Shown: piece by piece, positions 1 to 64,000 of the stretch | How the letters are laid out: each line of letters opens with the position of its first letter | How positions within the stretch are numbered: position 1 is the stretch's first letter | From: Nitrosopumilus sp. | GTDB lineage: Archaea; Thermoproteota; Nitrososphaeria; Nitrososphaerales; Nitrosopumilaceae | Direction of reading: 5' to 3' | Length of the DNA: 64,000 bases | NCBI GenBank assembly: GCA_963667665.2 | Contig: OY763927.2 | Span: 544,001 to 608,000, forward strand | The notes under the pieces: model-generated | Told to the model about the DNA's origin: nothing | The model's input: the letters and a program-made list of their open reading frames with translations, nothing else | The model's database searches: none | Program-made: the position numbers and the translations under genes

Positions 1-1341
1 CAGATATCCATTAACAATATACACAAAATCAATAATCTTAGAATTATAGAACCAAAAACACTAGATAGAATAATTTCAGATGTGGATATCATAATAGAAG
101 ATGGTATGAGAATCAGTCAAGAAATACACAATAATCATAAACTAAAAGATACGCTATACTCTATAGAGCAAACAACAAGTGGTATTAGAAAGTTTGAGAA
201 ATCTAATCTACTATATCCTGTGATTAATGTGGCTGAATCCAAACTAAAACTAGAGATTGAAAATTCAATAGCAACTCCTGAATCAATATTAACATCATTA
301 CTCTTTGAATCAAGAATATCACTAACTCAAAAAAATGTGCTTGTTATAGGATATGGAAAAGTTGGAAGTGGTATTGCCAAATTATGTCATTGTCATGGAA
401 GTAATGTCACAATAGTTGATAATGATGTTTTAAAAAGAGCGATTGCCAAATCTCATGGATTTCACACTGTTAATTCTAATACGATTAATGAAAATCTCAA
501 CACTCAAGACATCATCATATCCTGTACTGCAAATCGAGATGGATTTTGTTTGGGAGTAGAACAATTCCTTTTGATGAAAGACAAGACAATGCTTGTCAAT
601 GCAGGGAGTGGTAGAGGCGAGATATCAGAAATGATGCTAAATACAGGGAAATTTAATAAGAATAAGGCCAAAATAAACATTACAAAAAACAACGATCATC
701 TGTATTGCACATTAACCAAAATGGGATTAAAAAAGCAAATCACCATATTAGGTTCTGCTCATCCAATAAACTTGAGATGTGGTAATGGCACACCCACAGA
801 AATGATGGACTTTGTTTTTTCTGTGATGTTGTTAACTGCAATAAAAACAAAACCTGAATCCTTGGAAACAAGCATATGCCTAATATCTCAAGACATACAA
901 AAAGAAATAGTTATCTTATCAGAACATGTAACTGATTTATTACAAGCAAATTTGATTCAAAATAACAAACTATCTGGCGAAGACAGGCCATGGGGCAAAC
1001 TATTTCGATTTTCATCCAGTCAAGACCTAAAGAATTTTTCACTTGTAAGGGCAACATTTGAGCCAAACTGTACCACTGAGGGTCACTATCATGCAGTTTC
1101 AGAAGAGGCATATGTTGTAGAGTCAGGAACTGCAGATATTTTTACATGGAATCCCAAAAACATTGATGATAAAACAACCTTTAATGTAAAGCCAGGCGAC
1201 TATCTATCCATTCCAAAAGGAATGGCTCACAAAGTAATCGTTACATCACAAGAAAAATTCTCATGTTTGGTAATTGCATCTCCTCCATTTTCATTTTGGG
1301 ATCAGTTTTTCCCCAAAGTTTCCACACTACAAAAAGTCTAA
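1..1341 (+). CDS. S-adenosylhomocysteine hydrolase-like NAD-binding protein fused to a C-terminal cupin (5' end lies before the window)
   Basis: Frame is open from base 1; EQTTSG, VINVAESKLK, Rossmann VIGYGKVGSG and NAGS motifs as in AdoHcyase; C-terminal DRPWG...HYH...EEAY...G.AH cupin motifs. Confidence 0.75.
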   Translation, partial: QISINNIHKINNLRIIEPKTLDRIISDVDIIIEDGMRISQEIHNNHKLKDTLYSIEQTTSGIRKFEKSNLLYPVINVAESKLKLEIENSIATPESILTSLLFESRISLTQKNVLVIGYGKVGSGIAKLCHCHGSNVTIVDNDVLKRAIAKSHGFHTVNSNTINENLNTQDIIISCTANRDGFCLGVEQFLLMKDKTMLVNAGSGRGEISEMMLNTGKFNKNKAKINITKNNDHLYCTLTKMGLKKQITILGSAHPINLRCGNGTPTEMMDFVFSVMLLTAIKTKPESLETSICLISQDIQKEIVILSEHVTDLLQANLIQNNKLSGEDRPWGKLFRFSSSQDLKNFSLVRATFEPNCTTEGHYHAVSEEAYVVESGTADIFTWNPKNIDDKTTFNVKPGDYLSIPKGMAHKVIVTSQEKFSCLVIASPPFSFWDQFFPKVSTLQKV

Positions 1342-1421
1342 AACTAATATGACAAATGGCATGATTTCCATCAGGCAAGAAAGAACAATTTCAAGAATTC
1401 AATTTGTTGTGAATAAGAAAT

Positions 1422-2156
1422 TTGAAAAATAAAACAATTCAGATTCAAATTAATGAAAAATATTTGAATCTAGTTCCCAGACCTGAAGATAGTCAGATTA
1501 ATAGTTTGAAAAATTCCATACAAGAAGACGGTCAGCAAGTAAAAATAATTGTAAATTCAAAAGGCATGATTCTTGATGGCCATACAAGATTCATGATTTG
1601 CGATGAACTGGGAATAGTACCAGAATACGTAATCAAGAAATTTGTTTCAATTGAGAAGGAAAAAGAGTTTGTGGTTTCTGCAAATCTAAACAGAAGGCAA
1701 TTGACATTATTTGAACGTGGAGAGATTTTATTCGCCTGGTGGAAAGAAGAGAGACAGCGAAGCAACAGTAAGGGAGGATATGCAACTCATGCAACTAGGA
1801 GAACCGGAGTGACTCATGGTGGCACTGTTACAGGAAAGAAGGAACGGCTTTTACAGAGATTTGCCAGAATTATTGGAACTAATGCAACTAATGCTCATGA
1901 ATTAACTTGGTTAATGCTTCATGCACCTGAAAATACCAAAGTAAAATTAAGAAAAGAAGAGATGACAATTCGTGCTGCTTACATAGAACTTGCAAAGCCC
2001 ATTAGAAAATCCAAACAAGACTATATCAAAGAAGACAGAATCTATCTTAAATATCCAAACTGTCTAAACTGCCAAGCACCTACTGTAGATGTAAAAAATG
2101 ACAATTGTCATGTTCACACAATTCTATGCTGTACTAAATGTGGGTGGGGTAACTAA
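1422..2156 (+). CDS. ParB/Srx-like N-terminal domain protein with C-terminal Cys cluster
   Basis: L..SI..DGQ...I.V......LDGHTR and ANLNRRQLT ParB-N motifs; CLNC...CCTKC tail. Confidence 0.75.
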   Translation: MKNKTIQIQINEKYLNLVPRPEDSQINSLKNSIQEDGQQVKIIVNSKGMILDGHTRFMICDELGIVPEYVIKKFVSIEKEKEFVVSANLNRRQLTLFERGEILFAWWKEERQRSNSKGGYATHATRRTGVTHGGTVTGKKERLLQRFARIIGTNATNAHELTWLMLHAPENTKVKLRKEEMTIRAAYIELAKPIRKSKQDYIKEDRIYLKYPNCLNCQAPTVDVKNDNCHVHTILCCTKCGWGN

Positions 2157-2614
2157 TGTCAAAGACACAACTAGAACCACGAATAAACGCAGCTTATTAT
2201 GATTTCATACCTAGACCAAATCAAGAAGACAGAAAAAAACTAAAAAACTACAACTTGTCACATTCTACATTTGATAGTTTTAATTCAATATATTCTGAAC
2301 TTGGAAAAATAATATCCTACAGGATCATGCCCAATTGCAAACATGAAACTCTTCTTAAGGTGCTAAAACAACTAACAATTGACGTAAACAAAAACAAGGA
2401 GCGCATACTTGATGAAGAAATTTTCAAAGTTTTAGAAAAAACAGGAAAGCCAATGACAGGTCAGGCAATCACATATGAAATCAATTCAGTTTATGGTTTT
2501 CCAATAAGAAAAGTTTCTGATGTCAACATCACACTTTCTGGAAATCGTAAGGTGTTTGAGAGTGATCAATATTTGACAAAATGGTATCTGAAAAACTGGA
2601 TCAAATCACAATGA
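2156..2614 (+). CDS. hypothetical protein; N-terminus paralogous to the upstream ParB-like protein, C-terminal winged-helix-like
   Basis: INAAYYDFIPRP versus INEKYLNLVPRP; IFKVLEKTGKPMT...I helix-turn-helix-like pattern. Confidence 0.45.
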   Translation: MSKTQLEPRINAAYYDFIPRPNQEDRKKLKNYNLSHSTFDSFNSIYSELGKIISYRIMPNCKHETLLKVLKQLTIDVNKNKERILDEEIFKVLEKTGKPMTGQAITYEINSVYGFPIRKVSDVNITLSGNRKVFESDQYLTKWYLKNWIKSQ

Positions 2615-2955
2615 GTTTACAGAAATTCAACCCTAGTATTTACAAAATACTAGAACAAGAAGCAAAAAAACTACCGAAAACATCATGTGATTGCCCATGC
2701 CATGAATATGGATTGTTCCATCATAATCCCTGTTTGAGTATTTTATCCAATTTACAATGTCTTGAATGTAAATGCAAACCCATACCATTCAACGCTAGTG
2801 AAATAACAATCTTACAAAGTCATGTTAAAAAATACTGGAAAAAATTAAATGGTTATGCAAATAACATGGTTGTTTCATCATATCCAGATTGGATTGGAGA
2901 AGACATAATATTCATGAGAGTTTTGCTTGAAGCAAAATTAAACAATTTATTATAA
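2611..2955 (+). CDS. hypothetical Cys/His-rich protein
   Basis: ATG overlaps the upstream stop (ATGA); CDCPCH...CLECKC. Confidence 0.5.
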   Translation: MSLQKFNPSIYKILEQEAKKLPKTSCDCPCHEYGLFHHNPCLSILSNLQCLECKCKPIPFNASEITILQSHVKKYWKKLNGYANNMVVSSYPDWIGEDIIFMRVLLEAKLNNLL

Positions 2956-2995
2956 CCCCGAACCGATAACCGGATAAAAGATCATACCAAAAAAT

Positions 2996-3865
2996 TTGAA
3001 TCACCTGACTACAATAATTGAAGATGCTACAACAGGTGAGCAAATATGCGCTTGTTGTGGAATGATATTAGATGAAAAACCCAACATTCGTGGAATATCC
3101 CGTATTGAGAACCATGAGAACATCCACTGGAAAAATACCATTCAGCATCATCATGACTATGCACTAGGAAGTATCGCAGACACAAATGACAAGAATTCAA
3201 GAAACATCAACCTATGGCAAAACAGACTCAGGGCATCAAACAGTTTGGAGAGAAGAATCTATAGTAATTTCATCGAACTAGAAAATATTTTTGCCAAAAA
3301 ACAGGTTCCCAACACAATCAAAAAAATAACACACTACTTGAGTAGAAAGGCAAGCAAATCTGGAATTGATATAGGCTCTAGAAAAGAAATGTTTCAGGCA
3401 GTCTTGTTGTATTTTGCTTTTGAATTATCACAAAATAAATACCCACGAAGACAATTCATTAGAGATTATACGTTAAAGACAAAAACATTCAACAAATATG
3501 TCTGGCTGATCAAAGAAGAATTCAAGATAATCTCAAACTATGAAGACATTTCAAACAAACTATTATACAGACATGCAACAAATTTGAAATTTCCAAAAAA
3601 GACAACAACTCTTGCAAATGCAATAATTGAGCATGCAAGAAAAAAGTATCTGTTGTCTGGAAAAGATATTGGAGGAATAGTTGCTACTGCACTATATATT
3701 GCATATTATTCCACATCAAAGAGAAAACCAAAGATAAATGAAATCATTGCCAAAGAATGCGGTACCAGCATAGCATCAATGAACTACATAAGAAGACAAT
3801 GGTCTGAGATACTTGAAATTCTCAATCTACGAAAACAAGTAGTCAATAATTGCAAATTTATTTAG
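2996..3865 (+). CDS. tfb: divergent transcription initiation factor IIB (TFB)-like protein
   Basis: Zn-ribbon D..TGE.IC..CG.IL, HDY.LGS, WQNR.R, two cyclin-like repeats with GK...GIVATALYIA. Confidence 0.8.
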   Translation: MNHLTTIIEDATTGEQICACCGMILDEKPNIRGISRIENHENIHWKNTIQHHHDYALGSIADTNDKNSRNINLWQNRLRASNSLERRIYSNFIELENIFAKKQVPNTIKKITHYLSRKASKSGIDIGSRKEMFQAVLLYFAFELSQNKYPRRQFIRDYTLKTKTFNKYVWLIKEEFKIISNYEDISNKLLYRHATNLKFPKKTTTLANAIIEHARKKYLLSGKDIGGIVATALYIAYYSTSKRKPKINEIIAKECGTSIASMNYIRRQWSEILEILNLRKQVVNNCKFI

Positions 3866-3872
3866 AAAAAAA

Positions 3873-4160
3873 TTGTTTCCTGATCAAATCATAATAATTA
3901 AAGAATTTATCTTGAAATTTGATTCTATTCAAAATCATATCATTGAATTTGTCCGTAAGAATCGACTGTATGAGAAAGGAGTGGAAAATAAGCAGTGCTG
4001 TACTGGAATTCATTGTATGAAAATTGGACAGACTGCATATGTCTTCAATGGAGAGCCATTTGGTTTGAAGAGTGTTTATTGCTCTAACTTGGAATGTTTC
4101 CTAGAAAATCTGAATTCTGAATCTGTCAAAAAATTTCGTGAATCAATAAAGAAAAAATGA
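3873..4160 (+). CDS. hypothetical small Cys-rich protein
   Basis: Co-oriented ORF in a tightly packed operon. Confidence 0.4.
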   Translation: MFPDQIIIIKEFILKFDSIQNHIIEFVRKNRLYEKGVENKQCCTGIHCMKIGQTAYVFNGEPFGLKSVYCSNLECFLENLNSESVKKFRESIKKK

Positions 4161-4369
4161 AAATAGCAATAGATTTTGATGGCGTACCATCAAATACAAT
4201 AAAAAATAGCATCCATAGTAAAACCAGAAGAACTTTTCTCAAATATCGTTCATTAGTGATTTCTCATTTGACAACTGCTACTTTAGATGAATTTGCATTG
4301 AAACAAAACGTACAAAATTTTTGTGAATATGTGGACAGGTTGACAAATGAACGATTATTAAATCCATGA
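4157..4369 (+). pseudogene. N-terminal fragment of a HAD-family 5'(3')-nucleotidase
   Basis: MKIAIDFDGV HAD motif I only; 70 aa is too short for a full HAD fold. Confidence 0.55.
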
Positions 4370-4394
4370 TCAAAGAAAATAATAAAAACTAATT

Positions 4395-5156
4395 TTGCAA
4401 AAACAAAACAATTACACAAGAAGCTCAATGTTGTACTGGTATCCTAAAATAAAGTACTTGCCAATACCTCAACCTCAAACAGAAATCATACAAATCCCAT
4501 TTGAGAAATTCATTAAATTGATTAATGGCAATTCCACACTATCAGAGTATACAGAACAATTCTCGCAAATCATGGAATTATTAGAGCCATTTCCAATATT
4601 TCTTAGAACTGACAACTCCTCTCAAAAGCATTCCTTCAAGAAAACATGCAGGCTTCCAAATGAATCATCATTATTTGGACACATTTTGGAACTAGTAGAT
4701 TCCAACATGGCCTCAGATTTGACAGATAATGCCCTGGTGTTTAGAAAATGGCTTGATTTGGATGCGGGATTTTTTGCATTTGATGGCCTACCGATTAATG
4801 TTGAGGCACGAGTGTTCATTAATGATAGTGTGATACAGTGCATTCACCCATACTGGCCTGAAGATGCCATAGAATCATGGTTAAACCAAAGAGAATCCTT
4901 TGAGAATCACTTTGGTGAGAAACTACCGGGTACAATTAATAATTCATGGAGGAGAATCCTCAAATCCCAAAATAAGATAGTAGAAGAATCAACTTTAATT
5001 CTAAAAAAATACACAAAACTAATCATAGATTCAATTGGTAAAGATTACTGGAGTGTTGACTTTGCATTAGGTAGAGATGGACGATGGTATCTAATAGACA
5101 TGGCTGCAGGTGAAGTGTCATATCATCCTGACTGCAAATTTGTAATGAATAATTAA
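4395..5156 (+). CDS. ATP-grasp fold protein
   Basis: P.FLR.D..S.KH, E.RVF, SVDF......WYLIDM ATP-grasp motifs. Confidence 0.65.
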   Translation: MQKQNNYTRSSMLYWYPKIKYLPIPQPQTEIIQIPFEKFIKLINGNSTLSEYTEQFSQIMELLEPFPIFLRTDNSSQKHSFKKTCRLPNESSLFGHILELVDSNMASDLTDNALVFRKWLDLDAGFFAFDGLPINVEARVFINDSVIQCIHPYWPEDAIESWLNQRESFENHFGEKLPGTINNSWRRILKSQNKIVEESTLILKKYTKLIIDSIGKDYWSVDFALGRDGRWYLIDMAAGEVSYHPDCKFVMNN

Positions 5157-5609
5157 ATGAAGATTCTCCAAGTTCCAATTTTGTATTGTTTCAGATGTAA
5201 AAACAAATTCACTCCAAAAATTAATGCTGTGGATGAATCAATTGTAATACCCAAGGCATGCCCAAACAGACATTGTCGTTCCCAAACATGGAACATTCCT
5301 GATTCAGAACTAGATATGATTAGAAAGACTCAGAATCGTAATTTACTATTATCCCAAAGGTCTCACACCGGTATAAAGAAAAAGATTCTAGTACTTGATA
5401 AATACACACCAAAAAAATCAGAAAAAAAACCATCAGTGATATGCCTTGACTGTGAGTTATTCTTTCATGATCTAGATGGTTTGAAAGCACATCGACATAG
5501 AAGGCATCATGGAATGTGTATGAAATGCCATGCAAGTAATGTATATGTGATTAGAGTGAATAATACTGCAATTTGTAAAATCTGTTTTGAATCAAAGAAA
5601 AATGGGTGA
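5157..5609 (+). CDS. multi-zinc-finger protein
   Basis: CFRC...CP..HC, C2H2 CLDC..F...L..H...HH, CMKC...CKIC. Confidence 0.6.
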   Translation: MKILQVPILYCFRCKNKFTPKINAVDESIVIPKACPNRHCRSQTWNIPDSELDMIRKTQNRNLLLSQRSHTGIKKKILVLDKYTPKKSEKKPSVICLDCELFFHDLDGLKAHRHRRHHGMCMKCHASNVYVIRVNNTAICKICFESKKNG

Positions 5610-5934
5610 ACAATTTCACACACCTGACGAATCCATGTTAATTCATCTAAAACAATCACTAGTCAAAGAACGTGATTCTACACTGTCTGAAGTTTCTGAT
5701 GACTTTTACCAAAAATTACATGTAGAGATGAAAAATCTCGAAGGTAAAGAATTACAGAATACAAATGATTTACTAAATGAGTTTGTACGAATCAGACACT
5801 CCAAAATAGTCCAGTTCGCATCTGTATTAAAATCAGGAAATATTATAGAAAATAACATGTCTGATGAGGAGAGAGATCTGTTTTTTATGATGCAGTATTG
5901 CACCAAATTGTTCTACAAGAAAATAATTCTGTGA
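5587..5934 (+). CDS. GINS-like helical (A-domain) protein
   Basis: E....LSEV.DDFY, R..KI..FA, MS.EE..LF pattern of the archaeal Gins23 helical domain. Confidence 0.6.
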   Translation: MNQRKMGEQFHTPDESMLIHLKQSLVKERDSTLSEVSDDFYQKLHVEMKNLEGKELQNTNDLLNEFVRIRHSKIVQFASVLKSGNIIENNMSDEERDLFFMMQYCTKLFYKKIIL

Positions 5935-5940
5935 TGAAAA

Positions 5941-6162
5941 ATGATGTTTGGGGAGTTTTACAAAATGCCTGACTGGATACTGATTCAAACTAATTTCCCA
6001 AACAAATGTGTAGAATGTGAAGAACAAATTGATATTGGAGATTCTGCATACTGGAAAAAGGGAATTGGTCTGAAATGCTATCCTGAATGTGCAGCAGGAT
6101 TTACAGAAGACAAATCAGAACTAGTAATAATAGATGGTGACTTTGAGGATTATCTGAAATGA
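5941..6162 (+). CDS. small zinc-binding protein
   Basis: CVEC...I..GD...W......C..C. Confidence 0.5.
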   Translation: MMFGEFYKMPDWILIQTNFPNKCVECEEQIDIGDSAYWKKGIGLKCYPECAAGFTEDKSELVIIDGDFEDYLK

Positions 6163-6872
6163 GTTTCTGGTCACTTGATAGATCATCATACAAAGCATTT
6201 GAAAATACAATCAAAGATGTATTTGGAAAGACAACTGTACAAATCAATATTGTAGATATCTTTAACTCGGGATTTTTGTTGTACAGTGAGCTAGAACCAA
6301 AACCAACAATAACTGTAAACATAAACGACCAATTTTTGTTAAAAATGATGATAAGGCGATTTCTAAGACCCACAATTGAGCACGAGTTTACACATATGTT
6401 TGGCAAGGGAAAATGGAGTTCTGTCACAATAAACTATCCTGAAGCAGTTCCTGCAACGCTGAGAAAAAATGTCTGCGACATACTAAATAATGACCTTCAA
6501 TCCTTGATTAATTGTTGCCTGTGTGTATCTCAGCAGAAACTTGCGATACACTACTTGGATTTTGAATTTGAGAAATTATTATATTCGTTAAGAAATGACA
6601 ATGGATTACTAAGAGCGTCAGTTCTTATCAGATTGGGTTACTTGACTGCCATTGGAAACCATACAAATTTGCAAAAACCACTGGGACATGTAGCATCAAA
6701 AATAATAACTGATTTTTTTGATGGTATAATTATGGAGAGGGCAAAAAATATCTTTGAGTGTGTATGTCAGCATGATTACAATAAGGAGGTTCAAGTTGAC
6801 TTGGCTTTACTATGTTTTGAGCTTGACGAATCCATACACCATCAGAAAAACTATCTCATCACAAAGGAATAA
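6159..6872 (+). CDS. HExxH zincin-like metalloprotein
   Basis: IEHEFTH motif. Confidence 0.5.
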   Translation: MSFWSLDRSSYKAFENTIKDVFGKTTVQINIVDIFNSGFLLYSELEPKPTITVNINDQFLLKMMIRRFLRPTIEHEFTHMFGKGKWSSVTINYPEAVPATLRKNVCDILNNDLQSLINCCLCVSQQKLAIHYLDFEFEKLLYSLRNDNGLLRASVLIRLGYLTAIGNHTNLQKPLGHVASKIITDFFDGIIMERAKNIFECVCQHDYNKEVQVDLALLCFELDESIHHQKNYLITKE

Positions 6873-6949
6873 AGAATGACATTGATGAATTTGATCTGTT
6901 GTACTATTGATAAAAAGTTATTTTAAGATCTTGTATACTATATCTTATA

Positions 6950-7168
6950 ATGAGTTCAGTTATGAATAAAAAAACATACACCGTATTAATTGAGCAAGAT
7001 GAAGACGGAATGTATGTTGCCAAAGTTCCAGATATAATGGGTTGTCATACACAAGGAAAGACTATCTCCGAGGCTATGAGTAGGATAAAAGAGGCAATCA
7101 AAGTTTGCAGTAATGATAAAGTTGAACCCTTGAAATTTGTTGGAATACAACAAATCCAGACAGAGTAA
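6950..7168 (+). CDS. hicB: HicB-family antitoxin
   Basis: EQDEDG.YVA.VP...GCHTQGKT..EA...IKEAI. Confidence 0.9.
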   Translation: MSSVMNKKTYTVLIEQDEDGMYVAKVPDIMGCHTQGKTISEAMSRIKEAIKVCSNDKVEPLKFVGIQQIQTE

Positions 7169-7398
7169 TGAAACTAAATCTAATCTCTGGTAGAAATATG
7201 TGCAAGATACTTGAAAAGTCTGGCTTTAAGAAAATTAACCAAGTTGGAAGCCATATCAGATATGTTCATCAAAACGGATACAAGACAGTAGTCCCAGTTC
7301 ATGGAAATGAATTGTTGGGACGTGGGTTGATTAATGAAATCCTAAAACAATCAAATATCTCTAGAGATGATTATGAATTGCTAAGACAAAAAATATGA
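7168..7398 (+). CDS. hicA: HicA-family mRNA interferase toxin
   Basis: LEK.GF.....GSH...VVPVHG...L..GL...ILKQ. Confidence 0.9.
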   Translation: MKLNLISGRNMCKILEKSGFKKINQVGSHIRYVHQNGYKTVVPVHGNELLGRGLINEILKQSNISRDDYELLRQKI

Positions 7399-7420
7399 GA
7401 AAACTTTTGATATTATAATT

Positions 7421-9091
7421 ATGACATTTTTAGATAACTTTCCACTACAGTACACTCCACGAGATACTCAAAAAGACGTGATTACACAAATTGAATCTGC
7501 TATATCATCAGGGTACAAAAACATCCTGCTTTGTGTCCCAACTGGAGTTGGTAAATCCCACATTGGAGTGACTGTTGCAAAATCCTTGGGAACATCATTT
7601 GTTATCACAGCGCAAAAGATTCTACAAGACCAGTATACTGATGACTTTGCATTTATTTATTCCATGAAGGGCAAGTCTAATTTCCCATGTATCAACCTGT
7701 ATGATACATCACAGATTTCATATGATATGGCAAGAAATGATCCTCAACTATTATGTAATATGGGACAGTGCTCGTGGGAGGAAAACGTAGGTGGAAAAAA
7801 GAAGACCATATACTGTAAACACAAGCCAAAGTTAGAGTCATTTACCAAACACAACATGAGAACAGAGCAAGAAAAAATAGCAGAACCCGACGAGCAAAAA
7901 TGCTATTACTATAACCAGAAATTCCAGGCATTGCTCTCAACTCACGCGCTATTCAACTATGCATCATACTTTCAAACCAGACTGTACCCACAAGGAATTG
8001 AAGAACTATTGAATAGAGACTGTATCATTGCAGATGAGGCACACGAGATTGAAGATCAAATTATTGGATACATCGGCTATGACATCAGACCCAAAACACT
8101 AGAGGATGTCAGGATGAATTTACATGATTACATCACAAACACAACTGATGGAGTCTTGGAATTGCTAGATATTTTAGGTGATGAGTATACAAGAGAAATA
8201 AGAAGGCTGCAAAATGCAGAAGACAAACGATATCAGACCTACAAGAAAAGGCGTGATAAGATTGATGATATAAAATATGAAATCAAGGATAATCCCGATA
8301 ACTTTGTAATCCAGGAGAATAAAGATGTCTCAGGGGACATCACATCCATATCAATCAAGCCAATAAGTATAGGAAAATACACAAAGCAGTTCTTTGATAG
8401 ACCGACTCAGATTTTCATGAGTGCTACAATTAACAAGATGATGTTTTGCAGAACCATGTCAATTCCTGAAGAACAGTGTGCATACATTGAGGTGGAACAG
8501 TCTCCATTCCCTGTGGGTCATAGAACAATACAATTTCATAATATTAGAAAACTAAACTATCATTCCACTGAGGATGATTACAATACAGTGTATGAAAAGG
8601 CAAAAGAGATTCTCAAGTTTTACGATAAAGAAAAAGGTTTGATTCTCACCACTACAAAAAAACACTGCTCAGATATTGCAGAAAAGTTGGGATGCAGGAT
8701 AGTAATTGCACATGAAGGAGTGCAAGGAAAGAGAGAAAAGATTCTAGAATTGCACAAAAATACAAAAAAGCCTGACGTGTTAGTATCCCCATCATTTTGG
8801 TATGGTGTGGACCTCAAAGATGATTTGTCAAGATTTCAGATTATTCTCAAGGCACCATATCCATCAATGGCAGACAAGAGAACCAAAGTAAAATCAGAGC
8901 GTGACCCATTATGGTATCAAAATAAGGCATTGGAGAAATTGTTACAGGGTTTTGGTAGGTCTATTCGAAGCGAGAATGACTATGCAGAGACTCATGTACT
9001 AGATGAGTCGTGTTATACCTTACTATCCAAGATGAGGCGATTTGTTCCAAAGGCGTACTGGGATTCATTGGGATGGAATGATGACTGCTAG
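7421..9091 (+). CDS. DinG/Rad3/XPD-family SF2 helicase
   Basis: PTGVGKS, DEAH, SAT, GVDL, QGFGRSIRS.ND motifs; Cys cluster after KGKSNFPC. Confidence 0.88.
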   Translation: MTFLDNFPLQYTPRDTQKDVITQIESAISSGYKNILLCVPTGVGKSHIGVTVAKSLGTSFVITAQKILQDQYTDDFAFIYSMKGKSNFPCINLYDTSQISYDMARNDPQLLCNMGQCSWEENVGGKKKTIYCKHKPKLESFTKHNMRTEQEKIAEPDEQKCYYYNQKFQALLSTHALFNYASYFQTRLYPQGIEELLNRDCIIADEAHEIEDQIIGYIGYDIRPKTLEDVRMNLHDYITNTTDGVLELLDILGDEYTREIRRLQNAEDKRYQTYKKRRDKIDDIKYEIKDNPDNFVIQENKDVSGDITSISIKPISIGKYTKQFFDRPTQIFMSATINKMMFCRTMSIPEEQCAYIEVEQSPFPVGHRTIQFHNIRKLNYHSTEDDYNTVYEKAKEILKFYDKEKGLILTTTKKHCSDIAEKLGCRIVIAHEGVQGKREKILELHKNTKKPDVLVSPSFWYGVDLKDDLSRFQIILKAPYPSMADKRTKVKSERDPLWYQNKALEKLLQGFGRSIRSENDYAETHVLDESCYTLLSKMRRFVPKAYWDSLGWNDDC

Positions 9092-9211
9092 TTTCAAAAA
9101 TAAAGAAAACTCTCAAAAATAAAACAAATCAGAATTCCTAGCGGTAAGAATTAGATCATTTCCATGAATTATTGAATAATCTAATGAAAAATTTTACTAC
9201 CCAGAATCTTT

Positions 9212-9631
9212 TTGACTGACTGCAAGCGCTGTAACATTACTCTTACTTTTGAGAATAACAAATGCTTTGATGTTAATGGAATTCCTCATAATATTAGAAA
9301 ATGCAAGACTATACCAGGATATGTTTGGTGTCCTACACATTTTGAGAAATTCTCAAAAAGACATCCATGTGAGCATTATGTACAATATGGTTATGAACCT
9401 GATTCTAATGAGGAATTTTTCATCAAATTAATCAATGAGCACTATCAAAAAGGTGACTGGTTCACAAGAAGAAACCGCATGAAAAAAAGTGGTGAGAAGA
9501 TGAAAAAATCTATCTGTACCAAATGTAATACACCGATACACAATATGACAGAACCACAACAAAAAATACATGAACAAATGCACAAAAACAAAGAAAAACA
9601 CCAGAATACATTACCATCATTTTTTAATTGA
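9212..9631 (+). CDS. zinc-finger protein
   Basis: Several CxxC/CxxH motifs. Confidence 0.5.
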   Translation: MTDCKRCNITLTFENNKCFDVNGIPHNIRKCKTIPGYVWCPTHFEKFSKRHPCEHYVQYGYEPDSNEEFFIKLINEHYQKGDWFTRRNRMKKSGEKMKKSICTKCNTPIHNMTEPQQKIHEQMHKNKEKHQNTLPSFFN

Positions 9632-10083
9632 GTCAAAAATCAATTACAGTAAGAATAGAAAACATCATCATTTTACATATGATGTATCATTGCATGACTG
9701 TCTCTGATATGGTTTATCATGTACAAAACAAGTATCCTGGAATTCCAGATGATGTAATTACTGAAACTGTAAAAATGATGATTGAGGAAAATATCATTAG
9801 AGTATATGCTACTATTAACAATGTAGACTTTTATTCTCATTCCAAAAATCCAAAGCTAGTACAAAAAATCTGGATATATCTAATACAGATGAACTATTCT
9901 GCAACATATGATGATGTGATTGATGCATTTGGCATGACTGCCAAGCAAGACATTGCAGAAGCAATAGGAATAATGGTTGCAAAAAATATCATAGTAAAAA
10001 ATGGCGATTCAATAAAATTGTCTGCAATTGAGCAAAAAAATATTCTACACAATGATACAACATTAAAGTTCTTGTTGAAATAA
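9628..10083 (+). CDS. probable tandem winged-helix protein
   Basis: Two similar helical units ending in M..ENII / M..KNII. Confidence 0.4.
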   Translation: MSQKSITVRIENIIILHMMYHCMTVSDMVYHVQNKYPGIPDDVITETVKMMIEENIIRVYATINNVDFYSHSKNPKLVQKIWIYLIQMNYSATYDDVIDAFGMTAKQDIAEAIGIMVAKNIIVKNGDSIKLSAIEQKNILHNDTTLKFLLK

Positions 10084-10170
10084 AATAACTGAACAAACAT
10101 GTATTCATATTTTTAGAAATGGGTAGAAATTCTAGCGCATTTGTGGTTTTTTAGTTAGATAAAATTTGAA

Positions 10171-10875
10171 TTGTTAGATCTTTTTAGAATATTGTTATCT
10201 CCAGAGTTTTTATGGATACCTGGTATGATATGTTGTGTAATTGCGATGAGTGATAATTTTGGAAAACGTACCAGGACTATCTCTCTCCTAATTGCAGCAA
10301 TTATAGCGACATCCATTATTTCACAAAATGACTATATCGGGATAAATGCAATTGAGAATCTATATGAGAATAACAAAGATCATATTCTGTTTGATCTGTT
10401 GACAATAGTTGGTGCCATTGGATTTATTGTAATTCCTACCATCGGGATAATTCCAGCTATCATGCTTGTATTTTTTGTAAGAGATAAGATACAGAAAAAG
10501 AAACTTTTTGTATCCTTGCTGAAAAATTCAAAATTATGTCCTGGGGGTGTGATGTACTTTGATGTGAAATATTCAGGTAGTATGACTATGGGATTTTTTA
10601 CTGCAGATATAATCAACCATTTTGATGATTATTCCATAAAGTCAAAACATTACAATGATGCAAAACAATGCGGTACCCTTTCAGGAAAAGACGCCAGTTC
10701 TGGACTAAGGTGGAATATTCCTGATGATCTTATCCCAGGAAAATGCAAAGTTATCATAAAGGCAAGATGCACGATAAAATTATTTGGATTCTTTTTTCCA
10801 GTATCATATACTCTAAAGGAGCAAGAGTTGGAATGTATGATTTATGAAATGCCACAAGACAATGAAACTTTTTAA
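10171..10875 (+). CDS. membrane protein with C-terminal beta-rich domain
   Basis: Three hydrophobic segments then a soluble domain. Confidence 0.5.
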   Translation: MLDLFRILLSPEFLWIPGMICCVIAMSDNFGKRTRTISLLIAAIIATSIISQNDYIGINAIENLYENNKDHILFDLLTIVGAIGFIVIPTIGIIPAIMLVFFVRDKIQKKKLFVSLLKNSKLCPGGVMYFDVKYSGSMTMGFFTADIINHFDDYSIKSKHYNDAKQCGTLSGKDASSGLRWNIPDDLIPGKCKVIIKARCTIKLFGFFFPVSYTLKEQELECMIYEMPQDNETF

Positions 10876-10904
10876 AGACTATAATCATACAAATATCATA
10901 AACC

Positions 10905-11014
10905 CATCAGGGATGGGATTCGAACCCATGAAACCGAGGCACTCGATTAGAGATTTTCAATCTCTCGCTATACCGCTATATCGCTATATCGCTATACCGC
11001 TAAGCGACCCTGAC
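10905..11014 (-). tRNA. non-canonical tRNA-like gene: Ser-type body (long variable arm, G73), GAA anticodon, 24-nt repeat expansion in the D arm
   Basis: Acceptor GTCAGGG/CCCTGAT+G; anticodon arm AGAGA-TTGAAAA-TCTCT; variable arm AATCGAG-TGC-CTCGGTT; T arm ATGGG-TTCGAAT-CCCAT. Confidence 0.8.
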
Positions 11015-11119
11015 GAGTTTATTATTATTCATCATCATTAAAAGTATAACATTAAACACGAACCAGTCAAATTTTTATCAAAATATTTTATTTCTGAAAA
11101 ATTCTAAAACAAAATTATA

Positions 11120-11458
11120 ATGTTTGATTTAATACAAGATACAATCTCTGCCCTGTTGTGGCCTGAAAAGTCATGTTTTACTACTGGAGAGTTTTTGGGT
11201 TTTAGCGCAGGCATCATATTGGTGTGTATTGCATTTGTGTTTGGAATGGTACTACTGCCAGAATCAATCCTTGTCGTAATTGTTGTCATTGTATCATCTG
11301 TAATTGGTCTTGGTACCTTTATGGCCAAATTCTCCAGTCATTATCTAAAGGCAATATCGCTTCGTGGGTTTGGTTTTTTGATCTTTGTTGTATTGGCGTA
11401 TTTTATGGTGCAGATAGAGTCATTTCCTACAGAAGATACAATTGTAAACTGGCTGTAA
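11120..11458 (+). CDS. small membrane protein
   Basis: Three hydrophobic helices. Confidence 0.55.
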   Translation: MFDLIQDTISALLWPEKSCFTTGEFLGFSAGIILVCIAFVFGMVLLPESILVVIVVIVSSVIGLGTFMAKFSSHYLKAISLRGFGFLIFVVLAYFMVQIESFPTEDTIVNWL

Positions 11459-11475
11459 TTTTTACATCACCGTTA

Positions 11476-13563
11476 TTATAAATTCATACTGTCTATTTTT
11501 AATTCTGGCATTTCATATAATGTATAATTCTGGTTTAATTCTACTTTTGGATTCAAAAACTTCATAAAATTTTCATGATGTGCCGCTCTTAGTATGGAGC
11601 TAGGCATTACAAAACCTATGTGCCCTTTATCTTTTAGATATAGATCTACTACTATGCAAAAAAATAGAGTTGCTAACTCCATATGGGTATAAAGATATTT
11701 TTTTGATTTATCAAAAAGACCATACTTTTGACTACCCTCTTTTAGGAATTTTTTATAAGTTTCATTTTTCATTTTTTTAATTGTAATCCATGGTGGATTT
11801 CCCATAATGATATCTACTTTATTTTTTGATAACGCCATAGGTTTTGTAGCATTTTTAATGATGTATGGCCATATGGAATCTCTATCTTCATCAATTAACT
11901 TGATGAGTAATTGATAATTTTCAATCCATAGTTTCCTTGTTGGTTCTGATGAAATATTTTTTACTGCATTTCTAAAACCTTTTAAAAGATTTTCTCTATT
12001 CATTGCCAAAATTCTATCTCTAGATTCCTTTGGAACATTTTCATTTCGGAATTTTGCATCTTGGTAAGATTGAGCATGATCATGCATTTTTTTAATAACG
12101 TCATCTGTATTTGCTGTTTTACTAATTGTATCAGTTGGAATTTGGAAAAAATGTTTTTCTGTTGCTTGAATATCAAAAACATTTTTGCCACTAAATAAAC
12201 TAGATTTTTCAGATGGTAATTTAACAGAGTCACAAAGATATACGGGAATTTCTATGGGGTGTTTTTTATGATAGGGTAATTTTCCCAAAGCCAATAAATA
12301 ATTTGTTTTTGCAATAATTACTGCTAAAGGGTGTATGTCGAATCCTTTCACCGTTGAAAGTACATGAGTTAAGAGATCATTATCATCAGGAAATTCAGAT
12401 CTTAGTCTGTCAATTTTATATTTTATTGCTGAAAATAGGAATGTTCCAGAACCGCAAGAAGGATCTAAAACACTCTGTTTTGGATTATTTTTTAATAATT
12501 CATCAATACTCATTTCTGCTAGCCAATCCGGTGTGTAAAACTCCCCTAATTCTTGACGATATTCTGGATCAACCAACTCCTGATAAAGTTCTTTTAATAC
12601 ATCCTCGTTAATTTTTTCTAAATCATAAACCTCTACAATCTGATTTAATAATTTGAAAAGCATTGGATTGACCTTTTTATCGAAATGAGGATATGTAATC
12701 CATGTGAAAAAATCTTCTTCAACAAAATTATGTATTCCCCAACCATGAAAACTATGACCATGTAAAATAATTGGCATGTCTTTTTCTTGGAAAACTTTTC
12801 CTCCTGTTAGACGTACATGTACCATCAATTTTACTAATGTTGATAGGTAGGTATGCCTAATGAAAAGATCTAATTCTTCTATGGAATCCCCGTAAACTAT
12901 TTCTAAATATTTTGACCAATTTTGAAATTTTGTTTTAAAGAATTCAGTATCCTCAATTAATTTATGTAATGTCCATAATTCATCTTTGAATGTATTGTAT
13001 GTAGCACTCTTTAATCCAAATCTTTTTTTTATATCGTCAGATGTTGGAACAATATGTCGTTGAAGAAATAGATACGAATCAAACCAATTATAGATTTGTT
13101 GAGCATCATTTGTTTTATTCAGATTTAAAGAATCAGTTTCACGAACACCTATGACTTTAATTCGTTTTCCTGTTTCAGTATGAGAGAAAATAGGTTTGTA
13201 GGCCTTGAAGAGTATGCCGTCGTTTGCTATTCCTATGAAATCAGTTCCGGCATATTTTTCATGATAAGTTTGAAAATATTTTAGTAACTCCTCTTCTGCA
13301 ACTTTAATTGCAGTCGATAAATTTTTTTTAAATTCAAAAATCACATTTCCAAAAACTGCATCTATTCTTCCTCGTTTTTTCATATACACAGTTTTTACTC
13401 CATATTCCCATTCTATTTCAGCAGGATCAACTTTGAAAATATCATAGAGAAAAATTGCTGCAAAATATGTGGCTTTACTATTTTCTGATTCTTTTTCTTT
13501 AACTACTCTGCGATATTTTGATAAAACCTGTTCAATGATTTTAACAGGATTATGTGACAACAA
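11476..13563 (-). CDS. type IIG-like restriction-modification fusion (nuclease + N6-adenine methyltransferase), probably C-terminally truncated
   Basis: RID...FEFK nuclease motif; GEFYTP, DPSCGSGTF, NPPW; ends soon after the MTase with no specificity domain. Confidence 0.8.
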   Translation of the reverse strand: MLSHNPVKIIEQVLSKYRRVVKEKESENSKATYFAAIFLYDIFKVDPAEIEWEYGVKTVYMKKRGRIDAVFGNVIFEFKKNLSTAIKVAEEELLKYFQTYHEKYAGTDFIGIANDGILFKAYKPIFSHTETGKRIKVIGVRETDSLNLNKTNDAQQIYNWFDSYLFLQRHIVPTSDDIKKRFGLKSATYNTFKDELWTLHKLIEDTEFFKTKFQNWSKYLEIVYGDSIEELDLFIRHTYLSTLVKLMVHVRLTGGKVFQEKDMPIILHGHSFHGWGIHNFVEEDFFTWITYPHFDKKVNPMLFKLLNQIVEVYDLEKINEDVLKELYQELVDPEYRQELGEFYTPDWLAEMSIDELLKNNPKQSVLDPSCGSGTFLFSAIKYKIDRLRSEFPDDNDLLTHVLSTVKGFDIHPLAVIIAKTNYLLALGKLPYHKKHPIEIPVYLCDSVKLPSEKSSLFSGKNVFDIQATEKHFFQIPTDTISKTANTDDVIKKMHDHAQSYQDAKFRNENVPKESRDRILAMNRENLLKGFRNAVKNISSEPTRKLWIENYQLLIKLIDEDRDSIWPYIIKNATKPMALSKNKVDIIMGNPPWITIKKMKNETYKKFLKEGSQKYGLFDKSKKYLYTHMELATLFFCIVVDLYLKDKGHIGFVMPSSILRAAHHENFMKFLNPKVELNQNYTLYEMPELKIDSMNL

Positions 13564-13760
13564 GTAATGAATTGTATCCTTTAAGATAAATCAATGTACT
13601 TACTATATCACAATTTTATTAAAAACTGTTTTAGAATAATCCTATCATACATAAACACCCTAACGTAACGATTAACCAACCGAATGTAACACCAGTTTGA
13701 AATTGGAGAAATTAGTGAAATGCACCTAAGATGTAACAGTGTAAAAATGTTGTCTTAATT

Positions 13761-13806
13761 GATTTTAACGTGCACGACTAATGCACGTTAAGATTTTAAC
13801 GTGCAC
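13761..13806. promoter_or_regulatory. three copies of TTAACGTGCA (direct, inverted, direct), operator-like
   Basis: 13765-13774, inverted 13782-13791, 13796-13805; just upstream of GAGGTG and a TTG start. Confidence 0.55.
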
Positions 13807-13819
13807 AATGAGGTGGTTA

Positions 13820-14512
13820 TTGAAACAAAATCAAACTCAACAGGAATCATCTGCAAACTCAAAAACCCAACCAAATCCTAAAGGTAAAAAAATCTTAAGA
13901 TATTCGTTGGATCAAACTTTAAAGATTGGAAAGTCAATAGAAGAGAATAATGCTGGAAATTCATATAATCGAATAGATCTATGCAAATCATTAGACTTAG
14001 CCCCAAACGGTTCAACCTTTAGACTATTACTTGTAGCATCTAACAGATATGGTTTAACAAAAGGTAACTACAGTGCAGATAAAATTGAATTGACTGAATT
14101 AGGAAGTTCAATAGTTGCACCAATCAATGATGAAAATCAATCTAATGTAATCAGACAAGCCCTAAAAACCAACATATTAGGAAAGATAATTGATTATTAT
14201 AACAATAAACAAATTCCAAGAATCGAATTATTCAAAAACACATTAAAAAAAGAATTCCATGTTGATCCAAATGATGTAGATTTATGTTATGATGTTTTTA
14301 TGGCTAATGCAAAAGAATACAACTTAATTCAAGAAATAAAAGGGAAACGATATCTCAAATTTGATGATGTTTCTGTTAAACCACGAAGTCCAGAAGAAAA
14401 ATTTGAATCGTTAGAACAATTAGAAAAAGAAGAGCCAAAAATAAATGATGATGTAATAATTACAGACAAAGAGTTTCAAGAAAAAAAGAAAAATTTTTTA
14501 GATATGATCTAG
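13820..14512 (+). CDS. helical/winged-helix protein resembling the N-terminal part of TIR-like nucleotide-binding proteins, probably truncated
   Basis: FRLLL.AS..YGLT.G...A..I.LT.LG..IV.P pattern; TTG at 13820 after GAGGTG. Confidence 0.4.
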   Translation: MKQNQTQQESSANSKTQPNPKGKKILRYSLDQTLKIGKSIEENNAGNSYNRIDLCKSLDLAPNGSTFRLLLVASNRYGLTKGNYSADKIELTELGSSIVAPINDENQSNVIRQALKTNILGKIIDYYNNKQIPRIELFKNTLKKEFHVDPNDVDLCYDVFMANAKEYNLIQEIKGKRYLKFDDVSVKPRSPEEKFESLEQLEKEEPKINDDVIITDKEFQEKKKNFLDMI

Positions 14513-14600
14513 TTTCTGCTTTTCTAATGGCTTTGTATGTGCAACCTGTTGAAGCATAAGATAATCAAACATTTCACTTTAAATCAAAACCTTTCTGTAC

Positions 14601-14837
14601 ATGTTATTGAACCGCAAGGCAATATTTGCAAAAATATGTGACAAGATAGACTGTGAGAAAAAAGTCCTGGCAGATATGATTCGTGATGCAAAGCCTGCAG
14701 ATGAGTTTTACTTTGGAATGTATAGGCTGGTTTTTAATAGAACTGATAGTTCGTCAGGAAAAACACTATACTTATTGTCCTTGTATAGGAATGATTCCTT
14801 GGAGACTCGGGTATTAGTAGACATGTGTTGGTTTTAA
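14601..14837 (+). CDS. hypothetical protein
   Basis: 78-aa ORF with TTTAAA upstream. Confidence 0.4.
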   Translation: MLLNRKAIFAKICDKIDCEKKVLADMIRDAKPADEFYFGMYRLVFNRTDSSSGKTLYLLSLYRNDSLETRVLVDMCWF

Positions 14838-15065
14838 ATCTCAGAGCATTATTTTTGTCTGAAATAATCCCTAATAAATTCAGAAGGAATGTTTTTGTGT
14901 TTTTCTATCAGTTCATTATATTTCAGGTGATTCTGTCAAAACAGAGTTTCCATTCTTGGTGTTTTGGAATTGTGGCATTATAAGAAAAATAAAAAGAGAT
15001 TAGCACGCTGGCCTAACCTAACTAAGAACTAACATTGTTACTTTGTATTTTATAATAAACTTTGT

Positions 15066-15136
15066 GGGCCTGTAGCATGAGGGTCATACACCTAAGTAAG
15101 AACTAGGAGATTTGGGTTCAACTCCCAACAGGTCCA
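15066..15136 (+). tRNA. degenerate tRNA-like element (nominal anticodon AAG, short variable loop)
   Basis: Acceptor GGGCCTG/CAGGTCC+A; T arm TTGGG-TTCAACT-CCCAA; anticodon arm CCTAA-GTAAGAA-CTAGG with one mismatch; D stem GCAT/ATAC with one mismatch. Confidence 0.65.
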
Positions 15137-15310
15137 CACTACACATAATGTACATTTAGGTAAAAATTATTCAAGGAAATTTCTGAAATACCTAGCAACA
15201 GATTCTGAAACTTTGACTAATATGTCATTAGATTTTGGTTTGTCTTTCTCCAAATATCTGAAATTTCTTGATTTTATTTCCCCTTTAATACAAATCATTC
15301 TTGTATAGTT

Positions 15311-15934
15311 GTGCAAGTATTAGCAATAACTAGCAGATCCCTATTTAACACAAAGTGGATAAACCTCTCAATTAAGACGTTTTCCCCGCGCCAGTTCCTA
15401 TGCGGAGTAATTGGAGGGGTCAGTATTATTACGGCAATAATTGGAAAGATACATCCAATATTTGCAATCTTTGGAATTTTGATAATACTGTTTGGATTTA
15501 CACCATTTGGATTTTTGCCCACTGAAAAAAAGATTATCGCATTTGTGTCATTTCATACAAAAAAAAATGCCACTGCAAAAAAATCAAAAAAGCAGTACTC
15601 TACACTTGTAGGAATTGGGAAATTGAGTGTCGAGGAATCTTCTGATGAGAAACCACCACAGACAAAGAAAATACAAACAGTATATGTCGATGACTTGGAT
15701 GTGCCATATGTGCTAAATCTATCAACTACTGCCAAATCCCAGTTCATTCCAGTTACGATATTTTTCTCAGAAGGTGTAGATGAGATTCCCATTGCAAGCA
15801 CCACAACTGGCAGACATGGCAAGGTATCATGTACAGTTCTTCTCGAACAGTACGGGCAGAGACGTGTGAGGGTAACTGGTGATGATGACGGTACAACATA
15901 CTATGACGATACGGTAGTGTTTGAACGAAGATGA
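15311..15934 (+). CDS. PrgI/VirB3-like T4SS membrane protein
   Basis: FSPRQFL followed by two TM helices; next to a VirB6-like gene. Confidence 0.55.
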   Translation: MQVLAITSRSLFNTKWINLSIKTFSPRQFLCGVIGGVSIITAIIGKIHPIFAIFGILIILFGFTPFGFLPTEKKIIAFVSFHTKKNATAKKSKKQYSTLVGIGKLSVEESSDEKPPQTKKIQTVYVDDLDVPYVLNLSTTAKSQFIPVTIFFSEGVDEIPIASTTTGRHGKVSCTVLLEQYGQRRVRVTGDDDGTTYYDDTVVFERR

Positions 15935-17613
15935 ACAAACCCATCCAAACAAATCTCATTCCATTGCTTTACAAAAAACTAAACTCGCCATTGCCTGCAA
16001 TAATTCCCGGAGCTGATGCGGGAATATTAATTATAACTACAATTCTTTACACGCTCGCATATGTAGGTGTAATGTTTGTTTTGATTAGCGAGATTGCCGT
16101 GGGCTTTGTGGGAATCATAACTGATGTACCAAGCTTTGAGTTTGATATTGTAAACGGGGTGGAGACTGGCAACTTTTCATATCTGCTGCATTCAATCTTT
16201 GCCGAGATTGCACTTTACTTTTTTATTTTTGTGTTCTTGATTTTTGCAATCTTACTATTACTAAAGCAGGCCGAACTTGTCACATCTGATACGCTAAAAA
16301 ACATGATAAAGTCGGCAGGTATTGGAATTATAATAATTATGATATTTCCATATCTCTGGGATTCAATCTCTGATATCTCTGAAATGTCTGCCCTCTGGGT
16401 ACTAAACCCACTGTATTCATTTGATGAAGATGCTCCATGTATATCATCCAAGGATCCGCGAGCTGCGCAGCTTGCAGATTGGCAGAGAACCATGAAACAA
16501 AATTCCGTACCTCCGCTTGTACAATGGGATCCTAAAGAGGAATGTCTGCCGTCATTGAGACCCGACTATCTGTTCTCAAAGGCAATCTATGGGGCGACAA
16601 TTGATCTGGACTTTGAAGATGAAGCAGAGGGTGACTGGTGGAACATAATTGACAAGCTCACTGCATATACTACGGTAATAGCTCAGGGAATATTTGGGAT
16701 AATATTTGAGGGAGTAACTAGGGCTACAATACTGTTCTTTTTGGCATCAATGTCAGCACTTGTCGGGTCTGTGAGACATCTGCTCACTGATGTTATCGCA
16801 ATAGGGCTTCCAATATTACTGGTGTTGAGATGTCTGCCATTTGGTGGAATAGAAAAGATGGCAAACACCTTGCTATCGGTGTTTGTTCCTTTATTGTTTG
16901 TGCCATTTTTTAGCGCACTAATAATTACTGCAGGCAGTGCAAGTCTTCTTGACCAAGAAATTGAGACAGTCACCATATCCAGTGGAGATACAGTCATAAA
17001 CATTGCATCTGATAGATATCTGTTTTGGATGTATAGTATAGCTACTTTATCTCTGGCAGTAATGACTCCTGTAATGTTTGTCCCGATGCTGGGTTCGGTA
17101 TCATCCATGATGGGAAAGATGGTAATGACATCAACTATGACTGGTGTGATGGGCGCTACCAGCGCTGCACAGGGAATGATGCAGGGAGGTGCTGCCGCAT
17201 TCTCTGGACTTGCTGCTGGAGGAGCAGCTGGTGGAATTGGAAAGATGGGTGCCCTCAAATCAATGTTTACCAATCCCCGTTCCATGGGTGCAGCAATTGG
17301 AGGAATTGGAAGCGGTGGAATGGCTGCATCCAGGGGTGTGCTTGCAGGTAACTTGTCAGGTGCAGGCAAGATAATACCTGGTGCTGGCGATGCCAAGGGA
17401 TTGATTGGAGCTAGCCCAGCTGCTGGCGGTGCGGATAGTACTGCATATGCAAAGGGTAAGACACAGGCTGAGAGCATTGTATCAGACGGCAATACAAATC
17501 CAGAAGAAGATGAACACCACTTTAGCAATACTCCTATTAGCAGCACTAAGGCTACAAAGGGCAGTAATGGTGCCATGCCAAAAAATAATGATAGGAAATC
17601 TTCAACAGTATGA
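15931..17613 (+). CDS. VirB6/TrbL-like polytopic T4SS membrane protein
   Basis: Many TM segments and a Gly/Ala-rich C-terminal tail; VirB4 nearby. Confidence 0.7.
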   Translation: MNKPIQTNLIPLLYKKLNSPLPAIIPGADAGILIITTILYTLAYVGVMFVLISEIAVGFVGIITDVPSFEFDIVNGVETGNFSYLLHSIFAEIALYFFIFVFLIFAILLLLKQAELVTSDTLKNMIKSAGIGIIIIMIFPYLWDSISDISEMSALWVLNPLYSFDEDAPCISSKDPRAAQLADWQRTMKQNSVPPLVQWDPKEECLPSLRPDYLFSKAIYGATIDLDFEDEAEGDWWNIIDKLTAYTTVIAQGIFGIIFEGVTRATILFFLASMSALVGSVRHLLTDVIAIGLPILLVLRCLPFGGIEKMANTLLSVFVPLLFVPFFSALIITAGSASLLDQEIETVTISSGDTVINIASDRYLFWMYSIATLSLAVMTPVMFVPMLGSVSSMMGKMVMTSTMTGVMGATSAAQGMMQGGAAAFSGLAAGGAAGGIGKMGALKSMFTNPRSMGAAIGGIGSGGMAASRGVLAGNLSGAGKIIPGAGDAKGLIGASPAAGGADSTAYAKGKTQAESIVSDGNTNPEEDEHHFSNTPISSTKATKGSNGAMPKNNDRKSSTV

Positions 17614-18068
17614 CAGAATCTTTTACGCCTAAAACGATTAAATCCTTAAAAGCTCAGAAACCATATTATGTCATGTTAGCAAGACAGGAAAACGAAAAAC
17701 CAATAATTGAGATTCCCTTAAAGAAACACAAAACAATGGAGATCACGAATCTCAAACTGGCAGTATTTGATTCTAAAAATATAAAGTTGCGCATTCCAGT
17801 ACAGAATATTCGCTCTATTGTACCGCTAAAAAAAGACAAGATACGAATCCAGTATTACGAGCAGGTTCAAAACAATGATCCCATAGTGACATTCAAGCGA
17901 AAATATGTGGACTATGATCTGGAAAAGCCTGAACTTTCTGCCTTACAGTTGTGCCATAAAATAAAAAGTGGGCATGAACGACTAAACACATGGAGCAAAA
18001 ATGACAAGGGACTATTGTTACTACAGCCACAGATTTTGAAGACGCTGCAGATGTATGGAACTCTGTGA
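17610..18068 (+). CDS. hypothetical protein (3' end probably chimeric)
   Basis: Coupled to the VirB6-like gene; runs into the matrixin fragment. Confidence 0.45.
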   Translation: MTESFTPKTIKSLKAQKPYYVMLARQENEKPIIEIPLKKHKTMEITNLKLAVFDSKNIKLRIPVQNIRSIVPLKKDKIRIQYYEQVQNNDPIVTFKRKYVDYDLEKPELSALQLCHKIKSGHERLNTWSKNDKGLLLLQPQILKTLQMYGTL

Positions 18069-18427
18069 GTAATTCATGGTGGGACTTTACAAGAGATGAT
18101 TCAAGTAATGATGTAGAAATTGGCGCATGGTTTATGGGTTGGCATATATCAACATTAGCTGAAACCACATGGTATGACCATAATGGTTCTATGTTATGGG
18201 CTTTTGTAGATTTTAACAATGCTAAAGATTTTAGAGATGTTAATGTCTCTCAAGGGTGGTGGTCTTTTGACTATGAAACTGTTGCCATCCATGAAATCGG
18301 ACATGTAGCTGGTATCCATGATCATACAACAACAACAAGTTCTCCAATGAAAGCCTCAATTCCATCCAATAATGTAGATAGAACATTGAACAGTCATGAT
18401 AAAACAACAATTAGGGGTATGTATTAA
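18065..18427 (+). pseudogene. C-terminal fragment of a matrixin-like zinc metalloprotease
   Basis: HEIGHVAGIHDH and SPM Met-turn; no N-terminal part or signal peptide. Confidence 0.7.
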
Positions 18428-18428
18428 G

Positions 18429-18998
18429 ATGAATAAAAAACTATTACTACCTCTTTTGGTACTTGTTGTAATTCCTGTTCTTATATTTAGTCAACCAAAT
18501 GCTGATACAATAGGGAAACAATTTGCAATTGACAACCCAGGTATATCTATTGGTGTTAGTACTTCAGAAGAGGCTTTAACAGAAGAGCAAGAGATAAACA
18601 GAGCATCTCTTATTATTGAAGGAACTATCCTAGAAGCCAAACCATTCTGGAAGATTATCCATAATGATAAACCACCTAGAATTTACACCGAATTTACTGT
18701 TAAAGTAGACGATGTCATCAAAGGTGATATAAAATCTCAAACTATCACATTTGTAATTGGTGGTGGTGATTTAGATGGAATAATTTCTAGAACAGAGTCA
18801 GTAGATCTCACTGTGGGAGAACAAGTAATCTTATTACTTGGAAAAGATATCCATAGTATATTTGGGGACACATATAACCCAATATCTATCTCAAAATCTA
18901 TTTACAAAATTGAAGATGGTCAAGCAATAAACAAACTAGATGATAGAACAGGCAACAAAGACGACGTAAAAGAGAGAATATCTGATCTATTAAGATAG
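18429..18998 (+). CDS. secreted or membrane-anchored protein downstream of the protease
   Basis: MNKKLLLPLLVLVV signal; A.LII.G.I...TEF.V.V..V.KG beta-rich pattern. Confidence 0.6.
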   Translation: MNKKLLLPLLVLVVIPVLIFSQPNADTIGKQFAIDNPGISIGVSTSEEALTEEQEINRASLIIEGTILEAKPFWKIIHNDKPPRIYTEFTVKVDDVIKGDIKSQTITFVIGGGDLDGIISRTESVDLTVGEQVILLLGKDIHSIFGDTYNPISISKSIYKIEDGQAINKLDDRTGNKDDVKERISDLLR

Positions 18999-19069
18999 AT
19001 ATCCTTATTTTTTTTATGAATATTAATCAAAGAATTATAACATCATATAATAACATCTAATCATGCGAA

Positions 19070-19315
19070 TTGACTGCTGCAGGAATTGCAATCATGTTAA
19101 TATCTGGATGTTTTGCAATAGCTGATATATTCATACCTGGTTCAGATGATGCTCCAGACGAAAAGCCATTGTTTGGCGATTTTCTAATTGGTGCAATAGA
19201 TGAGATAATATACTATCTGAGATGGGCCGTATATCTGGCAATTATTGGTGGTGGAATGATGATAGGCATTTCACTGAGGCTGACCAATACAACACACATG
19301 ATGAAAACAAAGTAA
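19070..19315 (+). CDS. small two-TM protein, possible conjugative pilin-like
   Basis: Two hydrophobic segments; T4SS neighbourhood. Confidence 0.35.
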   Translation: MTAAGIAIMLISGCFAIADIFIPGSDDAPDEKPLFGDFLIGAIDEIIYYLRWAVYLAIIGGGMMIGISLRLTNTTHMMKTK

Positions 19316-19317
19316 TC

Positions 19318-19707
19318 ATGTTGTCCTCTTTTTTCTATACATGTATCACTGCCGTATCTTCTACATTTGCAGGAATATTTGTAAATGTGTTTTTCAATGA
19401 TTTTGGAATCATACCTGCCATAATATTTTATGCTTGTGCGTTCTTTACAGACTATCACTCTACAGTCAGGGTAAGAAATTTTACAAAACATGAGACAAAC
19501 CCGCTGTTTTGTATATTCTCAAAAAGACTCTCCTCTGGAATGTCATTTGGAATAATATTTGCAATAGGCATTGGAATAAACATCATATCATACGCTGTAC
19601 TGGCAGACCCAATAATATCATACGTTCTTGGCATGTGTCATCTGTGTGCAGCAGCAAACAACTATCACATATCTAAAAAAATCATACTGACGGATAATGT
19701 ATCATGA
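19318..19707 (+). CDS. membrane protein with E.NP motif (DUF5658-like)
   Basis: D..ST......E.NPL followed by TM helices. Confidence 0.45.
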   Translation: MLSSFFYTCITAVSSTFAGIFVNVFFNDFGIIPAIIFYACAFFTDYHSTVRVRNFTKHETNPLFCIFSKRLSSGMSFGIIFAIGIGINIISYAVLADPIISYVLGMCHLCAAANNYHISKKIILTDNVS

Positions 19708-20222
19708 TCCTAATGAATATCATAAACGTGAATGCAAAGGCTAAAATATCCGGGTTTGACACTGATGCAATTATTGATGGCATTACTAATGCAGAATACA
19801 GACCAAACGGATTTCCAGCTATTTGTATTGGCAGTGACTCAGGAATCACTATCTCGTTGTTTGATTCAGGCAAGATAAACTCAAAGCGTGCAAAGTCCAC
19901 TGATTCTGCCATACTGGCAATCAATAATTTTGTCAAAACATTAAAAAAACTTGGAATGAAAATATCCATTCTCTCTAAGCCTTCCATATATCTAATTGTA
20001 ACAAATGTATTCTATGAAAAAAGAATAAACATCAAATCCCTCAAGAGTTTACCGGAATTCAAAAAGGAGATAAAACGATTCAGCTCAATCCAACTTGTAT
20101 TTCCTAACAATGTCAATGTTCTGGCATACGAGAATTCATTGAGGGTTTCAGGGAATGACATATCACATATGATGCAGGTGGTAAACAGCCTGAAAAAACA
20201 CACAATTCCTGCGGTGAAATAA
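19704..20222 (+). CDS. tbp: divergent TATA-box binding protein (TBP)-like
   Basis: First repeat NIINVNA...EY.P..FPA.....LF.SGK....AKS...AI...L...G; second repeat degenerate; 172 aa. Confidence 0.72.
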   Translation: MILMNIINVNAKAKISGFDTDAIIDGITNAEYRPNGFPAICIGSDSGITISLFDSGKINSKRAKSTDSAILAINNFVKTLKKLGMKISILSKPSIYLIVTNVFYEKRINIKSLKSLPEFKKEIKRFSSIQLVFPNNVNVLAYENSLRVSGNDISHMMQVVNSLKKHTIPAVK

Positions 20223-20228
20223 TAATGG

Positions 20229-20627
20229 ATGCAACATATGAACATATTTCTATTCACCGGAGTAATTACTGCAACGGCAATTACCCTATTGTTCTCTAGC
20301 GGTCAGTTTGATACAACCAGACTTGCATTTGAGAGTGCCATTACAGCAAAGCAGACAAACGGCATGATATATCTCACATATTCCATTTACAATACCGGTA
20401 CGACAGACATTGTCTTCATTGAAGTTAATGCTGACTGTTGCAGCACATCCCCCAATACCCCTACAGACTATCCAATTTTTCCAAGAAGCGATACCGGGCA
20501 GATATCTACCATGCTACAACTTCATGGAACCATATTGAATTACGGTGATGCTTTTTTGGTAACATTTCAGGTGGAGGACAATCTTGGAAATACCAAAACC
20601 AGTATAGAGCCAGTCAGGATTGGTTAA
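20229..20627 (+). CDS. archaeal pilin-like or Ig-fold surface protein
   Basis: N-terminal hydrophobic helix; I.NTGT.DI..I.V beta pattern. Confidence 0.45.
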   Translation: MQHMNIFLFTGVITATAITLLFSSGQFDTTRLAFESAITAKQTNGMIYLTYSIYNTGTTDIVFIEVNADCCSTSPNTPTDYPIFPRSDTGQISTMLQLHGTILNYGDAFLVTFQVEDNLGNTKTSIEPVRIG

Positions 20628-20862
20628 TAATGATAACTTTGATGTTTTTACACCGTTTAATCTCAGAATAATTGTGAAATTTATGGTTTATAGTGAAAAA
20701 TCCCTATCTCATACCAGAATTGTTTCTTATCCTGACTGTCAATTTTACATTGTACTTTCTGTGTGTCCTGTATAATTTTTCATATTCAGAATTGAATACT
20801 AGGAGCAAATGTCCCGAGTTTGGAACAGTGTATTAAAATCTTAAAAAGAAGAACAGCATAAG

Positions 20863-21090
20863 ATGTCCATGAGTGACAGTGCAGATACGCCAGTTGAACA
20901 AAAGTCATATCCAAGTAAGATATGGTATGTGGGGCATCTCTTTTTCGGGATAATAACCGGATTGATATGTTATATTATTTGGCAAGACAAAAACAAAGAA
21001 GCTGCAAGAAAACACTTGATTCACAGCATCTGGATTGGATTCATTCCTGTTTTCATTATGATTTTAATTGCATTTCTGGTTTTCATTTAA
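20863..21090 (+). CDS. small membrane protein
   Basis: PSKIWY..LFFGII.GLI.Y; the same motif occurs inside the 40383-41966 protein. Confidence 0.6.
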   Translation: MSMSDSADTPVEQKSYPSKIWYVGHLFFGIITGLICYIIWQDKNKEAARKHLIHSIWIGFIPVFIMILIAFLVFI

Positions 21091-21255
21091 TAGTCAGTAA
21101 AGATTTTGGCTATAAAGAGAACATTGGAAAAAGACAATGGTTTTTCTGAGATCAGTAGATAGGAAAGTGTTATCCAACATAATCTAGAAAATAATTTCTT
21201 TAATTAGAAGGATATTCCCAACCACAATCATAACAGCAAAATATGATCCTGTTGC

Positions 21256-23145
21256 ATGTCTTCATTTCACTCTAGAATTTCAAAAAATTCCCCTTTAATA
21301 CAAAAACTATTCTACATTACAGTGAAAACAAAGCAGATAAAGTCATTCAAACTGGACCCATTTAATCTTGAATTTGCATTAGTCTCTACAGATGTTGCAG
21401 GAATATCAGAAAAAGAGCTATCCATATTATCATTTCTCTCATTCTTTGACAAGTTTACAGAGCCATTCTCCATTGATGTAGTGCGAGACTATGAGGATTT
21501 GCTATTCTACAAAACCATAAGGAGTTGCAGATTTGATAATGTAATAATTAACACAAGCCAGGAAAACCCTGAAAACATCCTACCTGGCGTATCATCTGCA
21601 TCTACCAGAAAGTGGGAAATAACAGAGGAGCATCCTGATTATTGTATATTAAAAGATGGATTATACTGTAAAACATACACGTTATCCATGCTTCATGATG
21701 ACTTGCCACCTGGATGGATTTACGGGTTGTATCAATATTCTGATGCAATAAGAATATTTGTAGAGCCTATACCTGACGGAAAGACACAATCAACAATTGC
21801 AAACCACAAGTCAGCTGCTGCCACAATGTCATCAGCCACTGGCATGAACTCGACTGATAATATCTCAATAATAAAAGAGTTGGTCCTAAACAAGAAAAAC
21901 CAGAAACTGTTCTTTACTAGAATAAACATTGTACTACTTGCAGCGGATGTCTCATCATTGCGCTCTAGAGAAAAAGAGTTTCTACAAAATACAAAAAACA
22001 TTCCAGGTATTGAGACTGCAAAACATGTCCAGAAAAAATTACTCCACGGAACAGAAGGTCAGAGAATTTTAATGGTGAGCAGTGCGTTTCACTGTCTTAT
22101 TCCGTTTGTAACATCAGAATTGTACGAGGAAGGCGGCATACTGTTGGGGGAAAATACAATGACAGGAAATCCAATCAGATGGAACATCAATAACCGTATC
22201 AATAGAAACACTGTACTTGCATCTACTTCTGGATCTGGCAAGACAACACTTGCAATGATGATAATTCATGCCTTTGAAAAGATGCATCATAACGCGTTTA
22301 TCTTTGGAGTTGATCCTGAAAACGAGTATGCAGTACTGGGTCAGAACATGGGATTTACCTGTGTGGATTATTCCTTTGGAAAAAAGATGGGTCTTGATTT
22401 ATTCAAGATGGTCCCAGATACTTTTGCTGCAACTGAAACATTGTGCAATGCGCTAAACGTTCCAGAAGTGGACAGAATCATTCCAAATATGGCTGCAACC
22501 ACCCTTGCAAATCTTGACATCTCGCACAGAAGCTTTACAAAATTCTATGAGATAATGGAAAAAAACGAAACAGACAATCACGCCCTAAAATATTTTAAGA
22601 TGTTGACTATTCCTCCATATTCTGACTTTTTTGAAGGGGAACCACCAAAGTCTAACAAGATAATTCTATCGCTAAAAAACATCGGCAGTGCTGGTGGAAC
22701 AGTACACAGACTAATCACACAGATTGCACTGTCTTATGCAATGGGCAGGGCATTGCTAATGCCCAAAATAATTCCGAAACTATTCATGCTAGATGAGGTG
22801 TGGATGTTACTACAACACGACTCTCTTGGTAATTATATTCAGAACTTGTCAAGACGTGGAAGAAAATACAACATCAATCTCATGATGGCAACTCAGAACA
22901 TTGAGGATATGACAGATAATGTATCTGCTCGAAACGTCCTGGTGAACAGTGACACTGTTATGTTTCTCAGGCAAAGTGAGGCTACTGCAAAATCACTCAG
23001 AGAACACTTTGTACTCTCTGATAATGCCGTCTCCTATATGATGAGATTAAACAGGGGACAGGCACTGATAAAATACGGAAATAGCATGGTTCCTGTAAAT
23101 ATCTTACCTGATGATGAGCAGTTAAAACTGTTCAGACCGAGATGA
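21256..23145 (+). CDS. virB4: VirB4-like conjugation ATPase
   Basis: STSGSGKT Walker A, DPENEY, LDEVW Walker B, RRGRKYN, ATQ. Confidence 0.85.
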   Translation: MSSFHSRISKNSPLIQKLFYITVKTKQIKSFKLDPFNLEFALVSTDVAGISEKELSILSFLSFFDKFTEPFSIDVVRDYEDLLFYKTIRSCRFDNVIINTSQENPENILPGVSSASTRKWEITEEHPDYCILKDGLYCKTYTLSMLHDDLPPGWIYGLYQYSDAIRIFVEPIPDGKTQSTIANHKSAAATMSSATGMNSTDNISIIKELVLNKKNQKLFFTRINIVLLAADVSSLRSREKEFLQNTKNIPGIETAKHVQKKLLHGTEGQRILMVSSAFHCLIPFVTSELYEEGGILLGENTMTGNPIRWNINNRINRNTVLASTSGSGKTTLAMMIIHAFEKMHHNAFIFGVDPENEYAVLGQNMGFTCVDYSFGKKMGLDLFKMVPDTFAATETLCNALNVPEVDRIIPNMAATTLANLDISHRSFTKFYEIMEKNETDNHALKYFKMLTIPPYSDFFEGEPPKSNKIILSLKNIGSAGGTVHRLITQIALSYAMGRALLMPKIIPKLFMLDEVWMLLQHDSLGNYIQNLSRRGRKYNINLMMATQNIEDMTDNVSARNVLVNSDTVMFLRQSEATAKSLREHFVLSDNAVSYMMRLNRGQALIKYGNSMVPVNILPDDEQLKLFRPR

Positions 23146-23299
23146 TATCTGTGCTAGATTGTTTTCTTTGATTTTTTATAGACATTCCTTACAACAAGAT
23201 CACACCATTAGATTACCGCCAGTTAAATTCATGACAGAATCAAAACATATTCAGATTTTGATTATGTATGAGGATAAATAAAAAAGAAACAATATAAAA

Positions 23300-23680
23300 T
23301 CAGGGTTTTGGCAAACCTTTGATTTTTTCTATTTGTTGTACCATATCAGGCATTTGTGCAGGAATCTCAAGAATATCTATTCTTTCATCTGTATTCGAAT
23401 CATAGCTTAGTGGATCATATTCATAATGCGATATCCATACTGGAGGTTCTAGTACGACTTTTTTACCGTTTATTGAAGTTATTTTTAGTATTTCCATATG
23501 ATCTAGTTTTTTGTTGTATACAATTTGAAACCCAACTGTTGTCAAATCATCATGATCATGTACTGTTTTTGCAATTTCCTTTATGGTATATGTAAAGGCA
23601 CTAGTCATCACTTGTTGCAATCTCTCTTCATCTGATTCTTTGGAATGTTTACTCATTATAGCATCCAAACAATTTTGCAT
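23300..23680 (-). CDS. hypothetical protein
   Basis: ORF followed by a T-rich terminator. Confidence 0.45.
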   Translation of the reverse strand: MQNCLDAIMSKHSKESDEERLQQVMTSAFTYTIKEIAKTVHDHDDLTTVGFQIVYNKKLDHMEILKITSINGKKVVLEPPVWISHYEYDPLSYDSNTDERIDILEIPAQMPDMVQQIEKIKGLPKP

Positions 23681-23790
23681 AAAAAGGAAAAAATTTACCC
23701 AGTCTCATCTATTGAAAGTCATCTTCCATACACGCTTAAAATTACTTGTTTTGTAGGTCATGTGATCTCTTCTATGGATTCAGTCATGAA

Positions 23791-23837
23791 GGTTCTGGTA
23801 AATTCTAATGATCTGATCACCAAAATCTACCAGAACC
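23791..23837. repeat. 47-bp imperfect palindrome (head-to-head TIR mini-element), copy 1
   Basis: GGTTCTGGTAAATTCTAATGATC-T-GATCACCAAAATCTACCAGAACC; reverse-complement copies at 46262 and 48668. Confidence 0.8.
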
Positions 23838-23900
23838 TATGTATGCAAACAAGATGAAATGATCACCATATTTTTATATATAAATTATTTATGATCGCAT

Positions 23901-24914
23901 ATGAGAAAGATTGTATTCATATTTGTGTTATTATTAATTGGTATTGCTCCATTAATCATTTCATCATACTCTGATTATGTCTCCCCAAAAAAACAGCTAG
24001 AATCTGGAGTATTGCCTGAGGATATACAATGTAGAGAGAATAAAGTACTTGTGATCAGAGATAATGGAAATCCAGCTTGTGTTAAAGAGGAAACTGCACA
24101 AAAAACAGGGTGGGATATCATTGCAACAGAGTTTGCACAAAAAATAGTTCCATCAAACCAAGAAGTTCAGATTAATGATAAAGTAGAAAATAATTTGATA
24201 GAACATGAATCTACAGTAGATAATGAGACAAACAATAATAATGAACAAGAATTCATAGTATTAGATTTTGGCTCTGATGTAGAGTATGTAGATGACGGTA
24301 GAGAACAATATAGAGCTAAATTACAGAAATCCCCTGCACCAGGGGATATGTTTGGCTATATTGATGAAGCTCTGGAAAAACATCCAGTAGATGCTGCTGG
24401 CCTGTTTAGAACACCAGCAATATCACATGAAAGATACTCTGTTAATCCAGGAGTTGGATTTTATCCACAAGACTGGATGCCATCACATGTTCCAGATGGA
24501 TATAGATTGCTGTATATTGATAATAGGCATTATGAAGAATTTGGTACTTATTGGATGAGAATATATTTTGTACCAAACACGTTTGAGTTAACGAAAGACA
24601 TCACAAACCTTGATTTAGATATGTCTCAAGGATTCAAAATATTTGTTGAGAAAAAAACACACCCATTAGATGAAATTGAAGATGAAATTGAGAATTATCG
24701 AGAACGTATAGAATCTGATTATGGATATGTAGGTAGATTCTTAGACTTGGAACGTGATGGAAAAACAGTTTGGGCATCAGAGACACAATCTGATTACAAT
24801 CACTATCATGCAACACTTAACTATAACTTTGATGAATATACCATAGTAGGAGTATCATCAAATTATCATACTCTAGAGGAATTACAACCAATATTTGATA
24901 GTATAATGAAATGA
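23901..24914 (+). CDS. secreted protein with thaumarchaeal P.KQ...C...PACV domain
   Basis: Signal peptide; SPKKQ...IQC...LVIR..GNPACV; WMP.HVPDG shared with 35233-36222. Confidence 0.65.
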   Translation: MRKIVFIFVLLLIGIAPLIISSYSDYVSPKKQLESGVLPEDIQCRENKVLVIRDNGNPACVKEETAQKTGWDIIATEFAQKIVPSNQEVQINDKVENNLIEHESTVDNETNNNNEQEFIVLDFGSDVEYVDDGREQYRAKLQKSPAPGDMFGYIDEALEKHPVDAAGLFRTPAISHERYSVNPGVGFYPQDWMPSHVPDGYRLLYIDNRHYEEFGTYWMRIYFVPNTFELTKDITNLDLDMSQGFKIFVEKKTHPLDEIEDEIENYRERIESDYGYVGRFLDLERDGKTVWASETQSDYNHYHATLNYNFDEYTIVGVSSNYHTLEELQPIFDSIMK

Positions 24915-24922
24915 AATACATC

Positions 24923-25804
24923 CCCAACTTATCCTAAAACTCTCCAGTACATCATAATTGATGCCAAATACACAAACCCAAGATAATTATCACAGTTCTT
25001 CTCATATCTGATTCTTGTTCTATGAAATCCATTCTTCAACCATGCAAAGAATCTCTCAACAACAAACCTTGTCTTGTTGTAATTGTTCTGCATGTTATTT
25101 GGTACGATGAATTTGGAATTATTCCTGTATGGAATGCAGCATCTGATAGAATGATTTCTCAGATAATTCCTGATGTATTTTGCATCATAGCCCTTGTCTG
25201 CATACACTGATACGATCTCTTCTATCATAGAATCATCTACAAAATCTGAAATTGATTCCATGACATCGATAAATTTCGTACTATCATGTTGATTTGCAGG
25301 ACTGCATACAATTGATATTGGCAATCCATTACTATCTACGGCAACATGTATTTTTGTACCTAGAATCTTCTTGAAACCATCATATCCAGTTACGTTGCCC
25401 CTTTTTTATTGGAAATTGATGATGAATCAACTGATATCTTTTGCAGATTAATCTTGTTTTGTTTGTAAGCTGATTTCATTATTCCAGAAAGAATCTTTTT
25501 CCATACTCCTTTTTGCTGCCAGTCTTGTAATCGTAGATGTGTAGTTGATTTGGAACCATACTTTTCTGGTAATTCTTCCCATCTGCATCCAACAGTTAGA
25601 ACAAATAGAATTCCATTAATTGTTGTTCTATCATCACATCTTGGTCTGCCTGTTCTTGCAGGTTTTGGTAAATGTGGTATAATTGATTTCCACTGTTTGT
25701 CTGTTAGTTCTTTATGAATCATAGAAATGATTTGATAGATGTTATTGTTAGATCTATACTATCATCAAATGTTTACAAAATGATCTGTTTTAGGATGAGT
25801 TGGG
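24923..25804 (-). mobile_element. IS5-family insertion sequence with split transposase (25390-25722 and 24929 to ~25400)
   Basis: 18-bp TIRs CCCAACTTATCCTAAAAC (24923-24940) and GTTTTAGGATGAGTTGGG (25787-25804), 17/18 match; ELTD.QW, GRPR, DSS, ADKGYD, R..VER.F.WLK; A6G4 run at the frame change. Confidence 0.9.
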
Positions 25805-26573
25805 TATCATTTTTGATATCTGATATCAGTTTTGGAATCAAGGCACCACCTCCTGCACAAACTACTGGGATTCCGGGATAGTCAATTACGACTTTTTCCA
25901 GAGAATCTGAAATGTTTGCGGCAAGGATTTTTCTTGCCTCATCGAGTTGCGGGGTGTTCTTTGAGAACAGTTTTTTATCCACATAACCTGATTTAGAAGA
26001 CGTAATGGATCTTGTAATGTCGCCAACACCATGCAAAAGTGTTTGGCCATATGCTATTGTATCGTGAGTTACAGCCATTATCTCAGTTGTACCCTGTCCT
26101 ATATGACACACTATTCCATCTTCTAACCCTTCATGATCAAGGGTTGCCTTTGCCTGAAACATCACACCAAAGAACTTTGGTGCAAATCTATCTTGAACTA
26201 CATTCTTGATTTTTTGGACGTAATCTTTTGCATTGTATGGAATGCCTGCAACGATTACACATTCTGAATAGTTTTGTGGACCGCCAGGCAATGCATCTTT
26301 TTGCAATACTATGACCTTCTCTAGTGCATGTTTTACCAACTCCATATAATCAGTAATGGATGTTGGTGCTCCCCTATACACTGGAGTCTTTAACACCATT
26401 GATTTTACTGACTCTTGTTTTGCTGCTTGCTCCCCGACAAGAACAGTTTTTTTTGATTCCAAGTCCATGCTTTTGCCTCTTGCAATTATTGATGGGAATG
26501 TAAATGTGCCATGTATGGTGGCAACTTTTACCAAACCCGTTCCAATGTCAAGACCGATGCAATTTTGTTTCAT
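25805..26573 (-). pseudogene. ParM/MreB-like actin-fold ATPase truncated by the IS5
   Basis: GLDIGTG.VK, IGQGTTE, AGGGA motifs; the last ORF codons come from the IS end. Confidence 0.75.
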
Positions 26574-26608
26574 GCTAACACCAGAACATTTTGAATTTAA
26601 GGTGCCAT

Positions 26609-26861
26609 TTTACTATCGTGTAATTACACGATAGTAAATCCCAACTATCGTGTAATTTGACGATACCCAAAATCCCTCCAAAAAAGAGGTTAACAAAACG
26701 CCCTTAATACAAAAACACTACTAGTAATTAAACAAAACCCAAAAAACACCAAAAACACACTTTACAGCATAGATAAGGAAAAATCCCAAGGATTCATACC
26801 AAATTCCAAAAACGCAATTTTTTCACAAAAACCAACCAAACTATCGCGTAATTACACGATA
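26609..26861. promoter_or_regulatory. three palindromic TATCGTGTAATTACACGATA-type sites
   Basis: Perfect 30-bp palindrome 26609-26638; imperfect copies 26644-26665 and 26840-26861. Confidence 0.7.
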
Positions 26862-26893
26862 TCAAAACCAACAAAATTTCTACAAAAATAAAA

Positions 26894-26963
26894 TAGAGGG
26901 CTATGATGAGACAGGCGTTGATCTGACACCAATATGATGACAGGCTTCTGTCTGAGCCCTCTA
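26894..26963 (+). ncRNA. dual-guide C/D-box sRNA
   Basis: C ATGATGA 26903-09, D' CTGA 26923-26, C' ATGATGA 26934-40, D CTGA 26952-55; terminal stem TAGAGGGCT/AGCCCTCTA; T-run downstream. Confidence 0.85.
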
Positions 26964-27020
26964 CAAATTTTTTGTATCAATGCTGTTAAAAATGTTAGCA
27001 CAGTCAAAGGTTTTGTCAAA

Positions 27021-27080
27021 CTGAGATATTATCTCCAACCCTGCAAAGAAATCGACTCAGCGAGTAGGGATTAAGAGATT
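27021..27080 (+). ncRNA. pseudoknot motif copy A (minimal)
   Basis: CTGAG/CTCAG crossed with CCCTGC/GTAGGG, plus ATCTC/GAGAT. Confidence 0.55.
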
Positions 27081-27347
27081 AAAAGAATTTTCTCAAATAC
27101 AAATACATCAAAGAGAACAACCAGTCCGCACAGCAGTATCATTTGGTTTATTGTAAAAAGAATAAATCAACAGGAATAAATTCCCGACATTGAATGATGA
27201 GGAACTATTCACACCAGAAATTATTTTTTTAACCCTAGCGCAAGCTATACTCTGGTGACGACATCAACTATCTACGGACAGACCAGTTACAATCTGCATT
27301 AGTTCAGCATTTGAGAGAAGACCACCATTTAGGTGAGGTAAAATACT

Positions 27348-27584
27348 ATGATGCGAAAAACACAAAGCAAAAAAATTCAAAACACAGGTACAAGTGTAAT
27401 AAACGTACAAAATACATCCAGCCAGAAACTACTTTTGGCAAAGAACTACCTTGAGCAGAAACTGGAATCTCAAGGATATAGAGGTCATGTAAGATACGAC
27501 CAAACCAGTCAAGGCTCTAATCCAGTACAGAGTCAAAGAGGGAACAGTAGCAGTTCTCAAAGACGGCAAACTCTGCATATTTGA
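27348..27584 (+). CDS. hypothetical protein (may be the frameshifted 5' part of the next gene)
   Basis: AGGTGAGG SD-like sequence upstream. Confidence 0.4.
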   Translation: MMRKTQSKKIQNTGTSVINVQNTSSQKLLLAKNYLEQKLESQGYRGHVRYDQTSQGSNPVQSQRGNSSSSQRRQTLHI

Positions 27585-27585
27585 G

Positions 27586-28407
27586 ATGCCAATGAAGAAA
27601 TTCAAAGGAGCATATCCATTGGAAGTACAATCAGTGGACATGGATTCAATCCAGACACAAAAAGCCACTTGCTGCAAGAGATGCCATACATGGAGACAAC
27701 AAGCAGACATAACACGATGTTCCTGTGGGGGATATCTTGTTCCAAGAAAGAGATTCTCTGTAGATACAGTAGAGTCATGGGATGAGCAATTCCTAGAGAT
27801 AGAATTTGCAAAAAAAGACATCAGAGCAGCAATAAGAACTGACAGAATTCTATCACGCAGACCAAGAAAATACCAAACAACAGGTATCACCCACAAACTC
27901 GCTGGAATATCATCTACAGAAATAGTAGATTCCCACAAAGAGGAATTGTTACTAATTCCAAGCGGTGATGATGTAAAGACTGTTCAGGTCAAACCAATAC
28001 TATCATGCAGTCTGATTTTTGTTGCTGCAATCAGTAGAGAAGACAAACCAGTTACAGACACAGACAAACTAGAGATTCTCAAAAAATACAACCTAGAGCC
28101 TGTAAATGATGATGCAAAAGACAGACAGTTCAAGTCCGAGGCAAAACAATTCATCAACCACACAACACCAATCCTATCTGAACAACTGATGGATTCATGG
28201 AACCATTCTGCATCTAGAAGACAGTCCAAAGTGTATAGAAGAAAGGTAAACTCTCTTGAGAAGAAATGGGACGGTACAGAATTGAGGAGACTGGACTACA
28301 AATATGGTCATCTATCAACCAAAAAAGACCGCAAAGAAAAGAACCAGCATATAACACAATCCTTTGCAAGCTCGATTCCTATCCCAACAGCAAATCAGAA
28401 AGCATAG
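27586..28407 (+). CDS. hypothetical zinc-ribbon protein
   Basis: CKRC...CSCGG; basic C-terminus. Confidence 0.55.
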   Translation: MPMKKFKGAYPLEVQSVDMDSIQTQKATCCKRCHTWRQQADITRCSCGGYLVPRKRFSVDTVESWDEQFLEIEFAKKDIRAAIRTDRILSRRPRKYQTTGITHKLAGISSTEIVDSHKEELLLIPSGDDVKTVQVKPILSCSLIFVAAISREDKPVTDTDKLEILKKYNLEPVNDDAKDRQFKSEAKQFINHTTPILSEQLMDSWNHSASRRQSKVYRRKVNSLEKKWDGTELRRLDYKYGHLSTKKDRKEKNQHITQSFASSIPIPTANQKA

Positions 28408-28620
28408 ATGATGACTGCTGAAGAATCTGCATTGAAACAATTCCAGGACGAACCATTTTTTGAGGTTCTGGTACAATCAATATCAAGAAAGGCAACAGCA
28501 TATGCATATGCACAACTTGTACAGAAATCAAATCTGGGTTCTGGAAACACAGTTGACTGTATCATAAAAGAGCAGGTACAAAAAACAATCCACAAACTCG
28601 AAAAGATTGGACAGTCTTAA
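28408..28620 (+). CDS. hypothetical protein
   Basis: Abuts the upstream stop codon. Confidence 0.45.
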   Translation: MMTAEESALKQFQDEPFFEVLVQSISRKATAYAYAQLVQKSNLGSGNTVDCIIKEQVQKTIHKLEKIGQS

Positions 28621-28666
28621 AAGCAAGAGAATTCCAACAGGAATAATGTCTAAGACAAAAACTGAC

Positions 28667-28748
28667 TTTGACTGAGTCTATCGCTCCAACTCCGTTATTC
28701 TGGTATAATAATACCAGCTGACTCAGCAGAACGGATGTGTGAGTTGAT
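28667..28748 (+). ncRNA. pseudoknot motif copy B
   Basis: CTGAGTC/GACTCAG crossed with TCCGTT/AACGGA; inner hairpin CTGGTAT/ATACCAG. Confidence 0.7.
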
Positions 28749-28766
28749 CCTTAAAGGAGGAAAAAA

Positions 28767-29459
28767 ATGGCAAAACAATTTATCAAAAGAACACTCATGG
28801 CAATAGTATTTACCATGTTGATTGTCATTGTAGCATCCCTTACATATCAGTATGTGGTTCCGATGGTACTTTCGATGGATACATCAAATGTGTCAGACGG
28901 AATAAACATTGGAAAAGGAATGTTGTACAATGCAAAAGAGCAGGTTATGAATGTCATGGGACAAAATGAAAAGAACTCTCAGGGAACACAAACTGATACT
29001 GCAAGTCAAGATGTAGAATTGTGGTACCAGAACAAAACAGTTGAAAAATCTCAAGGTACACAGACTAGTACAGCAAGTCAAGATGCAATACCATATGGTA
29101 CAGCACTTGGAGGCAAAGTCACCAAAATCGTAGACGGTGATACTCTAGATATTGATGGTACAAGAATCAGACTTGCGCTAGTCAATACACCAGAAAGAGA
29201 AGAAACAGGATATGCAGAAGCTACAGAATTTACAAGATTACACTGTCCAGTTGGTAGTACAGCAATGTATGATATGGATGATGGACAGAGAGATGGTTCT
29301 TACGGCAGAGTCATCGCAAAGGTGTGGTGCTTTGGATATCCAGTGGAGACACCAGACACATCATTGAATGCAATGCTGGTTAATTCAGGACATGCAGAAA
29401 TATTTCACAGATTCTGTAATACCAGTGAGTTTAGCAGTGATGAATGGGCAAACTGTTAG
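28767..29459 (+). CDS. membrane-anchored thermonuclease (SNase) family protein
   Basis: VTKIVDGDTL, IRLALVNTPE, YGRVIA, LN..LV..GHA. Confidence 0.85.
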   Translation: MAKQFIKRTLMAIVFTMLIVIVASLTYQYVVPMVLSMDTSNVSDGINIGKGMLYNAKEQVMNVMGQNEKNSQGTQTDTASQDVELWYQNKTVEKSQGTQTSTASQDAIPYGTALGGKVTKIVDGDTLDIDGTRIRLALVNTPEREETGYAEATEFTRLHCPVGSTAMYDMDDGQRDGSYGRVIAKVWCFGYPVETPDTSLNAMLVNSGHAEIFHRFCNTSEFSSDEWANC

Positions 29460-29482
29460 AGAATTTTCACACAAATATTTTT

Positions 29483-29557
29483 TTTGACCTGACAATCCTC
29501 TCAAATCCAATACCAGTGCAAATGCACCTGACAGGCAGATTGGATGTGAAGAAGGTT
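29483..29557 (+). ncRNA. pseudoknot motif copy C
   Basis: CCTG/CAGG crossed with ATCCAAT/ATTGGAT; inner hairpin GTGCA/TGCAC. Confidence 0.65.
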
Positions 29558-29589
29558 ATGATGCTTGCAGCATTACAAAAAAAAAAATC

Positions 29590-30006
29590 ATGACTGAACA
29601 AAACAATTCAGAGAAAATAAGAACCAGTCTAATGCGACGACAAAACGTGATATTTGTGGCAATGATAATAGTTGGGTTATTCCTGACCATCACGAGCCAG
29701 CTAATAGACAAACGACTGCTAAGTGAAGGCATAGCCTTTATTATAGTTGGATTCGTAGGTATGTTAATGTCTTGGACTACAATGGATATTGGCGCAAGTA
29801 TCAAGGAGGTAATCTATGATGTCGGCAGACAAAACCTGACAGTATTAGAATCCATTGCAAAATCTCAAAACGAGATGGTAAAATCTCTAAACGAGATGGT
29901 AAAATCTCTAAACGAGATGGTAAAATCTCTAAACGAGATGGTAAAATCTCTAAACGAGATGGTAAAATCTCTAAACGAGATAAAAGAAATCTTACAAGAC
30001 AAATAG
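29590..30006 (+). CDS. two-TM protein with heptad-repeat coiled-coil tail
   Basis: Two TM helices then (MVKSLNE)n. Confidence 0.6.
   Translation: MTEQNNSEKIRTSLMRRQNVIFVAMIIVGLFLTITSQLIDKRLLSEGIAFIIVGFVGMLMSWTTMDIGASIKEVIYDVGRQNLTVLESIAKSQNEMVKSLNEMVKSLNEMVKSLNEMVKSLNEMVKSLNEIKEILQDK
29860..29980 (+). repeat. 21-bp tandem repeat, about 5.7 units
   Basis: AAATCTCTAAACGAGATGGTA units. Confidence 0.9.
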
Positions 30007-30035
30007 ACTGAGTTTTTCAAAAACCCACAATTTTT

Positions 30036-30115
30036 TTTGACTGAGTCTACTGACCCAAACCCATTATTTTCATCAGTATGATGAGCCGACTCAGCGGATG
30101 GGTGTGCGATTGATT
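30036..30115 (+). ncRNA. pseudoknot motif copy D
   Basis: CTGAGTC/GACTCAG crossed with ACCCAT/ATGGGT; inner hairpin TCATCA/TGATGA. Confidence 0.7.
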
Positions 30116-30171
30116 GGAAAATCAAAGATTTTCAAGTTCCTAGAATCATTATACAGAAATATCCCAAAGGG

Positions 30172-30834
30172 ATGTTTTTACAAATGAATTCGCATAGGAA
30201 CCGTTCTACTGAAAACGTTATTTCAGAAATAAGGAGGTTGAACCGAATGGTCCAACAACTACAATACAAAAACAAGGTTCTGGAAATTAGCCAGGATGAA
30301 GACCCAGAATCCCCAAGAGAATGGGATAACACTGGAACAATGGTCTGCAAACATACCCAATACACACTGGGAGATGTACAGACACTTCTCACCTCATATG
30401 ATGAATACCTGGAGTCAAAAGGACTTGCACCAGAAGACATCGCAGTGATGTTGCCTTTGTATCTTCTTGATCACAGTGGCATCAGTATGTCATGCGGAGA
30501 GCGTGTCTATCCATATGATGACCCATGGGATTCATCAGCAGTTGGATTCATCTATGTGACAAAAGAAAAGATCAGAAAGGAATGGAATGTCAAGAAAATA
30601 TCCAAAGTCATCATAGGACATGTTACAGAAATGCTAGAAGCAGAAGTGGCAACATATGACCAATACCTCAGAGGAGATGTATACACATTTGTTCTGTACA
30701 CAAAACATACATGCAGTCTCAATGAGATTCATCTGGAAGTAATAGATAGCTGTTCTGGTTTTTACGGAGATCATGAAGAATCAGGACTGACAGATAACAT
30801 TGAGAACTTTGCAAAGTTTGAGGCAACACAATAG
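30172..30834 (+). CDS. conserved phage/plasmid-type hypothetical protein
   Basis: SPREWDN.G, LPLY..DHSG, WDS..VGFIY, E...YD.YL.G.VY, DSC.GFYG motifs recalled from mobile-element proteins. Confidence 0.55.
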   Translation: MFLQMNSHRNRSTENVISEIRRLNRMVQQLQYKNKVLEISQDEDPESPREWDNTGTMVCKHTQYTLGDVQTLLTSYDEYLESKGLAPEDIAVMLPLYLLDHSGISMSCGERVYPYDDPWDSSAVGFIYVTKEKIRKEWNVKKISKVIIGHVTEMLEAEVATYDQYLRGDVYTFVLYTKHTCSLNEIHLEVIDSCSGFYGDHEESGLTDNIENFAKFEATQ

Positions 30835-30836
30835 GA

Positions 30837-31268
30837 ATGTCTACACAAAATACAATTCCTGCATTATACCAGACCGATGGCATTCCATTTGATGAGAAAC
30901 TAATTCATCAGATATGGATTATTCCATCAATCAACTTTGTTTGGTGTGTGGCAGAACTAGACATTAAGACAAAAGAGGCATTCGGATATGCAAATCTGAA
31001 TGATGATGACATGGCAGAATGGGGCTATATTGATATCGTAGATATTGAGAAAAATGGAGCCAAACTAATATCCTCGCAAGCCATGTCGTTTAAGGAAGTA
31101 CTAGATATAGTACGACCCAAAAACGGATGTCCAGAATGTGGTTCTGATCAGTACAAATTTCAGAGCATCAAAAGAGGAGATCCTACTCTAAGTGATGACA
31201 CCTTTGAGCTGTGGATTTGCAGAAACTGCAACTATCAGCCATTCACAAATATCAGAGGACTGGTCTAA
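30837..31268 (+). CDS. DUF2958-like protein with C-terminal Zn ribbon
   Basis: W.VAELD.....FGY......EWGYI.I; CPEC...CRNC. Confidence 0.6.
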   Translation: MSTQNTIPALYQTDGIPFDEKLIHQIWIIPSINFVWCVAELDIKTKEAFGYANLNDDDMAEWGYIDIVDIEKNGAKLISSQAMSFKEVLDIVRPKNGCPECGSDQYKFQSIKRGDPTLSDDTFELWICRNCNYQPFTNIRGLV

Positions 31269-31269
31269 A

Positions 31270-31506
31270 ATGACATCCATTTCAGTCCTAACCCTGGACA
31301 GTGACGAGATCAAAGGACATCTAGAATGCAATGAAAGGAGAGTACATCAAATCATGGGAATGGCAAAACAAGGAAAATTTGCAGATATCATCATGGATTC
31401 TTTTTGGGAAACCATTGATGTATGTAATGATATCCTTGACTGTGAGGATGAATCTGGAAAAACATTCTATGAGAAACTAGGCCGAGAGTTGGAGGATGCA
31501 AAATAA
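31270..31506 (+). CDS. hypothetical acidic protein
   Basis: ATG immediately after the upstream stop. Confidence 0.45.
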   Translation: MTSISVLTLDSDEIKGHLECNERRVHQIMGMAKQGKFADIIMDSFWETIDVCNDILDCEDESGKTFYEKLGRELEDAK

Positions 31507-31933
31507 TGTCCAAATGGAGCATTACCCTCTCACGAGAAGCTGGAATATACACAACAGAGGAGATACCATGTGTGTAGGAACAGATCTTCTAGTACATGTA
31601 TTTGAGACGTTTGCGGCATACCATACACCACAGAAAACATTCAGACGTCTTTACTGTGAATCAGGACAAGCTGCAAAAAAGGCATACAGATACGCAAACA
31701 ACGACACAGAACAAAACCTTGATGAGATAATTCCAAAATGTAGTGACTGCCAAAAACCCAGAATGAAGACAAGTACCATAGTTCTAGTCTTTGAGGAACT
31801 CACAAAAATCAAAGAACCAGAACTGCTCAAAGAGATGTATGTCAATATTGGTGGTCCGTCAAGAAATGCATACCTAGTATGCAACAAGAAAACACAACGT
31901 ATAATTCAGAAACTAGAATTGTACAAAAAGTGA
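31496..31933 (+). CDS. hypothetical protein
   Basis: GGAGG upstream; co-oriented. Confidence 0.45.
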   Translation: MQNNVQMEHYPLTRSWNIHNRGDTMCVGTDLLVHVFETFAAYHTPQKTFRRLYCESGQAAKKAYRYANNDTEQNLDEIIPKCSDCQKPRMKTSTIVLVFEELTKIKEPELLKEMYVNIGGPSRNAYLVCNKKTQRIIQKLELYKK

Positions 31934-31969
31934 AAGAACAATCACTCTAAAAAAACAACTATTAGGGAA

Positions 31970-32173
31970 TTCCCCTGATGATTCAGTGATATCTCAAATG
32001 ATCCTCATACGAGGTGTTAGATATCATTGATGCTCAATTACTATTCTTGAAGAATTGTGATTGGGTTGGCTTTATCGCTAGTCGGTATTGCCGAAACCAT
32101 GAAATGTCATATCATATGACTATACAGTACTGTACAGCATATCGTACTTTGCTATTCAATCATGGTCGGGGAA
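31970..32173 (+). ncRNA. hammerhead-ribozyme-like structured RNA with multi-hairpin insertions
   Basis: TTCCC-CTGATGA...GGC..GCC-GAAA-CCATGA...TCATGG-TC-GGGGA. Confidence 0.5.
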
Positions 32174-32599
32174 AAATCAAAATTTTAAAAAAATAATAAC
32201 GATGATTCTTCTGACCATTCTTCACATGTGATACGTTGTCAGTCGTTACTGACAATTCTGAAAACAAGGCGATTAAATTCTTAAAAAGAATGTTACCAAT
32301 TACAATACAACCACAATGCAGGTTTGGGCAATGACCTCTTCTATTCCATGACATTCACGCACCAGGAAGCATTGATAACGGTCTGGCTGTAGATGCCAGC
32401 TACAGTCTCACTTGGAGGTGAAAAATTACAAATACTGGCAATCAAATTATTCCATTAAATACAAATTTTCCTTGATGGTATGATGTATTCACCATATCAT
32501 TATTTTGAATCAAAAAAACAGACCTGCACCAAACATTTGACAGATGCTCAAAAACACTGTGAAGATTAATATTTTCAATGATGTCAAAAAAAACTGTTA

Positions 32600-33952
32600 A
32601 TGGAGAAAAAGAAATTTCTCATTGTTGGAAGCGGAGGACGTGAAAGTGCTTTTGCCATGCAACTCATGCAAGACACGCAAGTTTATGCTGTCATTTCTCA
32701 CAAAAATCCGCTCATCATAGATTGTGTGATACAGTCAGGTGGCAAATATTTGGTCGGTGATGCAGATGATCCGCAAACAGTTCTGAACTTTGCAAAAGAG
32801 AACAACATAGATTACGCTTTTGTCAACGCAGATCAGCCATTGGCTAATGGTGTTGTTGATGTTCTACTTGATAATAATTTCAAGGCAATTGGTGGAACAA
32901 AGGATGCAACACGCATAGAGTGGGATAAAATTTACTCCATTCAAATGATGCAAAAAACGTGTCCAGAGTTTACGCCATTTTACAAAGTTGTTTCAAAAAC
33001 AGAAGAACTATCCGATGCAATAGAATTATTTGAATCAAAAAGACTAGAGATAGTGGTAAAACCACAAGGACTAACAGGAGGCAAAGGTGTCAAAGTAATG
33101 CCTGAACATCTGTCAACATATCATGACTGCATTGACTATGCATCTCTTCTTCTTGAGAAAAACCCTGACCAAAAGGTTCTGTTGGTAGAAAAGCTGCAAG
33201 GCATAGAGTTTACAATCATGGGAATCACTGATGGTACAAACTTGGTTGTATCTCCTGCAAGTTATGACTATCCGTTCAGACATGAGGATGACAAGGGTGC
33301 AGGAACCGGAGGCATGGGATGCTTTACCAACTCAGAGAAAAAACTTCCATTCATGACAGACCGTGACTTGGATGATTGCAGATACATCATGCAAAAAATA
33401 ATTGATGAGATGAAATTGAATCATCTGTTTTTTAACGGTGTTATCAATGGTGGCTTCTTTAAAACTAAACATGGCATAAAATTCATGGAGTTTAACGGAC
33501 GCTTTGGAGATCCTGAAGGATTAAACATTTTAAGCATTCTTGAAGGGTCATTCTCAGAACTGCTGATTCATCTTTGGAACAAGACACTATCTGATGATGT
33601 GGTTTCGTTTGTAAAAAAAGCAAGTGTTGTAAAATATCTGGTTGCACATGAATATCCAGAGCGAAGCGACAAGGCAATCTCTTTTAGCATTAATGAAAAG
33701 GCAATTAATAATCTTGGCGTAAAAACATTCTTTGCATCCTGCATAAAAACAGGAGCACAGCAATATGAAACCCTGAAAAAATCACGGGTTGTCGCATTTA
33801 GTGCGCTTTCAGACAACATAGATGAAGCTTCGTCTTTGATAAATAAAATAATTGAAATGCATGTCAATGGTGATTTGGAGTACAGACATGATATTGGTTC
33901 TCAAAAGAGTCTGGAAAAATTAAAAAAAATCAATGCTGAATTAACTCATTGA
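32600..33952 (+). CDS. purD: phosphoribosylamine-glycine ligase
   Basis: VGSGGRE.A, GGKGV, D.G..TGGMG, EFN.RFGDPE, YR.DIG. Confidence 0.9.
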   Translation: MEKKKFLIVGSGGRESAFAMQLMQDTQVYAVISHKNPLIIDCVIQSGGKYLVGDADDPQTVLNFAKENNIDYAFVNADQPLANGVVDVLLDNNFKAIGGTKDATRIEWDKIYSIQMMQKTCPEFTPFYKVVSKTEELSDAIELFESKRLEIVVKPQGLTGGKGVKVMPEHLSTYHDCIDYASLLLEKNPDQKVLLVEKLQGIEFTIMGITDGTNLVVSPASYDYPFRHEDDKGAGTGGMGCFTNSEKKLPFMTDRDLDDCRYIMQKIIDEMKLNHLFFNGVINGGFFKTKHGIKFMEFNGRFGDPEGLNILSILEGSFSELLIHLWNKTLSDDVVSFVKKASVVKYLVAHEYPERSDKAISFSINEKAINNLGVKTFFASCIKTGAQQYETLKKSRVVAFSALSDNIDEASSLINKIIEMHVNGDLEYRHDIGSQKSLEKLKKINAELTH

Positions 33953-34028
33953 GAAACCATATTATTTTAGAGATTCAAAAATACAGATAATTTCAGTCCT
34001 TTAAATTCAATTTTAATCCATATGTATA

Positions 34029-34418
34029 ATGCCAAAACTCCAAGTATTCTCTAAAACAAAAAAAGAGAATTACGGGATACAAAGACATGATTCTTACAAT
34101 GTTATCATACCCTACAAAGTAGTTCAGGACATGAATATGCAAGACAACATGTTGCTTTATGCAACAACATCAGTAAAAACTGGAACCATACGATTGCACA
34201 CAAAACCACTCAAAGACTGTGTCACAGTCAAGATTCGTCAGAGACTAACCAAAACATACAGGAATCAGAGGTATTATTCCTCAAAAGTGACAATCCCAAT
34301 CGAATTTGCAAGACTATTACATCTAAAAAAGAATGACAATCTAACCATTAATTGCAACAAAGACACCATCATAATCAAGAAAATGCATCAAAAAAACCAT
34401 ATGCGAAATTCATCATAG
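34029..34418 (+). CDS. tandem AbrB/SpoVT-type DNA-binding protein
   Basis: V.IP.KVV..MNM and VTIP.EFA..L.L...D.L motifs. Confidence 0.6.
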   Translation: MPKLQVFSKTKKENYGIQRHDSYNVIIPYKVVQDMNMQDNMLLYATTSVKTGTIRLHTKPLKDCVTVKIRQRLTKTYRNQRYYSSKVTIPIEFARLLHLKKNDNLTINCNKDTIIIKKMHQKNHMRNSS

Positions 34419-34571
34419 TCCGAAAATTGTATAATTTTCTGCAACCGTCCAATTAACTTTAACCATACACTTTTTTTTTCTCTTCTTTTAATTTTCTGCT
34501 ACCGTAGTTTAGAACTGTATTAGTTTCATAATTGTTCCATAATTGTTCCAATTAAAATTAAAATTCAGAAT

Positions 34572-34823
34572 ACGCCCCCCCATGAATAAATTTAAACTCT
34601 GAGAGAAAAATCATCGAATCTAAAATTCAACTTTTAAGATAAAATTCAAATTTAATTTCATTCCAGGAATCATTCAAGCCAGGCCCCCCATGACATATTC
34701 AATTAAAAGTTAATTTTCATGAATTTTTTAAAACTAATCTAGATTTAATTTTTCTCTCAAATCTTTTTGTTTCATCAAGCCCCCTATGCTTAGTTTGAAG
34801 TTAATTTTTCTCTCAGAGTTTAA
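34572..34823. repeat. AT-rich region with three GCCCCC(C/T)ATG boxes and a 20-bp inverted repeat
   Basis: Boxes near 34574, 34683, 34779; TTAAACTCTGAGAGAAAAAT 34592-34611 inverted at 34804-34823. Confidence 0.6.
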
Positions 34824-35232
34824 TTTTTTCAGGAAAGATAAATTTTCTACGACCTGAAGTACAACAACACGTTCAAAATACTTTTCATCAAATTAAAACT
34901 CATAACGAATATGTTGATCTAGTGTTAAAAATGAAGGATGAAGTCAATATAGAAAATTATTTGTAATGGTAATTAAATATTGATTTTAGATTGACGTGTG
35001 GGGATTATAACCAAATATTATTTTTATTAAATAAAAAAATATTCTTTGTTTGGATTATTAGAAAGCACAAGATCGCTTAACACTATTTATCATAAATCTT
35101 TACTCTAAATTATTCAAAAACACACAAATTGAGATAAATGAAATTTGATAATCTACTATTTAAAAAATAATTGATCGCCAAAAATACAAATTCTGATCTA
35201 TACTTAATAATAATATATTTTTGTAAAATCTA

Positions 35233-36222
35233 ATGACTACAAAAACAATGTTAGGACTAGTAGTTCTGGCAATCGGATTATCAACAATTCCAGCATTTGC
35301 AGAATCAGATACTATCTTATCACCACATCAACAATTCAAAAACGGTACACCAATAAACCAAATTCAATGTACAGATTCTAAAATTCTTATGGAATCACCA
35401 CGAAATACACCAGCTTGCGTTAATGAATCTAGTGTTGAAAAACTAGAGAATAAAGGATTCATTCTAGTTGATGTTGTAAGTGTTGTTGAATTAAAATCAA
35501 ACTCTACAACTTCTCCAACTCAAAAAGAATCTCCCCAAAAATTGGAAGAAGATTTAATGTTTCAAATATCATCTAATGATGAATTCTCTGGAGAACTATA
35601 TGGACATTACAACCCCACACATTTAAGGAAACCTGCACCATATAATGCATCCCAAAATTTTTCATCTGATCATTATGATATGCAAAGTATTTCCGCTTTA
35701 TCTTCTGGTAAATCCATTTCATCTACTGTACTATCTGAATTTGTTACATCATCTTCTGATCATCCTAATGCAATTAATTTTATCCAATGGATGCCGACAC
35801 ACATTCCAGATGGATTTGAATTAAAATGGATTGAGATTTCCCAACCCGAAGTTTTTGGAGATGATATTGGTCGATTACAATTATGGTATTACCCAAATAT
35901 TATTGAAGTTTCAGGAGATATGTTGAATGTTGAACTTGCAGATATAGCTTCTATGGGTGTAGGTGTCACTATTTATCCATATAAGGAAGTTCCATTTAAA
36001 CAAGAAAGAATTGATCGGATAACAAAAGATGGAACAAGCACTCAAGTATTGGTTGAAGAAAAATATGGTGGAACACTTGTAACCATTGTAGAATCTCCAC
36101 CAGCTCCTGACAAAAGAGGATTTGAACTTAACACTAACACATATCAATTAGATGTTGGTGGTGGTGGTCTCCCCTTAGAGGAATATGAACGCATTTTACT
36201 ACATGTTTTAGAGCGTCAATGA
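35233..36222 (+). CDS. secreted protein with P.QQ...C...PACV domain
   Basis: Signal peptide ending PAFA; paralog of 23901-24914. Confidence 0.65.
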   Translation: MTTKTMLGLVVLAIGLSTIPAFAESDTILSPHQQFKNGTPINQIQCTDSKILMESPRNTPACVNESSVEKLENKGFILVDVVSVVELKSNSTTSPTQKESPQKLEEDLMFQISSNDEFSGELYGHYNPTHLRKPAPYNASQNFSSDHYDMQSISALSSGKSISSTVLSEFVTSSSDHPNAINFIQWMPTHIPDGFELKWIEISQPEVFGDDIGRLQLWYYPNIIEVSGDMLNVELADIASMGVGVTIYPYKEVPFKQERIDRITKDGTSTQVLVEEKYGGTLVTIVESPPAPDKRGFELNTNTYQLDVGGGGLPLEEYERILLHVLERQ

Positions 36223-37877
36223 AAATTCTATTTTTAATATTACTAATCTCTGGTGCAACAATTACATTTTATGATGTATCTGCTCTATGTATTGACCCTC
36301 ACTGCTATGCAATAACTATTACAAATGAACTAGACACAAACTATCAAGGGTTACAATATGTCATTGAGATTCCAGCATTTGCAGAATCAGATACTATATC
36401 ACCACATCAACAATTCAAAAACGGTACACCAATAAACCAAATTCAATGTACAGATTCTAAAATTCTTATGGAATCTACTAGAAACACACCAGCTTGCGTT
36501 AATGAATCTAGTGTTGAAAAACTAGAGAATAAAGGATTCATTCTAGTTGATGTTGTAACTATTACAGAATCAAAAACAACACATGCAGATTCTATAATAC
36601 CAACTAGTGATAATTCAATTAATTATGATGCAGAATTAATGTCTATTTTAGAAAAAGACTTAGTTTTTACCAACAAGGAAACAAATCCAAATGCATTTTC
36701 TGAGTTGGGATCTGGTAATGGAATACACTGGCCAATATACAAAGTAACATACCCATCTACAGCACAAGTTGGAGTTCCTTTTGATGTTATCTATGATTAT
36801 TCCTTTGTGATACCTGATGAGGAAACTGGAAGTTATGTGAATAATAATGAGCAATGTTCTGAAAATAGTTGTGGACGAATGCACCTCTCTGCTAAAGTAT
36901 CTAGTTATGTTAATGCAACATCAGATAATTTGGAGCATGTTCGTGATCATAATGGTGGCGAAACGGTTCCAATGACAAACAGTACTGTGTATTATTCTTA
37001 TCCCGAATTTGATAACACACAACCACTTGAAGAAACATTTACTTTTGTTATCAATGAACCTGACATAGACTATAGAATTGGTGAAATCAATGTAAATATG
37101 AGGTTTAACAATAATGATTTGGTTTACTTTTATGTAGGTGCAGATGGAAATATCATTTTTGATCCAATGATGAAAAAAGAAACCTTTGAAAATAGTTCAC
37201 TTGCAAAGTCTACTGCTCCATCTGTTATGAATACTGCATCTGTAATTCGAACAGAATTAAATAAACTACAGGAACGAACCTATGATGCTACTCAACCTTC
37301 TATTCCAGCTCCTGTTGGCTTACGAGATGGTCCTCCTCCTGAATTGTATGGATACTTTGCAGAAAGACTATTGCGTGAAAATCCAGATGTAAATTATGAA
37401 GAGTTTTTACAATTTCATAATTTCACTCAATCATGGATAGATGACTTTCTAAATGCAATGCCTCACCTAAAACCAGATGATAGTTTGACTTCTCAGGTAA
37501 TTGACTTTCTGACATCCTATATGCTTCTGCCACCAGCTTATGGTGCAGAAGCTACCACCACTATTTTTGGTCAATTAGTAAATACTGATGAGAATGGCTC
37601 TTCTGTTTTTGTTCATGGTGGAACTGTCTGTGCTTATGATTCAGATAGTTTTGGTCTTAATCCTATTATTGTAAATAATGAACATGCATGTTCAGAGACT
37701 GTCCAATCTGGTACTTTCGTTTTTGATGTTCCCACAATTGATCCTAATGGTTCTGGTAATACTGATTTAGTTTTAAAGGCATTTGCAAAAAATTCACATT
37801 TTGAATTTTTTTTAAACAATAATGAAGATGAAGTAACAGTTACCGATTCTACAATTTTTTTAGGTACGGGCAGTTGA
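36219..37877 (+). CDS. chimeric secreted protein, C-terminally truncated
   Basis: 36369-36558 is a near-identical copy of 35287-35479; collides with a convergent gene near 37870. Confidence 0.55.
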   Translation: MKILFLILLISGATITFYDVSALCIDPHCYAITITNELDTNYQGLQYVIEIPAFAESDTISPHQQFKNGTPINQIQCTDSKILMESTRNTPACVNESSVEKLENKGFILVDVVTITESKTTHADSIIPTSDNSINYDAELMSILEKDLVFTNKETNPNAFSELGSGNGIHWPIYKVTYPSTAQVGVPFDVIYDYSFVIPDEETGSYVNNNEQCSENSCGRMHLSAKVSSYVNATSDNLEHVRDHNGGETVPMTNSTVYYSYPEFDNTQPLEETFTFVINEPDIDYRIGEINVNMRFNNNDLVYFYVGADGNIIFDPMMKKETFENSSLAKSTAPSVMNTASVIRTELNKLQERTYDATQPSIPAPVGLRDGPPPELYGYFAERLLRENPDVNYEEFLQFHNFTQSWIDDFLNAMPHLKPDDSLTSQVIDFLTSYMLLPPAYGAEATTTIFGQLVNTDENGSSVFVHGGTVCAYDSDSFGLNPIIVNNEHACSETVQSGTFVFDVPTIDPNGSGNTDLVLKAFAKNSHFEFFLNNNEDEVTVTDSTIFLGTGS

Positions 37878-38674
37878 ATTGTAGTTTGTGAGTATGAATT
37901 TTCATCCTGATCTGGTTCTATAACGTTGATTGCTCCTTGAATCCAGGGGTGATATTTACAATAAATGTAATATGCCCCTATGTCTAATCTCTGAGAATTT
38001 ATGGTATTTTTTTCATTAGCTGTTAACACTCCTGTTGAAAATACACTTTCTCCATTAACATCTAATCCTTCAATGTAATGTGTGTCTGTATCCCTATTTT
38101 GAAATTCTATCAGCATTGATTTTTCAATTGTAATACTTGATGGATTAAAACACTGATCTTTTCGTTTACAGTCAAATGTTGCTGCACCTTCATTAATTTT
38201 GATTATTTTTTTTGTTGCATCTTGTTTGGCTGGGTCAAATACCCAAAATGCAGTACTTGTAAATAATGTCTCTGTCTTATTTTTAAACCACGCTTGAATA
38301 TTATATGTTCCTTCACTAATCCCATAATCATCGATTTCTAAAATGTATGGAATGTAGAAATTTCCTTTATCATTTGTTAGTGTTTTTAGATTGATTATTT
38401 TTCCATCGGGGTATGTTACATTCAAAAATATTACCATATTCTTTGATGGAATTTCACTTGGGATTTCACCGTAGATTTTTACGGCATCTAAATTAGTCAT
38501 TGGAAATCTACTAGGATCTGTATAGATTGAAAATTTTGTTTCTACCTCACTTATTCCAAAATACTCTTCAATATCTTCAATTTCTTCTAGTTGGCCATAT
38601 GCCGTATTAGCTGATATTACAAATAATCCTAAAATTGCGAATGCTATGGCTAATTGGTTGTTTGACACGAGCAA
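37870..38674 (-). CDS. secreted plastocyanin/cupredoxin-domain protein, 3' end truncated
   Basis: FNPS.ITI, N.D...H, Y...C.YHPWI.G.I.V cupredoxin motif; ORF reads through to 37634. Confidence 0.65.
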
Positions 38675-39078
38675 ATTTGAGTTAAAATCATTTAAGACTG
38701 AATTTCATACTAATTTTTTATTTCATTAAAATTATCTTTATTAATTTTTTTCAATATTATCATGCTGATTTTCTAATTTTTGTTGCAATTGGTTACTTAT
38801 TTTTCAAGTATTTGTGACCAATACTAAAAAACAATGATCCAAAAAACAAACCAACTGAACTTTATAATTTCTACGATAAACATCCAAAGTTATTTGTCTT
38901 GACAGTAATTTTGGCATTGCTTGGAATTAATGAAGTGTTTAATATTATTGGCGGTATCTTTGGGTTTATCTTTTTGCCTTGTTATCCTGACGATGACACT
39001 ATTAACATATCATATTGGTTAAAATCAGGATTGGGATTTGTTTGATTAATGTCGTATTCCATTCCCTAAATACTTAGT

Positions 39079-39294
39079 TCAAAGTAATTCAAGAAATTCT
39101 TTTTTTGTCAATCCACAATCAGAAACTATTTGCAATATCAATCCTTTACCTAGTTCTTTTTTTCTAGGAATAGAAGTCCATAATCCATTACCGTTTTCAA
39201 CAATAATGTGACTTCCAGTTTGTCGTGTAGGATAAAAATCTCGTTTCCGTATTGCTTTGAGTATTTCTCTATACCCAATAACAGGAAGGCTCAA
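39079..39294 (-). CDS. hicA: HicA-family toxin
   Basis: RQTGSH...IP....L..GL...I. Confidence 0.8.
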   Translation of the reverse strand: MSLPVIGYREILKAIRKRDFYPTRQTGSHIIVENGNGLWTSIPRKKELGKGLILQIVSDCGLTKKEFLELL

Positions 39295-39509
39295 AGAGAC
39301 ACAGTAACTAATTTTGATGCTAAATCTTTCTTTTTATCTTCAAGGTAAGATTTGCATAGTTTGATCGCTTTTTTGGTATCTGTAATTGCTTCTTGTTTTG
39401 TGTTTCCTTGACCTTTGGCTTGCTGTATTTCCAAACAATAACCAACATAGAATTCTCCATCTTTTTTGACTAGAATATTGTAATCTTCTTTTTTATTCAT
39501 ATTTTTCAT
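39291..39509 (-). CDS. hicB: HicB-family antitoxin
   Basis: YVGYC.E.....QG.T..EA.....AI.L. Confidence 0.8.
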   Translation of the reverse strand: MKNMNKKEDYNILVKKDGEFYVGYCLEIQQAKGQGNTKQEAITDTKKAIKLCKSYLEDKKKDLASKLVTVSL

Positions 39510-40194
39510 ATAAATTTCAAATTATATAAAATAGATCAAAATGTTGTATCAAATTTTTTTGAGTTTAACTATCGTCTCACAACAGTTAACTTTGTGTTTA
39601 TAATCGAATCATTTTCTACTAGGTTCACATGTGTAAACGTTAAAGATTAGACAACTTTTATTCATTCTAACCATAAATTCTCGATATTTAATATAAATTC
39701 TAACCTGAGATTATTTGGTTAAAATAGTTCCGTTTCCCATACTATACCATGCAAAGAAGCATGTTAATTTTTGAAAATTCCATGATAAAATCAAATTCGT
39801 GGATAACCCATTAGAACAGATGGCAAAAGAGATTGATGATATTGTCACTCATCCTGAAAATCCATCTGATGATGAACTACAAAGAATTTCTTCGTTGTTT
39901 TACTTTGTAAAATGTAGTGATTCTAATTTCAGAAATAATGTTAGATTTGACTCTGTCTTCAAGTTTTGTCAAAAAAAATATCCCAAATCAACAGAAAAGG
40001 GAAATTTCTTCAAGATTTGTAATTATAGATGAGATAACTAATTTGGATATTGGTATTGAGAAAGAAATAATATCGGCTGTAAAACGTGTTGTTGGACAAT
40101 AACTTAGAGTCTGTATAGACTGTTTCAAATGGTTTATTTAGAATATGAAATGATTTTAGAGATAATAAAACCATAACATATTGTAATAGTTATA

Positions 40195-40410
40195 ATGACA
40201 GCCAAGACAATAATCATTCCAGATATTCACAATGATTATTTCACAGCAGAAAAAATAATCAAAAAAGAAAATCCAGACAAAATCATATTTCTGGGAGATT
40301 ATTTTGATGATTTTGATGATACTGTAAAAGATTCAGAAAATACACTTCAATCATATACCGTTAATGACCTGTATTATCACAATTATGTTATATCCACGCA
40401 TGCCAACTGA
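40195..40410 (+). pseudogene. N-terminal fragment of a metallophosphoesterase
   Basis: DIH and GDYFD motifs, then an abrupt end. Confidence 0.7.
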
Positions 40411-41966
40411 TCTTCCAAATCTTGAATGCGTTGTACCAAACCATTATACGTATTCGTATTGACATCAAGTGCCTCCGTGTCTGCGGTATTCTTCAATGAC
40501 TGACGCTGTACCGACACCTGCTCAAGATCATCGTTCAACATATCTATCTCAGCCTGGACTCTCATTCCTGCCACAGTAGAAATATCCGGTCTTTCTACGT
40601 GAGGTATGCCAAAATTCCTGTCATCATATACACGTATAGAATCAACATTAAAAAAATCGCCAGAGTGCATCAGGTGTGTTTTATCATCCACGTGCCTGAG
40701 TCCAAGATAGTGCCCTATCTCGTGTGCAACAATGTATTGAATAGTTTTATGCGTAAACGGTTGATATGTAGAATGGCAGTCATCGATTCCGAGCCTTACA
40801 GTTATAGAGTGTCTTTCCCTGGTGCCGTCATCAGTAACTCTTGCGCTGTGCAACCCCAATGCAGATCCTGGCATGTACCGTGCCCACTGAATATTCACAT
40901 CTGCATCGGATTCAACTATGGTAAAATCTACATTTGTATTTGCCATGTCCCAGACCCGCGTTGCATCGCTAATAGCCCTCTCTACCGTGGGCTCATCTGC
41001 ATATACAGGTACGTCATCGTATGACACGGTGTGTATATTTGATGCATATTCACTCGTAGTCAGAATCTCTTGCGGTTCTGGATCCACATGAGTCGTATCC
41101 AATTCACTTGATGCGTCTTGAGCGTGTCTCTCGAGGATAATAACATCTATTTCCGGTATGGTCACCTTCTGATCGAATGTTGTGGTGTACTCTGCAAGCC
41201 CCTTTGAGATGCCCCAGAATGCGATCGTCTCACGACCATCAGTCATAAACGGCGGAAGTTCATTCTCAGCCCTATCAAGCCAGTCCTTCTCCCCCTCTGT
41301 TACGGGCTTGTAATTGAGCAGTATTATGTCAGTTGCTGTAAACCGTTCCTGAGTAATTCCTACTCGCAGTATGTATTCGTCGAATGATTGTTTTTTCACT
41401 TGCACCAGAGTACCCTCGTACCGCACTATCTCGCCTGTATGAATTTCACTTTGATTTATGAGCGATTCGTACGGTATAGTCACTGCCTGTCCCTTTATCT
41501 CTTCATCGGTGTACTGTGCAACCGGTTCCGTCTCAAAGGTGCTCGCAGCTAACATGGGCACAAGGAACAACATGGTAATTCCTACCCCCAACCCAAGCGT
41601 CTTGTAGGCCATACTTTTATTTCTCCTGCGCAGTTTTGCGTAGGCAATCAAACCTCCCAACGCCCCCAAAAATATCGGAAGGACATACCATGCCTTGCTT
41701 GGGTGTGAGCCATTTACTGCTTCACTAGAAACGGACTGCTGGTCAGGTGGTAGGCTTGTGACACTATCCTGAGATGTATCGGGTTGTTCAGATTCATCCT
41801 CAGATTCACTGGTTATTTCCTTGCGCAACTGCCCAAACTTTTGCCGTACGTATTGCTCATCGCTGTTGTATATGGGGCGACCGCTTTCGATGCGATCCAT
41901 GATGTATGCCAGTCTCTTTTGGTCGCCCATTTTAGCATCTTGAAGATCCTTTACAATATCTTGCAA
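40383..41966 (-). CDS. membrane-anchored matrixin-family metalloprotease
   Basis: HEIGHYLGLRH...LM; two TM helices; visibly higher GC. Confidence 0.75.
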   Translation of the reverse strand: MQDIVKDLQDAKMGDQKRLAYIMDRIESGRPIYNSDEQYVRQKFGQLRKEITSESEDESEQPDTSQDSVTSLPPDQQSVSSEAVNGSHPSKAWYVLPIFLGALGGLIAYAKLRRRNKSMAYKTLGLGVGITMLFLVPMLAASTFETEPVAQYTDEEIKGQAVTIPYESLINQSEIHTGEIVRYEGTLVQVKKQSFDEYILRVGITQERFTATDIILLNYKPVTEGEKDWLDRAENELPPFMTDGRETIAFWGISKGLAEYTTTFDQKVTIPEIDVIILERHAQDASSELDTTHVDPEPQEILTTSEYASNIHTVSYDDVPVYADEPTVERAISDATRVWDMANTNVDFTIVESDADVNIQWARYMPGSALGLHSARVTDDGTRERHSITVRLGIDDCHSTYQPFTHKTIQYIVAHEIGHYLGLRHVDDKTHLMHSGDFFNVDSIRVYDDRNFGIPHVERPDISTVAGMRVQAEIDMLNDDLEQVSVQRQSLKNTADTEALDVNTNTYNGLVQRIQDLEDQLACVDIT

Positions 41967-42237
41967 GGAAATATCATCATCTAACTTGGATCACTTAGAA
42001 GTATGGTGTCGTCATACTATTTTAAACCTACTTTGGAATCAGACACATGCTGCGCAAGGTAGTGATATACCGCAAGATGCGTCAAAAGATGGTGACTATC
42101 GGAGAGAAGATCACGTTCGGCACCATAATGACATGTCTATTCACGTGGGACAAGTTGGGGCTGAACCGGTTCGAAAAACTGTCAGAGGCGTTTTGGGTAA
42201 CCTAACCTCTTGCTTACCGGACGCACATAGGCTTTAA

Positions 42238-42570
42238 TTGAATTACAATAATTGCATGAATATGAGCCAACATATTCCAGACTATGTCTTTCCAGAAGAG
42301 ATAGATCAGCAGGTACGTGACAATATCGCTGATCTATATGATGGTGCTTACGATGGCATCCTACTAAATGAAGTGTTTGGAGCAGTTGAGATTCTAATAA
42401 TCATAGCTGTTTGGATTGTTGGCATCTCTCTGCTATCGGGTTTAGCAATTCTATGCGTTCGGAGAATATTCAAGTTTGCTGGTGCTGGCAATTTATCGCT
42501 TATTGATTTACTCAAGAAAGCTGTGGGGGAGGTAAAGAATGAAAAGCCATTCATCTTACACATGTTATGA
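42238..42570 (+). CDS. hypothetical membrane protein
   Basis: One long hydrophobic segment. Confidence 0.35.
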   Translation: MNYNNCMNMSQHIPDYVFPEEIDQQVRDNIADLYDGAYDGILLNEVFGAVEILIIIAVWIVGISLLSGLAILCVRRIFKFAGAGNLSLIDLLKKAVGEVKNEKPFILHML

Positions 42571-43406
42571 ATTACCATAGTAGCTGAGAGCCTACGCGGT
42601 AAGATCATGTTCTTGTTGCTATTGAGTACCTTGATTGGAAGTACTACTTTTAATTTGTTTGGAAGTATCACAGGAGGATCGCCTATTCCAAACTTTATTG
42701 AACCCTAAGATGCATCTTCTTTGATGACAAGGTTTTGCACTTGAAATTCTTGGAGAAAATCTAAAATTAGGATAACTTGAACTCACTCTGTTAGCAATAA
42801 TCCAAATTACAGTTAAAACCAAAGTCGCGTGTAAAAGGTTGAGGGAGAGTCTCGAGTCACTAATTGCGAAATAGTTTTGGCAAAGGGACGAAGAATGGTA
42901 GTGAGAGAGCGCTTCGAATGGATACGTCAGAAGTTGAAAATGTGCCCCTATAGCAATGCGCATAAGTTTCTGTACGGCCAATTTCTGGGCATCGTCGTCC
43001 CTTGATCATCACATCTTTGTAAATCATCGTCTCCTGCATTCCGAACAGCATCTGTATACCTTCAACGTATTTTTTTCACACAAATTTGTAAGCTAGAACT
43101 ATCTTGGCATTTCACACGAACGTCAATTTAACCGTACTGTTACTAAATAGGAAAAGTCAAAAATTTGTTTCACTAAATGTACACATGCATGGACATAAAA
43201 TGCTAAAACAAGTGCAAAAAGTAGAACATGTAGGCTGCATATCACGTCGGTTATCCATGCTGTTGGCATTTATGGTAATCAAAACATTTGTCAATACTGC
43301 CAAAATATCTTGTTGTGATCGTCGTACTGTTGCCATGTAACATTGCAGGTTTGCATGTGCTGCAAAATCATTTCATGGAATACGACAGGCTCTCTCAGAC
43401 AGATTT

Positions 43407-44501
43407 GTGGAATTTTTCAAGACGTTCAAGAACGAATCAGGCATCTATGCATATGTAGAACTGATTGACAGCTCCATCTATCCGCCCCATCACATCAAGA
43501 TTGATTTTGACGAGCTGACTGAAGAACTGAAGGAGATTGTAAAAAATGAGAGCGAGATCAGGTTACACTTTGCCATCTACCGCAGCATTGGCGAGATATT
43601 TCAGGCAAGATATGGAGGTGCGGAACTGCAGGTTTTTCATGACAATAATTTTTTCAAGTTTGAAATTTTGAACTTTGAAAACTACAGCTCGAAAATTTTT
43701 GAGAGCCCACAACTGATCTACTGGAATAATGCGGATGATGGGTGGTTCAATGACGAAGACAAGATTGACAACGCTGCAATCCAGCTCCAAAAAGACAATC
43801 GCTTTTGTACACTGAGGAAATCAAACGAGATTCTGATGTATGATGGAAAAATCTATGACGATGTTGCAGCGGAGACGGTAATCAAGGAGGAGACGGAGAA
43901 GATAATTCCAAACTGTGGAATCAGAAACAGAATCGAGGTGATAGAAAAAATAAAGGCGCAGACATACACGGACCTGGAACTGTTTGACAGCGACCCCAAC
44001 ATAATCACGATTAACAGCGGAATCCTGGACCTGGAGAAGGTCGAAATCAACGAGCACACCCCACAGAACCAGAGCCGGGTACTGATTCCACGGAATTTCA
44101 AGACCCCCGAATTCAGGATTAATGACAAAACTATTTTTGAAGACATTGAAAAAAACCTGAGGGCTACCGAATTCTGGCAGTTTCTCATAAGATCATTCAC
44201 AATCAATGGGGAACTTCAACAGAAAAGCCTGGAGACAGTTCTGGAAATTTTGGCCGCACCACTGGTGAAGCACCAGATTGACGACAAGGCCTTCATGAAT
44301 CTGGGCAGCGGTGACAATGACAAGTCCGTCTTTCTGGGATATATCGGGGAGATGTATGGAACCAGGAACGGGTCAAACATTGCGCTGCAAGACATCGCGG
44401 ATGACAAGTTCTACCGCGCAAACCTGGACGGAAAAAGCTTCAACATATTTCCTGATCTGGAGAAGAACGAGTTGAGACATGGCTCTGGTAGGTTCTGGTA
44501 A
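43407..44501 (+). pseudogene. truncated D5/P4-type primase-associated SF3 helicase
   Basis: D5_N-like I...SGILDL...HTP; degenerate Walker A GSGDNDKS; L.GK..NI..D; cut by a repeat at 44481. Confidence 0.75.
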
Positions 44502-44660
44502 AAAACGGTGATCAAGATCACCAAAATTTAACAGCAGGGTTATGATAGATAATTTCGAGAAAATTACCAAGTACTAATTATCCCAGGATTTCAAAGAGCG
44601 ATTCGGAGAGGATCTATGTCTGATGATTTATGGTGCAGATCACCAGAATTTACCAGAACC
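44491..44660. mobile_element. 170-bp MITE-like element with 23-bp imperfect TIRs, copy 1
   Basis: GGTTCTGGTAAAAAACGGTGATC ... GATCACCAGAATTTACCAGAACC. Confidence 0.7.
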
Positions 44661-44853
44661 ACCAGAACCAACCAAAGCGCGTGGCATGGTGGAAAGGATC
44701 CGTGGTATGGATGCTTGAAGCGTTTGGAGGTGTCTGTTAAGTTGTCGTCGTGCCTAGAATTGCGTTAACTTCCGTCGCGCGGGTGTTCTAGGGTATAAGA
44801 CGAGTGGGGTTGGAAAGGGGGGATACTCCGGTGGCAAAGTGAGCACGACTGGA

Positions 44854-45606
44854 TTAACCGAGATTTGCCATATCTTTGCGTAGTGTTTGATGAGCATCCT
44901 TAAGAAACCGATTCGCGTGCAGTTTGATTGACTCTGCATTGTGTGCATCAGTTGGGTCAAACCTATCAGCATCTAGTTTGAGCCCGTCATCTGACGTTAG
45001 CGGGTAGTATTTCGCGATGCCTGTTTTAGTGACATCATTAGGATCCTCTGAATGCACCACGAGGTTTCGTAGATGCTTCAGCTGTTCGCTCTTAAGATGT
45101 TGCTCACAATAAAGATACTTGATTGCGGATGCCCAGTCTTTGGAGCGTTCTGCCCGCCTTGCATCTCTAAGGTATCCCAGTCTCTTATTCAGTGAATGGT
45201 TGCCACTCAGTATTTCCTGTAAAACATTATCTGAAATGTTCAATACAGCGTTGTTGCGTATAGAATAAGCAATAGACACATCCCTACATATCCTGCCGTC
45301 ACTTGATTGCTTTCCATGAAAAACCCACTCTGAAAAAGTTCCTGATGTGGCTGAAAGAAGGTCTGTCAGTTTGTCCGCTTTCCTTTTAGCCATGAGCTCC
45401 GCTTCTTCCTCACTATCTGCCTCAACCGTGATTTCAAACCCCTGAATTGTAGTTTGCTCTTTGTACTTACCAAACTTAAATTCGACATCTGATCTATTTG
45501 CCGTGTCGTGTTCGCAATGTATGGGTTCAGTTAACCCAAAGTCAGTTATCCATTTCATGACGCTGTCACAGAACCGCAACTTGTCTTCGCCAATGACCCA
45601 AGGCAT
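44854..45606 (-). CDS. putative HEPN-domain RNase (ApeA/MauJ-like architecture)
   Basis: RNLVVH (RxxxxH) in a helical C-terminal half after a beta-rich N-terminal half. Confidence 0.55.
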   Translation of the reverse strand: MPWVIGEDKLRFCDSVMKWITDFGLTEPIHCEHDTANRSDVEFKFGKYKEQTTIQGFEITVEADSEEEAELMAKRKADKLTDLLSATSGTFSEWVFHGKQSSDGRICRDVSIAYSIRNNAVLNISDNVLQEILSGNHSLNKRLGYLRDARRAERSKDWASAIKYLYCEQHLKSEQLKHLRNLVVHSEDPNDVTKTGIAKYYPLTSDDGLKLDADRFDPTDAHNAESIKLHANRFLKDAHQTLRKDMANLG

Positions 45607-45932
45607 GGGCTGATATTCTTGGTCAAGGCCGTCTTTAGTATGACCGACGATCTAGAGGGAATTATATAAAAGCTCGGCTGAGCGGGGCTGCGTCTTACAG
45701 ACATAACCAACTGTTCAGCCTCATCAGCGACAATTTCGCTTTCCGGTCCAAGAAACCAAGGCTCAAAACCAGTATCTTCTGCAAGTTTTGGAAAAACATT
45801 CTGTAGTAGGTACATCTCTTTTTGAAGGTGAATAGGACCGGGAATAGATTCTGAGTTTTTGGCACCTAACAGTAGCAAAATGAATCTATCCACCTCATTC
45901 AACTGTGCAATTTTTTCATTAATTTCTGTCAT
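45555..45932 (-). pseudogene. SocA/Panacea-like winged-helix antitoxin fragment
   Basis: LQKEMYLL...F.P..LGP.S motif; similarity appears to end near 45700. Confidence 0.55.
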
Positions 45933-46095
45933 ACCACTTTCATTTTCTTTGATAAAAATTTCTTTGCCATCTGTTATAAATGTGATAATAGGTTCTGGTA
46001 AATTCTAGTGATCTACATCATTAATCATTAAATATGGATCTTCTTCAAATTCGATTTCATTGAATCAGATCCAGATAATGAGGATGACAAAAAAA

Positions 46096-46308
46096 GGTTC
46101 TGGTAAATTCTGGTGATCTGCACCATAAATCATCAGACATAGATCCTCTCCGAATCGCTCTTTGAAATCCTGGGATAATTAGTACTTGGTAATTTTCTCG
46201 AAATTATCTATCATAACCCTGCTGTTAAATTTTGGTGATCTTGATCACCGTTTTTTACCAGGGTTCTGGAAGATTTTGGTGATCAGATCATTAGAATTTA
46301 CCAGAGCC
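46096..46308. mobile_element. inverted MITE copy 2 (46096-46261) plus 47-bp mini-element (46262-46308); degenerate copy starts at 45991
   Basis: 46096-46261 is the reverse complement of 44495-44660. Confidence 0.8.
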
Positions 46309-46466
46309 TAATGATGTAGATAGGTTAGCATGATCCAAATGTCATCATACCAATTTTAATTGGAACTCTTGATGATATGATTATAAAAATAAAAACACCT
46401 TTAGCTTCAACATAGTCAAAATGAATTGAATACTTTCTTAATAATAACAACTTTAAGATTGCTTTA

Positions 46467-47669
46467 ATGACAACAACAACGAAAAAAATGTTGATGCTAA
46501 CTGCCGTACTGACAATGGTTATCATACCTGGTTCAGTTTATGCAGCTGGTTTTAATGAACATCAAGTAGAAAGTGTATCTGGCAATATAGGAAAAGTTGC
46601 TGATGGCACATTTGATGAGAAGGTCGCTCAAGATAGATTAGAATATCTTATGGTAGACCAAGCTGAAACTGGAGTATCACATGAAAATGAAATAACAGCA
46701 ATAGAAACAGAATACCAAAAACTATATCAGATGGATACTACTCTTCGTGACGAATACCAAGTATTAGCTGATTTGCTAACAGAGACATTGGTTACTCTTC
46801 ATGCAGATAAATCTAGAGCTATCGAAGATAGAATGTCCGAACTTCCTATAGTTAAAATTGGCGTCAGCTCAAAAACACAATCTCTTGCTATTGGATTAGA
46901 CAATGATTACGTTAGTGAGGCGGATATATCAAAATGGAAAAAATACATTAGAAATATGCTAAGCAATTCGGATGTAAAATTGACCATAACTGTAGGTTCA
47001 GCTCCAACTCTTGATACACACACATCCAATAGAGAAACTACTACTGTAGATCCCCTAAAAGGTGGTGCAAGTGGTGGGATTTGAAGATGGTTCTAACAAC
47101 ATTACATGCTCAGTTGGATATATGGCAACTGAAAATGGATCTGGCGATACTGGATTTGTTTCAGCAGGCCATTGTACTGATCTTGTCGGTTGGGACAAAC
47201 AGGTATTGACATTCATCAACCAGTAGCCACTACAACAAATGACATTGCAGTAGTAGATGAAGAAGATTTCAGTTCTTCAACATATTGTGATTGCTCATGG
47301 AATGAGTTCAATTCTGGTGAGAGTGGTGTAGCAAAAACCATGTATAGTCTAACATCCGACTTTCCTGTATATAGTCAATATACCGTCACATCAAGTAGTG
47401 AAGGATTGGCTGTTTACAAATCTGGTGCTAAGACAGGATATAGCGTAGGTGTTATCGACGAATGGAAAACCACAATCGTTGCAGATGGAGCTACCCTCAA
47501 AAATGTAGTTCAATCAACATATTCTGCACAAGGTGGAGATAGTGGGGGTTCCTTCATGCGATTAAATGGCATTGCAGGAATTCATGTAGCACATGATGAT
47601 GATTATTCATATGCTGTAACTGTTTCAAGAACAAACTATTACTTAGGAGTAACACCAGTCTTCTCCTAG
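46467..47669 (+). pseudogene. secreted S1 (streptogrisin-like) serine protease with two frameshifts
   Basis: Signal and propeptide, GFVSAGHC near 47152-47175 in another frame, GDSGG in the last ORF. Confidence 0.75.
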
Positions 47670-47679
47670 TAATTTTTTT

Positions 47680-48279
47680 TTATTTATATTTTCTAGAAAA
47701 CCAAATTAAAAATAAACTACAACATATTATAATTACAGAAACAGAAATTACAGGATCAACAACAAAAGGATGAACAGAAGGGGTAATGTCAGGTTGTGGA
47801 ATCTCACTAGTTTTATTTACAATATAGACTGATCTATCTAATGAAATTTTAGAGTCAAATATTTGTTGATTTGTACTTAACCATGTAGTTATTACGGCAA
47901 TTGTAACAGTCAGAAACTTTACCCCTTCTTTAAAAAACTTCTTTAAAAATTCATTCTCATGTACTTCTTTTTTGGTCTGGGTTGCTGTGACAAACATGTT
48001 TGGCACCATTTTATAGTATTTGTGGTCCACTCCTTTCTTTACAATTTGTTTGTGTGTTACTATCAATAATCCCAACTCTTCGAGTTTCTTGAGATGAAAT
48101 ATTGTAATATTCATTTGAATTCCTAATTTCTTTGATATCTGGTTTATGTACATCTCTTCTTGTGTTAAAAGTTGTATTATCTTTCTGCTTGTTTCAGTGG
48201 AGAGAAGTTGACCCAGAATCTTTAGTGATTCATCATCATTACCAAAAACTCTGATTTTTGTGTTATTCTCTTCAGTCAA
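47680..48279 (-). CDS. ArsR-type winged-helix regulator with C-terminal TM helices
   Basis: L..ETSRKII.LL, HLKKLEELGL; two hydrophobic segments. Confidence 0.75.
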   Translation of the reverse strand: MTEENNTKIRVFGNDDESLKILGQLLSTETSRKIIQLLTQEEMYINQISKKLGIQMNITIFHLKKLEELGLLIVTHKQIVKKGVDHKYYKMVPNMFVTATQTKKEVHENEFLKKFFKEGVKFLTVTIAVITTWLSTNQQIFDSKISLDRSVYIVNKTSEIPQPDITPSVHPFVVDPVISVSVIIICCSLFLIWFSRKYK

Positions 48280-48428
48280 ATTAGTAATTTGTTACAAAAT
48301 AGAATTGCTATTAATCTTTAAGATTATAATATACCTTTTAATTGTGAATGATATTTGATTTTTCCTCTTAAAACATTCAATGACAATTGAATATAGTCTT
48401 AAATCAATTTTAAAAATAACCTCAATTA

Positions 48429-48667
48429 ATGAATAGAAAATCTACTATCTCGGTTCTTAGTGGACTTGTAGCTGTGTTAGCAATAGCATCTTTGGGTTTT
48501 GGAATTCCCCCACAAGAAGCAGAAGCAAGTCACAACGGAGAGCCAACAATGTGGGTTAATGGAATCAATGATGGACAAACTCATAGTTACATCTACAATG
48601 TACCAGCACCAAATCTGGACATGAGTGTTGCATTATTGATTAAAGATATGGCAGAAAAACCAAATGT
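48429..48667 (+). pseudogene. secreted protein N-terminal fragment cut by the mini-element
   Basis: Signal peptide AEA-S; the reading frame runs into the 47-bp repeat. Confidence 0.5.
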
Positions 48668-48714
48668 GGTTCTGGAAGATTTTGGTGATCAGATCATTAG
48701 AATTTACCAGAACC
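48668..48714. repeat. 47-bp palindromic mini-element, copy 3
   Basis: Differs from 46262-46308 at one base; lies 4 bp before the transposase ATG. Confidence 0.85.
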
Positions 48715-48718
48715 TTCC

Positions 48719-49646
48719 ATGAATAGAAACTGGAAAAAATACAACCAAACACTAGTAAGAAGAGGTGAAATCATGCTGTCTTTTGATGCCATAGAATCAT
48801 GGACAAAAGAACTCAAAGAAATGAATCGCAGAAAAGAAGGACACCAGTATGTTTATCCTGAATTATTCATGGAAGCACTGGGATACTGCCATGCATATCT
48901 GCATCTTCCATATAGACAAACTGAAGGTCTGATAAAATCACATCTCAAATCCAAGACAGAAACACCAACATATTCTGCCATCTGGAAAAGAGTAAACAAG
49001 CTTGACATCAAGATGAGCCCAAAGCTGGGAAAAGACATTGTCATTGCAATAGATAGTTCAGGAATCAAGGTTGCAGACAGGGGTGAGTGGATGAGACAGA
49101 AATGGCAGAAAAGAAGAGGATTTCTCAAGATTCATGTGGCAGCAGATGTAAAATCAAAACAGATTACAGGTTTGGAAATTACAGATGATCATTCCCATGA
49201 TTCCAAATCTTTTGTATCACTAGTTGAGCAGTCAAAGCAATTTGGAAATGTGACTAAGACACTAGCTGATGGTGCATATGACAAAAGATAATTTTTCATA
49301 TTTGTACCATGGTAACATAATTCCAGGAATCAAGACAAGAAAGAACTCATCAGTTACTACTGATTGCTATCCAAGAAGAAAGGCAGTACTGGCCCAAATG
49401 TATAATTATGATTTGCAGAAGAACAGCGTAAGCTATGGCGATAGGTGGATCGTAGAAGGAGTGTTTTCTGCATTTAAGAAAATGTTTGGAGAGCCTGTCA
49501 CATCACACAAAAGAGAAAACATGATTCATGAGTTGAAAATGAAGGTCTGTCTGTACAATAAAATGATTGCAATGCAATAGAAAAATCAAAATTGTTTCAA
49601 ATGGTTAGATGGTGTTAATGATTAGTTGGTGTTGGGAAACAAAGCA
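48719..49646 (+). mobile_element. IS5-family (IS903-like) transposase, frameshifted; right-end-like AACAAAGC at ~49646, left end not seen
   Basis: NW..YN..LV.RG, AIDSSGIK, KIHVA.D, ADGAYD, RW.VE..FS.FK.MFG. Confidence 0.8.
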
Positions 49647-49855
49647 GTTCTTATCATAATGATCTTGAATTTACTATGGCAATAAGAGTGGCGATCAAAA
49701 ATTAGATCGCTTTTAATATTTATTTAAATATTTATAATTCTTAATTGTTTCACCAACATTACATAATATCTAGTATGTGCATCATCATTTTTTTCCTTAT
49801 TGTGTTAATTCGTTTACAGATTCAAAATTTAGTTTTTTGTTTAGAAAAAAAGAGA

Positions 49856-50173
49856 TCAAGGTACTGCATTCTTTGATTTTTTTTTAAAAAATATATTCCT
49901 AATTTTTCCCAAAATGTTGATGGTAATGTAAGATACAGAAATCCAATAGATGAAATACGTAATTATACCAAGAGCAATATAAACATCAGGTGTATTATAT
50001 TCATCAGCAAGTAATGCAAAAGATAAAAGTATCATTACTCCTGGATTGAGGAGCATTGTCCATCCTCCAAGATATACATTTAATTCCATAAGAATTATCG
50101 TAATTAATATTCCATATACTGGTAAAATTATGTAAAGAAAGTTTAGTTTTTTGTTTAGAAAAAAAGAGATCAA
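49856..50173 (-). CDS. small membrane protein flanked by 37-bp direct repeats
   Basis: Three TM helices; repeats at 49828-49864 and 50142-50178. Confidence 0.55.
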   Translation of the reverse strand: MISFFLNKKLNFLYIILPVYGILITIILMELNVYLGGWTMLLNPGVMILLSFALLADEYNTPDVYIALGIITYFIYWISVSYITINILGKIRNIFFKKKSKNAVP

Positions 50174-50526
50174 GGTACGGTGACCTTTGAGTATCCTGGA
50201 TTTGTATCAGATGTATCCATCATATGGTTCCAAGTATTGCTAACATATACTACTTGTCCTGGTGTGTAGGCTTTGATTGTAGTTTCATGACAAGCAAATA
50301 TCAAAGACAAACAATCATAGTCGTTTGTTGAACTCCATGTGTTGTCAAACTCAATTAGATTGTTATTGTGTATGATAATTGGTTCGACATCATATATTCT
50401 GTGGAGCCAAAACAAACGCACTTCATCATAAAATTCATCTAGATTAGGATGATCCTCATCATAGAATTTCAATTCGTATAGAGTTTCACAATGACTAGAG
50501 AGTGGTGTTGTTTCAATTTCATACAA
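50170..50526 (-). pseudogene. C-terminal fragment of a probable secreted protein
   Basis: Joined at its 5' side to a methyltransferase fragment. Confidence 0.4.
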
Positions 50527-50690
50527 GTCGTTATCTCCATTGAATTAATTTTCCCATATCTTCCTTTGGCTTCAAATATATGTTCAGCAAAAAATGGAGG
50601 ATCTAAATATATCAAATTTACATGATTGTCTGAAATTTTTTTAATTAATTTTGTAGAATCCCCACATAATATTTTATTTTCAAATTTCAT
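50469..50690 (-). pseudogene. N-terminal fragment of an N4/N6 DNA methyltransferase
   Basis: NKI.CGD, V.LIYLDPPF. Confidence 0.75.
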
Positions 50691-50894
50691 TTTTTCATCA
50701 TCCTTCTATTCCCTAATTTTTTTGAATTTTTGAGATTATGTGAAATTTTGTTATAGTTTTTGTCAATCCATAATTGTAGGTACCTACTATTACATACTTT
50801 TCAATTTCAATAATATTCCCTATCTAATCTTTTTACTGATTTTCTCTTGTAATATTATAACATCCTGTTTCTTAAAAGATGTAAGTCTTTTTTT

Positions 50895-51055
50895 TGCCAT
50901 ATTACAGTATTCTAGATTGATGCAGGATTATCTCAACAAGAAAACACCAATTGTAGGTGATGCATGGCGAGCTGATGAAGTGTATACTAGAATCAGAGGT
51001 GAGATGAAGTATGTATTTTCTTTAATGGATTCAGAAACCAGATTTTGGATTAATT
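50895..51055 (+). pseudogene. IS6-like DDE transposase fragment
   Basis: W.ADE.Y..I.G...Y....MD.ETRF.I. Confidence 0.7.
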
Positions 51056-51264
51056 TTGGTCGTCTATCTTTGCCCACTTTTGGAACTATTGTAGTTTGTT
51101 CTCCATGATTGATATATTTTAAAATATTTTTCAACTTTTGAAAGATCAGAAAGAAAATGAATCTTAAAATTTGCAGGAAAGAATCAGTATTTAAAGTCAA
51201 AAAGATCCCCATGTGGACGCATGTATCCACAAGTTTATACGTATATTTTGTAGAGTATAGCTGT

Positions 51265-51471
51265 TTGTCATCAGTAGAATCACAAGTTTTAGAATCTGAA
51301 GATTTTACCCAATACCAGGGTAAATGGATAGCAATACTAGACAAGAAAGTTATTGCATCAGGTAAAACTATGTCAGAAGTATATGATCAAGTACAACTAG
51401 CCAAAGTTATTAGAACAGCACTCTTTCAAAAGATTCCAGAGAAAGGTGCAGTTGATACATTCATTCTCTAA
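51265..51471 (+). CDS. DUF5678-like small protein
   Basis: Y.GKWIAI....VIASG....EV; start uncertain. Confidence 0.6.
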   Translation: MSSVESQVLESEDFTQYQGKWIAILDKKVIASGKTMSEVYDQVQLAKVIRTALFQKIPEKGAVDTFIL

Positions 51472-51624
51472 ACGAACAATATACCGTTATTAGTGAACAA
51501 TACAGAAATTTCTCTATGGTAGATCGCTGGAGAACAATCATCCAAAACGCCTCACTTCACAGGGAAAATACGGTTTAGTCAGCTCTCGATAACTTTACAG
51601 AACTTGTTTTTTTAAGTGACTAAA

Positions 51625-52320
51625 TTAGAAAGGTACTTCTTCAGGAGTTAACATTTTGATGGATTTAATATTCTTGTCATTTTGAATTTCTGATATAATT
51701 CTGCTGTGTTGATTAGAATCATCAAGTGAAATAGCAGCAAGATAGTCTTCTTCAATGTATTCTGATAATGTGATTCTTACTTTGGTTGATTTTGGAGAAT
51801 CTGGACTTTGAATTTGAGAATCTCCAATTCTGTTCAGAGTAATCATGTTGTCTTGATATTTTTTTATCTCATAGAGCTCAATTGGTAATCCCTGAAAACT
51901 GCTTGCTCTTTTTTGATATTTTGTGTATTCTGGTGAAATAAAAATTACGCGTGTTTCATCCCAGTTGATGTCATTCACATCTGATATCTTGTTCATTTTC
52001 TTGTTATAGAGTAAGACAAAGTTTTCTTTTCTCTCATGCAATAGTTGATAGTAACTTACTCCCTGATCAATTAGAGAGCGATTTTCAATTTTTTTATATT
52101 CTATTATGACAAATGATTTTTTTTCAGAATCAAATGCTATAGTATCAGGTCTTAGATCATCTATCTGAAATTCAGAATCTATAAACTCTAGTCCTGAAAA
52201 TATTGAATCTAGATTTTTTTCAACTAGATTCTGAATTGTTCTTTCCAAATCAAACGACTCTTCATGAATTTCTACAAGATTGTTGTCTCTTGATTGAAAA
52301 ATTCTCATATAACTTTTCAA
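51625..52320 (-). CDS. PD-(D/E)xK NucS-like nuclease domain protein, C-terminus chimeric
   Basis: LE..IQ.L.E.N, RPDT.A.D, IIEYK, QG..Y. Confidence 0.65.
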   Translation of the reverse strand: MKSYMRIFQSRDNNLVEIHEESFDLERTIQNLVEKNLDSIFSGLEFIDSEFQIDDLRPDTIAFDSEKKSFVIIEYKKIENRSLIDQGVSYYQLLHERKENFVLLYNKKMNKISDVNDINWDETRVIFISPEYTKYQKRASSFQGLPIELYEIKKYQDNMITLNRIGDSQIQSPDSPKSTKVRITLSEYIEEDYLAAISLDDSNQHSRIISEIQNDKNIKSIKMLTPEEVPF

Positions 52321-52595
52321 GACATGAGAAACATAAACTTGATCATGATTCCTACAGGTTTTTTGGAATAGAACTGTTCATTATACGCGCGAAATGAGAT
52401 AAATATCATTATTTTTAATTCTCATATTCTATCCACATTACAACGAGGGCATCCTTTTAATTTTTTATTGTACTTACCATTACAAATTCTACAAATTACG
52501 ATATCATCTATGTAATTTTTCTTTATGTATGGAATAGCCAATTTGATAATTATGACTATAACTATTGAAATTACAATTAAATACCAAACCATTTT

Positions 52596-52841
52596 TTATC
52601 TAATTTTTTTATAGATAAATTTAAAAAATAATATTAATGCTGAACCAATAAAAATTGAGGCTAAAATATTTGACCACATAAAAAATAATATTCTCACGCT
52701 ATCTTCAATATTTTCTGGATTTAGAGTACTGTAAACAAGTATAGTTTGTATGATATTTGCAATACCAATATAAAATAGAATTCCAATTATAGGAATTAGG
52801 AAAGCTTGTTTTGGAGAAAATTTCAATTTTTTCAGTAACAT
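52596..52841 (-). CDS. small membrane protein
   Basis: Two TM helices. Confidence 0.45.
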   Translation of the reverse strand: MLLKKLKFSPKQAFLIPIIGILFYIGIANIIQTILVYSTLNPENIEDSVRILFFMWSNILASIFIGSALILFFKFIYKKIR

Positions 52842-52856
52842 AATAATAAAAAGGGG

Positions 52857-53516
52857 TTAAATTAAACAAGCAACTATTATTTCAACTAATTCTGAATTAG
52901 ATTCATAATGTAATTTTACACTAGTAGAATTAAGAGTTATGTTAATTACTTCAAATAATGCCTCTTCACCATCAATTAGATAAAAGAAATAGTGAGAATT
53001 AGGAATTCCGTTAAATTCAATACAGTAATCTTTAAACATATTTGATTCAATGGATGGGAGTATCACCACCAAATCCCCTTCTTTTGTTGGTGATAAAGAT
53101 ATATTCAAAACATAATCCTCAATTACATAGCTTTCATCTGAATAAATTTCAACAGAGTCAACTACTCCTTCATTTGTTTGATACGTAATGTAATGGTAAT
53201 TGCCATCATAAAAAACAGATGTGGTAATCTGCGGTGCATTAGGTTCTGAATATAATACGGTATCCCAGTTTAGATGTTTTGCTGTTTCAAAATAAACACA
53301 TGCCCACTTAGAATTAGATCGTAAAACCAATACTTGTTCAGGATTAGGGCAGGTGAGTGGATCACCTATTTTTCTATCTTCCAACACATCTTTTAATGAA
53401 TGGAAATGCCCGTGTCCTTGATTTATTTGAGCAAAAGCATCAGACTCAAAAGTAAAGGAAATGGATGCACCTAATACCATGAAGATTGAAAAAAATGTTA
53501 AAAATACTATATTCAT
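52857..53516 (-). CDS. secreted protein with C...LV.R....ACV domain
   Basis: Signal peptide AFA; CPN...LVLRSNSKWACV. Confidence 0.6.
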   Translation of the reverse strand: MNIVFLTFFSIFMVLGASISFTFESDAFAQINQGHGHFHSLKDVLEDRKIGDPLTCPNPEQVLVLRSNSKWACVYFETAKHLNWDTVLYSEPNAPQITTSVFYDGNYHYITYQTNEGVVDSVEIYSDESYVIEDYVLNISLSPTKEGDLVVILPSIESNMFKDYCIEFNGIPNSHYFFYLIDGEEALFEVINITLNSTSVKLHYESNSELVEIIVACLI

Positions 53517-53574
53517 ATTTGCTCAAAAACCGTGTGAGTTATTAATTTTTCAGATAAGAAAAAGAAAAAGGAGA

Positions 53575-54170
53575 TCACCATGTTAACCCTAATTGGTCTT
53601 TGATGTGATCATATGGTTCATAGTATGTGTATCCACCAGTAGTGCCTTTAGCGATGCCATAAACATCTGTTTTCCCATTGGCTTGTGGCTTCATTATTGC
53701 TGAACCACTATCACCAGCATGTGATGTACCACTAACTTTACCACTATGGGAATTTTCATAGACTAATGATCCCACATGTCCTGTACCACCAATTCCATCC
53801 CAACTTAGTATAGTTCCAGCTGGAGTAGATGAGATATTTCTTGTTTGTACTGGATATGTACTACCAAAATCTGGTGTCCAAATACTATCATACATCCAAT
53901 GGCCTCCAGTGAATTGTATAAATGCACAATCACATGAGCCGCTTGGTGCAACTTTAGCTTGACCAATTACTCCAGAACTACTTAATGGTTGAACAACTTG
54001 TTCGTTACCACTTGGAACTTCATGTTCTGCAATAATGAAACCATAGCCATATGTTGGGTGATATGCTTTGAACCCTAATGTGTTTCCAACACCTGTTGAG
54101 CCTTGGTGAGCTACTGAAATCCCACCTTTACCAGGATGACATGCAGATGTTTCACTTGAGCAAGGTTTGC
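53575..54170 (-). pseudogene. 5'-truncated S1-like serine protease
   Basis: Frame stays open upstream of the listed ORF: GFIIAEH, CDCAF, GDSGS. Confidence 0.65.
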
Positions 54171-54284
54171 GATACTTGCCTAAATGATTTACCTGATAAC
54201 TAATTATCTTGGAACTGTTTCAGCCCCCGAAAGTAAACACGGAGAAGATCTCAAAACAAACCCCTCAGATTACCCAGAATCCTA

Positions 54285-54536
54285 TTGTCTGAGTTAAGAG
54301 ACAATATGGATAGTGTTGAAGCAATTCATGCATTACAAGCTAGAAGCAACATGCAAGACATTACATTACTTTGTTATGAAAAAGATGGCTGCCCTTGTCA
54401 CAGACACATGGTTAGAGAGTTAGTTGAAGATCCTAGATTGTTACAATCAAAGTTTGTACCTGAAAATACTAATAATCAAAAATCTACTCCTATGGAGATT
54501 CATATTGCCAACAAGAAACGTTTGGTCATACCCTGA
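54285..54536 (+). pseudogene. DUF488-like C-terminal fragment
   Basis: ITLLCYE....CHR. Confidence 0.6.
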
Positions 54537-55097
54537 TTCATCAATGTGTAGATTATCCCAAACTTGATCTTGAACTTTTTCAACAGGATTATAACGTAAC
54601 CACTCATACACTCCCCATTCCAACACGCCCTGTTTGTGTTGTTGTTTTTTAGTTCTACAATGGGGACAACTATATGTAATAACTGGACGAACTCCATAAT
54701 TTTGAATTGTCATGAATAAGTCATCATTCACTAATGTGGTTTGAACAGTAGAATCCACATTTTTTCTTTTTTCTAAATTCTTATCAATAATTTTTGGGAC
54801 AATTATTCCTAAACTCAATTTTTTATCATTAATATCTTCGATACAACCATAACTATGATTTTCTTTCAAATATGTAATTAGTTCTACCCACTTTTTTCTT
54901 GATAATTTTCGCTTTACTATTATTTTATCTGATAATGTCTCCCATTCTGTTTTTGAGCCTTGAATTTTCCAACTTTCATCTCTACTATCTTTTGTATTTC
55001 TTTCTAAGGGCAAAGAAACTACATTCCACCTTTTCATTGGAGAGTATGGCGGTACTGGATAAATTCTAATCAGTCCATGGTGATTTGACTGATGCAA
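54447..55097 (-). pseudogene. 5'-truncated conserved protein of the type usually found beside DUF488
   Basis: IRIYPVP...RW..V......D.R.ES; FLVGN.......F.IIS. Confidence 0.5.
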
Positions 55098-55477
55098 AAA
55101 AGTCTGATCTTAAAATAAAGTTCAAACATCATATGGCAAAAGTAAAACACAATCTAACTGACGAGCAAAAATCTGACATTCATGATAGAATAGCTGAGAT
55201 GAAAGCATTCAAAGCTGATCTTCAAGAAAGAGCATCAGATATGACTGACGAGGAAAAACAAGAACTTAGAGCAGATTTCATTGAAAAGGCAAAAGACATG
55301 CGACATGCATGGATTTCCCCACGTACACAAATGACTGCAGGATTAGATGCTGCAGACGTTGAATGTAGAGAAGGATTCAGCCTTGTAATGAAAGCATCAA
55401 ACGGTGTAGCAATGTGTCTATATGCAGATACTGCATTGAAGATGATAGATAGAGGGATTGTAGTTCCTGCTAACTAA
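55085..55477 (+). pseudogene. 5'-truncated thaumarchaeal protein with C-terminal SPR.Q...C...C domain
   Basis: ISPRTQ...VECREGFSLVMK.SNG.AMC. Confidence 0.5.
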
Positions 55478-55572
55478 TTTTTCTTTTTTTTATTTATCTA
55501 ATGTATATTAGATGATCTAAATTATTGTCCATAAACGGTTCAAGTCTCTAAGAAATTGAATCCCAAAAACAA

Positions 55573-55863
55573 TCAAAGTTCTAATCCAAAGGATTGAGCA
55601 ATATTTGCAAATTTTGCATAAGATTCTAAATACTGTCTGCCTTTTTGGGTAATTACAAAGGTATGTCTCCCATCAAATTCGATTTTGTTAATCAAACCAT
55701 TTCCTGTCAAATTTGATATCATTTTTGATAATCTAGAATGTGGTAAGTTGGCCTTTGAAATTAGAGCAGTTGTTTTGATTCCTTCTTGGCCTGACTGTTC
55801 AGTGGCAGTCAAAAGATCTCCCACAATCTGCATACTTGTTCTATACGAAACCATGAAAATCAT
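55573..55863 (-). CDS. winged-helix transcription regulator
   Basis: YR....I..D.L, KANL...RL, IT.KG..YL. Confidence 0.8.
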   Translation of the reverse strand: MIFMVSYRTSMQIVGDLLTATEQSGQEGIKTTALISKANLPHSRLSKMISNLTGNGLINKIEFDGRHTFVITQKGRQYLESYAKFANIAQSFGLEL

Positions 55864-55964
55864 GGTTTATTGCATTTTATAAATATTGCCATTTATTACC
55901 ATTCATTGCCATTTATTACCACTCATTACCAATAGTATATATAGTGGGCTTGGAAACCCAAACC

Positions 55965-56474
55965 ATGAGTACACAATCACAAGCAAGCAAGAGCACTCAA
56001 ACTCCTGCAAGCAAGAGCACTCAAACTCCTGCAAGCAAGAGCACTCAAACTCCTGCAAGCAAGAGCACTCAAACTCCTGCAAGCAATGTATATTCAATAT
56101 ACACGCAAAATGTTCAAAAATACTTTGAAAATATCTCAAAAATCACCCCACAGTATTTTCAAGCTATCACACAATTGCAAGAAGAATGTATGAAAACATG
56201 TGAGAAAACAATCAATGCTGCAGTATCTGTACAGCAAGAATTTGCAACAAAATCAGGTCTTTCAACTGAAATTCCAAATGATGCAAGAACTGCAATCGTA
56301 GATACCAACAAGCAAATTGTTCAAGCAACCACATTAGGCAATCAATTGACAAAAACTACAATTGATGCAACCGTACAAAACATCAGAACCTTCGGCGATA
56401 ACATTAACGCATTTGTAGAATTGAATAGAAATATTATCCAGTCATGGGTAAACCCACTCACACTAAAAAACTAG
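55965..56474 (+). CDS. thaumarchaeal helical protein with N-terminal 8-aa repeats
   Basis: ASKSTQTP x4 (24-bp tandem repeat, ~55983-56084). Confidence 0.65.
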   Translation: MSTQSQASKSTQTPASKSTQTPASKSTQTPASKSTQTPASNVYSIYTQNVQKYFENISKITPQYFQAITQLQEECMKTCEKTINAAVSVQQEFATKSGLSTEIPNDARTAIVDTNKQIVQATTLGNQLTKTTIDATVQNIRTFGDNINAFVELNRNIIQSWVNPLTLKN

Positions 56475-56537
56475 TGTGATTATTTTTTCTTTTTTTATTT
56501 TATCTAATCCATATTTGTGAATAATTTTATTTTGAAT

Positions 56538-57209
56538 TTAGATCAATATGTCGTTGTTAGATGTAATTGATTTTTTTGGAACATCAAATATTTTTAATGA
56601 TTCTAAATATTTCAAATACTTTGAATTCTCTATCTCTCCATATGATATCAGTATTCTGTCATTGTGCTTTATCTCATACTGTAAAATATCTGAATAGTAT
56701 CTTTCTCCATTAAGATAAACTATGCATACTTTATCTGAAATGCAGATATCTTTCATTCCAAATGATACAAATAACATCTCTAATGGAACGCCAGTTGCAT
56801 GCTTGTGGATTTGGTATGGGTTGTTATTTTCAAAATGAATGTATTTGTTTGATATTTGAAATTCCGGTTGAGCAAAGTTTACCTGTTTATTATTATTAAT
56901 TACTACAATTGCAGCATGTGCATGATCACTTCCAAATTCTCCTATACTGTATTGGTTTGCCAGACTTTCTCGAGGATCCATGTTTTGAATTATTTGCTCA
57001 TCAATGTCTGCTTGATTGATAAAATAGTACGAAAATATTCCTACTGAGAATACTGCAAAAAGTACTATTGCTATGGATAGTCCTCTGCTTTTTGGTTTTG
57101 ATTCTGGAATTGATTCTGAGGGTAATTTTGAGGGTAATTCAGAGTTACCTTCCTCAAATCTGCCAGGTATGTATACGTCATAGTCTTTGGGAAGTGTTTT
57201 TTCAGGCAA
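56538..57209 (-). CDS. membrane-anchored protein with H.HA...IHF motifs
   Basis: TM helix; DHAHAA, YIHFE, IHKHA. Confidence 0.6.
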   Translation of the reverse strand: MPEKTLPKDYDVYIPGRFEEGNSELPSKLPSESIPESKPKSRGLSIAIVLFAVFSVGIFSYYFINQADIDEQIIQNMDPRESLANQYSIGEFGSDHAHAAIVVINNNKQVNFAQPEFQISNKYIHFENNNPYQIHKHATGVPLEMLFVSFGMKDICISDKVCIVYLNGERYYSDILQYEIKHNDRILISYGEIENSKYLKYLESLKIFDVPKKSITSNNDILI

Positions 57210-57214
57210 TATGA

Positions 57215-57755
57215 TTAATCATTTTTTACTTCGATTTTATTTTTATTAAATTTGTTGTATCCATCTTTGTTGTATCCATCTTTGTTGTATCCATCTTTGT
57301 TGTATCCATCTTTGTTGTATCCATCTTTGTTGTAACCTATGTGATCATATCCCAATCTATCATATCCCTCTTTGTTATACCCAATACTATCATATCCATC
57401 CAAGTCATACCCATTACTATCATATCCATTTCCATCATACCCATTTCTATCATATCCATTTCTATCATACCCTTCTAGGTCATACCCATCTTTGTTGTAT
57501 CCATCTTTGTTATGCCCGTCTAGGTCATACCCATCTTTGTTGTAACCATTTTTGTTATACCCAATACTGTCATACCCGTCTTTGTTGTACCCATTTTTAT
57601 TATACCCATCTTTGTTGTAACCCTTTTTGTTATACCCGTCTTTATCAAAATTTATTTTTGTATCAATGTGAATTCCATCAAGATAAAAACCACGATTGTC
57701 ATACCCATCTTTGTTGTAACCCTTTTTGTTGTACCCATTTTTATTATACCCATTT
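57215..57755 (-). repeat. GY(N/D)xD pentapeptide-repeat coding region, 5' part missing
   Basis: 15-bp degenerate tandem units continue well upstream of the listed ORF. Confidence 0.7.
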
Positions 57756-57810
57756 GGTCAATTATTAATTACTAGAGTAATTTAACTGAAATAATAAATT
57801 CATACCAATT

Positions 57811-58617
57811 ACGGCAAAAAGATACAATTCCCCAATATCGTACAGATTACGAGAAATTCCAATCAAATACATCAAAATATGGAAGGATGTACAAGCAAGA
57901 AAGCTAGACAGGGAAGGTATTGCAGAACTTGCCCGCTCCATCAAAAATGAAGGGTTGCAGAATCCACCTATGGTCCAAAAGGAATCAAAAAACTCGTATT
58001 TGTTACTGTCTGGCCAGAGAAGACTTGCTGCACTCAAAAGGTTGGGTGCAAAAAAGATTCCAGTATTGTTACTTACTCAGAATACAAAATATGATCTAGA
58101 GGATGCAAAGGCGGCATCAGTTGTAGAGAATCTGCACAGAAATAAAATGAACGTTAAGGATATGACTGCAGCTTGTGTGTTTTTGAGTGAATCAGTTGGA
58201 AAAAGTAAAGCTGCAAAATCTTTAGGAATATCATCTGTTACTCTCAAGAAATATCTTGGATTTGCAGCAGTTCCAGATAAACTAAAACAGTTTGTTCCAA
58301 AGGAATTATCCCGTGATGATTGTGTAAAGTTGTATCATGCAATTCCGAATTTATCTAAAGCAGTTAAAATTGCTGAGAAAATCATACCATTAGATCAGAA
58401 ATTAAGAAGAGAATATCTCAAATCGTTATCTCGTTCCCCTAAATCATCTCATCTCAAACTACTCAAAAAAGCCAAAGATGGTTTACTTCTACAGAAAGTT
58501 ATAATTTCACTAAACAAAGGTAATGCTAGGAAATTGCGTAGTTTGGCTGTGAAAAAAGATGTAGAAGTTGTAGAAATGGCAGATAAAATATTGTCAAGTT
58601 ATTTGAAGAGAATGTAA
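57811..58617 (+). CDS. ParB-like domain protein
   Basis: LA.SI...GLQNP, SGQRRL.A, VENL.R; frame open from at least 57811. Confidence 0.75.
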   Translation, partial: TAKRYNSPISYRLREIPIKYIKIWKDVQARKLDREGIAELARSIKNEGLQNPPMVQKESKNSYLLLSGQRRLAALKRLGAKKIPVLLLTQNTKYDLEDAKAASVVENLHRNKMNVKDMTAACVFLSESVGKSKAAKSLGISSVTLKKYLGFAAVPDKLKQFVPKELSRDDCVKLYHAIPNLSKAVKIAEKIIPLDQKLRREYLKSLSRSPKSSHLKLLKKAKDGLLLQKVIISLNKGNARKLRSLAVKKDVEVVEMADKILSSYLKRM

Positions 58618-58724
58618 CATCTAGTCACAAAAATAAAAATACAATAAATGAATATTGAGAAAAGTAGTGCCCTAATTAACTATTCGATAAAAACAATAAA
58701 TAAAATCACAAATTGCTGATCCTT

Positions 58725-59132
58725 ATGCGATGTCTTTTTTGTGATATCTTAGATGGAAAAGAAGAAGGACATTTTCTATATGAGGATGATTCTCATGTTG
58801 CATTTTTAGATAAATATCCAATTGACTTTGGTCACAGTTTGATTCTTCCAAGAAAACACCATGAAAAAATAACTGATATGAATCCAGAAGATGTTGGTAC
58901 TGTCTTTTCTCTTGTTCCAAAAATTGCAAAAGCGATTTTAGATGCAACAAACGCTGATGCATTTAGTATTGCTCAAAATAATGGTAGAGCCGCAAAACAA
59001 ATTATTCCTCATGTTCACATACATCTTATTCCAAGATATAACAACAAAGGCACTGTATGGACAAAGCGTCAAATCTCAAATGATAATGATCTTTCAGAAT
59101 TGGCAAAAAAAATACGTAGTTTTCTTACTTAG
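58725..59132 (+). CDS. HIT-family hydrolase
   Basis: CLFC.I, GHSL, HVHIHLIPR. Confidence 0.9.
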   Translation: MRCLFCDILDGKEEGHFLYEDDSHVAFLDKYPIDFGHSLILPRKHHEKITDMNPEDVGTVFSLVPKIAKAILDATNADAFSIAQNNGRAAKQIIPHVHIHLIPRYNNKGTVWTKRQISNDNDLSELAKKIRSFLT

Positions 59133-60408
59133 TATGGCCTGGGTTATATCTCAAAATAGCTCCAACTTTTCCAAGACTGGCAAGCATGTTTCCATGTTCT
59201 GCACTTCCAGAAACAACTTCTAACTGGGTACCTGTTTTTGCAGCAAGTATTTCTAGATAATCTACAATATCTTGTTCATTTACTTTTACTTCCATTGCAT
59301 TACATTCAGGGCATGGCTTGTTTGTGTATTCTGTTTTTTTTGGAATAACTAGAGGTCTCTCAACAATTTCTTCTTGAATATGTTGACATCGCTTGCATTT
59401 TCCTTCAACTATATTCAAATTTGTATCATCAGTAATGATCAAAGTTTTAACAACATTATTTTTTAGATATTCAATTACTTCTTGTAAACCGTATGAGCCT
59501 TTTCCCGAATTCCCATTAATCTCTCTAAACAAATCCTCAACTAGTTTCTTTTCTTCAACTAATCTAAAATTCCCTAAAATATCTGAAGATTTTGCAAATG
59601 CTTCTCTAATCCCTTCTGCTCCTGAATACGATGCATCAATTGTAGATATGATATTATTTTGTAATCTGTACTCCAGATAACTCCCATTGATAAAATCCTC
59701 TTTTGTAGGTCCTGGACCTGAAATTATTAATCCCTTGACGGGATATATGTCAATAAAATACTCTCTTGTAGTTTGAGCAACTCTGTTATAGAAATAACTC
59801 AACTCCATCTCTCTAAGTTTTTGAAATCTTTTTGCCGATTGTCCTCCTTGTCTATGTTTTCCTGCAACTCCTGAACCAGTTTGCCCTAATACCTCAATTT
59901 TATCTCCATGCAATAATCCCCAACCTGCGTCTTTTGCATCAATTGCTAAAAATCCAATTAAATTATCATCTTTTAGCATGTCTTTTAGAATATCTACATG
60001 GAAATGATCATCACATCTGTAAAGATACTGATTCAAATCTTTTGGTGGGTCAACTTCCCATACTGTAACTACTTCACTTCCTAGAGGTCCACCTTCTTCT
60101 GGCGGCAGTGCACCACAGAACATTACTAATCCTCTTTCTGGTGTCTTTTTGTATAGTTTTAGTCTTTGAACAACTTTACCTAATGAATCAACTACATGTG
60201 ATCTTGTGAGATCCGATTTGATATTGTCAGCTGTTCCCTGCTCTTGCTGAAGTGTGCTGATAATTTCATGAAGTTGTTTTCCCTTTGGAATGTATACTGA
60301 AATAAGCTCAGTCCCTCTACCTGATTTTTGAGATAACTCCTCTAAGGTCTTTCTAATTTTATAGAGTTTAACTGAATCTTGCTTTTCTATGTTTATTCTC
60401 TTGTTCAT
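59125..60408 (-). CDS. prf1: peptide chain release factor aRF1
   Basis: GTELIS, NIKS, YRCD, GGQS. Confidence 0.97.
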   Translation of the reverse strand: MNKRINIEKQDSVKLYKIRKTLEELSQKSGRGTELISVYIPKGKQLHEIISTLQQEQGTADNIKSDLTRSHVVDSLGKVVQRLKLYKKTPERGLVMFCGALPPEEGGPLGSEVVTVWEVDPPKDLNQYLYRCDDHFHVDILKDMLKDDNLIGFLAIDAKDAGWGLLHGDKIEVLGQTGSGVAGKHRQGGQSAKRFQKLREMELSYFYNRVAQTTREYFIDIYPVKGLIISGPGPTKEDFINGSYLEYRLQNNIISTIDASYSGAEGIREAFAKSSDILGNFRLVEEKKLVEDLFREINGNSGKGSYGLQEVIEYLKNNVVKTLIITDDTNLNIVEGKCKRCQHIQEEIVERPLVIPKKTEYTNKPCPECNAMEVKVNEQDIVDYLEILAAKTGTQLEVVSGSAEHGNMLASLGKVGAILRYNPGHTK

Positions 60409-60471
60409 TTGTGGTTTCTCCTGATCATGCGAATATTAATTTTGATTGATTCAATTCCAGTTTTCCTAAAA

Positions 60472-61116
60472 TTATAATTCATCAATTGTTTTTAGAAATA
60501 CTTCTAGTGGTTGGTTTCCTCTAATTTTGATAATTTTTTGATCATTGAAGACTAAAAATGAAGGAGTTGCATCAATTCCTATCTCTTTCCCAAATTCATA
60601 ATGCGTGATGACTCTATTTTGATACTTGTGCATATCTAGGCATGCGTTGAATTCAAGCAAATCCAATTGAACTGTAACTGCAAATCTGTCTAATGAATCT
60701 CTTGTAATCCATCCTGTTTTTTCTCCTCCCCAATTCTTGTACAGTTCATTATGATATTGCCAGTATTTCCCTTGGTCTTCTGCACAATATGATGCTTCAG
60801 CTGCTAATATTGAATCAGGACCATTTAAGGTAAAGTCTTTGAAGACTATTTTCACTTTACCTGTTTTGATAAAATCATTATCAATAATATCTAATGTATT
60901 TTGATGAAATTTATAACAAAATGTACATTGGTAATCTCCCCATTCAAGAATGGTAATTGCAGCATCTGAATCACCCCATATTGGAGAGCCATTTTCAATT
61001 AGTTTTGAAATAGTTAATAATTTAGAGTCATTTTCTGATTCAGGAAAAAATGCCAAAAACATTCCTGTGATAATTCCTATTACTATTGGTATCAGCATTA
61101 GGTATAGTTTTTTCAT
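60472..61116 (-). CDS. DsbA-family oxidoreductase
   Basis: DYQCTFC, TPSF, GNQP. Confidence 0.88.
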   Translation of the reverse strand: MKKLYLMLIPIVIGIITGMFLAFFPESENDSKLLTISKLIENGSPIWGDSDAAITILEWGDYQCTFCYKFHQNTLDIIDNDFIKTGKVKIVFKDFTLNGPDSILAAEASYCAEDQGKYWQYHNELYKNWGGEKTGWITRDSLDRFAVTVQLDLLEFNACLDMHKYQNRVITHYEFGKEIGIDATPSFLVFNDQKIIKIRGNQPLEVFLKTIDEL

Positions 61117-61177
61117 ATATTGACGAAATATGTTTCAAGTATTAAATTTATTATTTTGACAATTTTTTATTGTTCTA

Positions 61178-61951
61178 TTAAATTTGATTTTGTAATACTG
61201 TCATAATTTCTGACACTTTTTGTTTGATATCTTTTTCTTGTTGGTTTATGTTCATTTTTTCTAATTTTTCAAATATTGTTATGTTGTTTATCATATGTTC
61301 TAGCACATCAAGTGAAAATGGTTTTTCAATTACTGCGATTGCTCTATTTAGTTTTGACAATATGTCTAGTAATGTTTTTTCAATATATCCTGATGCAAAC
61401 ATTATTCTTTGTTGCGGATTGATCTTTAAAATCTCAACTGCGGCTTGTAATCCTGTCATAAATGGCATTTTTTGATCAAGTATTACTAAATCAAAATAAT
61501 TTTCTGATTGTTGAGAATTGTATTTTCTTTTGTATGCTTCAACACATTTGTGACCATCTGTTGTTAATGTAATTTCTTTACCTTTTGCTTCAAGAAAAGA
61601 CCTGTATAATCCTAAAATGTCTAGATCATCATCTGCAATTAGTATCCTTATTGGTATTTTTGGAGCCTGTTTTTCCTCTTGGTAAATGTTTTCTACTATT
61701 TTCTGAATTTCTAATTTTATTGGGTCTAGAATTTTATCACTAAATCTGCCAAAAACCCCTTCAGTTAATTCTGCAAATAATTTATAGTTTGTAATGATTT
61801 CTTTTTCTGTTTTTCCACAAGTTTTCATCATTGTTTGTATAATTGACTTGTATCCATTTCGACCATGCAGATCAATTAATTCTCCTTGAATGATCTCTGA
61901 AATATGATTTTCATATTTACTATCGTTTGATTTTATTCCTGAATTATTCAA
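61178..61951 (-). CDS. response regulator receiver protein
   Basis: ILIADDD, LDQKMP..TG, KPF. Confidence 0.88.
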   Translation of the reverse strand: MNNSGIKSNDSKYENHISEIIQGELIDLHGRNGYKSIIQTMMKTCGKTEKEIITNYKLFAELTEGVFGRFSDKILDPIKLEIQKIVENIYQEEKQAPKIPIRILIADDDLDILGLYRSFLEAKGKEITLTTDGHKCVEAYKRKYNSQQSENYFDLVILDQKMPFMTGLQAAVEILKINPQQRIMFASGYIEKTLLDILSKLNRAIAVIEKPFSLDVLEHMINNITIFEKLEKMNINQQEKDIKQKVSEIMTVLQNQI

Positions 61952-62098
61952 TTTAGAATATTTCTAGATAAAAATATGTCAAAAGCATCAGTATGTTAGA
62001 TCTTGTAATAACAACACTCATTGAGCCTAATTCCGTATTTTTTACAAATTCAATTTGTCATCCAAGAGCTTAAATATATTCAGAGAGTCATAATTTTT

Positions 62099-62314
62099 GT
62101 GTCTGAATCAAAACAAGTTATTGTTTCAAAGCCAGGTATTTCAAAACTAGCAATAGTAGTACTGGCAATAGTCTTTGCAGTAGGATTATTTCTTGTAGGT
62201 TTTGATCAAGGACATATTTTTAGTGTAGTATATGGCGAACAAGCATTTACAGATCTCTACATCCATGAACTTACTCATGATATGAGACATGCAGCCGGAT
62301 TTCCATGTCATTAA
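62099..62314 (+). CDS. cbtB: cobalt transporter subunit CbtB
   Basis: HE.THD.RH..GFPCH; probable GTG start. Confidence 0.88.
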   Translation: MSESKQVIVSKPGISKLAIVVLAIVFAVGLFLVGFDQGHIFSVVYGEQAFTDLYIHELTHDMRHAAGFPCH

Positions 62315-62326
62315 GGGCATAATATA

Positions 62327-63058
62327 ATGAAAACATTTGTTTTTCTCATAATTGTTTTAATCTCTGGTGCATTTGCTGGTACTATTCATGGTATTGTGAA
62401 TTTTGTAATTGTAGAACCTTATCTTGATCAAGCCATTGGAATTGAAAATCAAAATCTGTTTGCATCTGGTGAAGAAAAAAACACTCCTGAATTTTGGGTA
62501 GAATATGAGGGATATAGAGAATGGCAAAAAAGTGGTCAGATTCTTGCCGGAACTATTTTAGGAACATCAGTCGGTGCATTATTTGGAATAATATTTGCAT
62601 TATCTAGAAATTCATTACCCGGAAACAATGATGTAAAAAAAGCAGTTGTTTTAGCTGGAATAATGTGGTTTACCATGTTTTTGATTCCATTTCTCAAGTA
62701 TCCTGCAAATCCACCAACTGTAGGAGATGCAGAAACTGTAGTTCTCAGGTCCGTCTTGTATCTTTCTTTTATCACAATTTCTGGATTTGGAGCAGTTGTT
62801 TTTTACAAATTATCAAAGAAATTCCAAAACAACAGAAAACTTGTAGCATTAATTGGCTATGGTGTTTTTATTTCTTTAGTCTTTTTTGCAATGCCGGAAA
62901 ATCCAGACGAAATTACAGCCCCTATAGATTTGGTAAATGAGTTTAGGATAATGTCATTCCTTGGAGTAACATCTTTCTGGGTTTCAATTGGTTTGATTCT
63001 AGGATTCTTTTGGAATCGTCTTAGTCCTGATAAAGAAACTACCCCCTCTTATAATTAA
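62327..63058 (+). CDS. cbtA: cobalt transporter subunit CbtA
   Basis: EP.LD.AI..E, LKYPANPP.VG, FR..S. Confidence 0.88.
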   Translation: MKTFVFLIIVLISGAFAGTIHGIVNFVIVEPYLDQAIGIENQNLFASGEEKNTPEFWVEYEGYREWQKSGQILAGTILGTSVGALFGIIFALSRNSLPGNNDVKKAVVLAGIMWFTMFLIPFLKYPANPPTVGDAETVVLRSVLYLSFITISGFGAVVFYKLSKKFQNNRKLVALIGYGVFISLVFFAMPENPDEITAPIDLVNEFRIMSFLGVTSFWVSIGLILGFFWNRLSPDKETTPSYN

Positions 63059-63128
63059 TGATTCTGACTCTCTAGAATGAGAATAAAAACATCCCGTTTA
63101 AATATACTGAATTATTTTTGATTTTCAC

Positions 63129-63458
63129 ATGTCGAGAAGATTAACTTTGCCACAATTAAAAAAATATGATATAACTCAAAAAGTAATTGAAGCACTAGCT
63201 GATTCTGAATCTCGTGCAATTCTATTTTCTGTAATCCGAAAAGGAAATACTGCAGCTGAGCTTTCAGATAAACTAAAAATTCCTCTTAGTTCTGTTTATA
63301 AAAAATTGTCTGACTTGGAAGAACTTACACTAATCAAAGTAGAAAAATGGATGATATCTGATAAAGGTAGAAAATACAAAGTTTTTCGAAGCAGAATAAG
63401 CAAAGCTGATATTTCCATTAGAACACCTGAACCAACTTTAACGTTAATTCCTAATTGA
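63129..63458 (+). CDS. ArsR-type winged-helix regulator
   Basis: LAD..SR.IL, IPLSSVYKKL..L. Confidence 0.8.
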   Translation: MSRRLTLPQLKKYDITQKVIEALADSESRAILFSVIRKGNTAAELSDKLKIPLSSVYKKLSDLEELTLIKVEKWMISDKGRKYKVFRSRISKADISIRTPEPTLTLIPN

Positions 63459-63467
63459 GTGATATTA

Positions 63468-63818
63468 ATGTCAAAGCCAAACATTATTCAATTATCTGAA
63501 TTTGATATAACTCAAAAAATTATTGAATCACTTAGTAATATTTGCACTAGAGCCGTATTGTTTTCAATTAAGAATAAATCAAAAGATGCAAATCAAATTG
63601 CAGATGAATTAAAAATTTCCATTTCTACTGTATACAAAACGCTATCTACTTTGGAGGAACTTGCACTTGTAGAGATAGACAGGTATGTTATTTCAGAAGA
63701 AGGCAAAAAAATCAAATATTATCGTAGTAGAATAGGTAAGGTGGAAATCACTTTAGAGAATCCTGAACCTAAATTGAATTTGTATCCAAATACAGACAAC
63801 CCAAAATCAAATCCTTAG
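63468..63818 (+). CDS. ArsR-type winged-helix regulator, paralog of the upstream gene
   Basis: Shared DITQK.IE.L and SRI.K..I....P.L.L.PN. Confidence 0.8.
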   Translation: MSKPNIIQLSEFDITQKIIESLSNICTRAVLFSIKNKSKDANQIADELKISISTVYKTLSTLEELALVEIDRYVISEEGKKIKYYRSRIGKVEITLENPEPKLNLYPNTDNPKSNP

Positions 63819-63921
63819 AATTTTTTATAATTCAATTTTGTTCTCATTCTAGAGAGTTAGAATTAATACTTGGAATGAAAATTTGGTTTAAATAACTTAG
63901 CTTGACCTAAAATTTTTGTAA

Positions 63922-64000
63922 ATGAAACGACAAACAACTTTAGCATTAGTTGCTATAATTGTAGCAATTGGTGTTGCAACTATTTCTTTAGTTCAGAATG
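63922..64000 (+). CDS. start of a signal-peptide-bearing protein (runs off the window)
   Basis: MKRQTTLALVAIIVAIG. Confidence 0.5.
   Translation, partial: MKRQTTLALVAIIVAIGVATISLVQN

What the first reader, a model, noticed from the sequence alone, without database searches (positions are those of the whole stretch)
10905..32173. Synthesis: a conjugative element carrying an RNA-level and basal-factor toolkit for reprogramming host gene expression
Seen together in one island: a C/D guide RNA, four pseudoknot elements, a hammerhead-like RNA and two aberrant tRNAs, plus TBP- and TFB-like genes (TFB upstream at 2996), interleaved with T4SS and partition genes. Inference: the element may carry its own promoter recognition, transcript processing and translation-modulating RNAs. 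I do not know of such a combination being described for an archaeal ICE. The linkage depends on the assembly being correct.
Basis: inference. Interest (0 to 1): 0.75.

Follow-up and report, generated by a model that had tools for sequence, protein, structure and literature searches.

The report
Conjugative island carrying unusual regulatory RNAs

Summary
It is a 91.6-kb island flanked by a 13-bp direct repeat. attR lies at window 58668-58680. attL and a 556-aa integrase lie 32 kb upstream of the window.

Confirmed:
- a VirB4-like ATPase in a membrane-protein operon
- an actin-like partition gene with palindromic repeats
- a divergent TFB
- a full two-repeat TBP paralogue inside the transfer operon
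- a textbook dual-guide C/D box sRNA (26895-26962)
- two tRNA-like genes
- three "pseudoknot elements"

The pseudoknot elements are copies of a roughly 100-nt leader: a three-way junction plus a pseudoknot. Covariation supports it in 68 distinct copies from Nitrosopumilaceae genomes, and it has no Rfam match.

No hammerhead was found.

TFB on thaumarchaeal conjugative elements is already published. TBP was not mentioned in the three papers I term-searched, and one two-term search found no paper pairing Nitrosopumilus with box sRNAs.

The C/D guides differ between elements and match no rRNA or tRNA better than shuffled guides.

"Reprogramming the host" is not shown. Self-regulation of the element is the more economical reading.

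The parts
2996..3865 (+). Divergent TFB/TFIIB homologue (289 aa): weak Zn-ribbon plus two cyclin repeats
   Evidence: PF00382 4.9e-7 and PF08271 0.004. Aligns to the P. woesei TFB core 1ais_B/1d3u_B over residues 81-278, E 2e-6. The host has 7 canonical two-repeat TFB genes elsewhere.
6950..7398 (+). HicB-HicA toxin-antitoxin pair (cargo or stabilisation)
   Evidence: PF15919 6e-10 and PF07927 1.6e-16.
10904..11015 (-). tRNA-like gene 1. Class-II body (long variable arm), anticodon loop UUGAAAA (GAA). Here it carries a 24-nt tandem-repeat insertion after the D arm.
   Evidence: Rfam tRNA 25.8 bits, below gathering. ARAGORN with introns. The intact 83-nt homologue in the G206 element scores 44.8 bits in Rfam. 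Anticodon-stem changes are compensatory across the 3 copies.
11476..13563 (-). Type IIG-like restriction-modification methylase (cargo between the two tRNA-like genes)
   Evidence: PF07669 2e-14 and PF02384 2e-13.
15066..15137 (+). tRNA-like gene 2. Class-I body, anticodon AAG, weak D arm. A partial 5' duplicate lies at 15000-15036.
   Evidence: ARAGORN. Rfam 39.2 bits. The homologue in G014 scores 53.2 bits, has anticodon GAG and shows compensatory acceptor changes.
15311..21149 (+). Transfer-apparatus membrane operon: a 2-TM protein, a 560-aa protein with about 9 TM segments (VirB6-like by topology only), a Zn-metallopeptidase-like protein, and several small TM or pilin-like proteins
   Evidence: Hydropathy count. 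PF00413 for 18065-18427. Weak UpsA pilin hit for 20229-20627. Conserved in G218, G110 and G206.
19704..20222 (+). TBP paralogue (172 aa), full two-repeat saddle fold, embedded in the transfer operon
   Evidence: PF00352 1.7e-9. AF2 pLDDT 96.9. Foldseek top hit is archaeal TBP 1mp9, TM 0.85, and ranks 1-44 as listed are all TBPs. It belongs to a subfamily of 12 representatives at E < 1e-10. It is present in exactly the 4 of 201 family genomes that hold the close VirB4.
21256..23145 (+). VirB4/TrbE-like conjugation ATPase (629 aa, no TM segment)
   Evidence: PF19044 6e-12 and PF12846 7e-8. NCBIfam VirB4-like families down to 2e-40, all below their curated cut-offs.
24907..25806 (-). IS5-family insertion sequence (secondary insertion)
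   Evidence: PF13340 and PF01609. Four further copies at 99-100% identity in the same genome.
25773..26573 (-). Actin-like (ParM-type) partition ATPase
   Evidence: PF00022 6e-6 (25.5 bits, below the 27-bit cut-off) and PF17989 0.005. 73% identical in G206 and 67% in G218.
26612..26869 (.). Three palindromic repeats (ACTATCGYGTAATTACACGATA), a candidate centromere-like site upstream of the actin-like gene
   Evidence: the repeat finder family D8. Repeats at the same places but of different sequence in G218.
26895..26962 (+). Dual-guide C/D box sRNA. Guides GACAGGCGTTGAT (D') and CAGGCTTCTGT (D).
   Evidence: Sequence. Strict pattern gives 1 hit in the genome. Sub-threshold Rfam hits to four C/D families. 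A syntenic copy with other guides lies in G206. The family occurs in 8 of 401 family genomes, with 0 hits for the reversed-pattern control.
27009..27105 (+). Leader motif copy 1 (variant without hairpin P3)
   Evidence: CM R1 26.9 bits, E 0.14. Conserved in G206 and G218 at the syntenic place.
28660..28775 (+). Leader motif copy 2. It ends in AAAGGAGG plus the ATG of the nuclease gene.
   Evidence: CM R1 78.9 bits. Sequence.
30029..30133 (+). Leader motif copy 3, upstream of ORF 30172-30834
   Evidence: CM R1 92.4 bits.
28767..29459 (+). Membrane-anchored staphylococcal-nuclease-like protein
   Evidence: PF00565 1.8e-5. phrog_452 endonuclease 1.3e-14.
58668..58680 (+). attR: the right copy of the 13-bp direct repeat TGCCCTAATTAAC. 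The left copy lies at genome C1:511044-511056, outside the window.
   Evidence: Junction alignment with empty sites of G244, G016 and G009. Only two exact copies in the genome.

Best explanation
The finding lies inside one 91.6-kb integrated element of a Nitrosopumilaceae archaeon.

SHOWN
- A tyrosine integrase sits at attL, and 13-bp att repeats flank the island.
- There is a VirB4-like ATPase in an operon of membrane and pilin-like proteins, and an actin-like partition gene with repeats.
- There is a divergent TFB, and a genuine but divergent two-repeat TBP inside the transfer operon.
- There is a dual-guide C/D box sRNA, and two tRNA-like genes flanking a restriction-modification cargo module.
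- Three copies of a structured leader of about 100 nt stand in front of unrelated genes downstream of the partition locus.

INFERRED
- These parts serve the element's own expression and maintenance. They are not a device for reprogramming the host.
- The TFB and TBP paralogues give element promoters their own initiation factors, as proposed in print for the TFB.
- The leader is a cis-acting RNA in the 5' UTR. It consists of helices P4-P2, hairpins P3 and P5, and a pseudoknot between the P5 loop and a 5' CUGAG. It sets translation or processing of the downstream 'establishment' genes, probably through a protein or ligand that reads its invariant CCAAAC/GUGUGAGA core.
- The C/D sRNA is loaded by the host fibrillarin machinery and directs 2'-O-methylation of a target that is not rRNA or tRNA and that changes from element to element.
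- The tRNA-like genes are element-borne tRNAs or their remains. One of them is damaged in this genome.
For: ELEMENT AND BORDERS
- In G016, G244 and G009 the orthologues of genome 510428-511021 and 602725-603126 are adjacent.
- The junctions share TGCCCTAATTAAC, which has only two exact copies in the genome.
- The integrase 511104-512774 hits PF00589 at 1.6e-9.
- Gene order is colinear from the integrase to window 30006 with G206 and largely shared with G218 and G110.

TBP
- establish the fold and family.
- It is found in 4 of 201 family genomes. These are the same four that hold the >=54%-identical VirB4, whereas 50 of 201 hold any VirB4-like hit.

TFB
-.
- Published for thaumarchaeal ICEs (PMC6563490 and PMC5797428, passages read).

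LEADER
- The pattern scan gave 41 matches in 10 records, eight of them titled Nitrosopumilus, Nitrosarchaeum or Nitrososphaerota.
- On the MAFFT alignment of 37 sequences, 95.4% of cells pair against 84.3% in shuffles (0/500). Fifteen of 26 pairs show changes on both sides. Slid controls give 32-46%.
- On 68 distinct CM-aligned copies, 95.6% pair against 78.5%, and 21 of 26 pairs change on both sides.
- The pseudoknot was not part of the model. It is 94.9% paired, with three forms: CUGAG/CUCAG, CCGAG/CUCGG and CC-UG/CA-GG.
- Frequent G-U pairs fit only this strand.
- Downstream genes are unrelated to one another.
- All 3 hits in the own genome lie in the island.
- All 6 of 151 sampled genomes with the motif also have a VirB4-like ATPase. 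In G124 and G160 the two lie 12-20 kb apart.

C/D sRNA
-.
- ParM is adjacent in 4 further loci.
- Fibrillarin is present.

tRNAs
-.

EXPRESSION
- RNA-library contigs of 3 runs from 2 studies cover parts of the element, including leader 2 plus the nuclease gene. These are contigs only, so they are weak evidence.
Against: - No VirD4-type coupling ATPase was seen. The PF12696 search of the genome found only the VirB4-like gene inside the island. I did not scan every small ORF, and I made no relaxase-specific search.
- The TFB-like gene has no tblastn match in the three related elements. These carry other, equally divergent TFBs at similar places.
- The TBP sits among membrane-protein genes. This fits a role in DNA handling during transfer as well as one in transcription.
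- No target was found for any of the 18 guides. Only 1 of 18 beat all 30 shuffles on rRNA plus tRNA. Only self-antisense perfect matches occurred in 330 kb of four elements.
- G218 lacks the C/D sRNA at the syntenic place.
- The tRNA-like anticodons are not conserved in family 2 (AAG, GAG, GAA).
- No transcript ends are known. The contig breaks at the leader occur in a DNA run as well.
- Window 30-58.7 kb has no synteny with G206. It holds a D5-type primase and an IS, so the island may be composite.
Confidence: 0.7

Rival explanations
1. The element uses its TBP/TFB pair, guide RNA, tRNAs and structured RNAs as a toolkit to redirect host promoter choice, RNA modification and decoding.
For: - All of these part types are present on one element.
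- The guides are not aimed at the element itself, so a host or foreign RNA target is possible.
- tRNA-like gene 1 combines a class-II body and discriminator G with a Phe anticodon. If charged, it could mis-decode.
Against: - No host target was found for any guide: genome-wide, guide 1 has no site with <= 1 mismatch, and rRNA/tRNA complementarity equals that of shuffles.
- The host keeps 3 canonical TBP and 7 canonical TFB genes.
- tRNA-like 1 is disrupted here.
- The leaders sit only in front of the element's own genes.
Confidence: 0.12
2. The leader motif works as folded single-stranded DNA, not as RNA. It would be a single-strand promoter or priming site on the transferred strand. This resembles the ssDNA promoters recalled from leading regions of bacterial conjugative plasmids.
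For: - There are repeated copies in one orientation, each in front of small unrelated genes next to the partition and transfer modules.
- Covariation and G-T pairs are equally compatible with ssDNA of this strand.
- An oligo-T run precedes each copy.
Against: - I made no relaxase-specific search, and none turned up among the ORFs scanned. It is unknown whether these elements transfer single strands.
- Several copies run directly into a Shine-Dalgarno-like AGGAGG and a start codon about 95 nt after the motif start, as expected of a 5' UTR.
- RNA-library contigs span leader 2 plus its gene.
Confidence: 0.12
3. The TBP paralogue is a DNA-bending accessory of the transfer or partition machinery and not a transcription factor.
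For: - It is embedded between membrane and pilin-like genes directly upstream of VirB4 in all four elements.
- Its second repeat has lost the canonical FPG.../SGK motifs.
- It is 17 kb away from the TFB-like gene.
Against: - The saddle fold is intact.
- The four aromatic stirrup positions are kept as F, F, F, Y in alignment A3. Which positions these are in known TBPs is recalled, not tested.
Confidence: 0.25
4. The small RNAs are decaying passengers: att-site remnants and a hitch-hiking sRNA cassette with no present function.
For: - tRNA-like 1 carries a repeat expansion.
- tRNA-like 2 has a partial duplicate, and halves of it are fused to other sequence in G013 and G206.
- The C/D cassette is a clean indel relative to G218.
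- One RNA-run contig diverges exactly at its 5' edge.
Against: - Boxes, spacing and terminal stem of the C/D sRNA are perfect in 12 listed instances while the guides differ. This argues for selection.
- Stem changes in both tRNA families are compensatory.
- The homologues pass Rfam's tRNA threshold.
Confidence: 0.2

Closest known systems
Thaumarchaeal integrative-conjugative elements (Krupovic et al. 2019, PMC6563490; Abby et al. 2018, PMC5797428; passages read)
   Same: - Integrase plus short att repeats.
- Size is of the same order as the published median of 64 kb.
- VirB4-like ATPase, multi-TM VirB6-type protein and pilin-like genes.
- A divergent TFIIB homologue.
- Heavy cargo (surface proteins, R-M, TA).
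   Different: - No VirD4/TraG partner was found.
- TFIIB is not followed by a recognisable ParB.
- Partition is by an actin-like gene.
- A TBP paralogue, C/D sRNA, tRNA-like genes and the leader motif are not mentioned in the passages and term searches I made of these papers ('tbp' and 'tata' occur 0 times).
Halobacterium NRC-1 replicons pNRC100/pNRC200, which carry multiple TBP and TFB genes (PMC1447603, passages read)
   Same: - Basal factors TBP and TFB are encoded on an accessory replicon, and alternative TBP-TFB pairing has been proposed.
   Different: - Those are megaplasmids or minichromosomes of a haloarchaeon, with near-canonical TBPs.
- Here there is a single, strongly divergent TBP, at most E 1e-9 to canonical TBPs, inside a conjugation operon of an integrated element.
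Archaeal C/D box sRNAs (Rfam sR1, sR17, sR44 and relatives)
   Same: - Terminal stem, C/D and C'/D' boxes, two guide spacers of about 12 nt, total about 55-68 nt.
- Host fibrillarin is present.
   Different: - Scores are below every Rfam family threshold (17.7-23.3 bits).
- It lies on a mobile element next to a partition locus.
- Guides differ between elements and have no rRNA or tRNA complement better than chance.
ParMRC-type actin-like plasmid partition systems (recalled)
   Same: - An actin-fold ATPase with an upstream array of short repeats that change together with the element.
   Different: - No adaptor (ParR-like) gene was identified; an IS lies where one might be.
- The Pfam score is below the curated cut-off.
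Pseudoknotted junction riboswitches and small self-cleaving ribozymes (general class, recalled)
   Same: - About 100 nt, with a three-way junction and a hairpin-loop to 5'-tail pseudoknot.
- Invariant unpaired or core nucleotides.
- 5'-UTR position, with many copies on mobile DNA.
   Different: - No Rfam family matches at E <= 5.
- Neither a ligand nor cleavage is known.
- It precedes functionally unrelated genes, which is unusual for a metabolite riboswitch.

Membership tests
Integrative-conjugative element (archaeal) | Site-specific integrase and flanking att direct repeats, with an empty site in relatives | tested here: met
Integrative-conjugative element (archaeal) | VirB4/TrbE-type ATPase | tested here: met
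   NCBIfam hits lie below the curated cut-offs, but the Pfam AAA_10 and TraG P-loop hits lie above theirs.
Integrative-conjugative element (archaeal) | VirD4/TraG-type coupling ATPase | tested here: not met
   The PF12696 search of the whole genome found only the VirB4-like gene inside the island. None appeared among the ORFs scanned with Pfam. Not every ORF was scanned.
Integrative-conjugative element (archaeal) | VirB6-like polytopic membrane protein | tested here: inconclusive
   The 560-aa protein has about 9 hydrophobic segments and is conserved in related elements. There was no family hit in Pfam or NCBIfam.
TATA-binding protein family (PF00352) | Pfam score above the gathering threshold | tested here: met
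   37.8 bits against a cut-off of 22.9, first repeat only.
TATA-binding protein family (PF00352) | Two-repeat saddle fold | tested here: met
   AF2 pLDDT 96.9. TM 0.85 to 1mp9. The alignment used for folding contained 6 canonical TBPs among its 23 rows.
TATA-binding protein family (PF00352) | TATA-box binding and TFB recruitment | not testable with these tools
   Only the conservation of four aromatic positions was seen.
TFB/TFIIB | Zn-ribbon plus two cyclin repeats | tested here: met
   PF00382 is above its cut-off. The Zn-ribbon is below its cut-off. The core aligns over both repeats to 1ais_B.
C/D box sRNA | C (RUGAUGA) and D (CUGA) boxes, internal C' and D' boxes, terminal stem, two spacers of about 12 nt | tested here: met
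C/D box sRNA | Reaches the gathering score of an Rfam C/D family | tested here: not met
   17.7-23.3 bits against thresholds of 36-46.
C/D box sRNA | Guide complementary to an rRNA or tRNA site | tested here: not met
C/D box sRNA | Host encodes fibrillarin | tested here: met
   PF01269, 300 bits. Nop5 and L7Ae were not searched.
tRNA (RF00005) | Rfam gathering score and cloverleaf | tested here: met
   Met for 15066-15137 (39.2 bits). Not met for 10904-11015 (25.8 bits), whose G206 homologue reaches 44.8 bits.
tRNA (RF00005) | Body class fits the anticodon (Leu with a long variable arm, Phe without one) | tested here: not met
   Gene 2 has a Leu anticodon on a class-I body. Gene 1 has a Phe anticodon on a class-II body. 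The rule itself is recalled.
Hammerhead ribozyme | Match to any Rfam hammerhead model | tested here: not met
   None at E <= 5 in window 1-34000.
ParMRC partition | Actin-like ATPase, centromere repeats and an adaptor gene | tested here: inconclusive
   The ATPase is weak. Repeats are present. No adaptor was identified.

The most novel reading that the evidence does not exclude
A lineage of Nitrosopumilaceae conjugative elements runs its own RNA-based control layer.
- It has a new class of pseudoknotted three-way-junction leader (riboswitch, ribozyme or protein-operated switch) that gates each 'establishment' gene.
- It has element-borne C/D box guide RNAs whose fast-changing guides direct host fibrillarin to methylate non-ribosomal RNAs. 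These could be host, rival-element or the element's own messages.
- A private TBP-TFB pair sets promoter choice.

If so, archaeal mobile elements would use RNA-guided 2'-O-methylation and a new structured RNA as instruments of conflict or self-regulation.
Probability: 0.25. Interest if true: 0.85.

Novelty: new variant of a known kind. Interest (0 to 1): 0.64.

Why it matters
Conjugative elements of ammonia-oxidising archaea are known only from genome comparison, and nothing is known about how they control their genes. This element offers three testable handles.

1. A structured RNA leader that is not in Rfam. It has strong covariation, including in its pseudoknot, and is confined to these elements.
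2. C/D box guide RNAs on a mobile element. Their boxes are perfect but their guides are variable and orphan. This asks whether RNA-guided methylation is used outside ribosome biogenesis.
3. A divergent TBP that travels with one VirB4 lineage. This would extend the published idea that the elements' TFIIB changes promoter specificity.

Each can be tested with standard methods in cultured Nitrosopumilus relatives or in vitro.

Tried and rejected
- Rfam at gathering score over the whole window gave only the tRNA at 15066. At E <= 5 over 1-34000 there was no hammerhead, riboswitch or pseudoknot family.
- att repeats were first sought between the integrase side and the purD side. Only a 17-nt match with one mismatch (E 0.21) came up, and I dropped it once the empty sites showed the true right end 26 kb further on.
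- The purD-like gene 32600-33952 was first taken as host flank. It lies inside the island and occurs in only 8 of 41 genus genomes at E <= 1e-40.
- Guide targets:
  - the own 16S/23S gave only 9 WC + 1 GU + 1 mismatch for guide 2;
  - genome-wide, guide 1 has no site with <= 1 mismatch apart from its own antisense;
  - 18 guides against rRNA plus 41 tRNAs did no better than shuffles, and 1 of 18 beat all 30 shuffles;
  - 17 guides against 330 kb of four elements gave only chance-level one-mismatch hits.
- The strict C/D pattern found nothing in metagenome contigs. This does not show absence.
- The search for homologous proteins for the TBP-like protein gave only 6 proteins; the HMMER library search reached further.
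- RNA-run contigs cannot give transcript starts. The contig ends at 28648-28664 also occur in a DNA-type run and have loose ends, so I do not read them as a start site. Parts without cover are not evidence.
- I did not run complex prediction on TBP-like plus TFB-like. A pass would rest on likeness to solved TBP-TFB structures, and a miss would say nothing.
- The PADLOC library, Nop5/L7Ae, relaxase families and the second structure job were not used.
- Supplementary files of PMC6563490, which hold the per-element annotations, were closed. They may list TBP-like or RNA genes that I could not see.
- The organism label (Nitrosopumilaceae) rests on record titles of loci returned.

Full report
WHAT THE WINDOW IS

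The window is G000:C1:544001-608000 of a 1.89-Mb, two-contig genome with 34% G+C. Records that share its special motifs are titled Nitrosopumilus or Nitrosarchaeum.

BORDERS OF THE ELEMENT

A family-wide search with the VirB4-like ATPase found matches at E <= 1e-10 in 50 of 201 genomes. Only three were close: G218 (68% identity), G110 (57%) and G206 (54%). tblastn of the window's ORFs against 50-60 kb around each of these showed shared gene order from window 14601 to about 30000.

Extending the comparison leftwards showed colinearity between genome 511104-574006 and G206 1248368-1348765. It starts with a 556-aa tyrosine integrase, 57% identical and hitting PF00589 at 1.6e-9.

The two genes left of the integrase are core genes, found in 39 and 40 of 41 genus genomes. 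In G016, G244 and G009 the orthologue of 510428-511021 directly abuts the orthologue of 602725-603126. The two junctions in this genome and the empty sites share TGCCCTAATTAAC. That 13-mer has exactly two perfect copies in the genome, at 511044 and at 602668, which is window 58668.

The island is therefore 91.6 kb. No integrase lies inside the window.

G011 carries a different insert at the same site. It has another integrase and a primase like window 43407-44501. The right third of the island has no counterpart in G206. The island may therefore be composite.

PROTEIN PARTS

- The ATPase 21256-23145 hits TraG P-loop, AAA_10 and several VirB4-type NCBIfam models.
- It closes an operon that holds a 560-aa protein with about nine hydrophobic segments, several 2-TM or signal-peptide proteins and a Zn-peptidase-like protein.
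- A search of the own genome with PF12696 gave no second transfer ATPase in the island.
- The actin-like gene 25773-26573 is 67-73% identical in G218 and G206. It is preceded by three palindromes. In G218 these are replaced at the same positions by palindromes of another sequence.
- An IS5-family element with four other copies at 99-100% identity in the genome has landed beside it.
- Cargo includes a type IIG-like methylase, HicAB, an XPD-like helicase paralogue, a GINS-like protein and a purD-like gene. Upstream of the window there are giant DUF285/Ig surface proteins.

BASAL FACTORS

The TFB-like protein has one Pfam cyclin repeat above threshold and a weak Zn-ribbon. It aligns over both repeats to the P. 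woesei TFB core. The host has seven canonical TFB genes and three canonical TBP genes.

TFIIB homologues in all identified thaumarchaeal ICEs are published, with the suggestion that they alter promoter specificity (PMC6563490 and PMC5797428, passages read).

The TBP-like protein is the less expected part.
- Pfam matches only its first repeat.
- HMMER against 1.84 billion representatives finds a small full-length subfamily: 12 proteins at E < 1e-10, 162-182 aa long. Canonical TBPs appear only at 1e-9 to 1e-3.
- The AlphaFold model (pLDDT 96.9) is a complete saddle. All Foldseek ranks 1-44 as listed are TBPs, and the best hit is 1mp9 at TM 0.85.
- In alignment A3 the first repeat keeps the RPNGFPA and FDSGK motifs. 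The second is degenerate but keeps aromatic residues at the aligned positions.
- In the 201-genome sample the subfamily occurs in exactly the four genomes with the close VirB4. In each it sits between the same neighbours.

The words 'tbp' and 'tata' do not occur in the three ICE and conjugation papers I searched. TBP and TFB genes on Halobacterium accessory replicons are a precedent (PMC1447603).

C/D box sRNA

Window 26895-26962 reads as follows: stem AGAGGGC, C box, 13-nt guide, D', 7-nt loop, C', 11-nt guide, D, stem GCCCTCT. A strict pattern finds it once in the genome. Rfam gives only sub-threshold hits to four C/D families.

G206 has a copy at the syntenic place with the same stem and boxes but different guides. 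G218 lacks it through a clean indel.

A two-gap pattern finds 11 sites in 8 of 401 family genomes, and none with the reversed control. Twelve listed instances are complete dual-guide sRNAs with nine or more different guide pairs. Four further loci have the ParM homologue alongside. In G046 the copies alternate with leader motifs.

Fibrillarin is present in the host. No guide has a convincing target.

tRNA-LIKE GENES

Gene 2 (15066-15137) passes Rfam. It has a Leu anticodon (AAG) on a short-variable-arm body and a poor D arm. Its G014 homologue scores 53.2 bits, with anticodon GAG and compensatory acceptor changes. G013 and G206 keep only its 3' half, joined to another 5' block with a GAA loop.

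Gene 1 (10904-11015) fails Rfam here because an 8-nt unit of the D arm has expanded to a 24-nt insert. The G206 copy is an intact 83-nt tRNA (44.8 bits) with anticodon GAA, a long variable arm and discriminator G. Three copies show three different, fully paired anticodon stems.

The two genes flank the R-M cargo, a segment that differs between this element and G206. Their function is open.

THE "PSEUDOKNOT ELEMENTS"

Comparing the ParM-to-27348 spacer in three elements revealed conserved blocks. One of them recurs at 28667 and 30036.

A pattern built from it hit 41 places in 10 records of genome contigs. Eight were titled Nitrosopumilus, Nitrosarchaeum or Nitrososphaerota, and two were labelled bacterium or Nitrospinales.

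RNAalifold on 37 distinct copies predicts P4-P2, P3 and a 3-bp P5 that presents the loop ACUCAG. Pair counts are:
- 95.4% paired against 84.3% in shuffles (0/500);
- 15 of 26 pairs with changes on both sides;
- 32-46% in the slid controls.

A covariance model without the pseudoknot finds only the three island copies in this genome. It finds hits in 6 of 151 family genomes, all of which also have a VirB4-like ATPase. In G124 and G160 the hits lie 12-20 kb from it.

In these more distant copies the 5' CUGAG and the loop CUCAG change together to CCGAG/CUCGG or CC-UG/CA-GG. On 68 distinct copies the pseudoknot helix is 94.9% paired, and 3 of its 5 pairs change on both sides. That alignment is fitted to the nested helices, which favours them, but not to the pseudoknot.

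The genes downstream are unrelated to one another. Several copies end in AGGAGG-N7-ATG.

I read the motif as a 5'-UTR element. A role as folded ssDNA cannot be excluded.

EXPRESSION

Contigs from three RNA libraries of two studies cover parts of 14500-32300, including leader 2 with the nuclease gene. They give no ends, strand or level, and DNA carry-over is possible.

VERDICT

The element is a new variant of the known thaumarchaeal ICEs. Its novelty lies in the TBP paralogue, the element-borne C/D sRNAs with orphan variable guides and, above all, the covariation-supported leader motif. The claim that it reprograms the host is not supported by anything I could compute.

Noticed in passing
window 32600-33952: A purD-like (GARS) gene lies inside the island. 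It is the only match in this genome at E <= 1e-40, yet only 8 of 41 genus genomes have a match at that threshold. Either most relatives use a very different purD, or this is an accessory copy.
   Followed up: partly
window 23791-23838, 44489-44661, 45987-46155, 46262-46309, 48668-48715: A family of roughly 48-nt palindromic repeats (GGTTCTGGTAAATTCT...AGAATTTACCAGAACC). G002 holds many copies. They may be MITE-like or hairpin elements.
   Followed up: no
window 40000-49300: A G+C-richer segment (0.40-0.44) with a D5_N/DUF5906 primase (43407-44501), an ArsR-type regulator and a DDE transposase. G011 has a related primase with its own integrase at the same att site. It is possibly a second, nested or tandem element.
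   Followed up: partly
window 57213-57768: A long array of 15-nt tandem repeats, about 37 units at 60-80% identity. It is probably a pentapeptide-repeat coding region on the minus strand.
   Followed up: no
window 39079-39600: A stretch conserved at 80-85% DNA identity in five genomes. It includes a small ORF (39079-39294, -) that hits the same loci in G206 and G218 as the HicA-type ORF 7168-7398.
   Followed up: partly
L029 and L036 (G206, about 1336000-1361000): The G206 element holds at least five tandem units of roughly 1.9 kb. Each has a leader motif and homologues of window 27348-30006.
   Followed up: partly
window 7421-9091 and genome C1:506513-507913: The element's XPD-like helicase is a 42%-identical paralogue of a core helicase gene that lies 3 kb outside attL.
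   Followed up: no
genome C1:869394-921479 (outside the window): The same genome holds a second candidate conjugative region: a 1051-aa TraG-D_C protein at 908927, integrase-like ORFs at 873460 and 921126, and a single-repeat TFB-like 681-aa ORF at 869394.
   Followed up: no
window 29833-30000: Six tandem 21-nt repeats inside ORF 29590-30006. They encode a heptad-like coiled-coil repeat.
   Followed up: no
window 26898: One RNA-library contig (X15) matches up to 26898 and then continues with unlike sequence, exactly at the 5' edge of the C/D sRNA. This suggests population variants with another cassette at this spot.
   Followed up: no

Follow-up and report, generated by a model that had tools for sequence, protein, structure and literature searches.

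The window analysed here, a stretch of 64,000 nucleotides, corresponds to bases 544001-608000 of a 1.89-Mb genome with 34% G+C, which contains archaeal tRNA introns, TFIIB and TBP genes and an archaeal amoA. On its minus strand lies a class II tRNA gene with the anticodon GAA, whose underlying form is 86 nt long and which is expanded to 110 nt in this allele. The features discussed below are as follows:

10900..10904, minus strand: 3' trailer GGTTT directly after G73 (flank comparison, 20 family copies)
10905..11014, minus strand: class II tRNA gene, 110 nt, anticodon GAA (sequence reading, family covariance model)
10906, minus strand: tRNA position 72, U here and C in runs X7/X3 (plus strand A>G)
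10966..11002, no strand: tandem array in the D loop, 8-nt unit, plus-strand consensus CGCTATAC (Tandem Repeats Finder)
11037..11043, minus strand: TATA-like TTTTAAT, 23-29 nt upstream of the tRNA 5' end (flank comparison, 20 family copies)
11110, no strand: alternative junction, 96 nt upstream of the tRNA, with the leftward sequence replaced by unrelated DNA (minor X7 contig)
11476..13563, minus strand: truncated type IIG restriction-modification methylase (homologue comparison)
15066..15137, plus strand: class I tRNA, alanine-type acceptor, leucine anticodon AAG (ARAGORN, Rfam)

Structure of the tRNA gene

Read on the minus strand, the gene has a 7-bp acceptor stem (GTCAGGG/CCCTGAT) with a G1.U72 pair, U8-C9, a 3-bp D stem (GCT/AGC) and G26. 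The D loop consists of the units GCGGTATA-GCGATATA-GCGATATA-GCGGTATA, which in RNA form, from 11014 to 10905, become UAGCGGUA UAGCGAUA UAGCGAUA UAGCGGUA U between GCU and AGC. The anticodon stem of 5 bp (AGAGA/TCTCT) closes the loop TTGAAAA, in which the anticodon GAA occupies 10958-10956 (G34 at 10958, A36 at 10956). The variable arm AATCGAG-TGC-CTCGGTT forms a 7-bp stem, one U.G pair included, with a 3-nt loop; UC precedes the T arm, which has a 5-bp stem (ATGGG-TTCGAAT-CCCAT), and the discriminator G73 is found at 10905. The full 3' part of the RNA reads AGAGA UUGAAAA UCUCU / AAUCGAG UGC CUCGGUU / UC / AUGGG UUCGAAU CCCAU / CCCUGAU / G. Every element listed in the earlier note, which had been made from the letters of the window, is present on the minus strand of 10905-11014. 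For the pair 1:72 (alignment columns 1:114), 16 of the 18 rows of alignment A2 have GC, one has GU and one has another combination.

The flanks of the gene also have counterparts in the family described below. The leader ends with AAACTC, which is the same in many members, and TTTTAAT upstream of it, a TATA-like box conserved in the family, would be a putative promoter element of the tRNA. CCA is not encoded after G73 of the window tRNA; instead the GGTTT trailer, common to most members, follows directly, which resembles an oligo-T terminator and may act as one.

A family of class II tRNAs with the anticodon GAA

A BLAST search over 201 genomes of Nitrosopumilaceae gave long matches in four genomes. 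The covariance model R1 was built from six copies and run on two sets of 151 genomes each, one from the family and one from the class, and ARAGORN was applied to the fetched loci of the BLAST and R1 matches. It turned out that 19 cloverleaf copies (the window copy included) and one degenerate copy exist in 14 Nitrosopumilaceae genomes. At E<=1e-15, R1 matched 8 of 80 Nitrosopumilaceae genomes (5 of 33 in the same genus) and none of the 70 genomes from 11 other families of the class. The homologues of a protein neighbouring the tRNA are assigned to Nitrosarchaeum and Nitrosotenuis. Together with the amoA, TFIIB and TBP genes and the tRNA introns, this places the host among the ammonia-oxidising archaea of the Nitrosopumilus family.

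Each of the 20 copies to which BLAST or the covariance model led has the anticodon GAA, and the anticodon loop is YTGAAAA in 19 of them and CTGAAGA in the other, so that A37 occurs in 19 of 20. The homologue comparison proposed in the earlier note was thereby carried out: no copy has GGA or TGA, so that the outcome named there as a refutation did not occur, and GAA is neither a read error nor a one-off. Of the 19 cloverleaf copies, 18 have G73 and one has the leucine-type A73. The stems of the variable arm range from 3 to 7 bp among the relatives, and the mean column identity is 67% in alignment A1. In alignment A2 (18 rows), which was fitted to the covariance model, 96.7% of the cells are paired and 16 of the 20 pairs show double-sided changes, including all five pairs of the anticodon stem, which covary. 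Such covariation was reached by none of 500 shuffles, and slid controls were 39-50% paired. Since the cloverleaf and GAA have been kept through many compensatory changes, the RNA itself is under selection, and 19 cloverleaf copies with one architecture make the window tRNA more than a chance fold.

Some copies are damaged. For instance, L063 has a broken T arm, L500 has a 6-nt D loop without GG, and L288 is truncated and has no 3' acceptor strand. L113b has a mismatched anticodon stem and is a hybrid, in which the parent changes inside the anticodon loop.

The pattern GTCAGGGTCGC-N18-24-YTGAAAA was scanned in viral, metagenome and genome sequences, where most matches were chance. True tRNAs made up 0 of 29 viral, 3 of 80 metagenome and 14 of 118 genome loci, so that the known copies grew by 3 from metagenomes and 11 from genomes (Nitrosopumilus, Nitrosotalea and Thaumarchaeota/Nitrososphaerota archaeon); the GAA loop being part of the pattern, they carry no information on the conservation of the anticodon. 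An exact 30-nt pattern of the anticodon and variable arms had no match in metagenome contigs or in viral contigs, and a pattern of the tRNA 3' end had none in viral contigs.

Amino acid identity of the tRNA

Several features of the body are of the serine type. U8-C9, the 3-bp D stem, G26, a long variable arm and also G73 are common to the family and the tRNA-Ser genes of the host, and the next-best R1 matches in other genomes are tRNA-Ser(GCT) genes at 23 of the 30 loci checked. The loop CTGAAAA is the host Ser(GGA) loop with G35A. Within the class II serine set, the long arm with its stem and G73 are present, while the serine anticodon (NGA/GCU) is absent. Sequence reading and family comparison thus bear out what had been described before, a serine-type body with a GAA anticodon, and the A73 of a single family member would count against a uniform serine type.

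The anticodon is disregarded by two synthetases, SerRS and AlaRS. The genome encodes one standard SerRS, with a Seryl_tRNA_N arm-binding domain, and one PheRS; there is no dedicated extra synthetase in the genome, and none in the window. The host has tRNA-Ser genes for GCU, CGA, UGA and GGA (the last with an intron) as well as a canonical tRNA-Phe, and with this full normal set the window tRNA is an extra gene. It is not a duplicate of a host tRNA, being far from all four tRNA-Ser and five tRNA-Leu genes. An att copy of a host tRNA was rejected as well, as the 3' part is not repeated in the window or the genome beyond chance matches of 15 nt.

The anticodon G34-A35-A36 is normally read by PheRS, for which it is an identity element. 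The main rival of charging with serine is accordingly a class II tRNA-Phe, charged by PheRS through GAA and serving as a spare tRNA-Phe of a virus or element, for instance because it cannot be cut by an anticodon nuclease of the host or of a rival, or because it supports translation during infection. The invariance of GAA in 20 of 20 copies is what an identity element of PheRS would lead one to expect, the gene is carried by mobile or viral DNA like many virus-borne tRNAs, and correct insertion of Phe has no fitness cost. Against this, the host tRNA-Phe at genome position 630199 is a 75-nt class I tRNA with the loop CTGAAGA, G37 and A73; the window tRNA has the anticodon GAA in common with it and differs in its class II arm, A37 and G73. 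Across the family, A37 in 19 of 20 copies departs from the G37 of canonical tRNA-Phe, and G73 in 18 of 19 departs from the A73 of both host GAA tRNAs. Excerpts of a published account (PMC7609411) give the long variable arm together with G73 as the identity set of SerRS. Besides, no nuclease was identified, and the codon counts given next provide no motive of codon supply. We therefore regard a class II tRNA-Phe as unlikely, although PheRS may also, or instead, charge the window tRNA.

To see how the codons are read nearby, we aligned the neighbouring methylase with 119 homologues. TTY codons of the gene aligned mainly with F (61%), followed by Y (7%), I (7%) and S (2%), while L (49%) and I (17%) stood opposite the CTY codons. 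For the methylase gene, a reassignment of codons was thus rejected: TTY still means Phe there and the code is unchanged. Phe codons amount to 46.4 per 1000 in 21 ORFs of the element and 44.1 per 1000 in 1210 host ORFs, so that Phe codon use of the element equals that of the host, and a codon-supply motive was rejected. A tRNA that constitutively put Ser in the place of Phe would be a burden to a genome in which 44 of 1000 codons are for Phe.

Genomic context and mobility

The chromosomal sites and the flanking host genes differ between the loci of the family. The neighbours are often genes for ParB/MT-A70 methylase, TFIIB-like protein, helicase, tyrosine integrase and transposase, with housekeeping genes on the opposite side; at one locus (L102) none of the genes within 5 kb is of a mobile type. 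In the window, the region from about 1.4 to 32 kb, which contains the tRNA, has no housekeeping genes. The truncated methylase consists of the N-terminal 671 residues of homologues of about 1040-1100 aa, its breakpoint lies about 0.5 kb from the tRNA, and the C-terminal part is absent from the genome. The contig of run X7 with the alternative junction at 11110 (record 8) has a depth of 39, compared with 1147 for the main contig, and 11110 is probably the right end of a mobile segment that carries the tRNA. An integrase was not found in the window.

When IMG/VR was scanned with a general pattern, 113 loci matched. Most of them were phage tRNA-Ser(UGA) genes, and two class II tRNAs with GAA were found as well. 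One of the two has anticodon and variable arms near-identical to those of the window copy (the anticodon arm is exact), and its contig of 11.9 kb encodes baseplate-like proteins as well as the large subunit of a terminase (phrog_675, E 9e-30). The GAA tRNA family is accessory and located in variable virus- or plasmid-like DNA of ammonia-oxidising archaea.

With such surroundings, the gene could be thought of as a recombination module, in which the conserved anticodon loop is an att or crossover site of an integrase and the role of the RNA is secondary. Copies often stand at the border of housekeeping and mobile genes, tyrosine integrases lie 2.5 kb downstream at two loci (L062, L101), the hybrid L113b switches parent inside the anticodon loop, L288 has lost its 3' acceptor strand, and the X7 junction lies 96 nt upstream of the tRNA. 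According to excerpts of PMC6563490, thaumarchaeal elements commonly use tRNA genes and have very short att sites, which can be only 8 bp. An att site, however, has no use for a cloverleaf, yet compensatory changes have preserved all four stems, and conservation extends to the flanks that resemble a promoter and a terminator. Only 7 nt are common across the family around the supposed core, and the window has neither an integrase nor a direct repeat of the tRNA 3' part. Taken together, this makes a recombination module distinctly unlikely. The anticodon arm also resembles a 21-nt repeat at 29859-29981 (15 of 16 match, E 0.46), which we judged to be chance.

Another possibility is that the whole family consists of decaying tRNA-Ser copies, which acquired their anticodon by chance mutation and hitch-hike on mobile DNA. 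Damaged copies are indeed frequent (the window allele with its 24 additional nt and C72U, L063, L113b, L288 and L500), and among seven relatives tested with Rfam, five passed the tRNA threshold (37-59 bits) and two fell below it. However, the divergent copies keep every stem via double changes at a mean column identity of 67%, and GAA in 20 of 20 is a conservation not expected of dead genes. A family of dead genes is very unlikely on this evidence. The suggestion that the gene was simply a pseudogene is plausible for the window allele, with its insert and C72U, and fails for the family.

The repeat in the D loop

The array in the D loop has a period of 8 and 4.6 copies with 93% matches (score 60 in Tandem Repeats Finder). 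Its excess over the family is 24 nt, or three units of ambiguous register, which are absent from all relatives in alignments A1, A2 and A3. In the closest relatives the unit is single: L063 has GCUUAGCGAUAUAGC, and the D arms of L152, L500, L379 and L353 are different. The single-unit form already holds a direct repeat, TAGCG...TAGCG, with 8-nt spacing, which provides a seed for slippage.

We compared contigs (not raw reads) of four public runs with the window over 10600-11400. In the main contigs of X7 and X3, the 24 nt are left out at 10965 and there is G for A at 10906; the X3 contig spans the whole of 10600-11400, and the X7 contig covers 10600-11139. The allele of X7 and X3 is thus an 86-nt gene with C72, in which the G1-C72 pair is restored. 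Because the locus lacks the 24 nt and has C72 in both runs, the window allele is private and the length of the array is polymorphic, as the earlier note had suspected when it proposed variation in repeat number. As in a contingency locus, the copy number varies, from 4.6 units here to one in the X7 and X3 main contigs. Each of the two runs also holds a 38-nt contig on 10966/7-11002 with two letters different. Since a cyclic 31-mer unitig drawn from a perfect period-8 array should measure 31+8-1 = 38 letters, long perfect arrays of 38 nt or more seem to occur in the X7 and X3 samples, unless these contigs stem from another locus, as they might. RNA contigs of two runs cover only 10635-10853 and 11257-11400, which belong to neighbouring ORFs and have no bearing on tRNA expression either way.

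The fold predicted for the 110-nt form leaves the acceptor, anticodon, variable and T arms as they were and retains the D stem (P 0.99). This stem is lengthened by the insert to an imperfect hairpin, and GG is missing from its apical loop. The GG of the D loop pairs with the T loop and is needed for the D-loop/T-loop elbow. With GG buried in this way and with C72U, the allele is probably inactive or weakened, to judge by fold prediction. As the length of the array differs between populations, slippage may toggle the gene.

The 24 nt could otherwise be an archaeal intron at a non-canonical position in the D loop, spliced to give a functional 86-nt tRNA. At least six tRNA genes of the host have introns, and removal of the 24 nt restores the family consensus exactly. 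However, when the D region was searched by script, a bulge-helix-bulge motif turned up in neither its strict nor its relaxed form, which means that the insert is not an archaeal intron; it is made of copies of flanking exon sequence, as is typical of slippage, it occurs in no relative (A2, A3), and the locus exists without it in X7 and X3. An intron is thus highly improbable.

Detection by gene finders

Default ARAGORN and Rfam at its gathering threshold both missed the window tRNA, and found only the tRNA at 15066-15137. In E-value mode Rfam gave it 25.8 bits as a tRNA, compared with a gathering score of 29, over model positions 8-63 only, and it is the insert that puts this allele below the RF00005 threshold. 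The family model R1 scored it at 87.9 bits end to end (model positions 1-90) with the 24 nt treated as an insertion. When introns were allowed, ARAGORN forced the gene (genome c[554904,555015]) into a tRNA-Ser(tga) that has an intron of 24 nt and an anticodon stem with mismatches. The ordinary tRNA-Ser(UGA) in a shifted register that this output implies has next to no probability, because its anticodon stem is mismatched and the position of the intron arbitrary, the stem around YTGAAAA covaries at 5 of 5 pairs across the family, the shifted register is unpaired in the relatives (A2), and a normal tRNA-Ser(UGA) already exists in the host. The 5-bp stem supported by family covariation fixes the GAA register, and the TGA register, already described as weak from its short stem, is rejected.

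Proposed function

The reading that we prefer, and to which we give about even chances, is that the window holds a slippage-expanded, strain-specific allele of a mobile accessory tRNA, whose normal form is a reader of Phe codons charged with serine. The single ordinary SerRS of the host would charge the tRNA through its long arm and G73 and leave the anticodon unread. The serylated tRNA would then put some serine at UUU/UUC in competition with the normal tRNA-Phe, and the result would be a mobile mistranslating tRNA with no change of the code. In the window allele, the direct repeat TAGCG...TAGCG of the D arm would have slipped to give three extra 8-nt units, and C72 would have changed to U. 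The long imperfect D hairpin made by the insert would bury the GG of the elbow, and the 110-nt allele is probably off or crippled. If a mistranslator is costly, damaged copies such as the window allele, L063, L113b, L288 and L500 would be expected to be common. The interesting part is the family itself, and the window copy is a repeat-expanded allele that is probably disabled, as far as the fold prediction goes.

Comparison with known systems

To our knowledge, class II tRNAs whose body and anticodon are mismatched are known only as the nev-tRNAs of nematodes, the allo-tRNAs of bacteria and the tRNAs of CUG-reassigned yeasts. According to excerpts of Hamashima et al. (PMC3333845), nev-tRNAs are nematode class II tRNAs that are charged by body and not by anticodon, and decode in vitro. 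From the same excerpts, they resemble our family in being class II, in having an anticodon of neither Ser nor Leu, in being conserved in a clade and in deriving from a normal class II tRNA, and they differ in being eukaryotic, chromosomal and derived from Leu, with Gly/Ile anticodons and no repeat array. The family described here, in contrast, is archaeal or viral, mobile and of the Ser type (G73), and has a Phe anticodon.

Allo-tRNAs are bacterial and are defined by an 8/4 or 9/3 acceptor/T branch of 12 bp, as given in excerpts of Mukai et al. (PMC5389517). Like the family, they have a long variable arm, serine features and non-serine anticodons, and in those excerpts they are sporadic in genomes and metagenomes. 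The window tRNA is archaeal and has a 7/5 branch, which is supported by covariation, and by the definition in the excerpts it is not a member. Of the label "allo-tRNA-like" in the earlier note the analogy stands and the architecture does not: since the branch is neither 8/4 nor 9/3, the likeness is one of analogy only.

CTG-clade yeasts have a tRNA-Ser(CAG), which represents a fixed chromosomal reassignment. In humans, a tRNA-Ser with G35A (anticodon AAA) is a rare recent allele that gives Ser at Phe codons. In both cases, as would hold for the family, a serine body reads a hydrophobic codon, and the human variant is a change of the G35A type, as in the family loop compared with Ser(GGA). The family differs from both in being old, diversified and mobile, and the codon meaning is unchanged in the neighbouring gene.

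Typical viral tRNAs have a body that matches the anticodon, and are explained by codon supply or escape from nucleases. The family is likewise located on viral or mobile DNA, with one close relative beside a terminase gene, but here the body and the anticodon disagree and codon supply is not at issue. Bacterial simple-sequence contingency loci depend on repeat slippage in coding frames or promoters, and we know of no repeat of this kind in the D loop of a tRNA. As in the window tRNA, they have a short tandem repeat in a gene and a copy number that varies between close populations; they switch function, as the repeat of the window tRNA may do.

Such tRNAs in Nitrosopumilus or Thaumarchaeota were absent from the literature searched (outside subscription journals), in which an old, diversified and mobile family of mismatched tRNAs in archaea and viruses is undescribed. 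Its anticodon targets Phe, a very common codon in these AT-rich genomes, and either outcome of charging would be new, i.e., a mobile programmed Ser-for-Phe mistranslation or the first class II tRNA-Phe. The hosts are nitrifiers of global abundance, so that virus-host dynamics in the ocean could be influenced by a mobile factor acting on their translation. The length-polymorphic repeat in the D loop also provides a natural on/off pair, 86 nt and 110 nt, for tests of function.

A second tRNA with mismatched identity

About 4 kb from the GAA gene, the class I tRNA at 15066-15137 combines its leucine anticodon AAG with an acceptor that has G3:U70 and A73 and is one pair away from that of the host tRNA-Ala. 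A second GAA tRNA, at genome 7847-7921, has the host tRNA-Ala acceptor with one pair changed, again with G3:U70 and A73. We also found alanine-type homologues in two other genomes, including one of the same genus, where the anticodon is AAG or GAA. G3:U70 and A73 are present in each of the 5 copies.

A wider reading, which we consider doubtful and put forward as a speculation, is that a kit of tRNAs with a deliberate mismatch is carried by viruses and integrated elements in ammonia-oxidising archaea. It would degrade or remodel the host's or a rival element's proteome and would be gated by the minisatellite in the D loop. Serine-type class II tRNAs would read Phe codons and their sister copies Ile/Leu codons, while alanine-type tRNAs (G3:U70, A73) would read Phe or Leu codons, so that the kit would exploit SerRS and AlaRS, the synthetases blind to the anticodon. 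As such a tRNA would be costly, it would be gated by a hypermutable structure within the gene, and, if this is true, the window tRNA would be the first in which an 8-nt minisatellite of the D loop acts as a phase switch. The co-occurrence of alanine-type and class II tRNAs fits the kit without proving it: sister class II copies with GAU and CAA anticodons do occur, and in three genomes a distance of 4-8 kb separates the alanine-type tRNA from a class II copy with GAA.

Alanine-type tRNAs with Leu or Phe anticodons

Two genes of the host genome have an alanine-type acceptor:

15066-15137, + strand: class I tRNA of 72 nt, called Leu(AAG)
Genome C1:7847-7921 (locus L268, not part of the window): second tRNA called Phe(GAA), additional to the canonical one

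The acceptor of the tRNA at 15066-15137 (GGGCCUG/CAGGUCC, with A73 and G3:U70) differs from that of the host tRNA-Ala by one base pair, and there is an A31.C39 mismatch. This tRNA carries A34, which is unusual in archaea. Among its homologues in a genome of the same genus, the one at locus L116 retained AAG, while the one at locus L117 has GAA, with four changes that all fall within the loop. These mobile tRNAs also show internal rearrangements: at L117 (c1501-1644), the alanine-type tRNA carries a second copy of its 5' two-thirds, which ARAGORN calls a 72-nt intron.

The tRNA at C1:7847-7921 has the acceptor GGGCUGG/CCAGUCC with G3:U70 and A73, and also U20; a DDE transposase gene and genes for giant DUF285 surface proteins adjoin it. 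A similar tRNA is located at 1407-1478 of locus L114, where a class II GAA tRNA, i.e. a serine-type body with the phenylalanine anticodon, lies at a distance of 5 kb.

Class II tRNAs in related genomes

Other mismatched anticodons, GAU (Ile) and CAA, were found in class II tRNAs of related genomes (L104 c7015-7107 and L103 5085-5175). The CAA tRNA has a Leu anticodon yet G73, and it is adjoined by purD; in the window this host gene, at 32600-33952, also borders the variable region. Locus L113 contains a tandem pair of class II GAA genes (5061-5146 and 5353-5435) with 206 nt between them, the second being a hybrid whose anticodon stem is mismatched.

Virus-like, mobile-looking and truncated genes

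7421-9091, + strand: helicase
11476-13563, - strand: truncated type IIG restriction-modification methylase
21256-23145, + strand: HerA/TraG-type ATPase
43407-44501: D5-primase-like ORF
48719-49291: DDE transposase

The helicase matches the viral helicase family phrog_2488 from end to end (E 4.6e-84), and the ATPase also has a weak match to the phage terminase family phrog_2666 (E 2.7e-11), in its C-terminal part only. What lies here could be the remains of a provirus instead of a conjugative element. The methylase aligns to residues 7-671 of a homologue of 1060 aa, whose C-terminal ~390 residues have no counterpart anywhere in the genome.

The D5-primase-like ORF and the DDE transposase belong to a second mobile-looking patch (43407-49291), which also contains an ArsR-type regulator. 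The whole genome has 16 integrase-family matches in total. Of three identical tRNA-Cys(GCA) genes (C1:20214, 1836797 and 1848283), two have integrase-like ORFs beside them; these ORFs, at 1837351-1837800 and 1847351-1847800, are identical and inversely oriented.

Tandem repeats

29859-29981: 21-nt unit, 5.9 copies, 99% matches, inside ORF 29590-30006
55983-56086: 24-nt repeat, 4.3 copies
57251-57643: 15/30/45-nt repeat units

Each 21-nt unit is identical at 15 of 16 nt to the 3' half of the anticodon arm of the class II GAA tRNA at 10905-11014 (E 0.46), a likeness that probably arose by chance. Tandem repeats are densely packed at 55884-57755.

What the first reader, a model, noticed from the sequence alone, without database searches (positions are those of the whole stretch)
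26881..26976. Mobile-element-borne dual-guide C/D-box sRNA whose guides appear to match adjacent 16S rRNA sites
Seen: perfect C, D', C' and D boxes with 13-nt (GACAGGCGTTGAT) and 11-nt (CAGGCTTCTGT) guides and a 9-bp terminal stem, located between the partition ATPase and the co-oriented gene array. Known: archaeal C/D sRNAs guide 2'-O-methylation through L7Ae/Nop5/fibrillarin and often target two nearby sites. GGCGTTGA is part of archaeal 16S primer 958R. From memory, thaumarchaeal 16S reads GGTGAAGCCTGCGGTTCAATTGGAGTCAACGCC, which would give 9 bp with guide 1 (GTCAACGCC) and 8 bp with guide 2 (GAAGCCTG), about 15 nt apart. Inference: the element may modify or remodel host small-subunit rRNA. 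The duplexes are shorter than the usual 10-12 bp, and both halves share GACAGGC, so another target or a half-duplication origin is possible.
Basis: partly seen in the sequence, partly recalled or inferred. Interest (0 to 1): 0.85.

Follow-up and report, generated by a model that had tools for sequence, protein, structure and literature searches.

The report
Island-borne rRNA methylation guide RNA
A small RNA gene of the type that tells an archaeal enzyme where to methylate ribosomal RNA sits in a plasmid-like accessory island of a Nitrosopumilus genome, and related genomes carry tandem arrays of such genes with exchanged guide sequences.

Summary
Window 26894-26963 (+) has canonical C, D', C' and D boxes, 13- and 11-nt guides and an 8-bp terminal stem. 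It is the only such site in the 1.89-Mb genome.

The gene belongs to a Nitrosopumilaceae C/D sRNA family that I did not find in print: 76 covariance-model matches, constant scaffold, covarying stem, exchangeable guides. Members are single or form tandem arrays of up to 13 cassettes. 46 of 70 parsed copies start 286-1331 nt from an actin-fold (ParM-like) ATPase gene with covarying palindromes.

Family guides match rRNA/tRNA far above chance: 16 of 107 have at least 10 Watson-Crick bp over the +5 position, against a mean of 1.25 for shuffles. Guide 1 belongs to a theme that tiles the 16S helix-31 loop and puts A908 (E. coli A969) at +5. Guide 2 has only 8 bp, but an independent sRNA in a congener aims at the same A884.

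A helix-31 guide occurs in 6 of 401 family genomes, so it is accessory. The host has fibrillarin, Nop5 and L7Ae.

No integrase or att site was found, so mobility is inferred from gene content and patchy distribution. Transcription and methylation are unproven. Relatives' guides place 23S A2451, 16S C1407 and tRNA anticodon nucleotides at +5.

The parts
26894..26963 (+). Box C/D sRNA gene (whole covariance-model match)
   Evidence: 70.4 bits, E 8.6e-18.
26894..26901 (+). 5' arm of the terminal stem, TAGAGGGC
   Evidence: Across 32 copies 93.4% of cells are paired and pairs 1 and 2 covary (AU/UA/GC); 0 of 500 shuffles reach this.
26903..26909 (+). Box C, ATGATGA
   Evidence: The GATGA core is invariant or nearly so in A1.
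26910..26922 (+). D' guide GACAGGCGTTGAT. Predicted target is 16S 904-912, with +5 = A908 (E. coli A969, helix 31 loop).
   Evidence: The guide theme is shared with G274, G353, G419, G422, G080, G016 and G368.
26923..26926 (+). Box D', CTGA
26935..26940 (+). Box C', TGATGA
26941..26951 (+). D guide CAGGCTTCTGT. Candidate target is 16S 883-890, with +5 = A884 (E. coli 945).
26952..26955 (+). Box D, CTGA
26956..26963 (+). 3' arm of the terminal stem, GCCCTCTA
26968..26973 (+). T6 run 5 nt after the stem; possible archaeal terminator (inferred)
   Evidence: That oligo-T tracts terminate archaeal transcription is recalled knowledge.
26612..26869 (.). Three copies of a palindrome (ACTATCGTGTAATTACACGATAGT type) at 26612-26641, 26644-26673 and 26840-26869, between the actin-like gene and the sRNA. 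Operator- or centromere-like (inferred).
   Evidence: family D9. The palindrome arms covary between elements of 4 genomes.
25773..26573 (-). Actin-fold ATPase (ParM-like), transcribed divergently from the sRNA
   Evidence: Pfam Actin E 6e-6 (below cut-off) and ALP_N. PHROG 'partition protein' E 4e-5. PDB actins E 5.7e-8. It lies next to sRNA clusters in 9 loci.
27348..30006 (+). Co-oriented downstream genes: 78 aa, 273 aa, 70 aa, SNase-like 230 aa, coiled-coil 138 aa. They are conserved with the sRNA/actin module and are multiplied in tandem in relatives.

Best explanation
Window 26894-26963 (+) is a genuine archaeal box C/D guide-RNA gene. It belongs to a Nitrosopumilaceae sRNA family that I did not find described. 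The family has a constant scaffold (an 8-bp stem containing GAGGGC/GCCCTC, plus canonical C/D and C'/D' boxes) and exchangeable guides. Members are singletons or tandem arrays of up to 13 cassettes. The rRNA-directed members mostly sit a few hundred bases from the start of an actin-fold, ParM-like ATPase gene and its palindromic repeats. That module lies in a patchily distributed accessory island with plasmid/ICE-type genes. The RNA is inferred to assemble with the host's L7Ae, Nop5 and fibrillarin. Its D' guide is predicted to pair with the helix-31 loop of 16S rRNA, so that A908 (E. coli A969) is 2'-O-methylated. Its D guide would, less certainly, do the same at A884 (E. coli 945), 24 nt upstream. 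Shown here: the anatomy, the family, stem covariation, enrichment of rRNA/tRNA complementarity, the accessory distribution, and the presence of the host machinery. Inferred only: transcription, RNP assembly, methylation, and mobility of the island.
For: Anatomy and uniqueness in the genome. Family: blastn finds homologues in other genomes, including tandem arrays. Model R1 gives 76 matches in 27 sources. The stem covaries, with 0 of 500 shuffles reaching the observed score. Guides are real guides. 9 of 50 unique guides have at least 10 Watson-Crick bp over +5 in own rRNA, against a mean of 0.58 (maximum 3) in 40 shuffle rounds and 0 of 50 on reversed rRNA. In the larger set 16 of 107 do, against a mean of 1.25 (maximum 4) in 20 rounds, with tRNAs included. 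Helix-31 theme: GACCTGGCGTTGAT has 11 bp and ATCTGGCGTTGT has 10 bp; further guides put U905, G910 and C911 at +5. The target segments are identical in all 6 host 16S genes checked. Guide 2: an independent G177 sRNA has the same +5 nucleotide. Host machinery: fibrillarin 300 bits, Nop5 229 bits, L7Ae 92 bits. Accessory status: the box-plus-helix-31-guide pattern is in 6 of 401 family genomes with 0 control hits. Matches to R1 of 40 bits or more are in 8 of 101 genus genomes. Island: 46 of 70 parsed copies lie in clusters starting 286-1331 nt from an actin-like gene. That gene is in 55 of 401 genomes and 9 of 27 genera, and is often multi-copy. In G353 (16S 99% identical) the island proteins are only 37-80% identical, while a flanking gene is 90% identical. 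An RNA-library contig of 313 nt (X16, record 9) covers 26731-27021, including the gene.
Against: The window's own duplexes are short: 8 Watson-Crick bp plus one G:U, and 8 Watson-Crick bp. 22.6% of shuffled guides reach 8 bp somewhere in rRNA. Guide 2 leaves D+2 and D+3 unpaired. Spacers of 13 and 11 nt differ from the usual 12 (recalled). No Rfam family reaches its gathering score. There is no tyrosine integrase in the window, no tRNA-derived direct repeat and no defined boundary, so mobility is not shown. The RNA evidence is a contig only, and DNA carry-over is not excluded. That contig is a strain variant with C-box G26905>A and guide-2 G26944>A. This suggests the gene is dispensable in some populations. 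Relatives aim at several adjacent nucleotides of helix 31, not at one, which fits binding as well as it fits methylation. Some array copies have damaged C boxes, such as ATTATGA and ATTATAA.
Confidence: 0.7

Rival explanations
1. It is an ordinary chromosomal housekeeping C/D sRNA that lies in a variable region. The island is not mobile and the RNA is not cargo.
For: No integrase, att site or boundary was found. The family also has singleton members outside such islands. Examples are own genome C1:409034-409107 with a tRNA-Asp guide and singletons with long flanking stems. The strict scaffold pattern gave 0 hits in viral contigs.
Against: The helix-31 guide is in only 6 of 401 family genomes. 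The own genome has no other sRNA with the helix-31, H71, PTC or C1407 guides. The module travels with an actin-like gene that is patchy and multi-copy. It is accompanied by a TraG/HerA-type ATPase, a TBP paralogue, a nuclease and IS fragments. G274 holds two near-identical arrays 175 kb apart. Island proteins diverge much more than a flanking gene between 99%-16S relatives.
Confidence: 0.2
2. The RNA works by base-pairing with the helix-31 region of pre-16S rRNA, as an assembly chaperone or a block. Methylation of a particular nucleotide is then secondary or absent.
For: Relatives' guides tile own 16S 903-918 in at least five registers, with +5 at U905, A908, C909, G910 and C911. This conserves the bound segment, not the methylated nucleotide. 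Most helix-31 guides of the window's type pair over only 9 bp. The paper read notes that orphan or weak guides may still aid rRNA folding (PMC6009581, passages).
Against: All four boxes are kept perfect in most copies, as an active methylation RNP requires. For other themes the register is kept: A2451 is at +5 in four different guides of three genomes, and A1969 in 9 copies.
Confidence: 0.2
3. The window copy is a decaying, non-functional duplicate of an array cassette.
For: Its guide 1 lacks the extra pairs of the best relative (GACCTGGCGTTGAT, 11 bp), and guide 2 has only 8 bp. A population variant carries a C-box mutation. Some array copies have broken C boxes. An IS fragment interrupts the neighbouring module.
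Against: All four boxes and all 8 stem pairs are intact. It scores 70.4 bits, in the upper range of the family. 9 bp is the usual extent for this guide type in G274, G353 and G419.
Confidence: 0.12
4. It is a chance assembly of short box motifs in A/T-rich intergenic DNA.
For: Rfam finds nothing at gathering thresholds.
Against: There is one hit to the strict pattern in 3.8 Mb of both strands. There are 76 homologous copies with stem covariation.
Confidence: 0.01

Closest known systems
Archaeal box C/D sRNAs (Pyrococcus, Sulfolobus and Pyrobaculum sR families; L7Ae-Nop5-fibrillarin RNPs)
   Same: RUGAUGA and CUGA boxes, internal D'/C' boxes, two guides of about 12 nt, and a terminal stem. Relatives' predicted targets fall in known hotspot regions: 23S H68-71 and the area around the peptidyl transferase centre (PMC7994747, passages). 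The host encodes the three core proteins.
   Different: No Rfam family reaches threshold. The host is a mesophilic Nitrosopumilus. The scaffold is constant and the guides are swapped like cassettes. The genes form tandem arrays beside an actin-like gene in an accessory island. Some +5 nucleotides are unusual (A2451, tRNA positions 35/36).
MITE-like C/D sRNA element of Pyrobaculum calidifontis (Lui et al. 2018, PMC6009581; passages read)
   Same: A C/D sRNA scaffold has multiplied within a genome, with modular exchange of guides.
   Different: There the roughly 15 copies are dispersed and are proposed to be transposon-like. Here the copies are head-to-tail arrays with a conserved inter-unit spacer, linked to a partition-type gene. 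The word 'tandem' has 0 hits in that paper.
Polycistronic snoRNA gene clusters of plants and yeast, and the herpesvirus-encoded v-snoRNA1 of Epstein-Barr virus (both recalled, not checked here)
   Same: Clusters of C/D guide genes; and a C/D RNA carried by a mobile or viral genome that uses host fibrillarin.
   Different: Those are eukaryotic. Here each unit has its own A/T-rich upstream block, the host is archaeal, and the targets are the host's rRNA and tRNA functional centres.
Type II (ParMRC) plasmid partition loci
   Same: An actin-fold ATPase gene is preceded by iterated palindromes that covary between elements.
   Different: The protein's best sequence matches are eukaryote-type actins, not ParM. 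No ParR was identified. sRNA genes occupy the far side of the repeat region.
Protein 2'-O-methyltransferases that confer antibiotic resistance by rRNA methylation (e.g. thiostrepton-resistance Tsr at A1067; recalled)
   Same: Accessory genes that add a ribose methyl at a functional rRNA site.
   Different: Here the specificity would come from a 12-nt guide RNA that uses the host enzyme. No resistance phenotype is known.

Membership tests
Archaeal box C/D sRNA | Box C (RUGAUGA) near the 5' end and box D (CUGA) near the 3' end | tested here: met
   ATGATGA at 26903-26909 and CTGA at 26952-26955.
Archaeal box C/D sRNA | Internal D' and C' boxes separated by a short loop | tested here: met
   CTGA at 26923-26926 and TGATGA at 26935-26940, with an 8-nt loop.
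Archaeal box C/D sRNA | Terminal helix that closes the C/D kink-turn | tested here: met
   An 8-bp stem. 93.4% of cells are paired, with compensatory changes at two pairs across 32 copies.
Archaeal box C/D sRNA | Guides of about 12 nt between the boxes | tested here: met
   13 and 11 nt. The family range is mostly 10-14 nt. That 12 nt is the optimum is recalled.
Archaeal box C/D sRNA | Guide complementary to rRNA or tRNA, with the target at the fifth pair upstream of D/D' | tested here: inconclusive
   Window copy: 9 bp (one G:U) and 8 bp, not significant alone. Family: 16 of 107 guides have at least 10 bp, against 1.25 expected.
Archaeal box C/D sRNA | Host encodes L7Ae, Nop5 and fibrillarin | tested here: met
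   C1:1329041-1329313, C1:56478-57161 and C1:55544-56197.
Archaeal box C/D sRNA | Expressed as a stable small RNA bound by L7Ae | not testable with these tools
   Only a 313-nt contig of an RNA library covers it. No raw small-RNA reads were available.
Archaeal box C/D sRNA | 2'-O-methylation present at the predicted nucleotides | not testable with these tools
   This needs RiboMeth-seq or primer extension.
Any curated Rfam C/D family | Score at or above the family's gathering threshold | tested here: not met
   The best score is 23.3 bits against a threshold of 46. It is therefore not a member of a curated family.
Integrated mobile element (iMGE / ICE / integrated plasmid) | Integrase and flanking att repeats, often at a tRNA gene | tested here: not met
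   tRNA-Leu lies at 15066-15137. No repeat of it exists elsewhere in the window. No PF00589 match falls in C1:544001-608000.
Integrated mobile element (iMGE / ICE / integrated plasmid) | Plasmid- or conjugation-type genes | tested here: met
   TraG P-loop/AAA_10/HerA ATPase at 21256-23145, actin-like partition-type gene, SNase, IS4/5 fragment and a TBP paralogue. Several of these hits are weak.
Integrated mobile element (iMGE / ICE / integrated plasmid) | Patchy distribution and multiple copies | tested here: met
   The actin-like gene is in 55 of 401 genomes and 9 of 27 genera, with up to 5 copies per genome. The helix-31 guide is in 6 of 401. G274 has two arrays.

The most novel reading that the evidence does not exclude
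The arrays may be a programmable, horizontally spread way of re-aiming the host's fibrillarin at functionally critical riboses of the translation machinery. Swapping a 12-nt cassette gives a new site. Predicted +5 sites are the 16S helix-31 loop (E. coli 966-972), 16S C1407 in the decoding centre, 23S A1969 (H71), 23S A2451 (whose 2'-OH is described as the most pivotal rRNA group for peptide-bond formation; PMC2919715 passages), and anticodon nucleotides 35/36 of tRNA-Asp and tRNA-Ala. Such methylation could protect ribosomes and tRNAs against ribonuclease toxins or ribosome-binding natural products, since a 2'-O-methyl blocks cleavage that uses the 2'-OH (recalled chemistry). Alternatively it could throttle host translation for the element's benefit. 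The window sRNA would be a single-cassette member aimed at the P-site helix-31 loop.
Probability: 0.2. Interest if true: 0.92.

Novelty: new variant of a known kind. Interest (0 to 1): 0.78.

Why it matters
C/D guide RNAs are treated as housekeeping genes of thermophilic archaea and eukaryotes. Here a mesophilic ammonia oxidiser carries them as accessory, cassette-like genes. They are linked to a partition-type actin gene, present in about 1-2% of related genomes, and expanded to 13-unit arrays in some. If the RNAs are active, rRNA and tRNA ribose methylation becomes a horizontally variable trait that can be reprogrammed by exchanging 12 nt. Guides that put A2451, C1407, the helix-31 loop and anticodon nucleotides at the methylation position make this directly testable. 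One can ask whether guide-directed methylation is used for protection against, or interference with, translation-targeting agents. The family also gives a first covariance model for finding C/D sRNAs in Nitrosopumilaceae.

Tried and rejected
Rfam at gathering thresholds found only the tRNA.

A whole-genome search for better targets of the two window guides gave only 10-11-bp hits of the number expected by chance. These included a repeated coding sequence at C1:521570-538884 and a 36-nt-period repeat at C1:1290087-1290663. They were rejected as targets.

No tRNA-Leu-derived att repeat was found. No tyrosine integrase lies in the window.

DNA-level synteny with 20 relatives was uninformative: purD is 69-75% identical in 2 genomes and the tRNA flank has no useful match. 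Protein-level synteny around purD is not conserved in G259 or G291. The island borders therefore remain undefined.

The 78-, 273- and 70-aa downstream proteins have no Pfam or PHROG family. The Atlas gave only 0.81-score unnamed clusters for the 273-aa protein, which is no lead.

The strict scaffold pattern has 0 hits in viral contigs. Two of the 18 genome-contig hits (a Dehalococcoidia contig with 59% GC and a 'Crenarchaeota' contig with 52% GC) lack D'/C' structure and look like chance.

Read laying: the RNA-library contigs leave 27022-27406 uncovered, and an X15 contig leaves the reference after 26898. I draw nothing from the missing cover. Contigs cannot show ends, strand or level.

My early idea that the window's guide 1 is a decayed version of an 11-bp guide was dropped. 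9 bp turned out to be the usual extent for this guide type.

Literature searches:
- 'box sRNA' + Nitrosopumilus: 0 papers.
- 'box sRNA' + Thaumarchaeota: 4 papers. By their listing, and by passages of one of them, none is about thaumarchaeal C/D sRNAs.
- 'C D box sRNA' + Thaumarchaeota: 0 papers, but the slash cannot be searched.
- Krupovic et al. 2019 (PMC6563490) has 0 occurrences of actin, ParM, sRNA, snoRNA, TATA-binding or 'methylation guide' in its main text.
- Searches for virus- or plasmid-encoded archaeal C/D RNAs gave nothing relevant.

Supplements were not seen. The target tables of Dennis 2015 and Lui 2018 could show whether helix 31, C1407 or A2451 are predicted targets in other archaea.

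No earlier findings were used.
Full report
OBSERVATION

The sequence at 26894-26963 (+) reads: stem TAGAGGGC, U, box C ATGATGA, 13-nt guide GACAGGCGTTGAT, box D' CTGA, 8-nt loop, box C' TGATGA, 11-nt guide CAGGCTTCTGT, box D CTGA, stem GCCCTCTA. A T6 run follows 5 nt later.

A strict four-box pattern occurs once on both strands of the whole 1.89-Mb genome, at this place. The RNA folds with its ends paired, with z = -2.87 against shuffles. Rfam has no match at gathering thresholds. In permissive mode 17 of 25 weak matches in 26600-27300 are C/D-box families laid exactly on the element.

The terminal stem is 8 bp, not 9. The window is G000:C1:544001-608000 of a 34% G+C archaeal genome. Record titles of matching contigs elsewhere read Nitrosopumilus sp. 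or Nitrosopumilaceae.

HOST rRNA

- Guide 1 pairs with 904-912: G:U at +1, then 8 Watson-Crick pairs. A908 is at +5.
- Guide 2 pairs with 883-890 at +4 to +11. A884 is at +5.

By MAFFT alignment to E. coli K-12 rrsH these are A969 (helix 31 loop) and position 945.

Taken alone, neither duplex is significant. 452 of 2000 shuffled guides (22.6%) reach 8 Watson-Crick pairs somewhere in the rRNAs. The genome offers chance-level 10-bp matches elsewhere.

A FAMILY

blastn of the element against 401 genomes of the same family found clear homologues in a handful of genomes. These included runs of copies spaced about 130 nt apart in G274 and in G080, which belongs to another genus. Reading these loci shows head-to-tail cassettes. 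Each has the same stem and boxes and a conserved A/T-rich inter-unit spacer, but different guides.

An alignment of 32 copies (A1) shows an 8-bp stem with 93.4% of cells paired and compensatory AU/UA/GC changes at the two outer pairs. No shuffle out of 500 reaches the observed covariation.

A covariance model (R1) finds 76 matches in the window plus 26 fetched loci. Arrays have 7 and 6 units (G274), 11 (G080), 13 (G422) and 4 (G368, G016).

In the arrays the stem plus boxes are 92-96% identical between units. The G274 spacers are 92-98% identical, and the guides only 48-63%. The guides therefore differ as exchanged modules on a homogenised scaffold.

In 101 genomes of the genus, 44 have a match at E <= 0.001, but matches of 40 bits or more occur in only 8. 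The weaker matches look like unrelated-stem chromosomal C/D sRNAs. The own genome has a few of these (C1:1038463, 1259386, 1405598). It also has one family-like singleton at C1:409034-409107.

THE GUIDES ARE GUIDES

Of 50 unique guides in the first set, 9 have at least 10 Watson-Crick pairs covering +5 in the own rRNAs. Shuffles give a mean of 0.58 per 50 (maximum 3 in 40 rounds), and reversed rRNA gives 0 of 50. In the larger set (70 parsed copies, 107 unique guides, with tRNAs added) 16 reach 10 pairs, against a mean of 1.25 and a maximum of 4 in 20 rounds.

The hits fall into themes:
- 16S helix 31. The window type ...GGCGTTGAT puts A908 at +5. It pairs over 9 bp in most copies and 11 bp in one G274 copy. 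ATCTGGCGTTGT puts C909 at +5 with 10 bp; it occurs three times in G080 and in a second sRNA backbone in G368. Other guides put U905, G910 and C911 at +5.
- 23S A2074, which is E. coli A1969 in H71. The guide GTTCCATTCATT has 11 bp and occurs in 9 copies.
- 23S A2552, which is E. coli A2451. Four different guides in G080, G422 and G368, in both D' and D positions, all keep the same register.
- 16S C1348, which is E. coli C1407 (G368, G016, G384).
- The anticodon loop and 3' stem strand of tRNA-Asp(GUC), with +5 at U35 or C36.
- The same region of tRNA-Ala(UGC), with +5 at C36.

The 16S target segments are identical in the six hosts checked. The PTC target GGGATAACAGGCTC occurs exactly once in each of five hosts. 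H68-71 and the PTC surroundings are known hotspots of archaeal C/D guides (PMC7994747, passages). I did not find A2451 itself named in that paper (0 occurrences).

Consequences for the window copy:
- Its guide 1 is a typical member of the helix-31 theme, so this target assignment rests on conservation, not on the 9-bp duplex.
- Its guide 2 is supported by one further observation. An sRNA with a different stem in G177 (L052 6123-6213) has the D guide GAAGGCTTCAAT, which pairs over 8 bp with 16S 882-889 and also puts A884 at +5.
- Against guide 2: a strain variant in an RNA-library contig carries G26944>A at guide position +8, together with a C-box change, G26905>A.

MACHINERY AND EXPRESSION

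The genome encodes fibrillarin and Nop5 side by side (C1:55544-57161) and L7Ae.

Public runs that hold the region were found. Contigs of four RNA libraries were laid on it. One 313-nt contig (X16) covers 26731-27021, including the gene. This shows presence in an RNA library only. It does not show a defined transcript.

CONTEXT

The gene lies 321 nt from the start of a divergently oriented 266-aa actin-fold ATPase. That protein matches Pfam Actin at E 6e-6 (below cut-off), a PHROG 'partition protein' at E 4e-5, and PDB actins at E 5.7e-8.

Between the two genes lie three copies of a 24-nt palindrome. The whole intergenic region is homologous in G353, G177 and G274. The palindrome arms covary between elements, as operator or centromere sites do.

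Nine loci in eight genomes have the sRNA cluster 286-1331 nt from such a gene. 46 of the 70 parsed copies lie in these clusters. Downstream genes (78, 273 and 70 aa, an SNase-like protein, a coiled-coil protein) are conserved with the module and are multiplied in tandem in relatives.

Upstream in the window lie a TraG/HerA-type ATPase, a TBP paralogue, IS fragments and tRNA-Leu.

Distribution:
- The actin-like gene is in 55 of 401 family genomes and 9 of 27 genera, often in several copies.
- A box-plus-helix-31-guide pattern is in 6 of 401 genomes, with no control hits.
- The own genome has no second sRNA with the helix-31, H71, PTC or C1407 guides.
- In G353, whose 16S is 99% identical, the island proteins are 37-80% identical while a flanking gene is 90% identical.

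All this fits an accessory, plasmid- or ICE-like island. However, no integrase, att repeat, boundary or viral-contig copy was found. Mobility is inferred, not shown.

MECHANISM

Most likely (0.7): the RNA is transcribed from its own A/T-rich upstream region, inferred from the conserved upstream block. It folds into C/D and C'/D' kink-turn motifs closed by the stem, and binds host L7Ae, Nop5 and fibrillarin. It then guides ribose methylation of pre-16S rRNA at A908 and perhaps A884. Transcription, assembly and methylation are all inferences from the family definition.

Rivals:
- an ordinary chromosomal sRNA in a variable region (0.2);
- action by pairing instead of methylation, suggested by the many registers on helix 31 (0.2);
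- a decaying copy (0.12).

COMPARISON AND NOVELTY

The element meets the structural definition of an archaeal C/D sRNA but belongs to no curated Rfam family. I found no description of C/D sRNAs in Thaumarchaeota/Nitrosopumilus, of tandem C/D sRNA arrays in archaea, or of such genes on archaeal mobile elements. This rests on the searches.

The nearest case I read is the dispersed MITE-like sRNA element of Pyrobaculum calidifontis (PMC6009581, passages). I rate the finding a new variant of a known kind.

The boldest reading still open is this: the arrays are a horizontally spread, cassette-programmable way of methylating critical riboses of the translation apparatus, for protection or for interference. 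The A2451 guides are the sharpest test. The 2'-OH of A2451 is described as the most pivotal rRNA group for peptide-bond formation (PMC2919715, passages).

Noticed in passing
L030 10508-10577 and 10814-10883 (G080); L040 10028-10104 and 11134-11212 (G422); L031 about 8870-8950 (G368, second backbone): Four different guides in three genomes (CAGCCTGTTATT, CAGCCTGTTATA, CAGCCTGTTAGT, GAGCCTGTTAAT) pair over 9-11 bp with 23S GAUAACAGGCUC. All place E. coli A2451, the peptidyl-transferase-centre adenosine whose 2'-OH is reported as critical, at the +5 methylation position.
   Followed up: partly
G000:C1:409034-409107 (-) (L054 6035-6108); also copies in L023, L024 and L030, and singletons L065 and L071: Family members with the guide core AGCCGTGAC are complementary over 9-10 bp to the anticodon loop and 3' stem strand of tRNA-Asp(GUC), with +5 at U35 or C36. 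Another guide (GCCGCGTGCAAT) does the same on tRNA-Ala(UGC), with +5 at C36. The singleton versions have long extra flanking stems (gaatcaaaa/ttttgattc).
   Followed up: partly
window 25773-26573 (-): The 'partition ATPase' is a short (266-aa) actin-fold protein. Its best PDB sequence matches are eukaryote-type actins (E 5.7e-8), not ParM. It is patchy and multi-copy in Nitrosopumilaceae (55 of 401 genomes).
   Followed up: partly
window 19704-20222 (+): A TATA-binding-protein paralogue (Pfam TBP, E 1.7e-9) lies inside the island. Homologues sit next to the actin-like gene in G190 and G353.
   Followed up: partly
window 27348-30006; L028 9915-18199; L023 1125-6446: The gene module after the sRNA (78 aa, 273 aa, 70 aa, coiled-coil) has no known family. 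It is repeated in tandem 5 times in G177 and 3 times in G274. The coiled-coil gene has a 21-nt tandem repeat at window 29833-30000.
   Followed up: no
window 23791-23838, 44614-44661, 46262-46309, 48668-48715 and 45987-46155: A family of 48-nt palindromic repeats (GGTTCTGG...GATC...CCAGAACC) clusters around a higher-G+C stretch (40-46 kb, 40-44% G+C). That stretch holds a D5_N/primase-like gene (43407-44501). It may be a second mobile element or MITE-like repeats.
   Followed up: no
window 57213-57768: A long array of 15-nt tandem repeats (more than 25 units).
   Followed up: no
L031 8835-9540 (G368): Units of a second, different C/D sRNA backbone (stem GACAG.../...GTC) alternate with the GAGGGC-type units. 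They carry the same helix-31 and PTC guides, so guide modules move between scaffolds.
   Followed up: partly
window 26731-27021 in run X16; window 26898 in run X15: Population variants of the sRNA locus. One has a C-box G>A change, guide 1 A>C (giving the G274-type guide) and guide 2 G>A. Another contig leaves the reference after 26898. The same loose-end sequence reappears before 27703 in X18, which hints at a rearranged or deleted form.
   Followed up: no
whole genome G000: 16 Phage_integrase-type matches in a 1.89-Mb genome. This suggests an MGE-rich, probably sponge-associated Nitrosopumilus.
   Followed up: no

What the first reader, a model, noticed from the sequence alone, without database searches (positions are those of the whole stretch)
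27021..30115. Four covarying copies of an apparently unnamed pseudoknotted element between genes of a co-oriented array
Seen: copies at 27021, 28667, 29483 and 30036 share the order P1a - linker ending CAA - P2a - optional hairpin - YGA - P1b - C(R)GA - P2b. P1 is CTGAG/CTCAG in three copies and CCTG/CAGG in one. P2 differs in every copy yet always pairs: CCCTGC/GTAGGG, TCCGTT/AACGGA, ATCCAAT/ATTGGAT, ACCCAT/ATGGGT. The inner hairpin also changes sequence but keeps pairing. P1 and P2 cross, so this is a pseudoknot, and G-U pairs favour the + strand. Copies B-D lie about 20-60 nt upstream of a gene, and C and D follow a T-run. Known: the P1-P2-P3-P3'-P1'-CNRA-P2' order is that of HDV-like ribozymes, but the short P3/L3 and G+1 of HDV are absent. 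Inference: a new self-cleaving or 5'-protecting RNA that processes a polycistron, or an ssDNA-folded promoter for early expression after conjugative transfer (analogous to Frpo/CUP elements).
Basis: partly seen in the sequence, partly recalled or inferred. Interest (0 to 1): 0.9.

Follow-up and report, generated by a model that had tools for sequence, protein, structure and literature searches.

The report
New pseudoknotted leader element in archaeal mobile DNA
The four repeats are real members of a previously undescribed family of about 90-base folded elements, most likely RNA, that sit in front of genes on mobile DNA islands of ammonia-oxidising archaea; what they do is still unknown.

Summary
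The four copies (27019-27079, 28667-28748, 29478-29557, 30031-30112, + strand) are the only ones in this genome. A covariance model finds 92 copies in 26 stretches from 14 sources and 17 more in 9 metagenome contigs.

The anatomy needs revising. It is a three-way junction with three arms:
- a variable hairpin P3;

The 5-6-nt loop of P4 pairs with the 5' strand (P1). All helices covary: 96.5% of cells are paired against 83.4% when shuffled, and 188 cells changed on both sides against 50. P1 occurs as CUGAG/CUCAG, CCGAG/CUCGG, CCUG/CAGG and CUGG/CCAG.

No Rfam family matches. It is not HDV-like.

Three things favour sense-strand RNA: GNRA loops on P3, a covarying leader downstream of copy D, and RNA contigs that cross the elements. 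G-U counts do not tell the strand.

My best reading is a 5'-terminal leader module that forms or protects mRNA 5' ends behind U-tracts. The function itself is not shown.

The parts
27019..27079 (+). Copy A ('A-type', no P3 hairpin). P1 27021-25/27056-60; P2 extension 27031-35/27075-79; P2 27039-44/27064-69; P4 27052-54/27061-63 with loop 27055-60.
   Evidence: Sequence. The MFE fold reproduces P2ext/P2/P4. Model hit of 28.7 bits. The same subtype stands before the orthologous gene in G177, G353 and G274.
26986..26993 (+). TTAAAAAT, a TATA-like octamer 25 nt upstream of copy A. It would place a transcription start within a few nt of the element's 5' edge. This is an inference.
   Evidence: Read. 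A similar A/T-rich octamer lies 25-27 nt upstream in 3 of 4 A-type copies. No promoter tool for archaea was available.
28667..28748 (+). Copy B. P1 28672-76 (up to 28678)/28722-26; P2 extension about 28680-88/28738-48; P2 28691-96/28730-35; P3 28700-06/28711-17; P4 28718-20/28727-29. It is followed by AGGAGG and ATG 28767.
   Evidence: Model hit of 74.3 bits. RNA contigs begin upstream of it and run through it.
29478..29557 (+). Copy C ('type 2'). T8 29478-85; P1 29488-91/29532-35 (CCUG/CAGG); P2 extension 29499-503/about 29547-53; P2 29505-11/29539-45; P3 29516-19/29524-27; P4 29528-30/29536-38.
   Evidence: Model hit of 30.5 bits. The same P1 variant occurs in 14 copies from 6 genomes. It stands before the orthologous membrane/coiled-coil gene.
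30031..30112 (+). Copy D. T8 30031-38; P1 30041-45/30090-94; P2 30059-64/30098-103; P3 30069-75/30079-85; P4 30086-88/30095-97.
   Evidence: Model hit of 82.5 bits.
30113..30246 (+). Structured extension of the copy D leader. Helices at 30136-40/30197-201, 30143-50/30184-91, 30160-65/30169-74 and 30209-14/30221-26, then AAGGAGG (30231-37) and ATG 30247.
   Evidence: Alignment of 10 homologous leaders. RNAalifold finds 23 of 45 predicted pairs with changes on both sides.
28767..29459 (+). Gene behind copy B: a staphylococcal-nuclease-like protein with an N-terminal hydrophobic stretch.
   Evidence: Pfam SNase 1.8e-05, phrog_452 1.3e-14.
29590..30006 (+). Gene behind copy C: a small membrane/coiled-coil protein with a 21-nt tandem repeat.
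30247..30834 (+). Gene behind copy D (phrog_6186 family, function unknown).
27348..28407 (+). Genes behind copy A: a 78-aa ORF plus a 273-aa zinc-ribbon protein. The two are fused or continuous in relatives.
   Evidence: 51% identity to the G177 homologue. (found in 9 of 401 family genomes, 7 of them element-positive).

Best explanation
The copies belong to a new family of 85-100-nt structured elements carried by one family of mobile islands in Nitrosopumilaceae and relatives.

The fold has these parts:
- A 5' strand P1a (CUGAG, preceded by a conserved GA and usually a T/U-run).
- A long closing helix P2 of about 11-15 bp, with a conserved A.G mismatch and a 1-nt bulge.
- A variable hairpin P3, often with a GNRA loop.
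- A 3-bp hairpin P4. Its loop A-CUCAG pairs with P1a, so the very 5' end is tied back to a three-way junction.

I read it as RNA on the gene-sense strand: the 5'-terminal module of the leader of each gene or operon of the island. For the first copy (A) it would start the primary transcript. For the internal copies it lies directly behind the U-tract that ends the upstream cistron. There it would define or protect the 5' end of the downstream RNA, either by blocking 5'-3' exonucleases or by being the site of processing, and so let a string of genes be expressed as stable separate messages.

Shown: existence, fold, covariation, co-orientation and position.
Inferred: that it acts as RNA.
Hypothesis: that it forms or protects 5' ends.
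For: Structure:
- RNAalifold on 30 copies finds P2, its extension and P4 unaided.
- On 74 distinct rows, 96.5% of cells are paired against 83.4% shuffled. 188 cells changed on both sides against 50.0, with 0 of 500 shuffles as high. Slid controls reach at most 39.2%.
- P1 was not in the model and still covaries: CUGAG/CUCAG; CCUG/CAGG (14 copies, 6 genomes); CCGAG/CUCGG (G485, plus 2 copies on metagenome contig L233); CUGG/CCAG.
- P4 occurs as CCG/CGG, CUG/CAG, UCG/CGA, UAG/CUA, GGG/CCC, UGG/CCG and CGG/CCG.
- MFE folds of the four window copies give the same junction.

RNA, sense strand:
- 15 of 24 P3 tetraloops are GNRA, on at least 8 different stems. Their complements would be UYNC.
- A UUCG hairpin abuts the GC-rich copy L170.
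- All hits in a locus are co-oriented with the downstream ORF.
- The 134 nt between copy D and its start codon form further covarying helices, so that stretch is a transcribed leader contiguous with the element.
- RNA-library contigs cross T-run plus element C (X1 record 4, 29072-29877) and run from foreign upstream sequence through element B (X1, X2, X4 at 28648).

5'-terminal role:
- 74 of 90 copies have a T-run of at least 5 directly before GA.
- In G353 the upstream stop codon, a hairpin and T7 abut the element, which leaves no room for a promoter.
- A-type copies have a TATA-like octamer 25-27 nt upstream.
- Homology blocks and contig breakpoints start at the element's 5' edge: 28648/28664, 29475-83 and 30032-37.
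- Subtypes travel with the downstream gene.
Against: - No RNA 5' end, cleavage product or transcription start was seen. The RNA runs were contigs only, and a contig across two genes is not one transcript. DNA in those libraries cannot be excluded.
- A T7-8 run directly upstream should terminate archaeal transcription, so the element may be poorly transcribed.
- G.U (25) against A.C (21) cells give no strand signal.
- The U-rich J2/3 of the commonest subtype looks TATA-like.
- About 15 of 92 copies have a broken P1.
- Single-sequence z-scores are modest, from -1.0 to -2.1, and the minus strand folds about as well.
- The sequences are related, so the shuffle statistics overstate independence.
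- FttA is thought to cut about 22 nt behind the polymerase (PMC11616081 introduction). That is before a 90-nt fold could form, which argues against a simple anti-termination version.
Confidence: 0.5

Rival explanations
1. A new class of self-cleaving ribozyme. It would cut at its own 5' edge (U-run | GA), releasing the upstream cistron with a hairpin-U tail and leaving the fold on the downstream mRNA.
For: - Compact pseudoknotted three-way junction with a few near-invariant unpaired bases: G13, A14, C22, A41.G117 and A92 in A5 columns.
- Many co-oriented copies in mobile DNA between genes.
- The conserved unit begins exactly at the U-run/GA border.
- X4 record 27 ends at 29486, the first base of copy C. 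This is a weak hint.
Against: - No known ribozyme model matches.
- RNA contigs cross the proposed site in copies B and C.
- Only about 7 conserved unpaired positions.
- Nothing was tested biochemically.
Confidence: 0.15
2. A DNA-level expression signal: a promoter or operator read by the host machinery or by the island's own TBP homologue. BRE/TATA would lie in CCAAACCC-R-UUUUAUUU, and transcription would start near GACUCAG.
For: - The element fills the whole gap between the upstream terminator-like T-run and SD+ATG in the 22-24-nt class.
- J2/3 of type 1 is TATA-like.
- The island encodes a TBP homologue at 19704-20222.
Against: - A duplex promoter does not need P1, P2, the P2 extension or P4 to covary.
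- The TATA-like stretch is absent from type 2, from the A-type and from the GC-rich copies.
- Its distance to GACUCAG varies with P3 length.
Confidence: 0.12
3. A recombination or cassette-boundary site, analogous to integron attC, folded from single-stranded DNA and used to shuffle gene modules.
For: - Arrays of co-oriented modules with near-identical elements, and tandem amplification in G177 and G353.
- Mosaic breakpoints at the element's 5' edge.
- Structure is conserved more than sequence.
Against: - Subtypes go with the downstream gene, not the upstream one.
- The fold is a pseudoknotted three-way junction, not a simple hairpin.
- By eye, there are no R''/R' core sites (consensus recalled).
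- None of the 20 window ORFs scanned with Pfam hit an integrase.
- The breakpoints can be explained by homologous recombination between repeats.
Confidence: 0.06
4. An ssDNA-folded promoter or priming signal, used right after conjugative entry (Frpo/ssi-like).
For: - The island has a TraG/VirB4-like ATPase.
- The genes behind the elements include a nuclease and a weak ArdC_N-like protein.
- Frpo elements also repeat in front of co-oriented early genes (PMC11541004 passages).
Against: - Frpo mimics a duplex promoter within its stem. Here the only TATA-like stretch is unpaired and not universal.
- The GNRA enrichment points to RNA.
- Thaumarchaeal conjugative elements lack relaxases and may move dsDNA (PMC6563490 passages).
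- The ArdC_N hit is below Pfam's cut-off.
Confidence: 0.05
5. A divergent member of the HDV-like ribozyme family.
Against: - The 'C(R)GA' is paired, with 6-7 covarying types.
- There is no P4 hairpin between P1' and P2', and no J4/2 cytosine.
- P3 is long and variable, with no L3/P1.1.
- No HDV-type Rfam model matches at E<=10.
Confidence: 0.02

Closest known systems
Flavivirus-type exoribonuclease-resistant RNAs (xrRNA)
   Same: Both have a three-way junction closed by a helix whose 5' flank is tied back to the junction region by a pseudoknot, so the structure begins at the protected 5' end (features as described in passages of PMC8374639). Both are carried by a mobile or viral genome.
   Different: - Here the 5' strand pairs with the loop of a 3-bp hairpin rather than with a junction strand.
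- No second 'latch' pseudoknot or 15-nt ring could be identified.
- The host is an archaeon, and the relevant nuclease is unknown.
- No Rfam family matched.
- Exonuclease resistance was not tested.
HDV-like self-cleaving ribozymes
   Same: Both have a pseudoknot in which a 5'-terminal strand pairs inside a region enclosed by a long-range helix. Both have a short helix enclosing the P1 3' strand (HDV P1.1; here P4). Both sit at the 5' edge of a unit.
   Different: - No HDV P4 hairpin and no J4/2 catalytic C.
- P3 is long, variable and closed before P4.
- GA precedes P1 instead of G+1 lying within P1.
- No model match.
- The HDV features used here are recalled, not taken from a call.
Frpo / ssi single-strand promoters of bacterial conjugative plasmids
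   Same: Both are repeated folded elements in front of co-oriented genes of a conjugation-related mobile element (PMC11541004 passages).
   Different: Frpo is a long DNA hairpin that mimics -35/-10 duplex DNA. This element is a 90-nt pseudoknotted junction with GNRA loops, and it has no promoter boxes in its stems.
Integron attC sites
   Same: [quoted passage not shown]
   Different: - attC is a simple imperfect hairpin that belongs to the 3' end of the upstream cassette and is used by IntI.
- This element travels with the downstream gene.
- It has a pseudoknot.
- No integrase was found beside it.

Membership tests
Any Rfam 15 family | Match to a curated covariance model | tested here: not met
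   With gathering thresholds on the whole window, the only hit is a tRNA. At E<=10 on 26500-30600, the only hit overlapping a copy is freshwater-2 at 28701-28769 (20.9 bits against a gathering score of 49.9, E 5.5). At E<=1 on L170, L042 and L040, which hold 8 copies, the only hit is a tRNA.
HDV-like ribozymes | Single-stranded J4/2 with a catalytic cytosine between P4 and the P2 3' strand | tested here: not met
   The C after P1b pairs with the G before it, and the two neighbouring pairs covary (CG 40 / UA 25 and CG 57 / UA 10). Only 0-1 nt separate P4 from P2b.
HDV-like ribozymes | P3 with L3 forming P1.1, and a P4 hairpin after the P1 3' strand | tested here: not met
   P3 has 3-13 bp with 3-8-nt loops of changing sequence. 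There is no hairpin between P1b and P2b. The HDV architecture is recalled, not taken from a call.
HDV-like ribozymes | Self-cleavage immediately 5' of P1 | not testable with these tools
   This needs in vitro transcription and cleavage assays.
xrRNA (flavivirus class 1 type) | Three-way junction plus a pseudoknot that ties the 5' end to the junction | tested here: met
   P2, P3 and P4 form a junction. P1a, 2 nt from the 5' edge, pairs with the P4 loop 3 bp from the junction, and this pairing covaries. The match is in topology only.
xrRNA (flavivirus class 1 type) | Ring of about 15 nt around the 5' end, closed by a second pseudoknot, and stalling of a 5'-3' exonuclease | not testable with these tools
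   No RNA 3D tool or assay was available, and I saw no second pseudoknot. The long-range pairing that RNAalifold proposed (A6 columns 11-16/238-243) never varies.
Frpo/ssi single-strand promoters | Promoter boxes lying in the paired stem of a folded DNA strand | tested here: not met
   The only A/T-rich TATA-like stretch (J2/3) is unpaired. It is absent in type 2, the A-type and the GC-rich copies.
Frpo/ssi single-strand promoters | Position in the leading region next to oriT on the transferred strand | not testable with these tools
   No oriT or relaxase is known for these elements (PMC6563490 passages).
Integron attC | Simple hairpin with complementary R''/R' core sites, linked to the upstream ORF, with an IntI integrase nearby | tested here: not met
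   By eye, there are no RYYYAAC/GTTRRRY ends (consensus recalled). Subtypes follow the downstream gene. None of the 20 window ORFs scanned hit an integrase family.
tRNA-like structures | Recognised by a tRNA/tmRNA finder | tested here: not met
   ARAGORN finds only tRNA-Leu at 15066-15137 in the window.

The most novel reading that the evidence does not exclude
An archaeal mobile element carries its own RNA 'end-maker'. This would be either a new class of self-cleaving ribozyme or the first xrRNA-like exonuclease block outside eukaryotic viruses. Placed directly behind each U-tract, it would let a row of genes be cut into stable, separately translated messages, or let transcription products survive FttA/aCPSF-type 5'-3' attack.
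Probability: 0.2. Interest if true: 0.9.

Novelty: new variant of a known kind. Interest (0 to 1): 0.72.

Why it matters
Very few structured cis-acting RNAs are known in archaea, and I found none described for Thaumarchaeota mobile elements. The checks were:
- Rfam: no match.
- A full-text search for 'self-cleaving ribozyme' plus 'Thaumarchaeota': 0 papers.
- The survey of thaumarchaeal integrated elements, PMC6563490: the word 'promoter' does not occur, and the 12 of 31 matching places shown do not describe these repeats. Its supplements could not be opened.

This family is well suited to experiments. There are over 100 natural copies with compensatory changes in four helices, three subtypes, and GC-rich relatives. 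If it forms or protects RNA 5' ends, it would show how an archaeal mobile element organises expression of tightly packed genes around U-tract terminators. It could also give a portable RNA-stabilising or processing module for archaeal genetics. Even if it acts at the DNA level, it marks a distinct family of islands. These carry a ParM-like gene, zinc-ribbon proteins, a nuclease and small membrane proteins, and they are prone to tandem amplification.

Tried and rejected
Tried and led nowhere, or considered and dropped:
1. A loose topology scan (4+6 bp) gives 1040 hits in the window, so it is useless as evidence. A strict descriptor gives 18 genome hits against 2-5 in 5 shuffles. It was derived from the copies themselves, so it is circular. 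Only the four window hits are G+C-rich and share the motifs.
2. MAFFT on the four copies alone misaligned A and C. I built the model from 30 relatives instead.
3. G.U against A.C counts as a strand test gave no signal.
4. The loose pattern in viral contigs returned 80 listed loci of at least 117, with 0 model hits. The tighter pattern returned 8 loci with 2 real hits.
5. Five of the 17 pattern-positive family genomes (G080, G288, G347, G372, G390) are chance matches.
6. No att-type direct repeat of at least 18 nt for tRNA-Leu was found in 14900-33000, so the island borders are not defined.
7. My idea of a promoter at about 30148-30163 with a leaderless start at 30172 is rejected. That stretch lies in covarying helices.
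8. My idea that type 2 hides a Shine-Dalgarno sequence next to its start codon, and that an A-run (29577-29587) frameshifts the gene, is rejected. Homologues start 34-45 nt after the element.
9. RNAalifold's long-range pairing of the 5' UUGACU with GGUUGA behind the SD never varies, so I did not adopt it.
10. By eye I saw no K-turn and no bulge-helix-bulge motif.
11. RNA runs gave contigs only, so no starts or ends could be read. Parts without cover (for example 27159-27395) say nothing.
12. An FttA anti-termination version is weakened by the 22-nt cleavage distance.
13. The zinc-ribbon protein co-occurs only partly with the elements: 7 of 9 protein-positive genomes carry elements, and 5 element-positive genomes lack the protein. 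I propose no partner protein.
15. Supplementary files of papers were not opened. Tables S2/S3 of PMC6563490 may list related islands.

Full report
**What is there.** I read 26800-30400.

Topology alone proves nothing. A loose 4+6-bp pseudoknot descriptor hits 1040 times in the window. A strict descriptor, which was derived from the copies and is therefore circular, gives 18 hits in the 1.89-Mb genome against 2-5 in five shuffles. Only the four window hits share the motifs.

Rfam gives nothing for the copies. With gathering thresholds the only hit in the window is a tRNA. At E<=10 on 26500-30600, the only hit that overlaps a copy is freshwater-2 (20.9 bits, gathering score 49.9, E 5.5).

**Context.** The window is archaeal and about 33% G+C. 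An island-like stretch holds these features:
- tRNA-Leu at 15066-15137;
- a TBP homologue and a TraG/VirB4-like ATPase;
- transposase fragments;
- a ParM/actin-like gene on the minus strand at 25773-26573;
- the co-oriented genes that carry the four copies, including a staphylococcal-nuclease-like protein and a phrog_6186 protein, the rest being unknowns;
- purD at 32600, which looks like host DNA.

I could not define the island's borders.

**Relatives.** The pattern GACTGAG-N30-60-GACTCAGC hits 17 of 401 genomes of the family. Five of these are chance hits by the later model, which leaves 12. Several carry arrays of 4-9 co-oriented copies spaced 1.5-3 kb apart.

From 30 distinct copies (alignment A3) RNAalifold found two things unaided:
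- a new 3-bp stem, P4, of the form C-Y-G [ACUCAG] C-R-G.

I built covariance model R1 without P1. It finds 94 hits at E<=1 in the window plus 22 loci, 405 kb in all, and every hit is co-oriented within its locus. Further searches gave:
- exactly the 4 window copies in the window's own genome;
- one copy in another family of the order, G485, which with G000 makes 2 of 151 genomes hit;
- two copies on GC-rich IMG/VR contigs;
- 17 copies on 9 of the 80 metagenome contigs listed.

**Is the fold real?** On alignment A5 (92 hits, 74 distinct rows) the full structure, with P1 written as a pseudoknot, gives these figures:

| Measure | Observed | Control |
|---|---|---|
| Cells paired | 96.5% | 83.4% shuffled |
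| Cells changed on both sides | 188 | 50.0 shuffled (0 of 500 shuffles as high) |
| Pairs with such changes | 14 of 19 | - |
| Cells paired when the 3' partners are slid | - | at most 39.2% |

The alignment was fitted to P2 and P4 but not to P1. The rows are related, so these figures overstate independence.

P1 covaries on its own:
- CUGAG/CUCAG in most copies;
- CCUG/CAGG in 14 copies from 6 genomes, which is the type of window copy C;
- CCGAG/CUCGG in G485 and in two copies on metagenome contig L233;
- CUGG/CCAG once;
- several G.U variants.

About 15 of 92 copies have a broken P1. P4 occurs in seven Watson-Crick versions. MFE folds of the four window copies reproduce the junction, with modest z-scores of -1.0 to -2.1. 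The minus strand folds about as well.

The near-invariant unpaired bases are G13, A14, C22, A92 and the mismatched pair A41.G117, in A5 columns.

Other evidence points to sense-strand RNA:
- 15 of 24 P3 tetraloops are GNRA, on at least eight different stems.
- A C(UUCG)G hairpin abuts the GC-rich copy.
- Every copy is co-oriented with the next ORF.
- In the class of copy D, the 134 nt between the element and the conserved AAGGAGG-ATG form further helices. RNAalifold finds 23 of 45 predicted pairs with changes on both sides. That stretch must therefore be a transcribed leader, and it is contiguous with the element.
- Metatranscriptome contigs cover the region. X1 record 4 (29072-29877) crosses the T8 run and copy C. 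Contigs of X1, X2 and X4 run from foreign upstream sequence into 28648 and through copy B.

Contigs cannot prove a single transcript or exclude DNA in the library, so this is supporting evidence only.

**Position.** 74 of 90 copies have a T-run of at least 5 directly before GA. In G353 the upstream stop codon lies in a hairpin that is followed by T7 and then by the element. That leaves no room for a separate promoter.

The next start codon lies at one of several set distances after the core:

| Distance to start codon | Class |
|---|---|
| About 22-24 nt, behind AGGAGG | Copy B class |
| About 34-45 nt | Type 2 (copy C) |
| About 135-150 nt | Copy D class, with the structured extension |
| About 270 nt | A-type (copy A) |

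Subtypes travel with the downstream gene. The A-type stands before the zinc-ribbon gene (51% identity between G000 and G177). Type 2 stands before the membrane/coiled-coil gene (65% identity).

Homology blocks between islands begin or end at the element's 5' edge: 28664, 29475-83 and 30032-37. RNA-contig breakpoints do the same at 28648, 28664 and 30040.

A-type copies lie in the divergent intergenic region behind a TATA-like octamer 25-27 nt upstream, in 3 of 4 copies. That would put a primary start at the element's edge.

**Explanation.** I read the element as the 5'-terminal module of an mRNA leader. Its first bases are tied by P1 to a three-way junction.

This topology resembles flaviviral xrRNAs, which have a three-way junction plus a 5'-end pseudoknot (passages of PMC8374639). 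In position it resembles ribozymes that cut at their own 5' edge. The likeliest role is to define or protect the 5' end of the RNA behind each U-tract.

FttA/aCPSF1 binds U-rich RNA, cuts it, and then digests 5'-3' (abstract and introduction of PMC11616081). For PMC8716108 I saw only the search listing and the start of its abstract. A structured block directly behind the U-tract is therefore an attractive idea. However, cleavage about 22 nt behind the polymerase would come before the fold is made, so I keep that version as speculative.

Nothing about function is shown here.

**Rivals.**
- A new self-cleaving ribozyme is a specific form of the same idea.
- A DNA promoter or operator does not explain four covarying helices.
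- An attC-like site conflicts with linkage to the downstream gene, with the pseudoknot and with the lack of an integrase (passages of preprint 10.1101/2022.02.06.479319).
- A Frpo-like ssDNA promoter conflicts on three counts. Frpo places its promoter boxes in a stem (PMC11541004 passages). P3 loops here are enriched for GNRA. Thaumarchaeal conjugative elements lack relaxases (PMC6563490 passages).
- HDV membership fails on J4/2, on P4/P1.1 and on the model searches.

**Novelty.**
- No Rfam family matches.
- A full-text search for 'self-cleaving ribozyme' with 'Thaumarchaeota' returned 0 papers.
- In the survey of thaumarchaeal integrated elements the word 'promoter' does not occur. The 12 of 31 matching places shown concern att repeats, TIRs and CRISPR repeats.
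- I made no wider literature search for this motif.

**Verdict.** This is a real, well-supported new family of structured elements, probably RNA. Its function is unknown but testable.

Noticed in passing
window 26898-26960 (+): A C/D-box sRNA-like gene with C, D', C' and D boxes and a terminal GGGCU/AGCCC stem. Several archaeal and eukaryotic C/D-box models hit it below their gathering scores (best E 0.083). It lies 46-60 nt upstream of copy A. An RNA contig diverges at 26898.
   Followed up: partly
window 26612-26641, 26644-26673, 26840-26869: Three copies of a repeat of about 24-30 nt that contains a near-perfect palindrome, in the intergenic region between the ParM-like gene and copy A. It looks like a partition-centromere or operator site.
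   Followed up: no
window 29833-30000: A 21-nt (7-aa) tandem repeat, six copies, inside gene 29590-30006. The RNA-contig depth summed in this bin is 300-1300, far above its neighbours. This is probably because many related contigs pile up on the repeat.
   Followed up: no
window 30006-30016: A second ACTGAG followed by T5 overlaps or abuts the stop codon of gene 29590-30006, about 30 nt before copy D. The same GACTGAG-T4-5-CAAAAACC motif precedes copies in G177, G274 and G353, even where the reading frame differs. It might compete with P1a for the P4 loop.
   Followed up: partly
window 30172 vs 30247: The longest ORF start, ATG 30172, lies inside a covarying hairpin of the leader. The conserved start is ATG 30247, behind AAGGAGG.
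   Followed up: yes
window 19704-20222 and 21256-23145: The island encodes a TBP homologue (Pfam TBP, 1.7e-09) and a TraG/VirB4-like P-loop ATPase. Transposase fragments lie at 24929-25722 on the minus strand.
   Followed up: no
L033-L035 (G177) and L031-L032 (G353): Tandem amplification of element-plus-gene modules. In G177 the unit is [type 2 - ~160-aa gene - type 1 - 330-aa zinc-ribbon gene], about 1.9 kb long and repeated at least 5 times. In G353 the unit is [element - 117 aa - 95 aa - 112 aa], repeated at least 4 times.
   Followed up: partly
L031:13347-14153 (-), G353: A 268-aa protein in the array has a sub-threshold hit to the N-terminal domain of the anti-restriction factor ArdC (E 5e-4, 20.7 bits against a cut-off of 22.6). 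This family occurs beside elements in 6 genome sources.
   Followed up: no
window 29561-29573: A small palindromic hairpin, AUGCU-UGC-AGCAU, directly behind copy C. It is conserved behind type 2 copies in G177.
   Followed up: no
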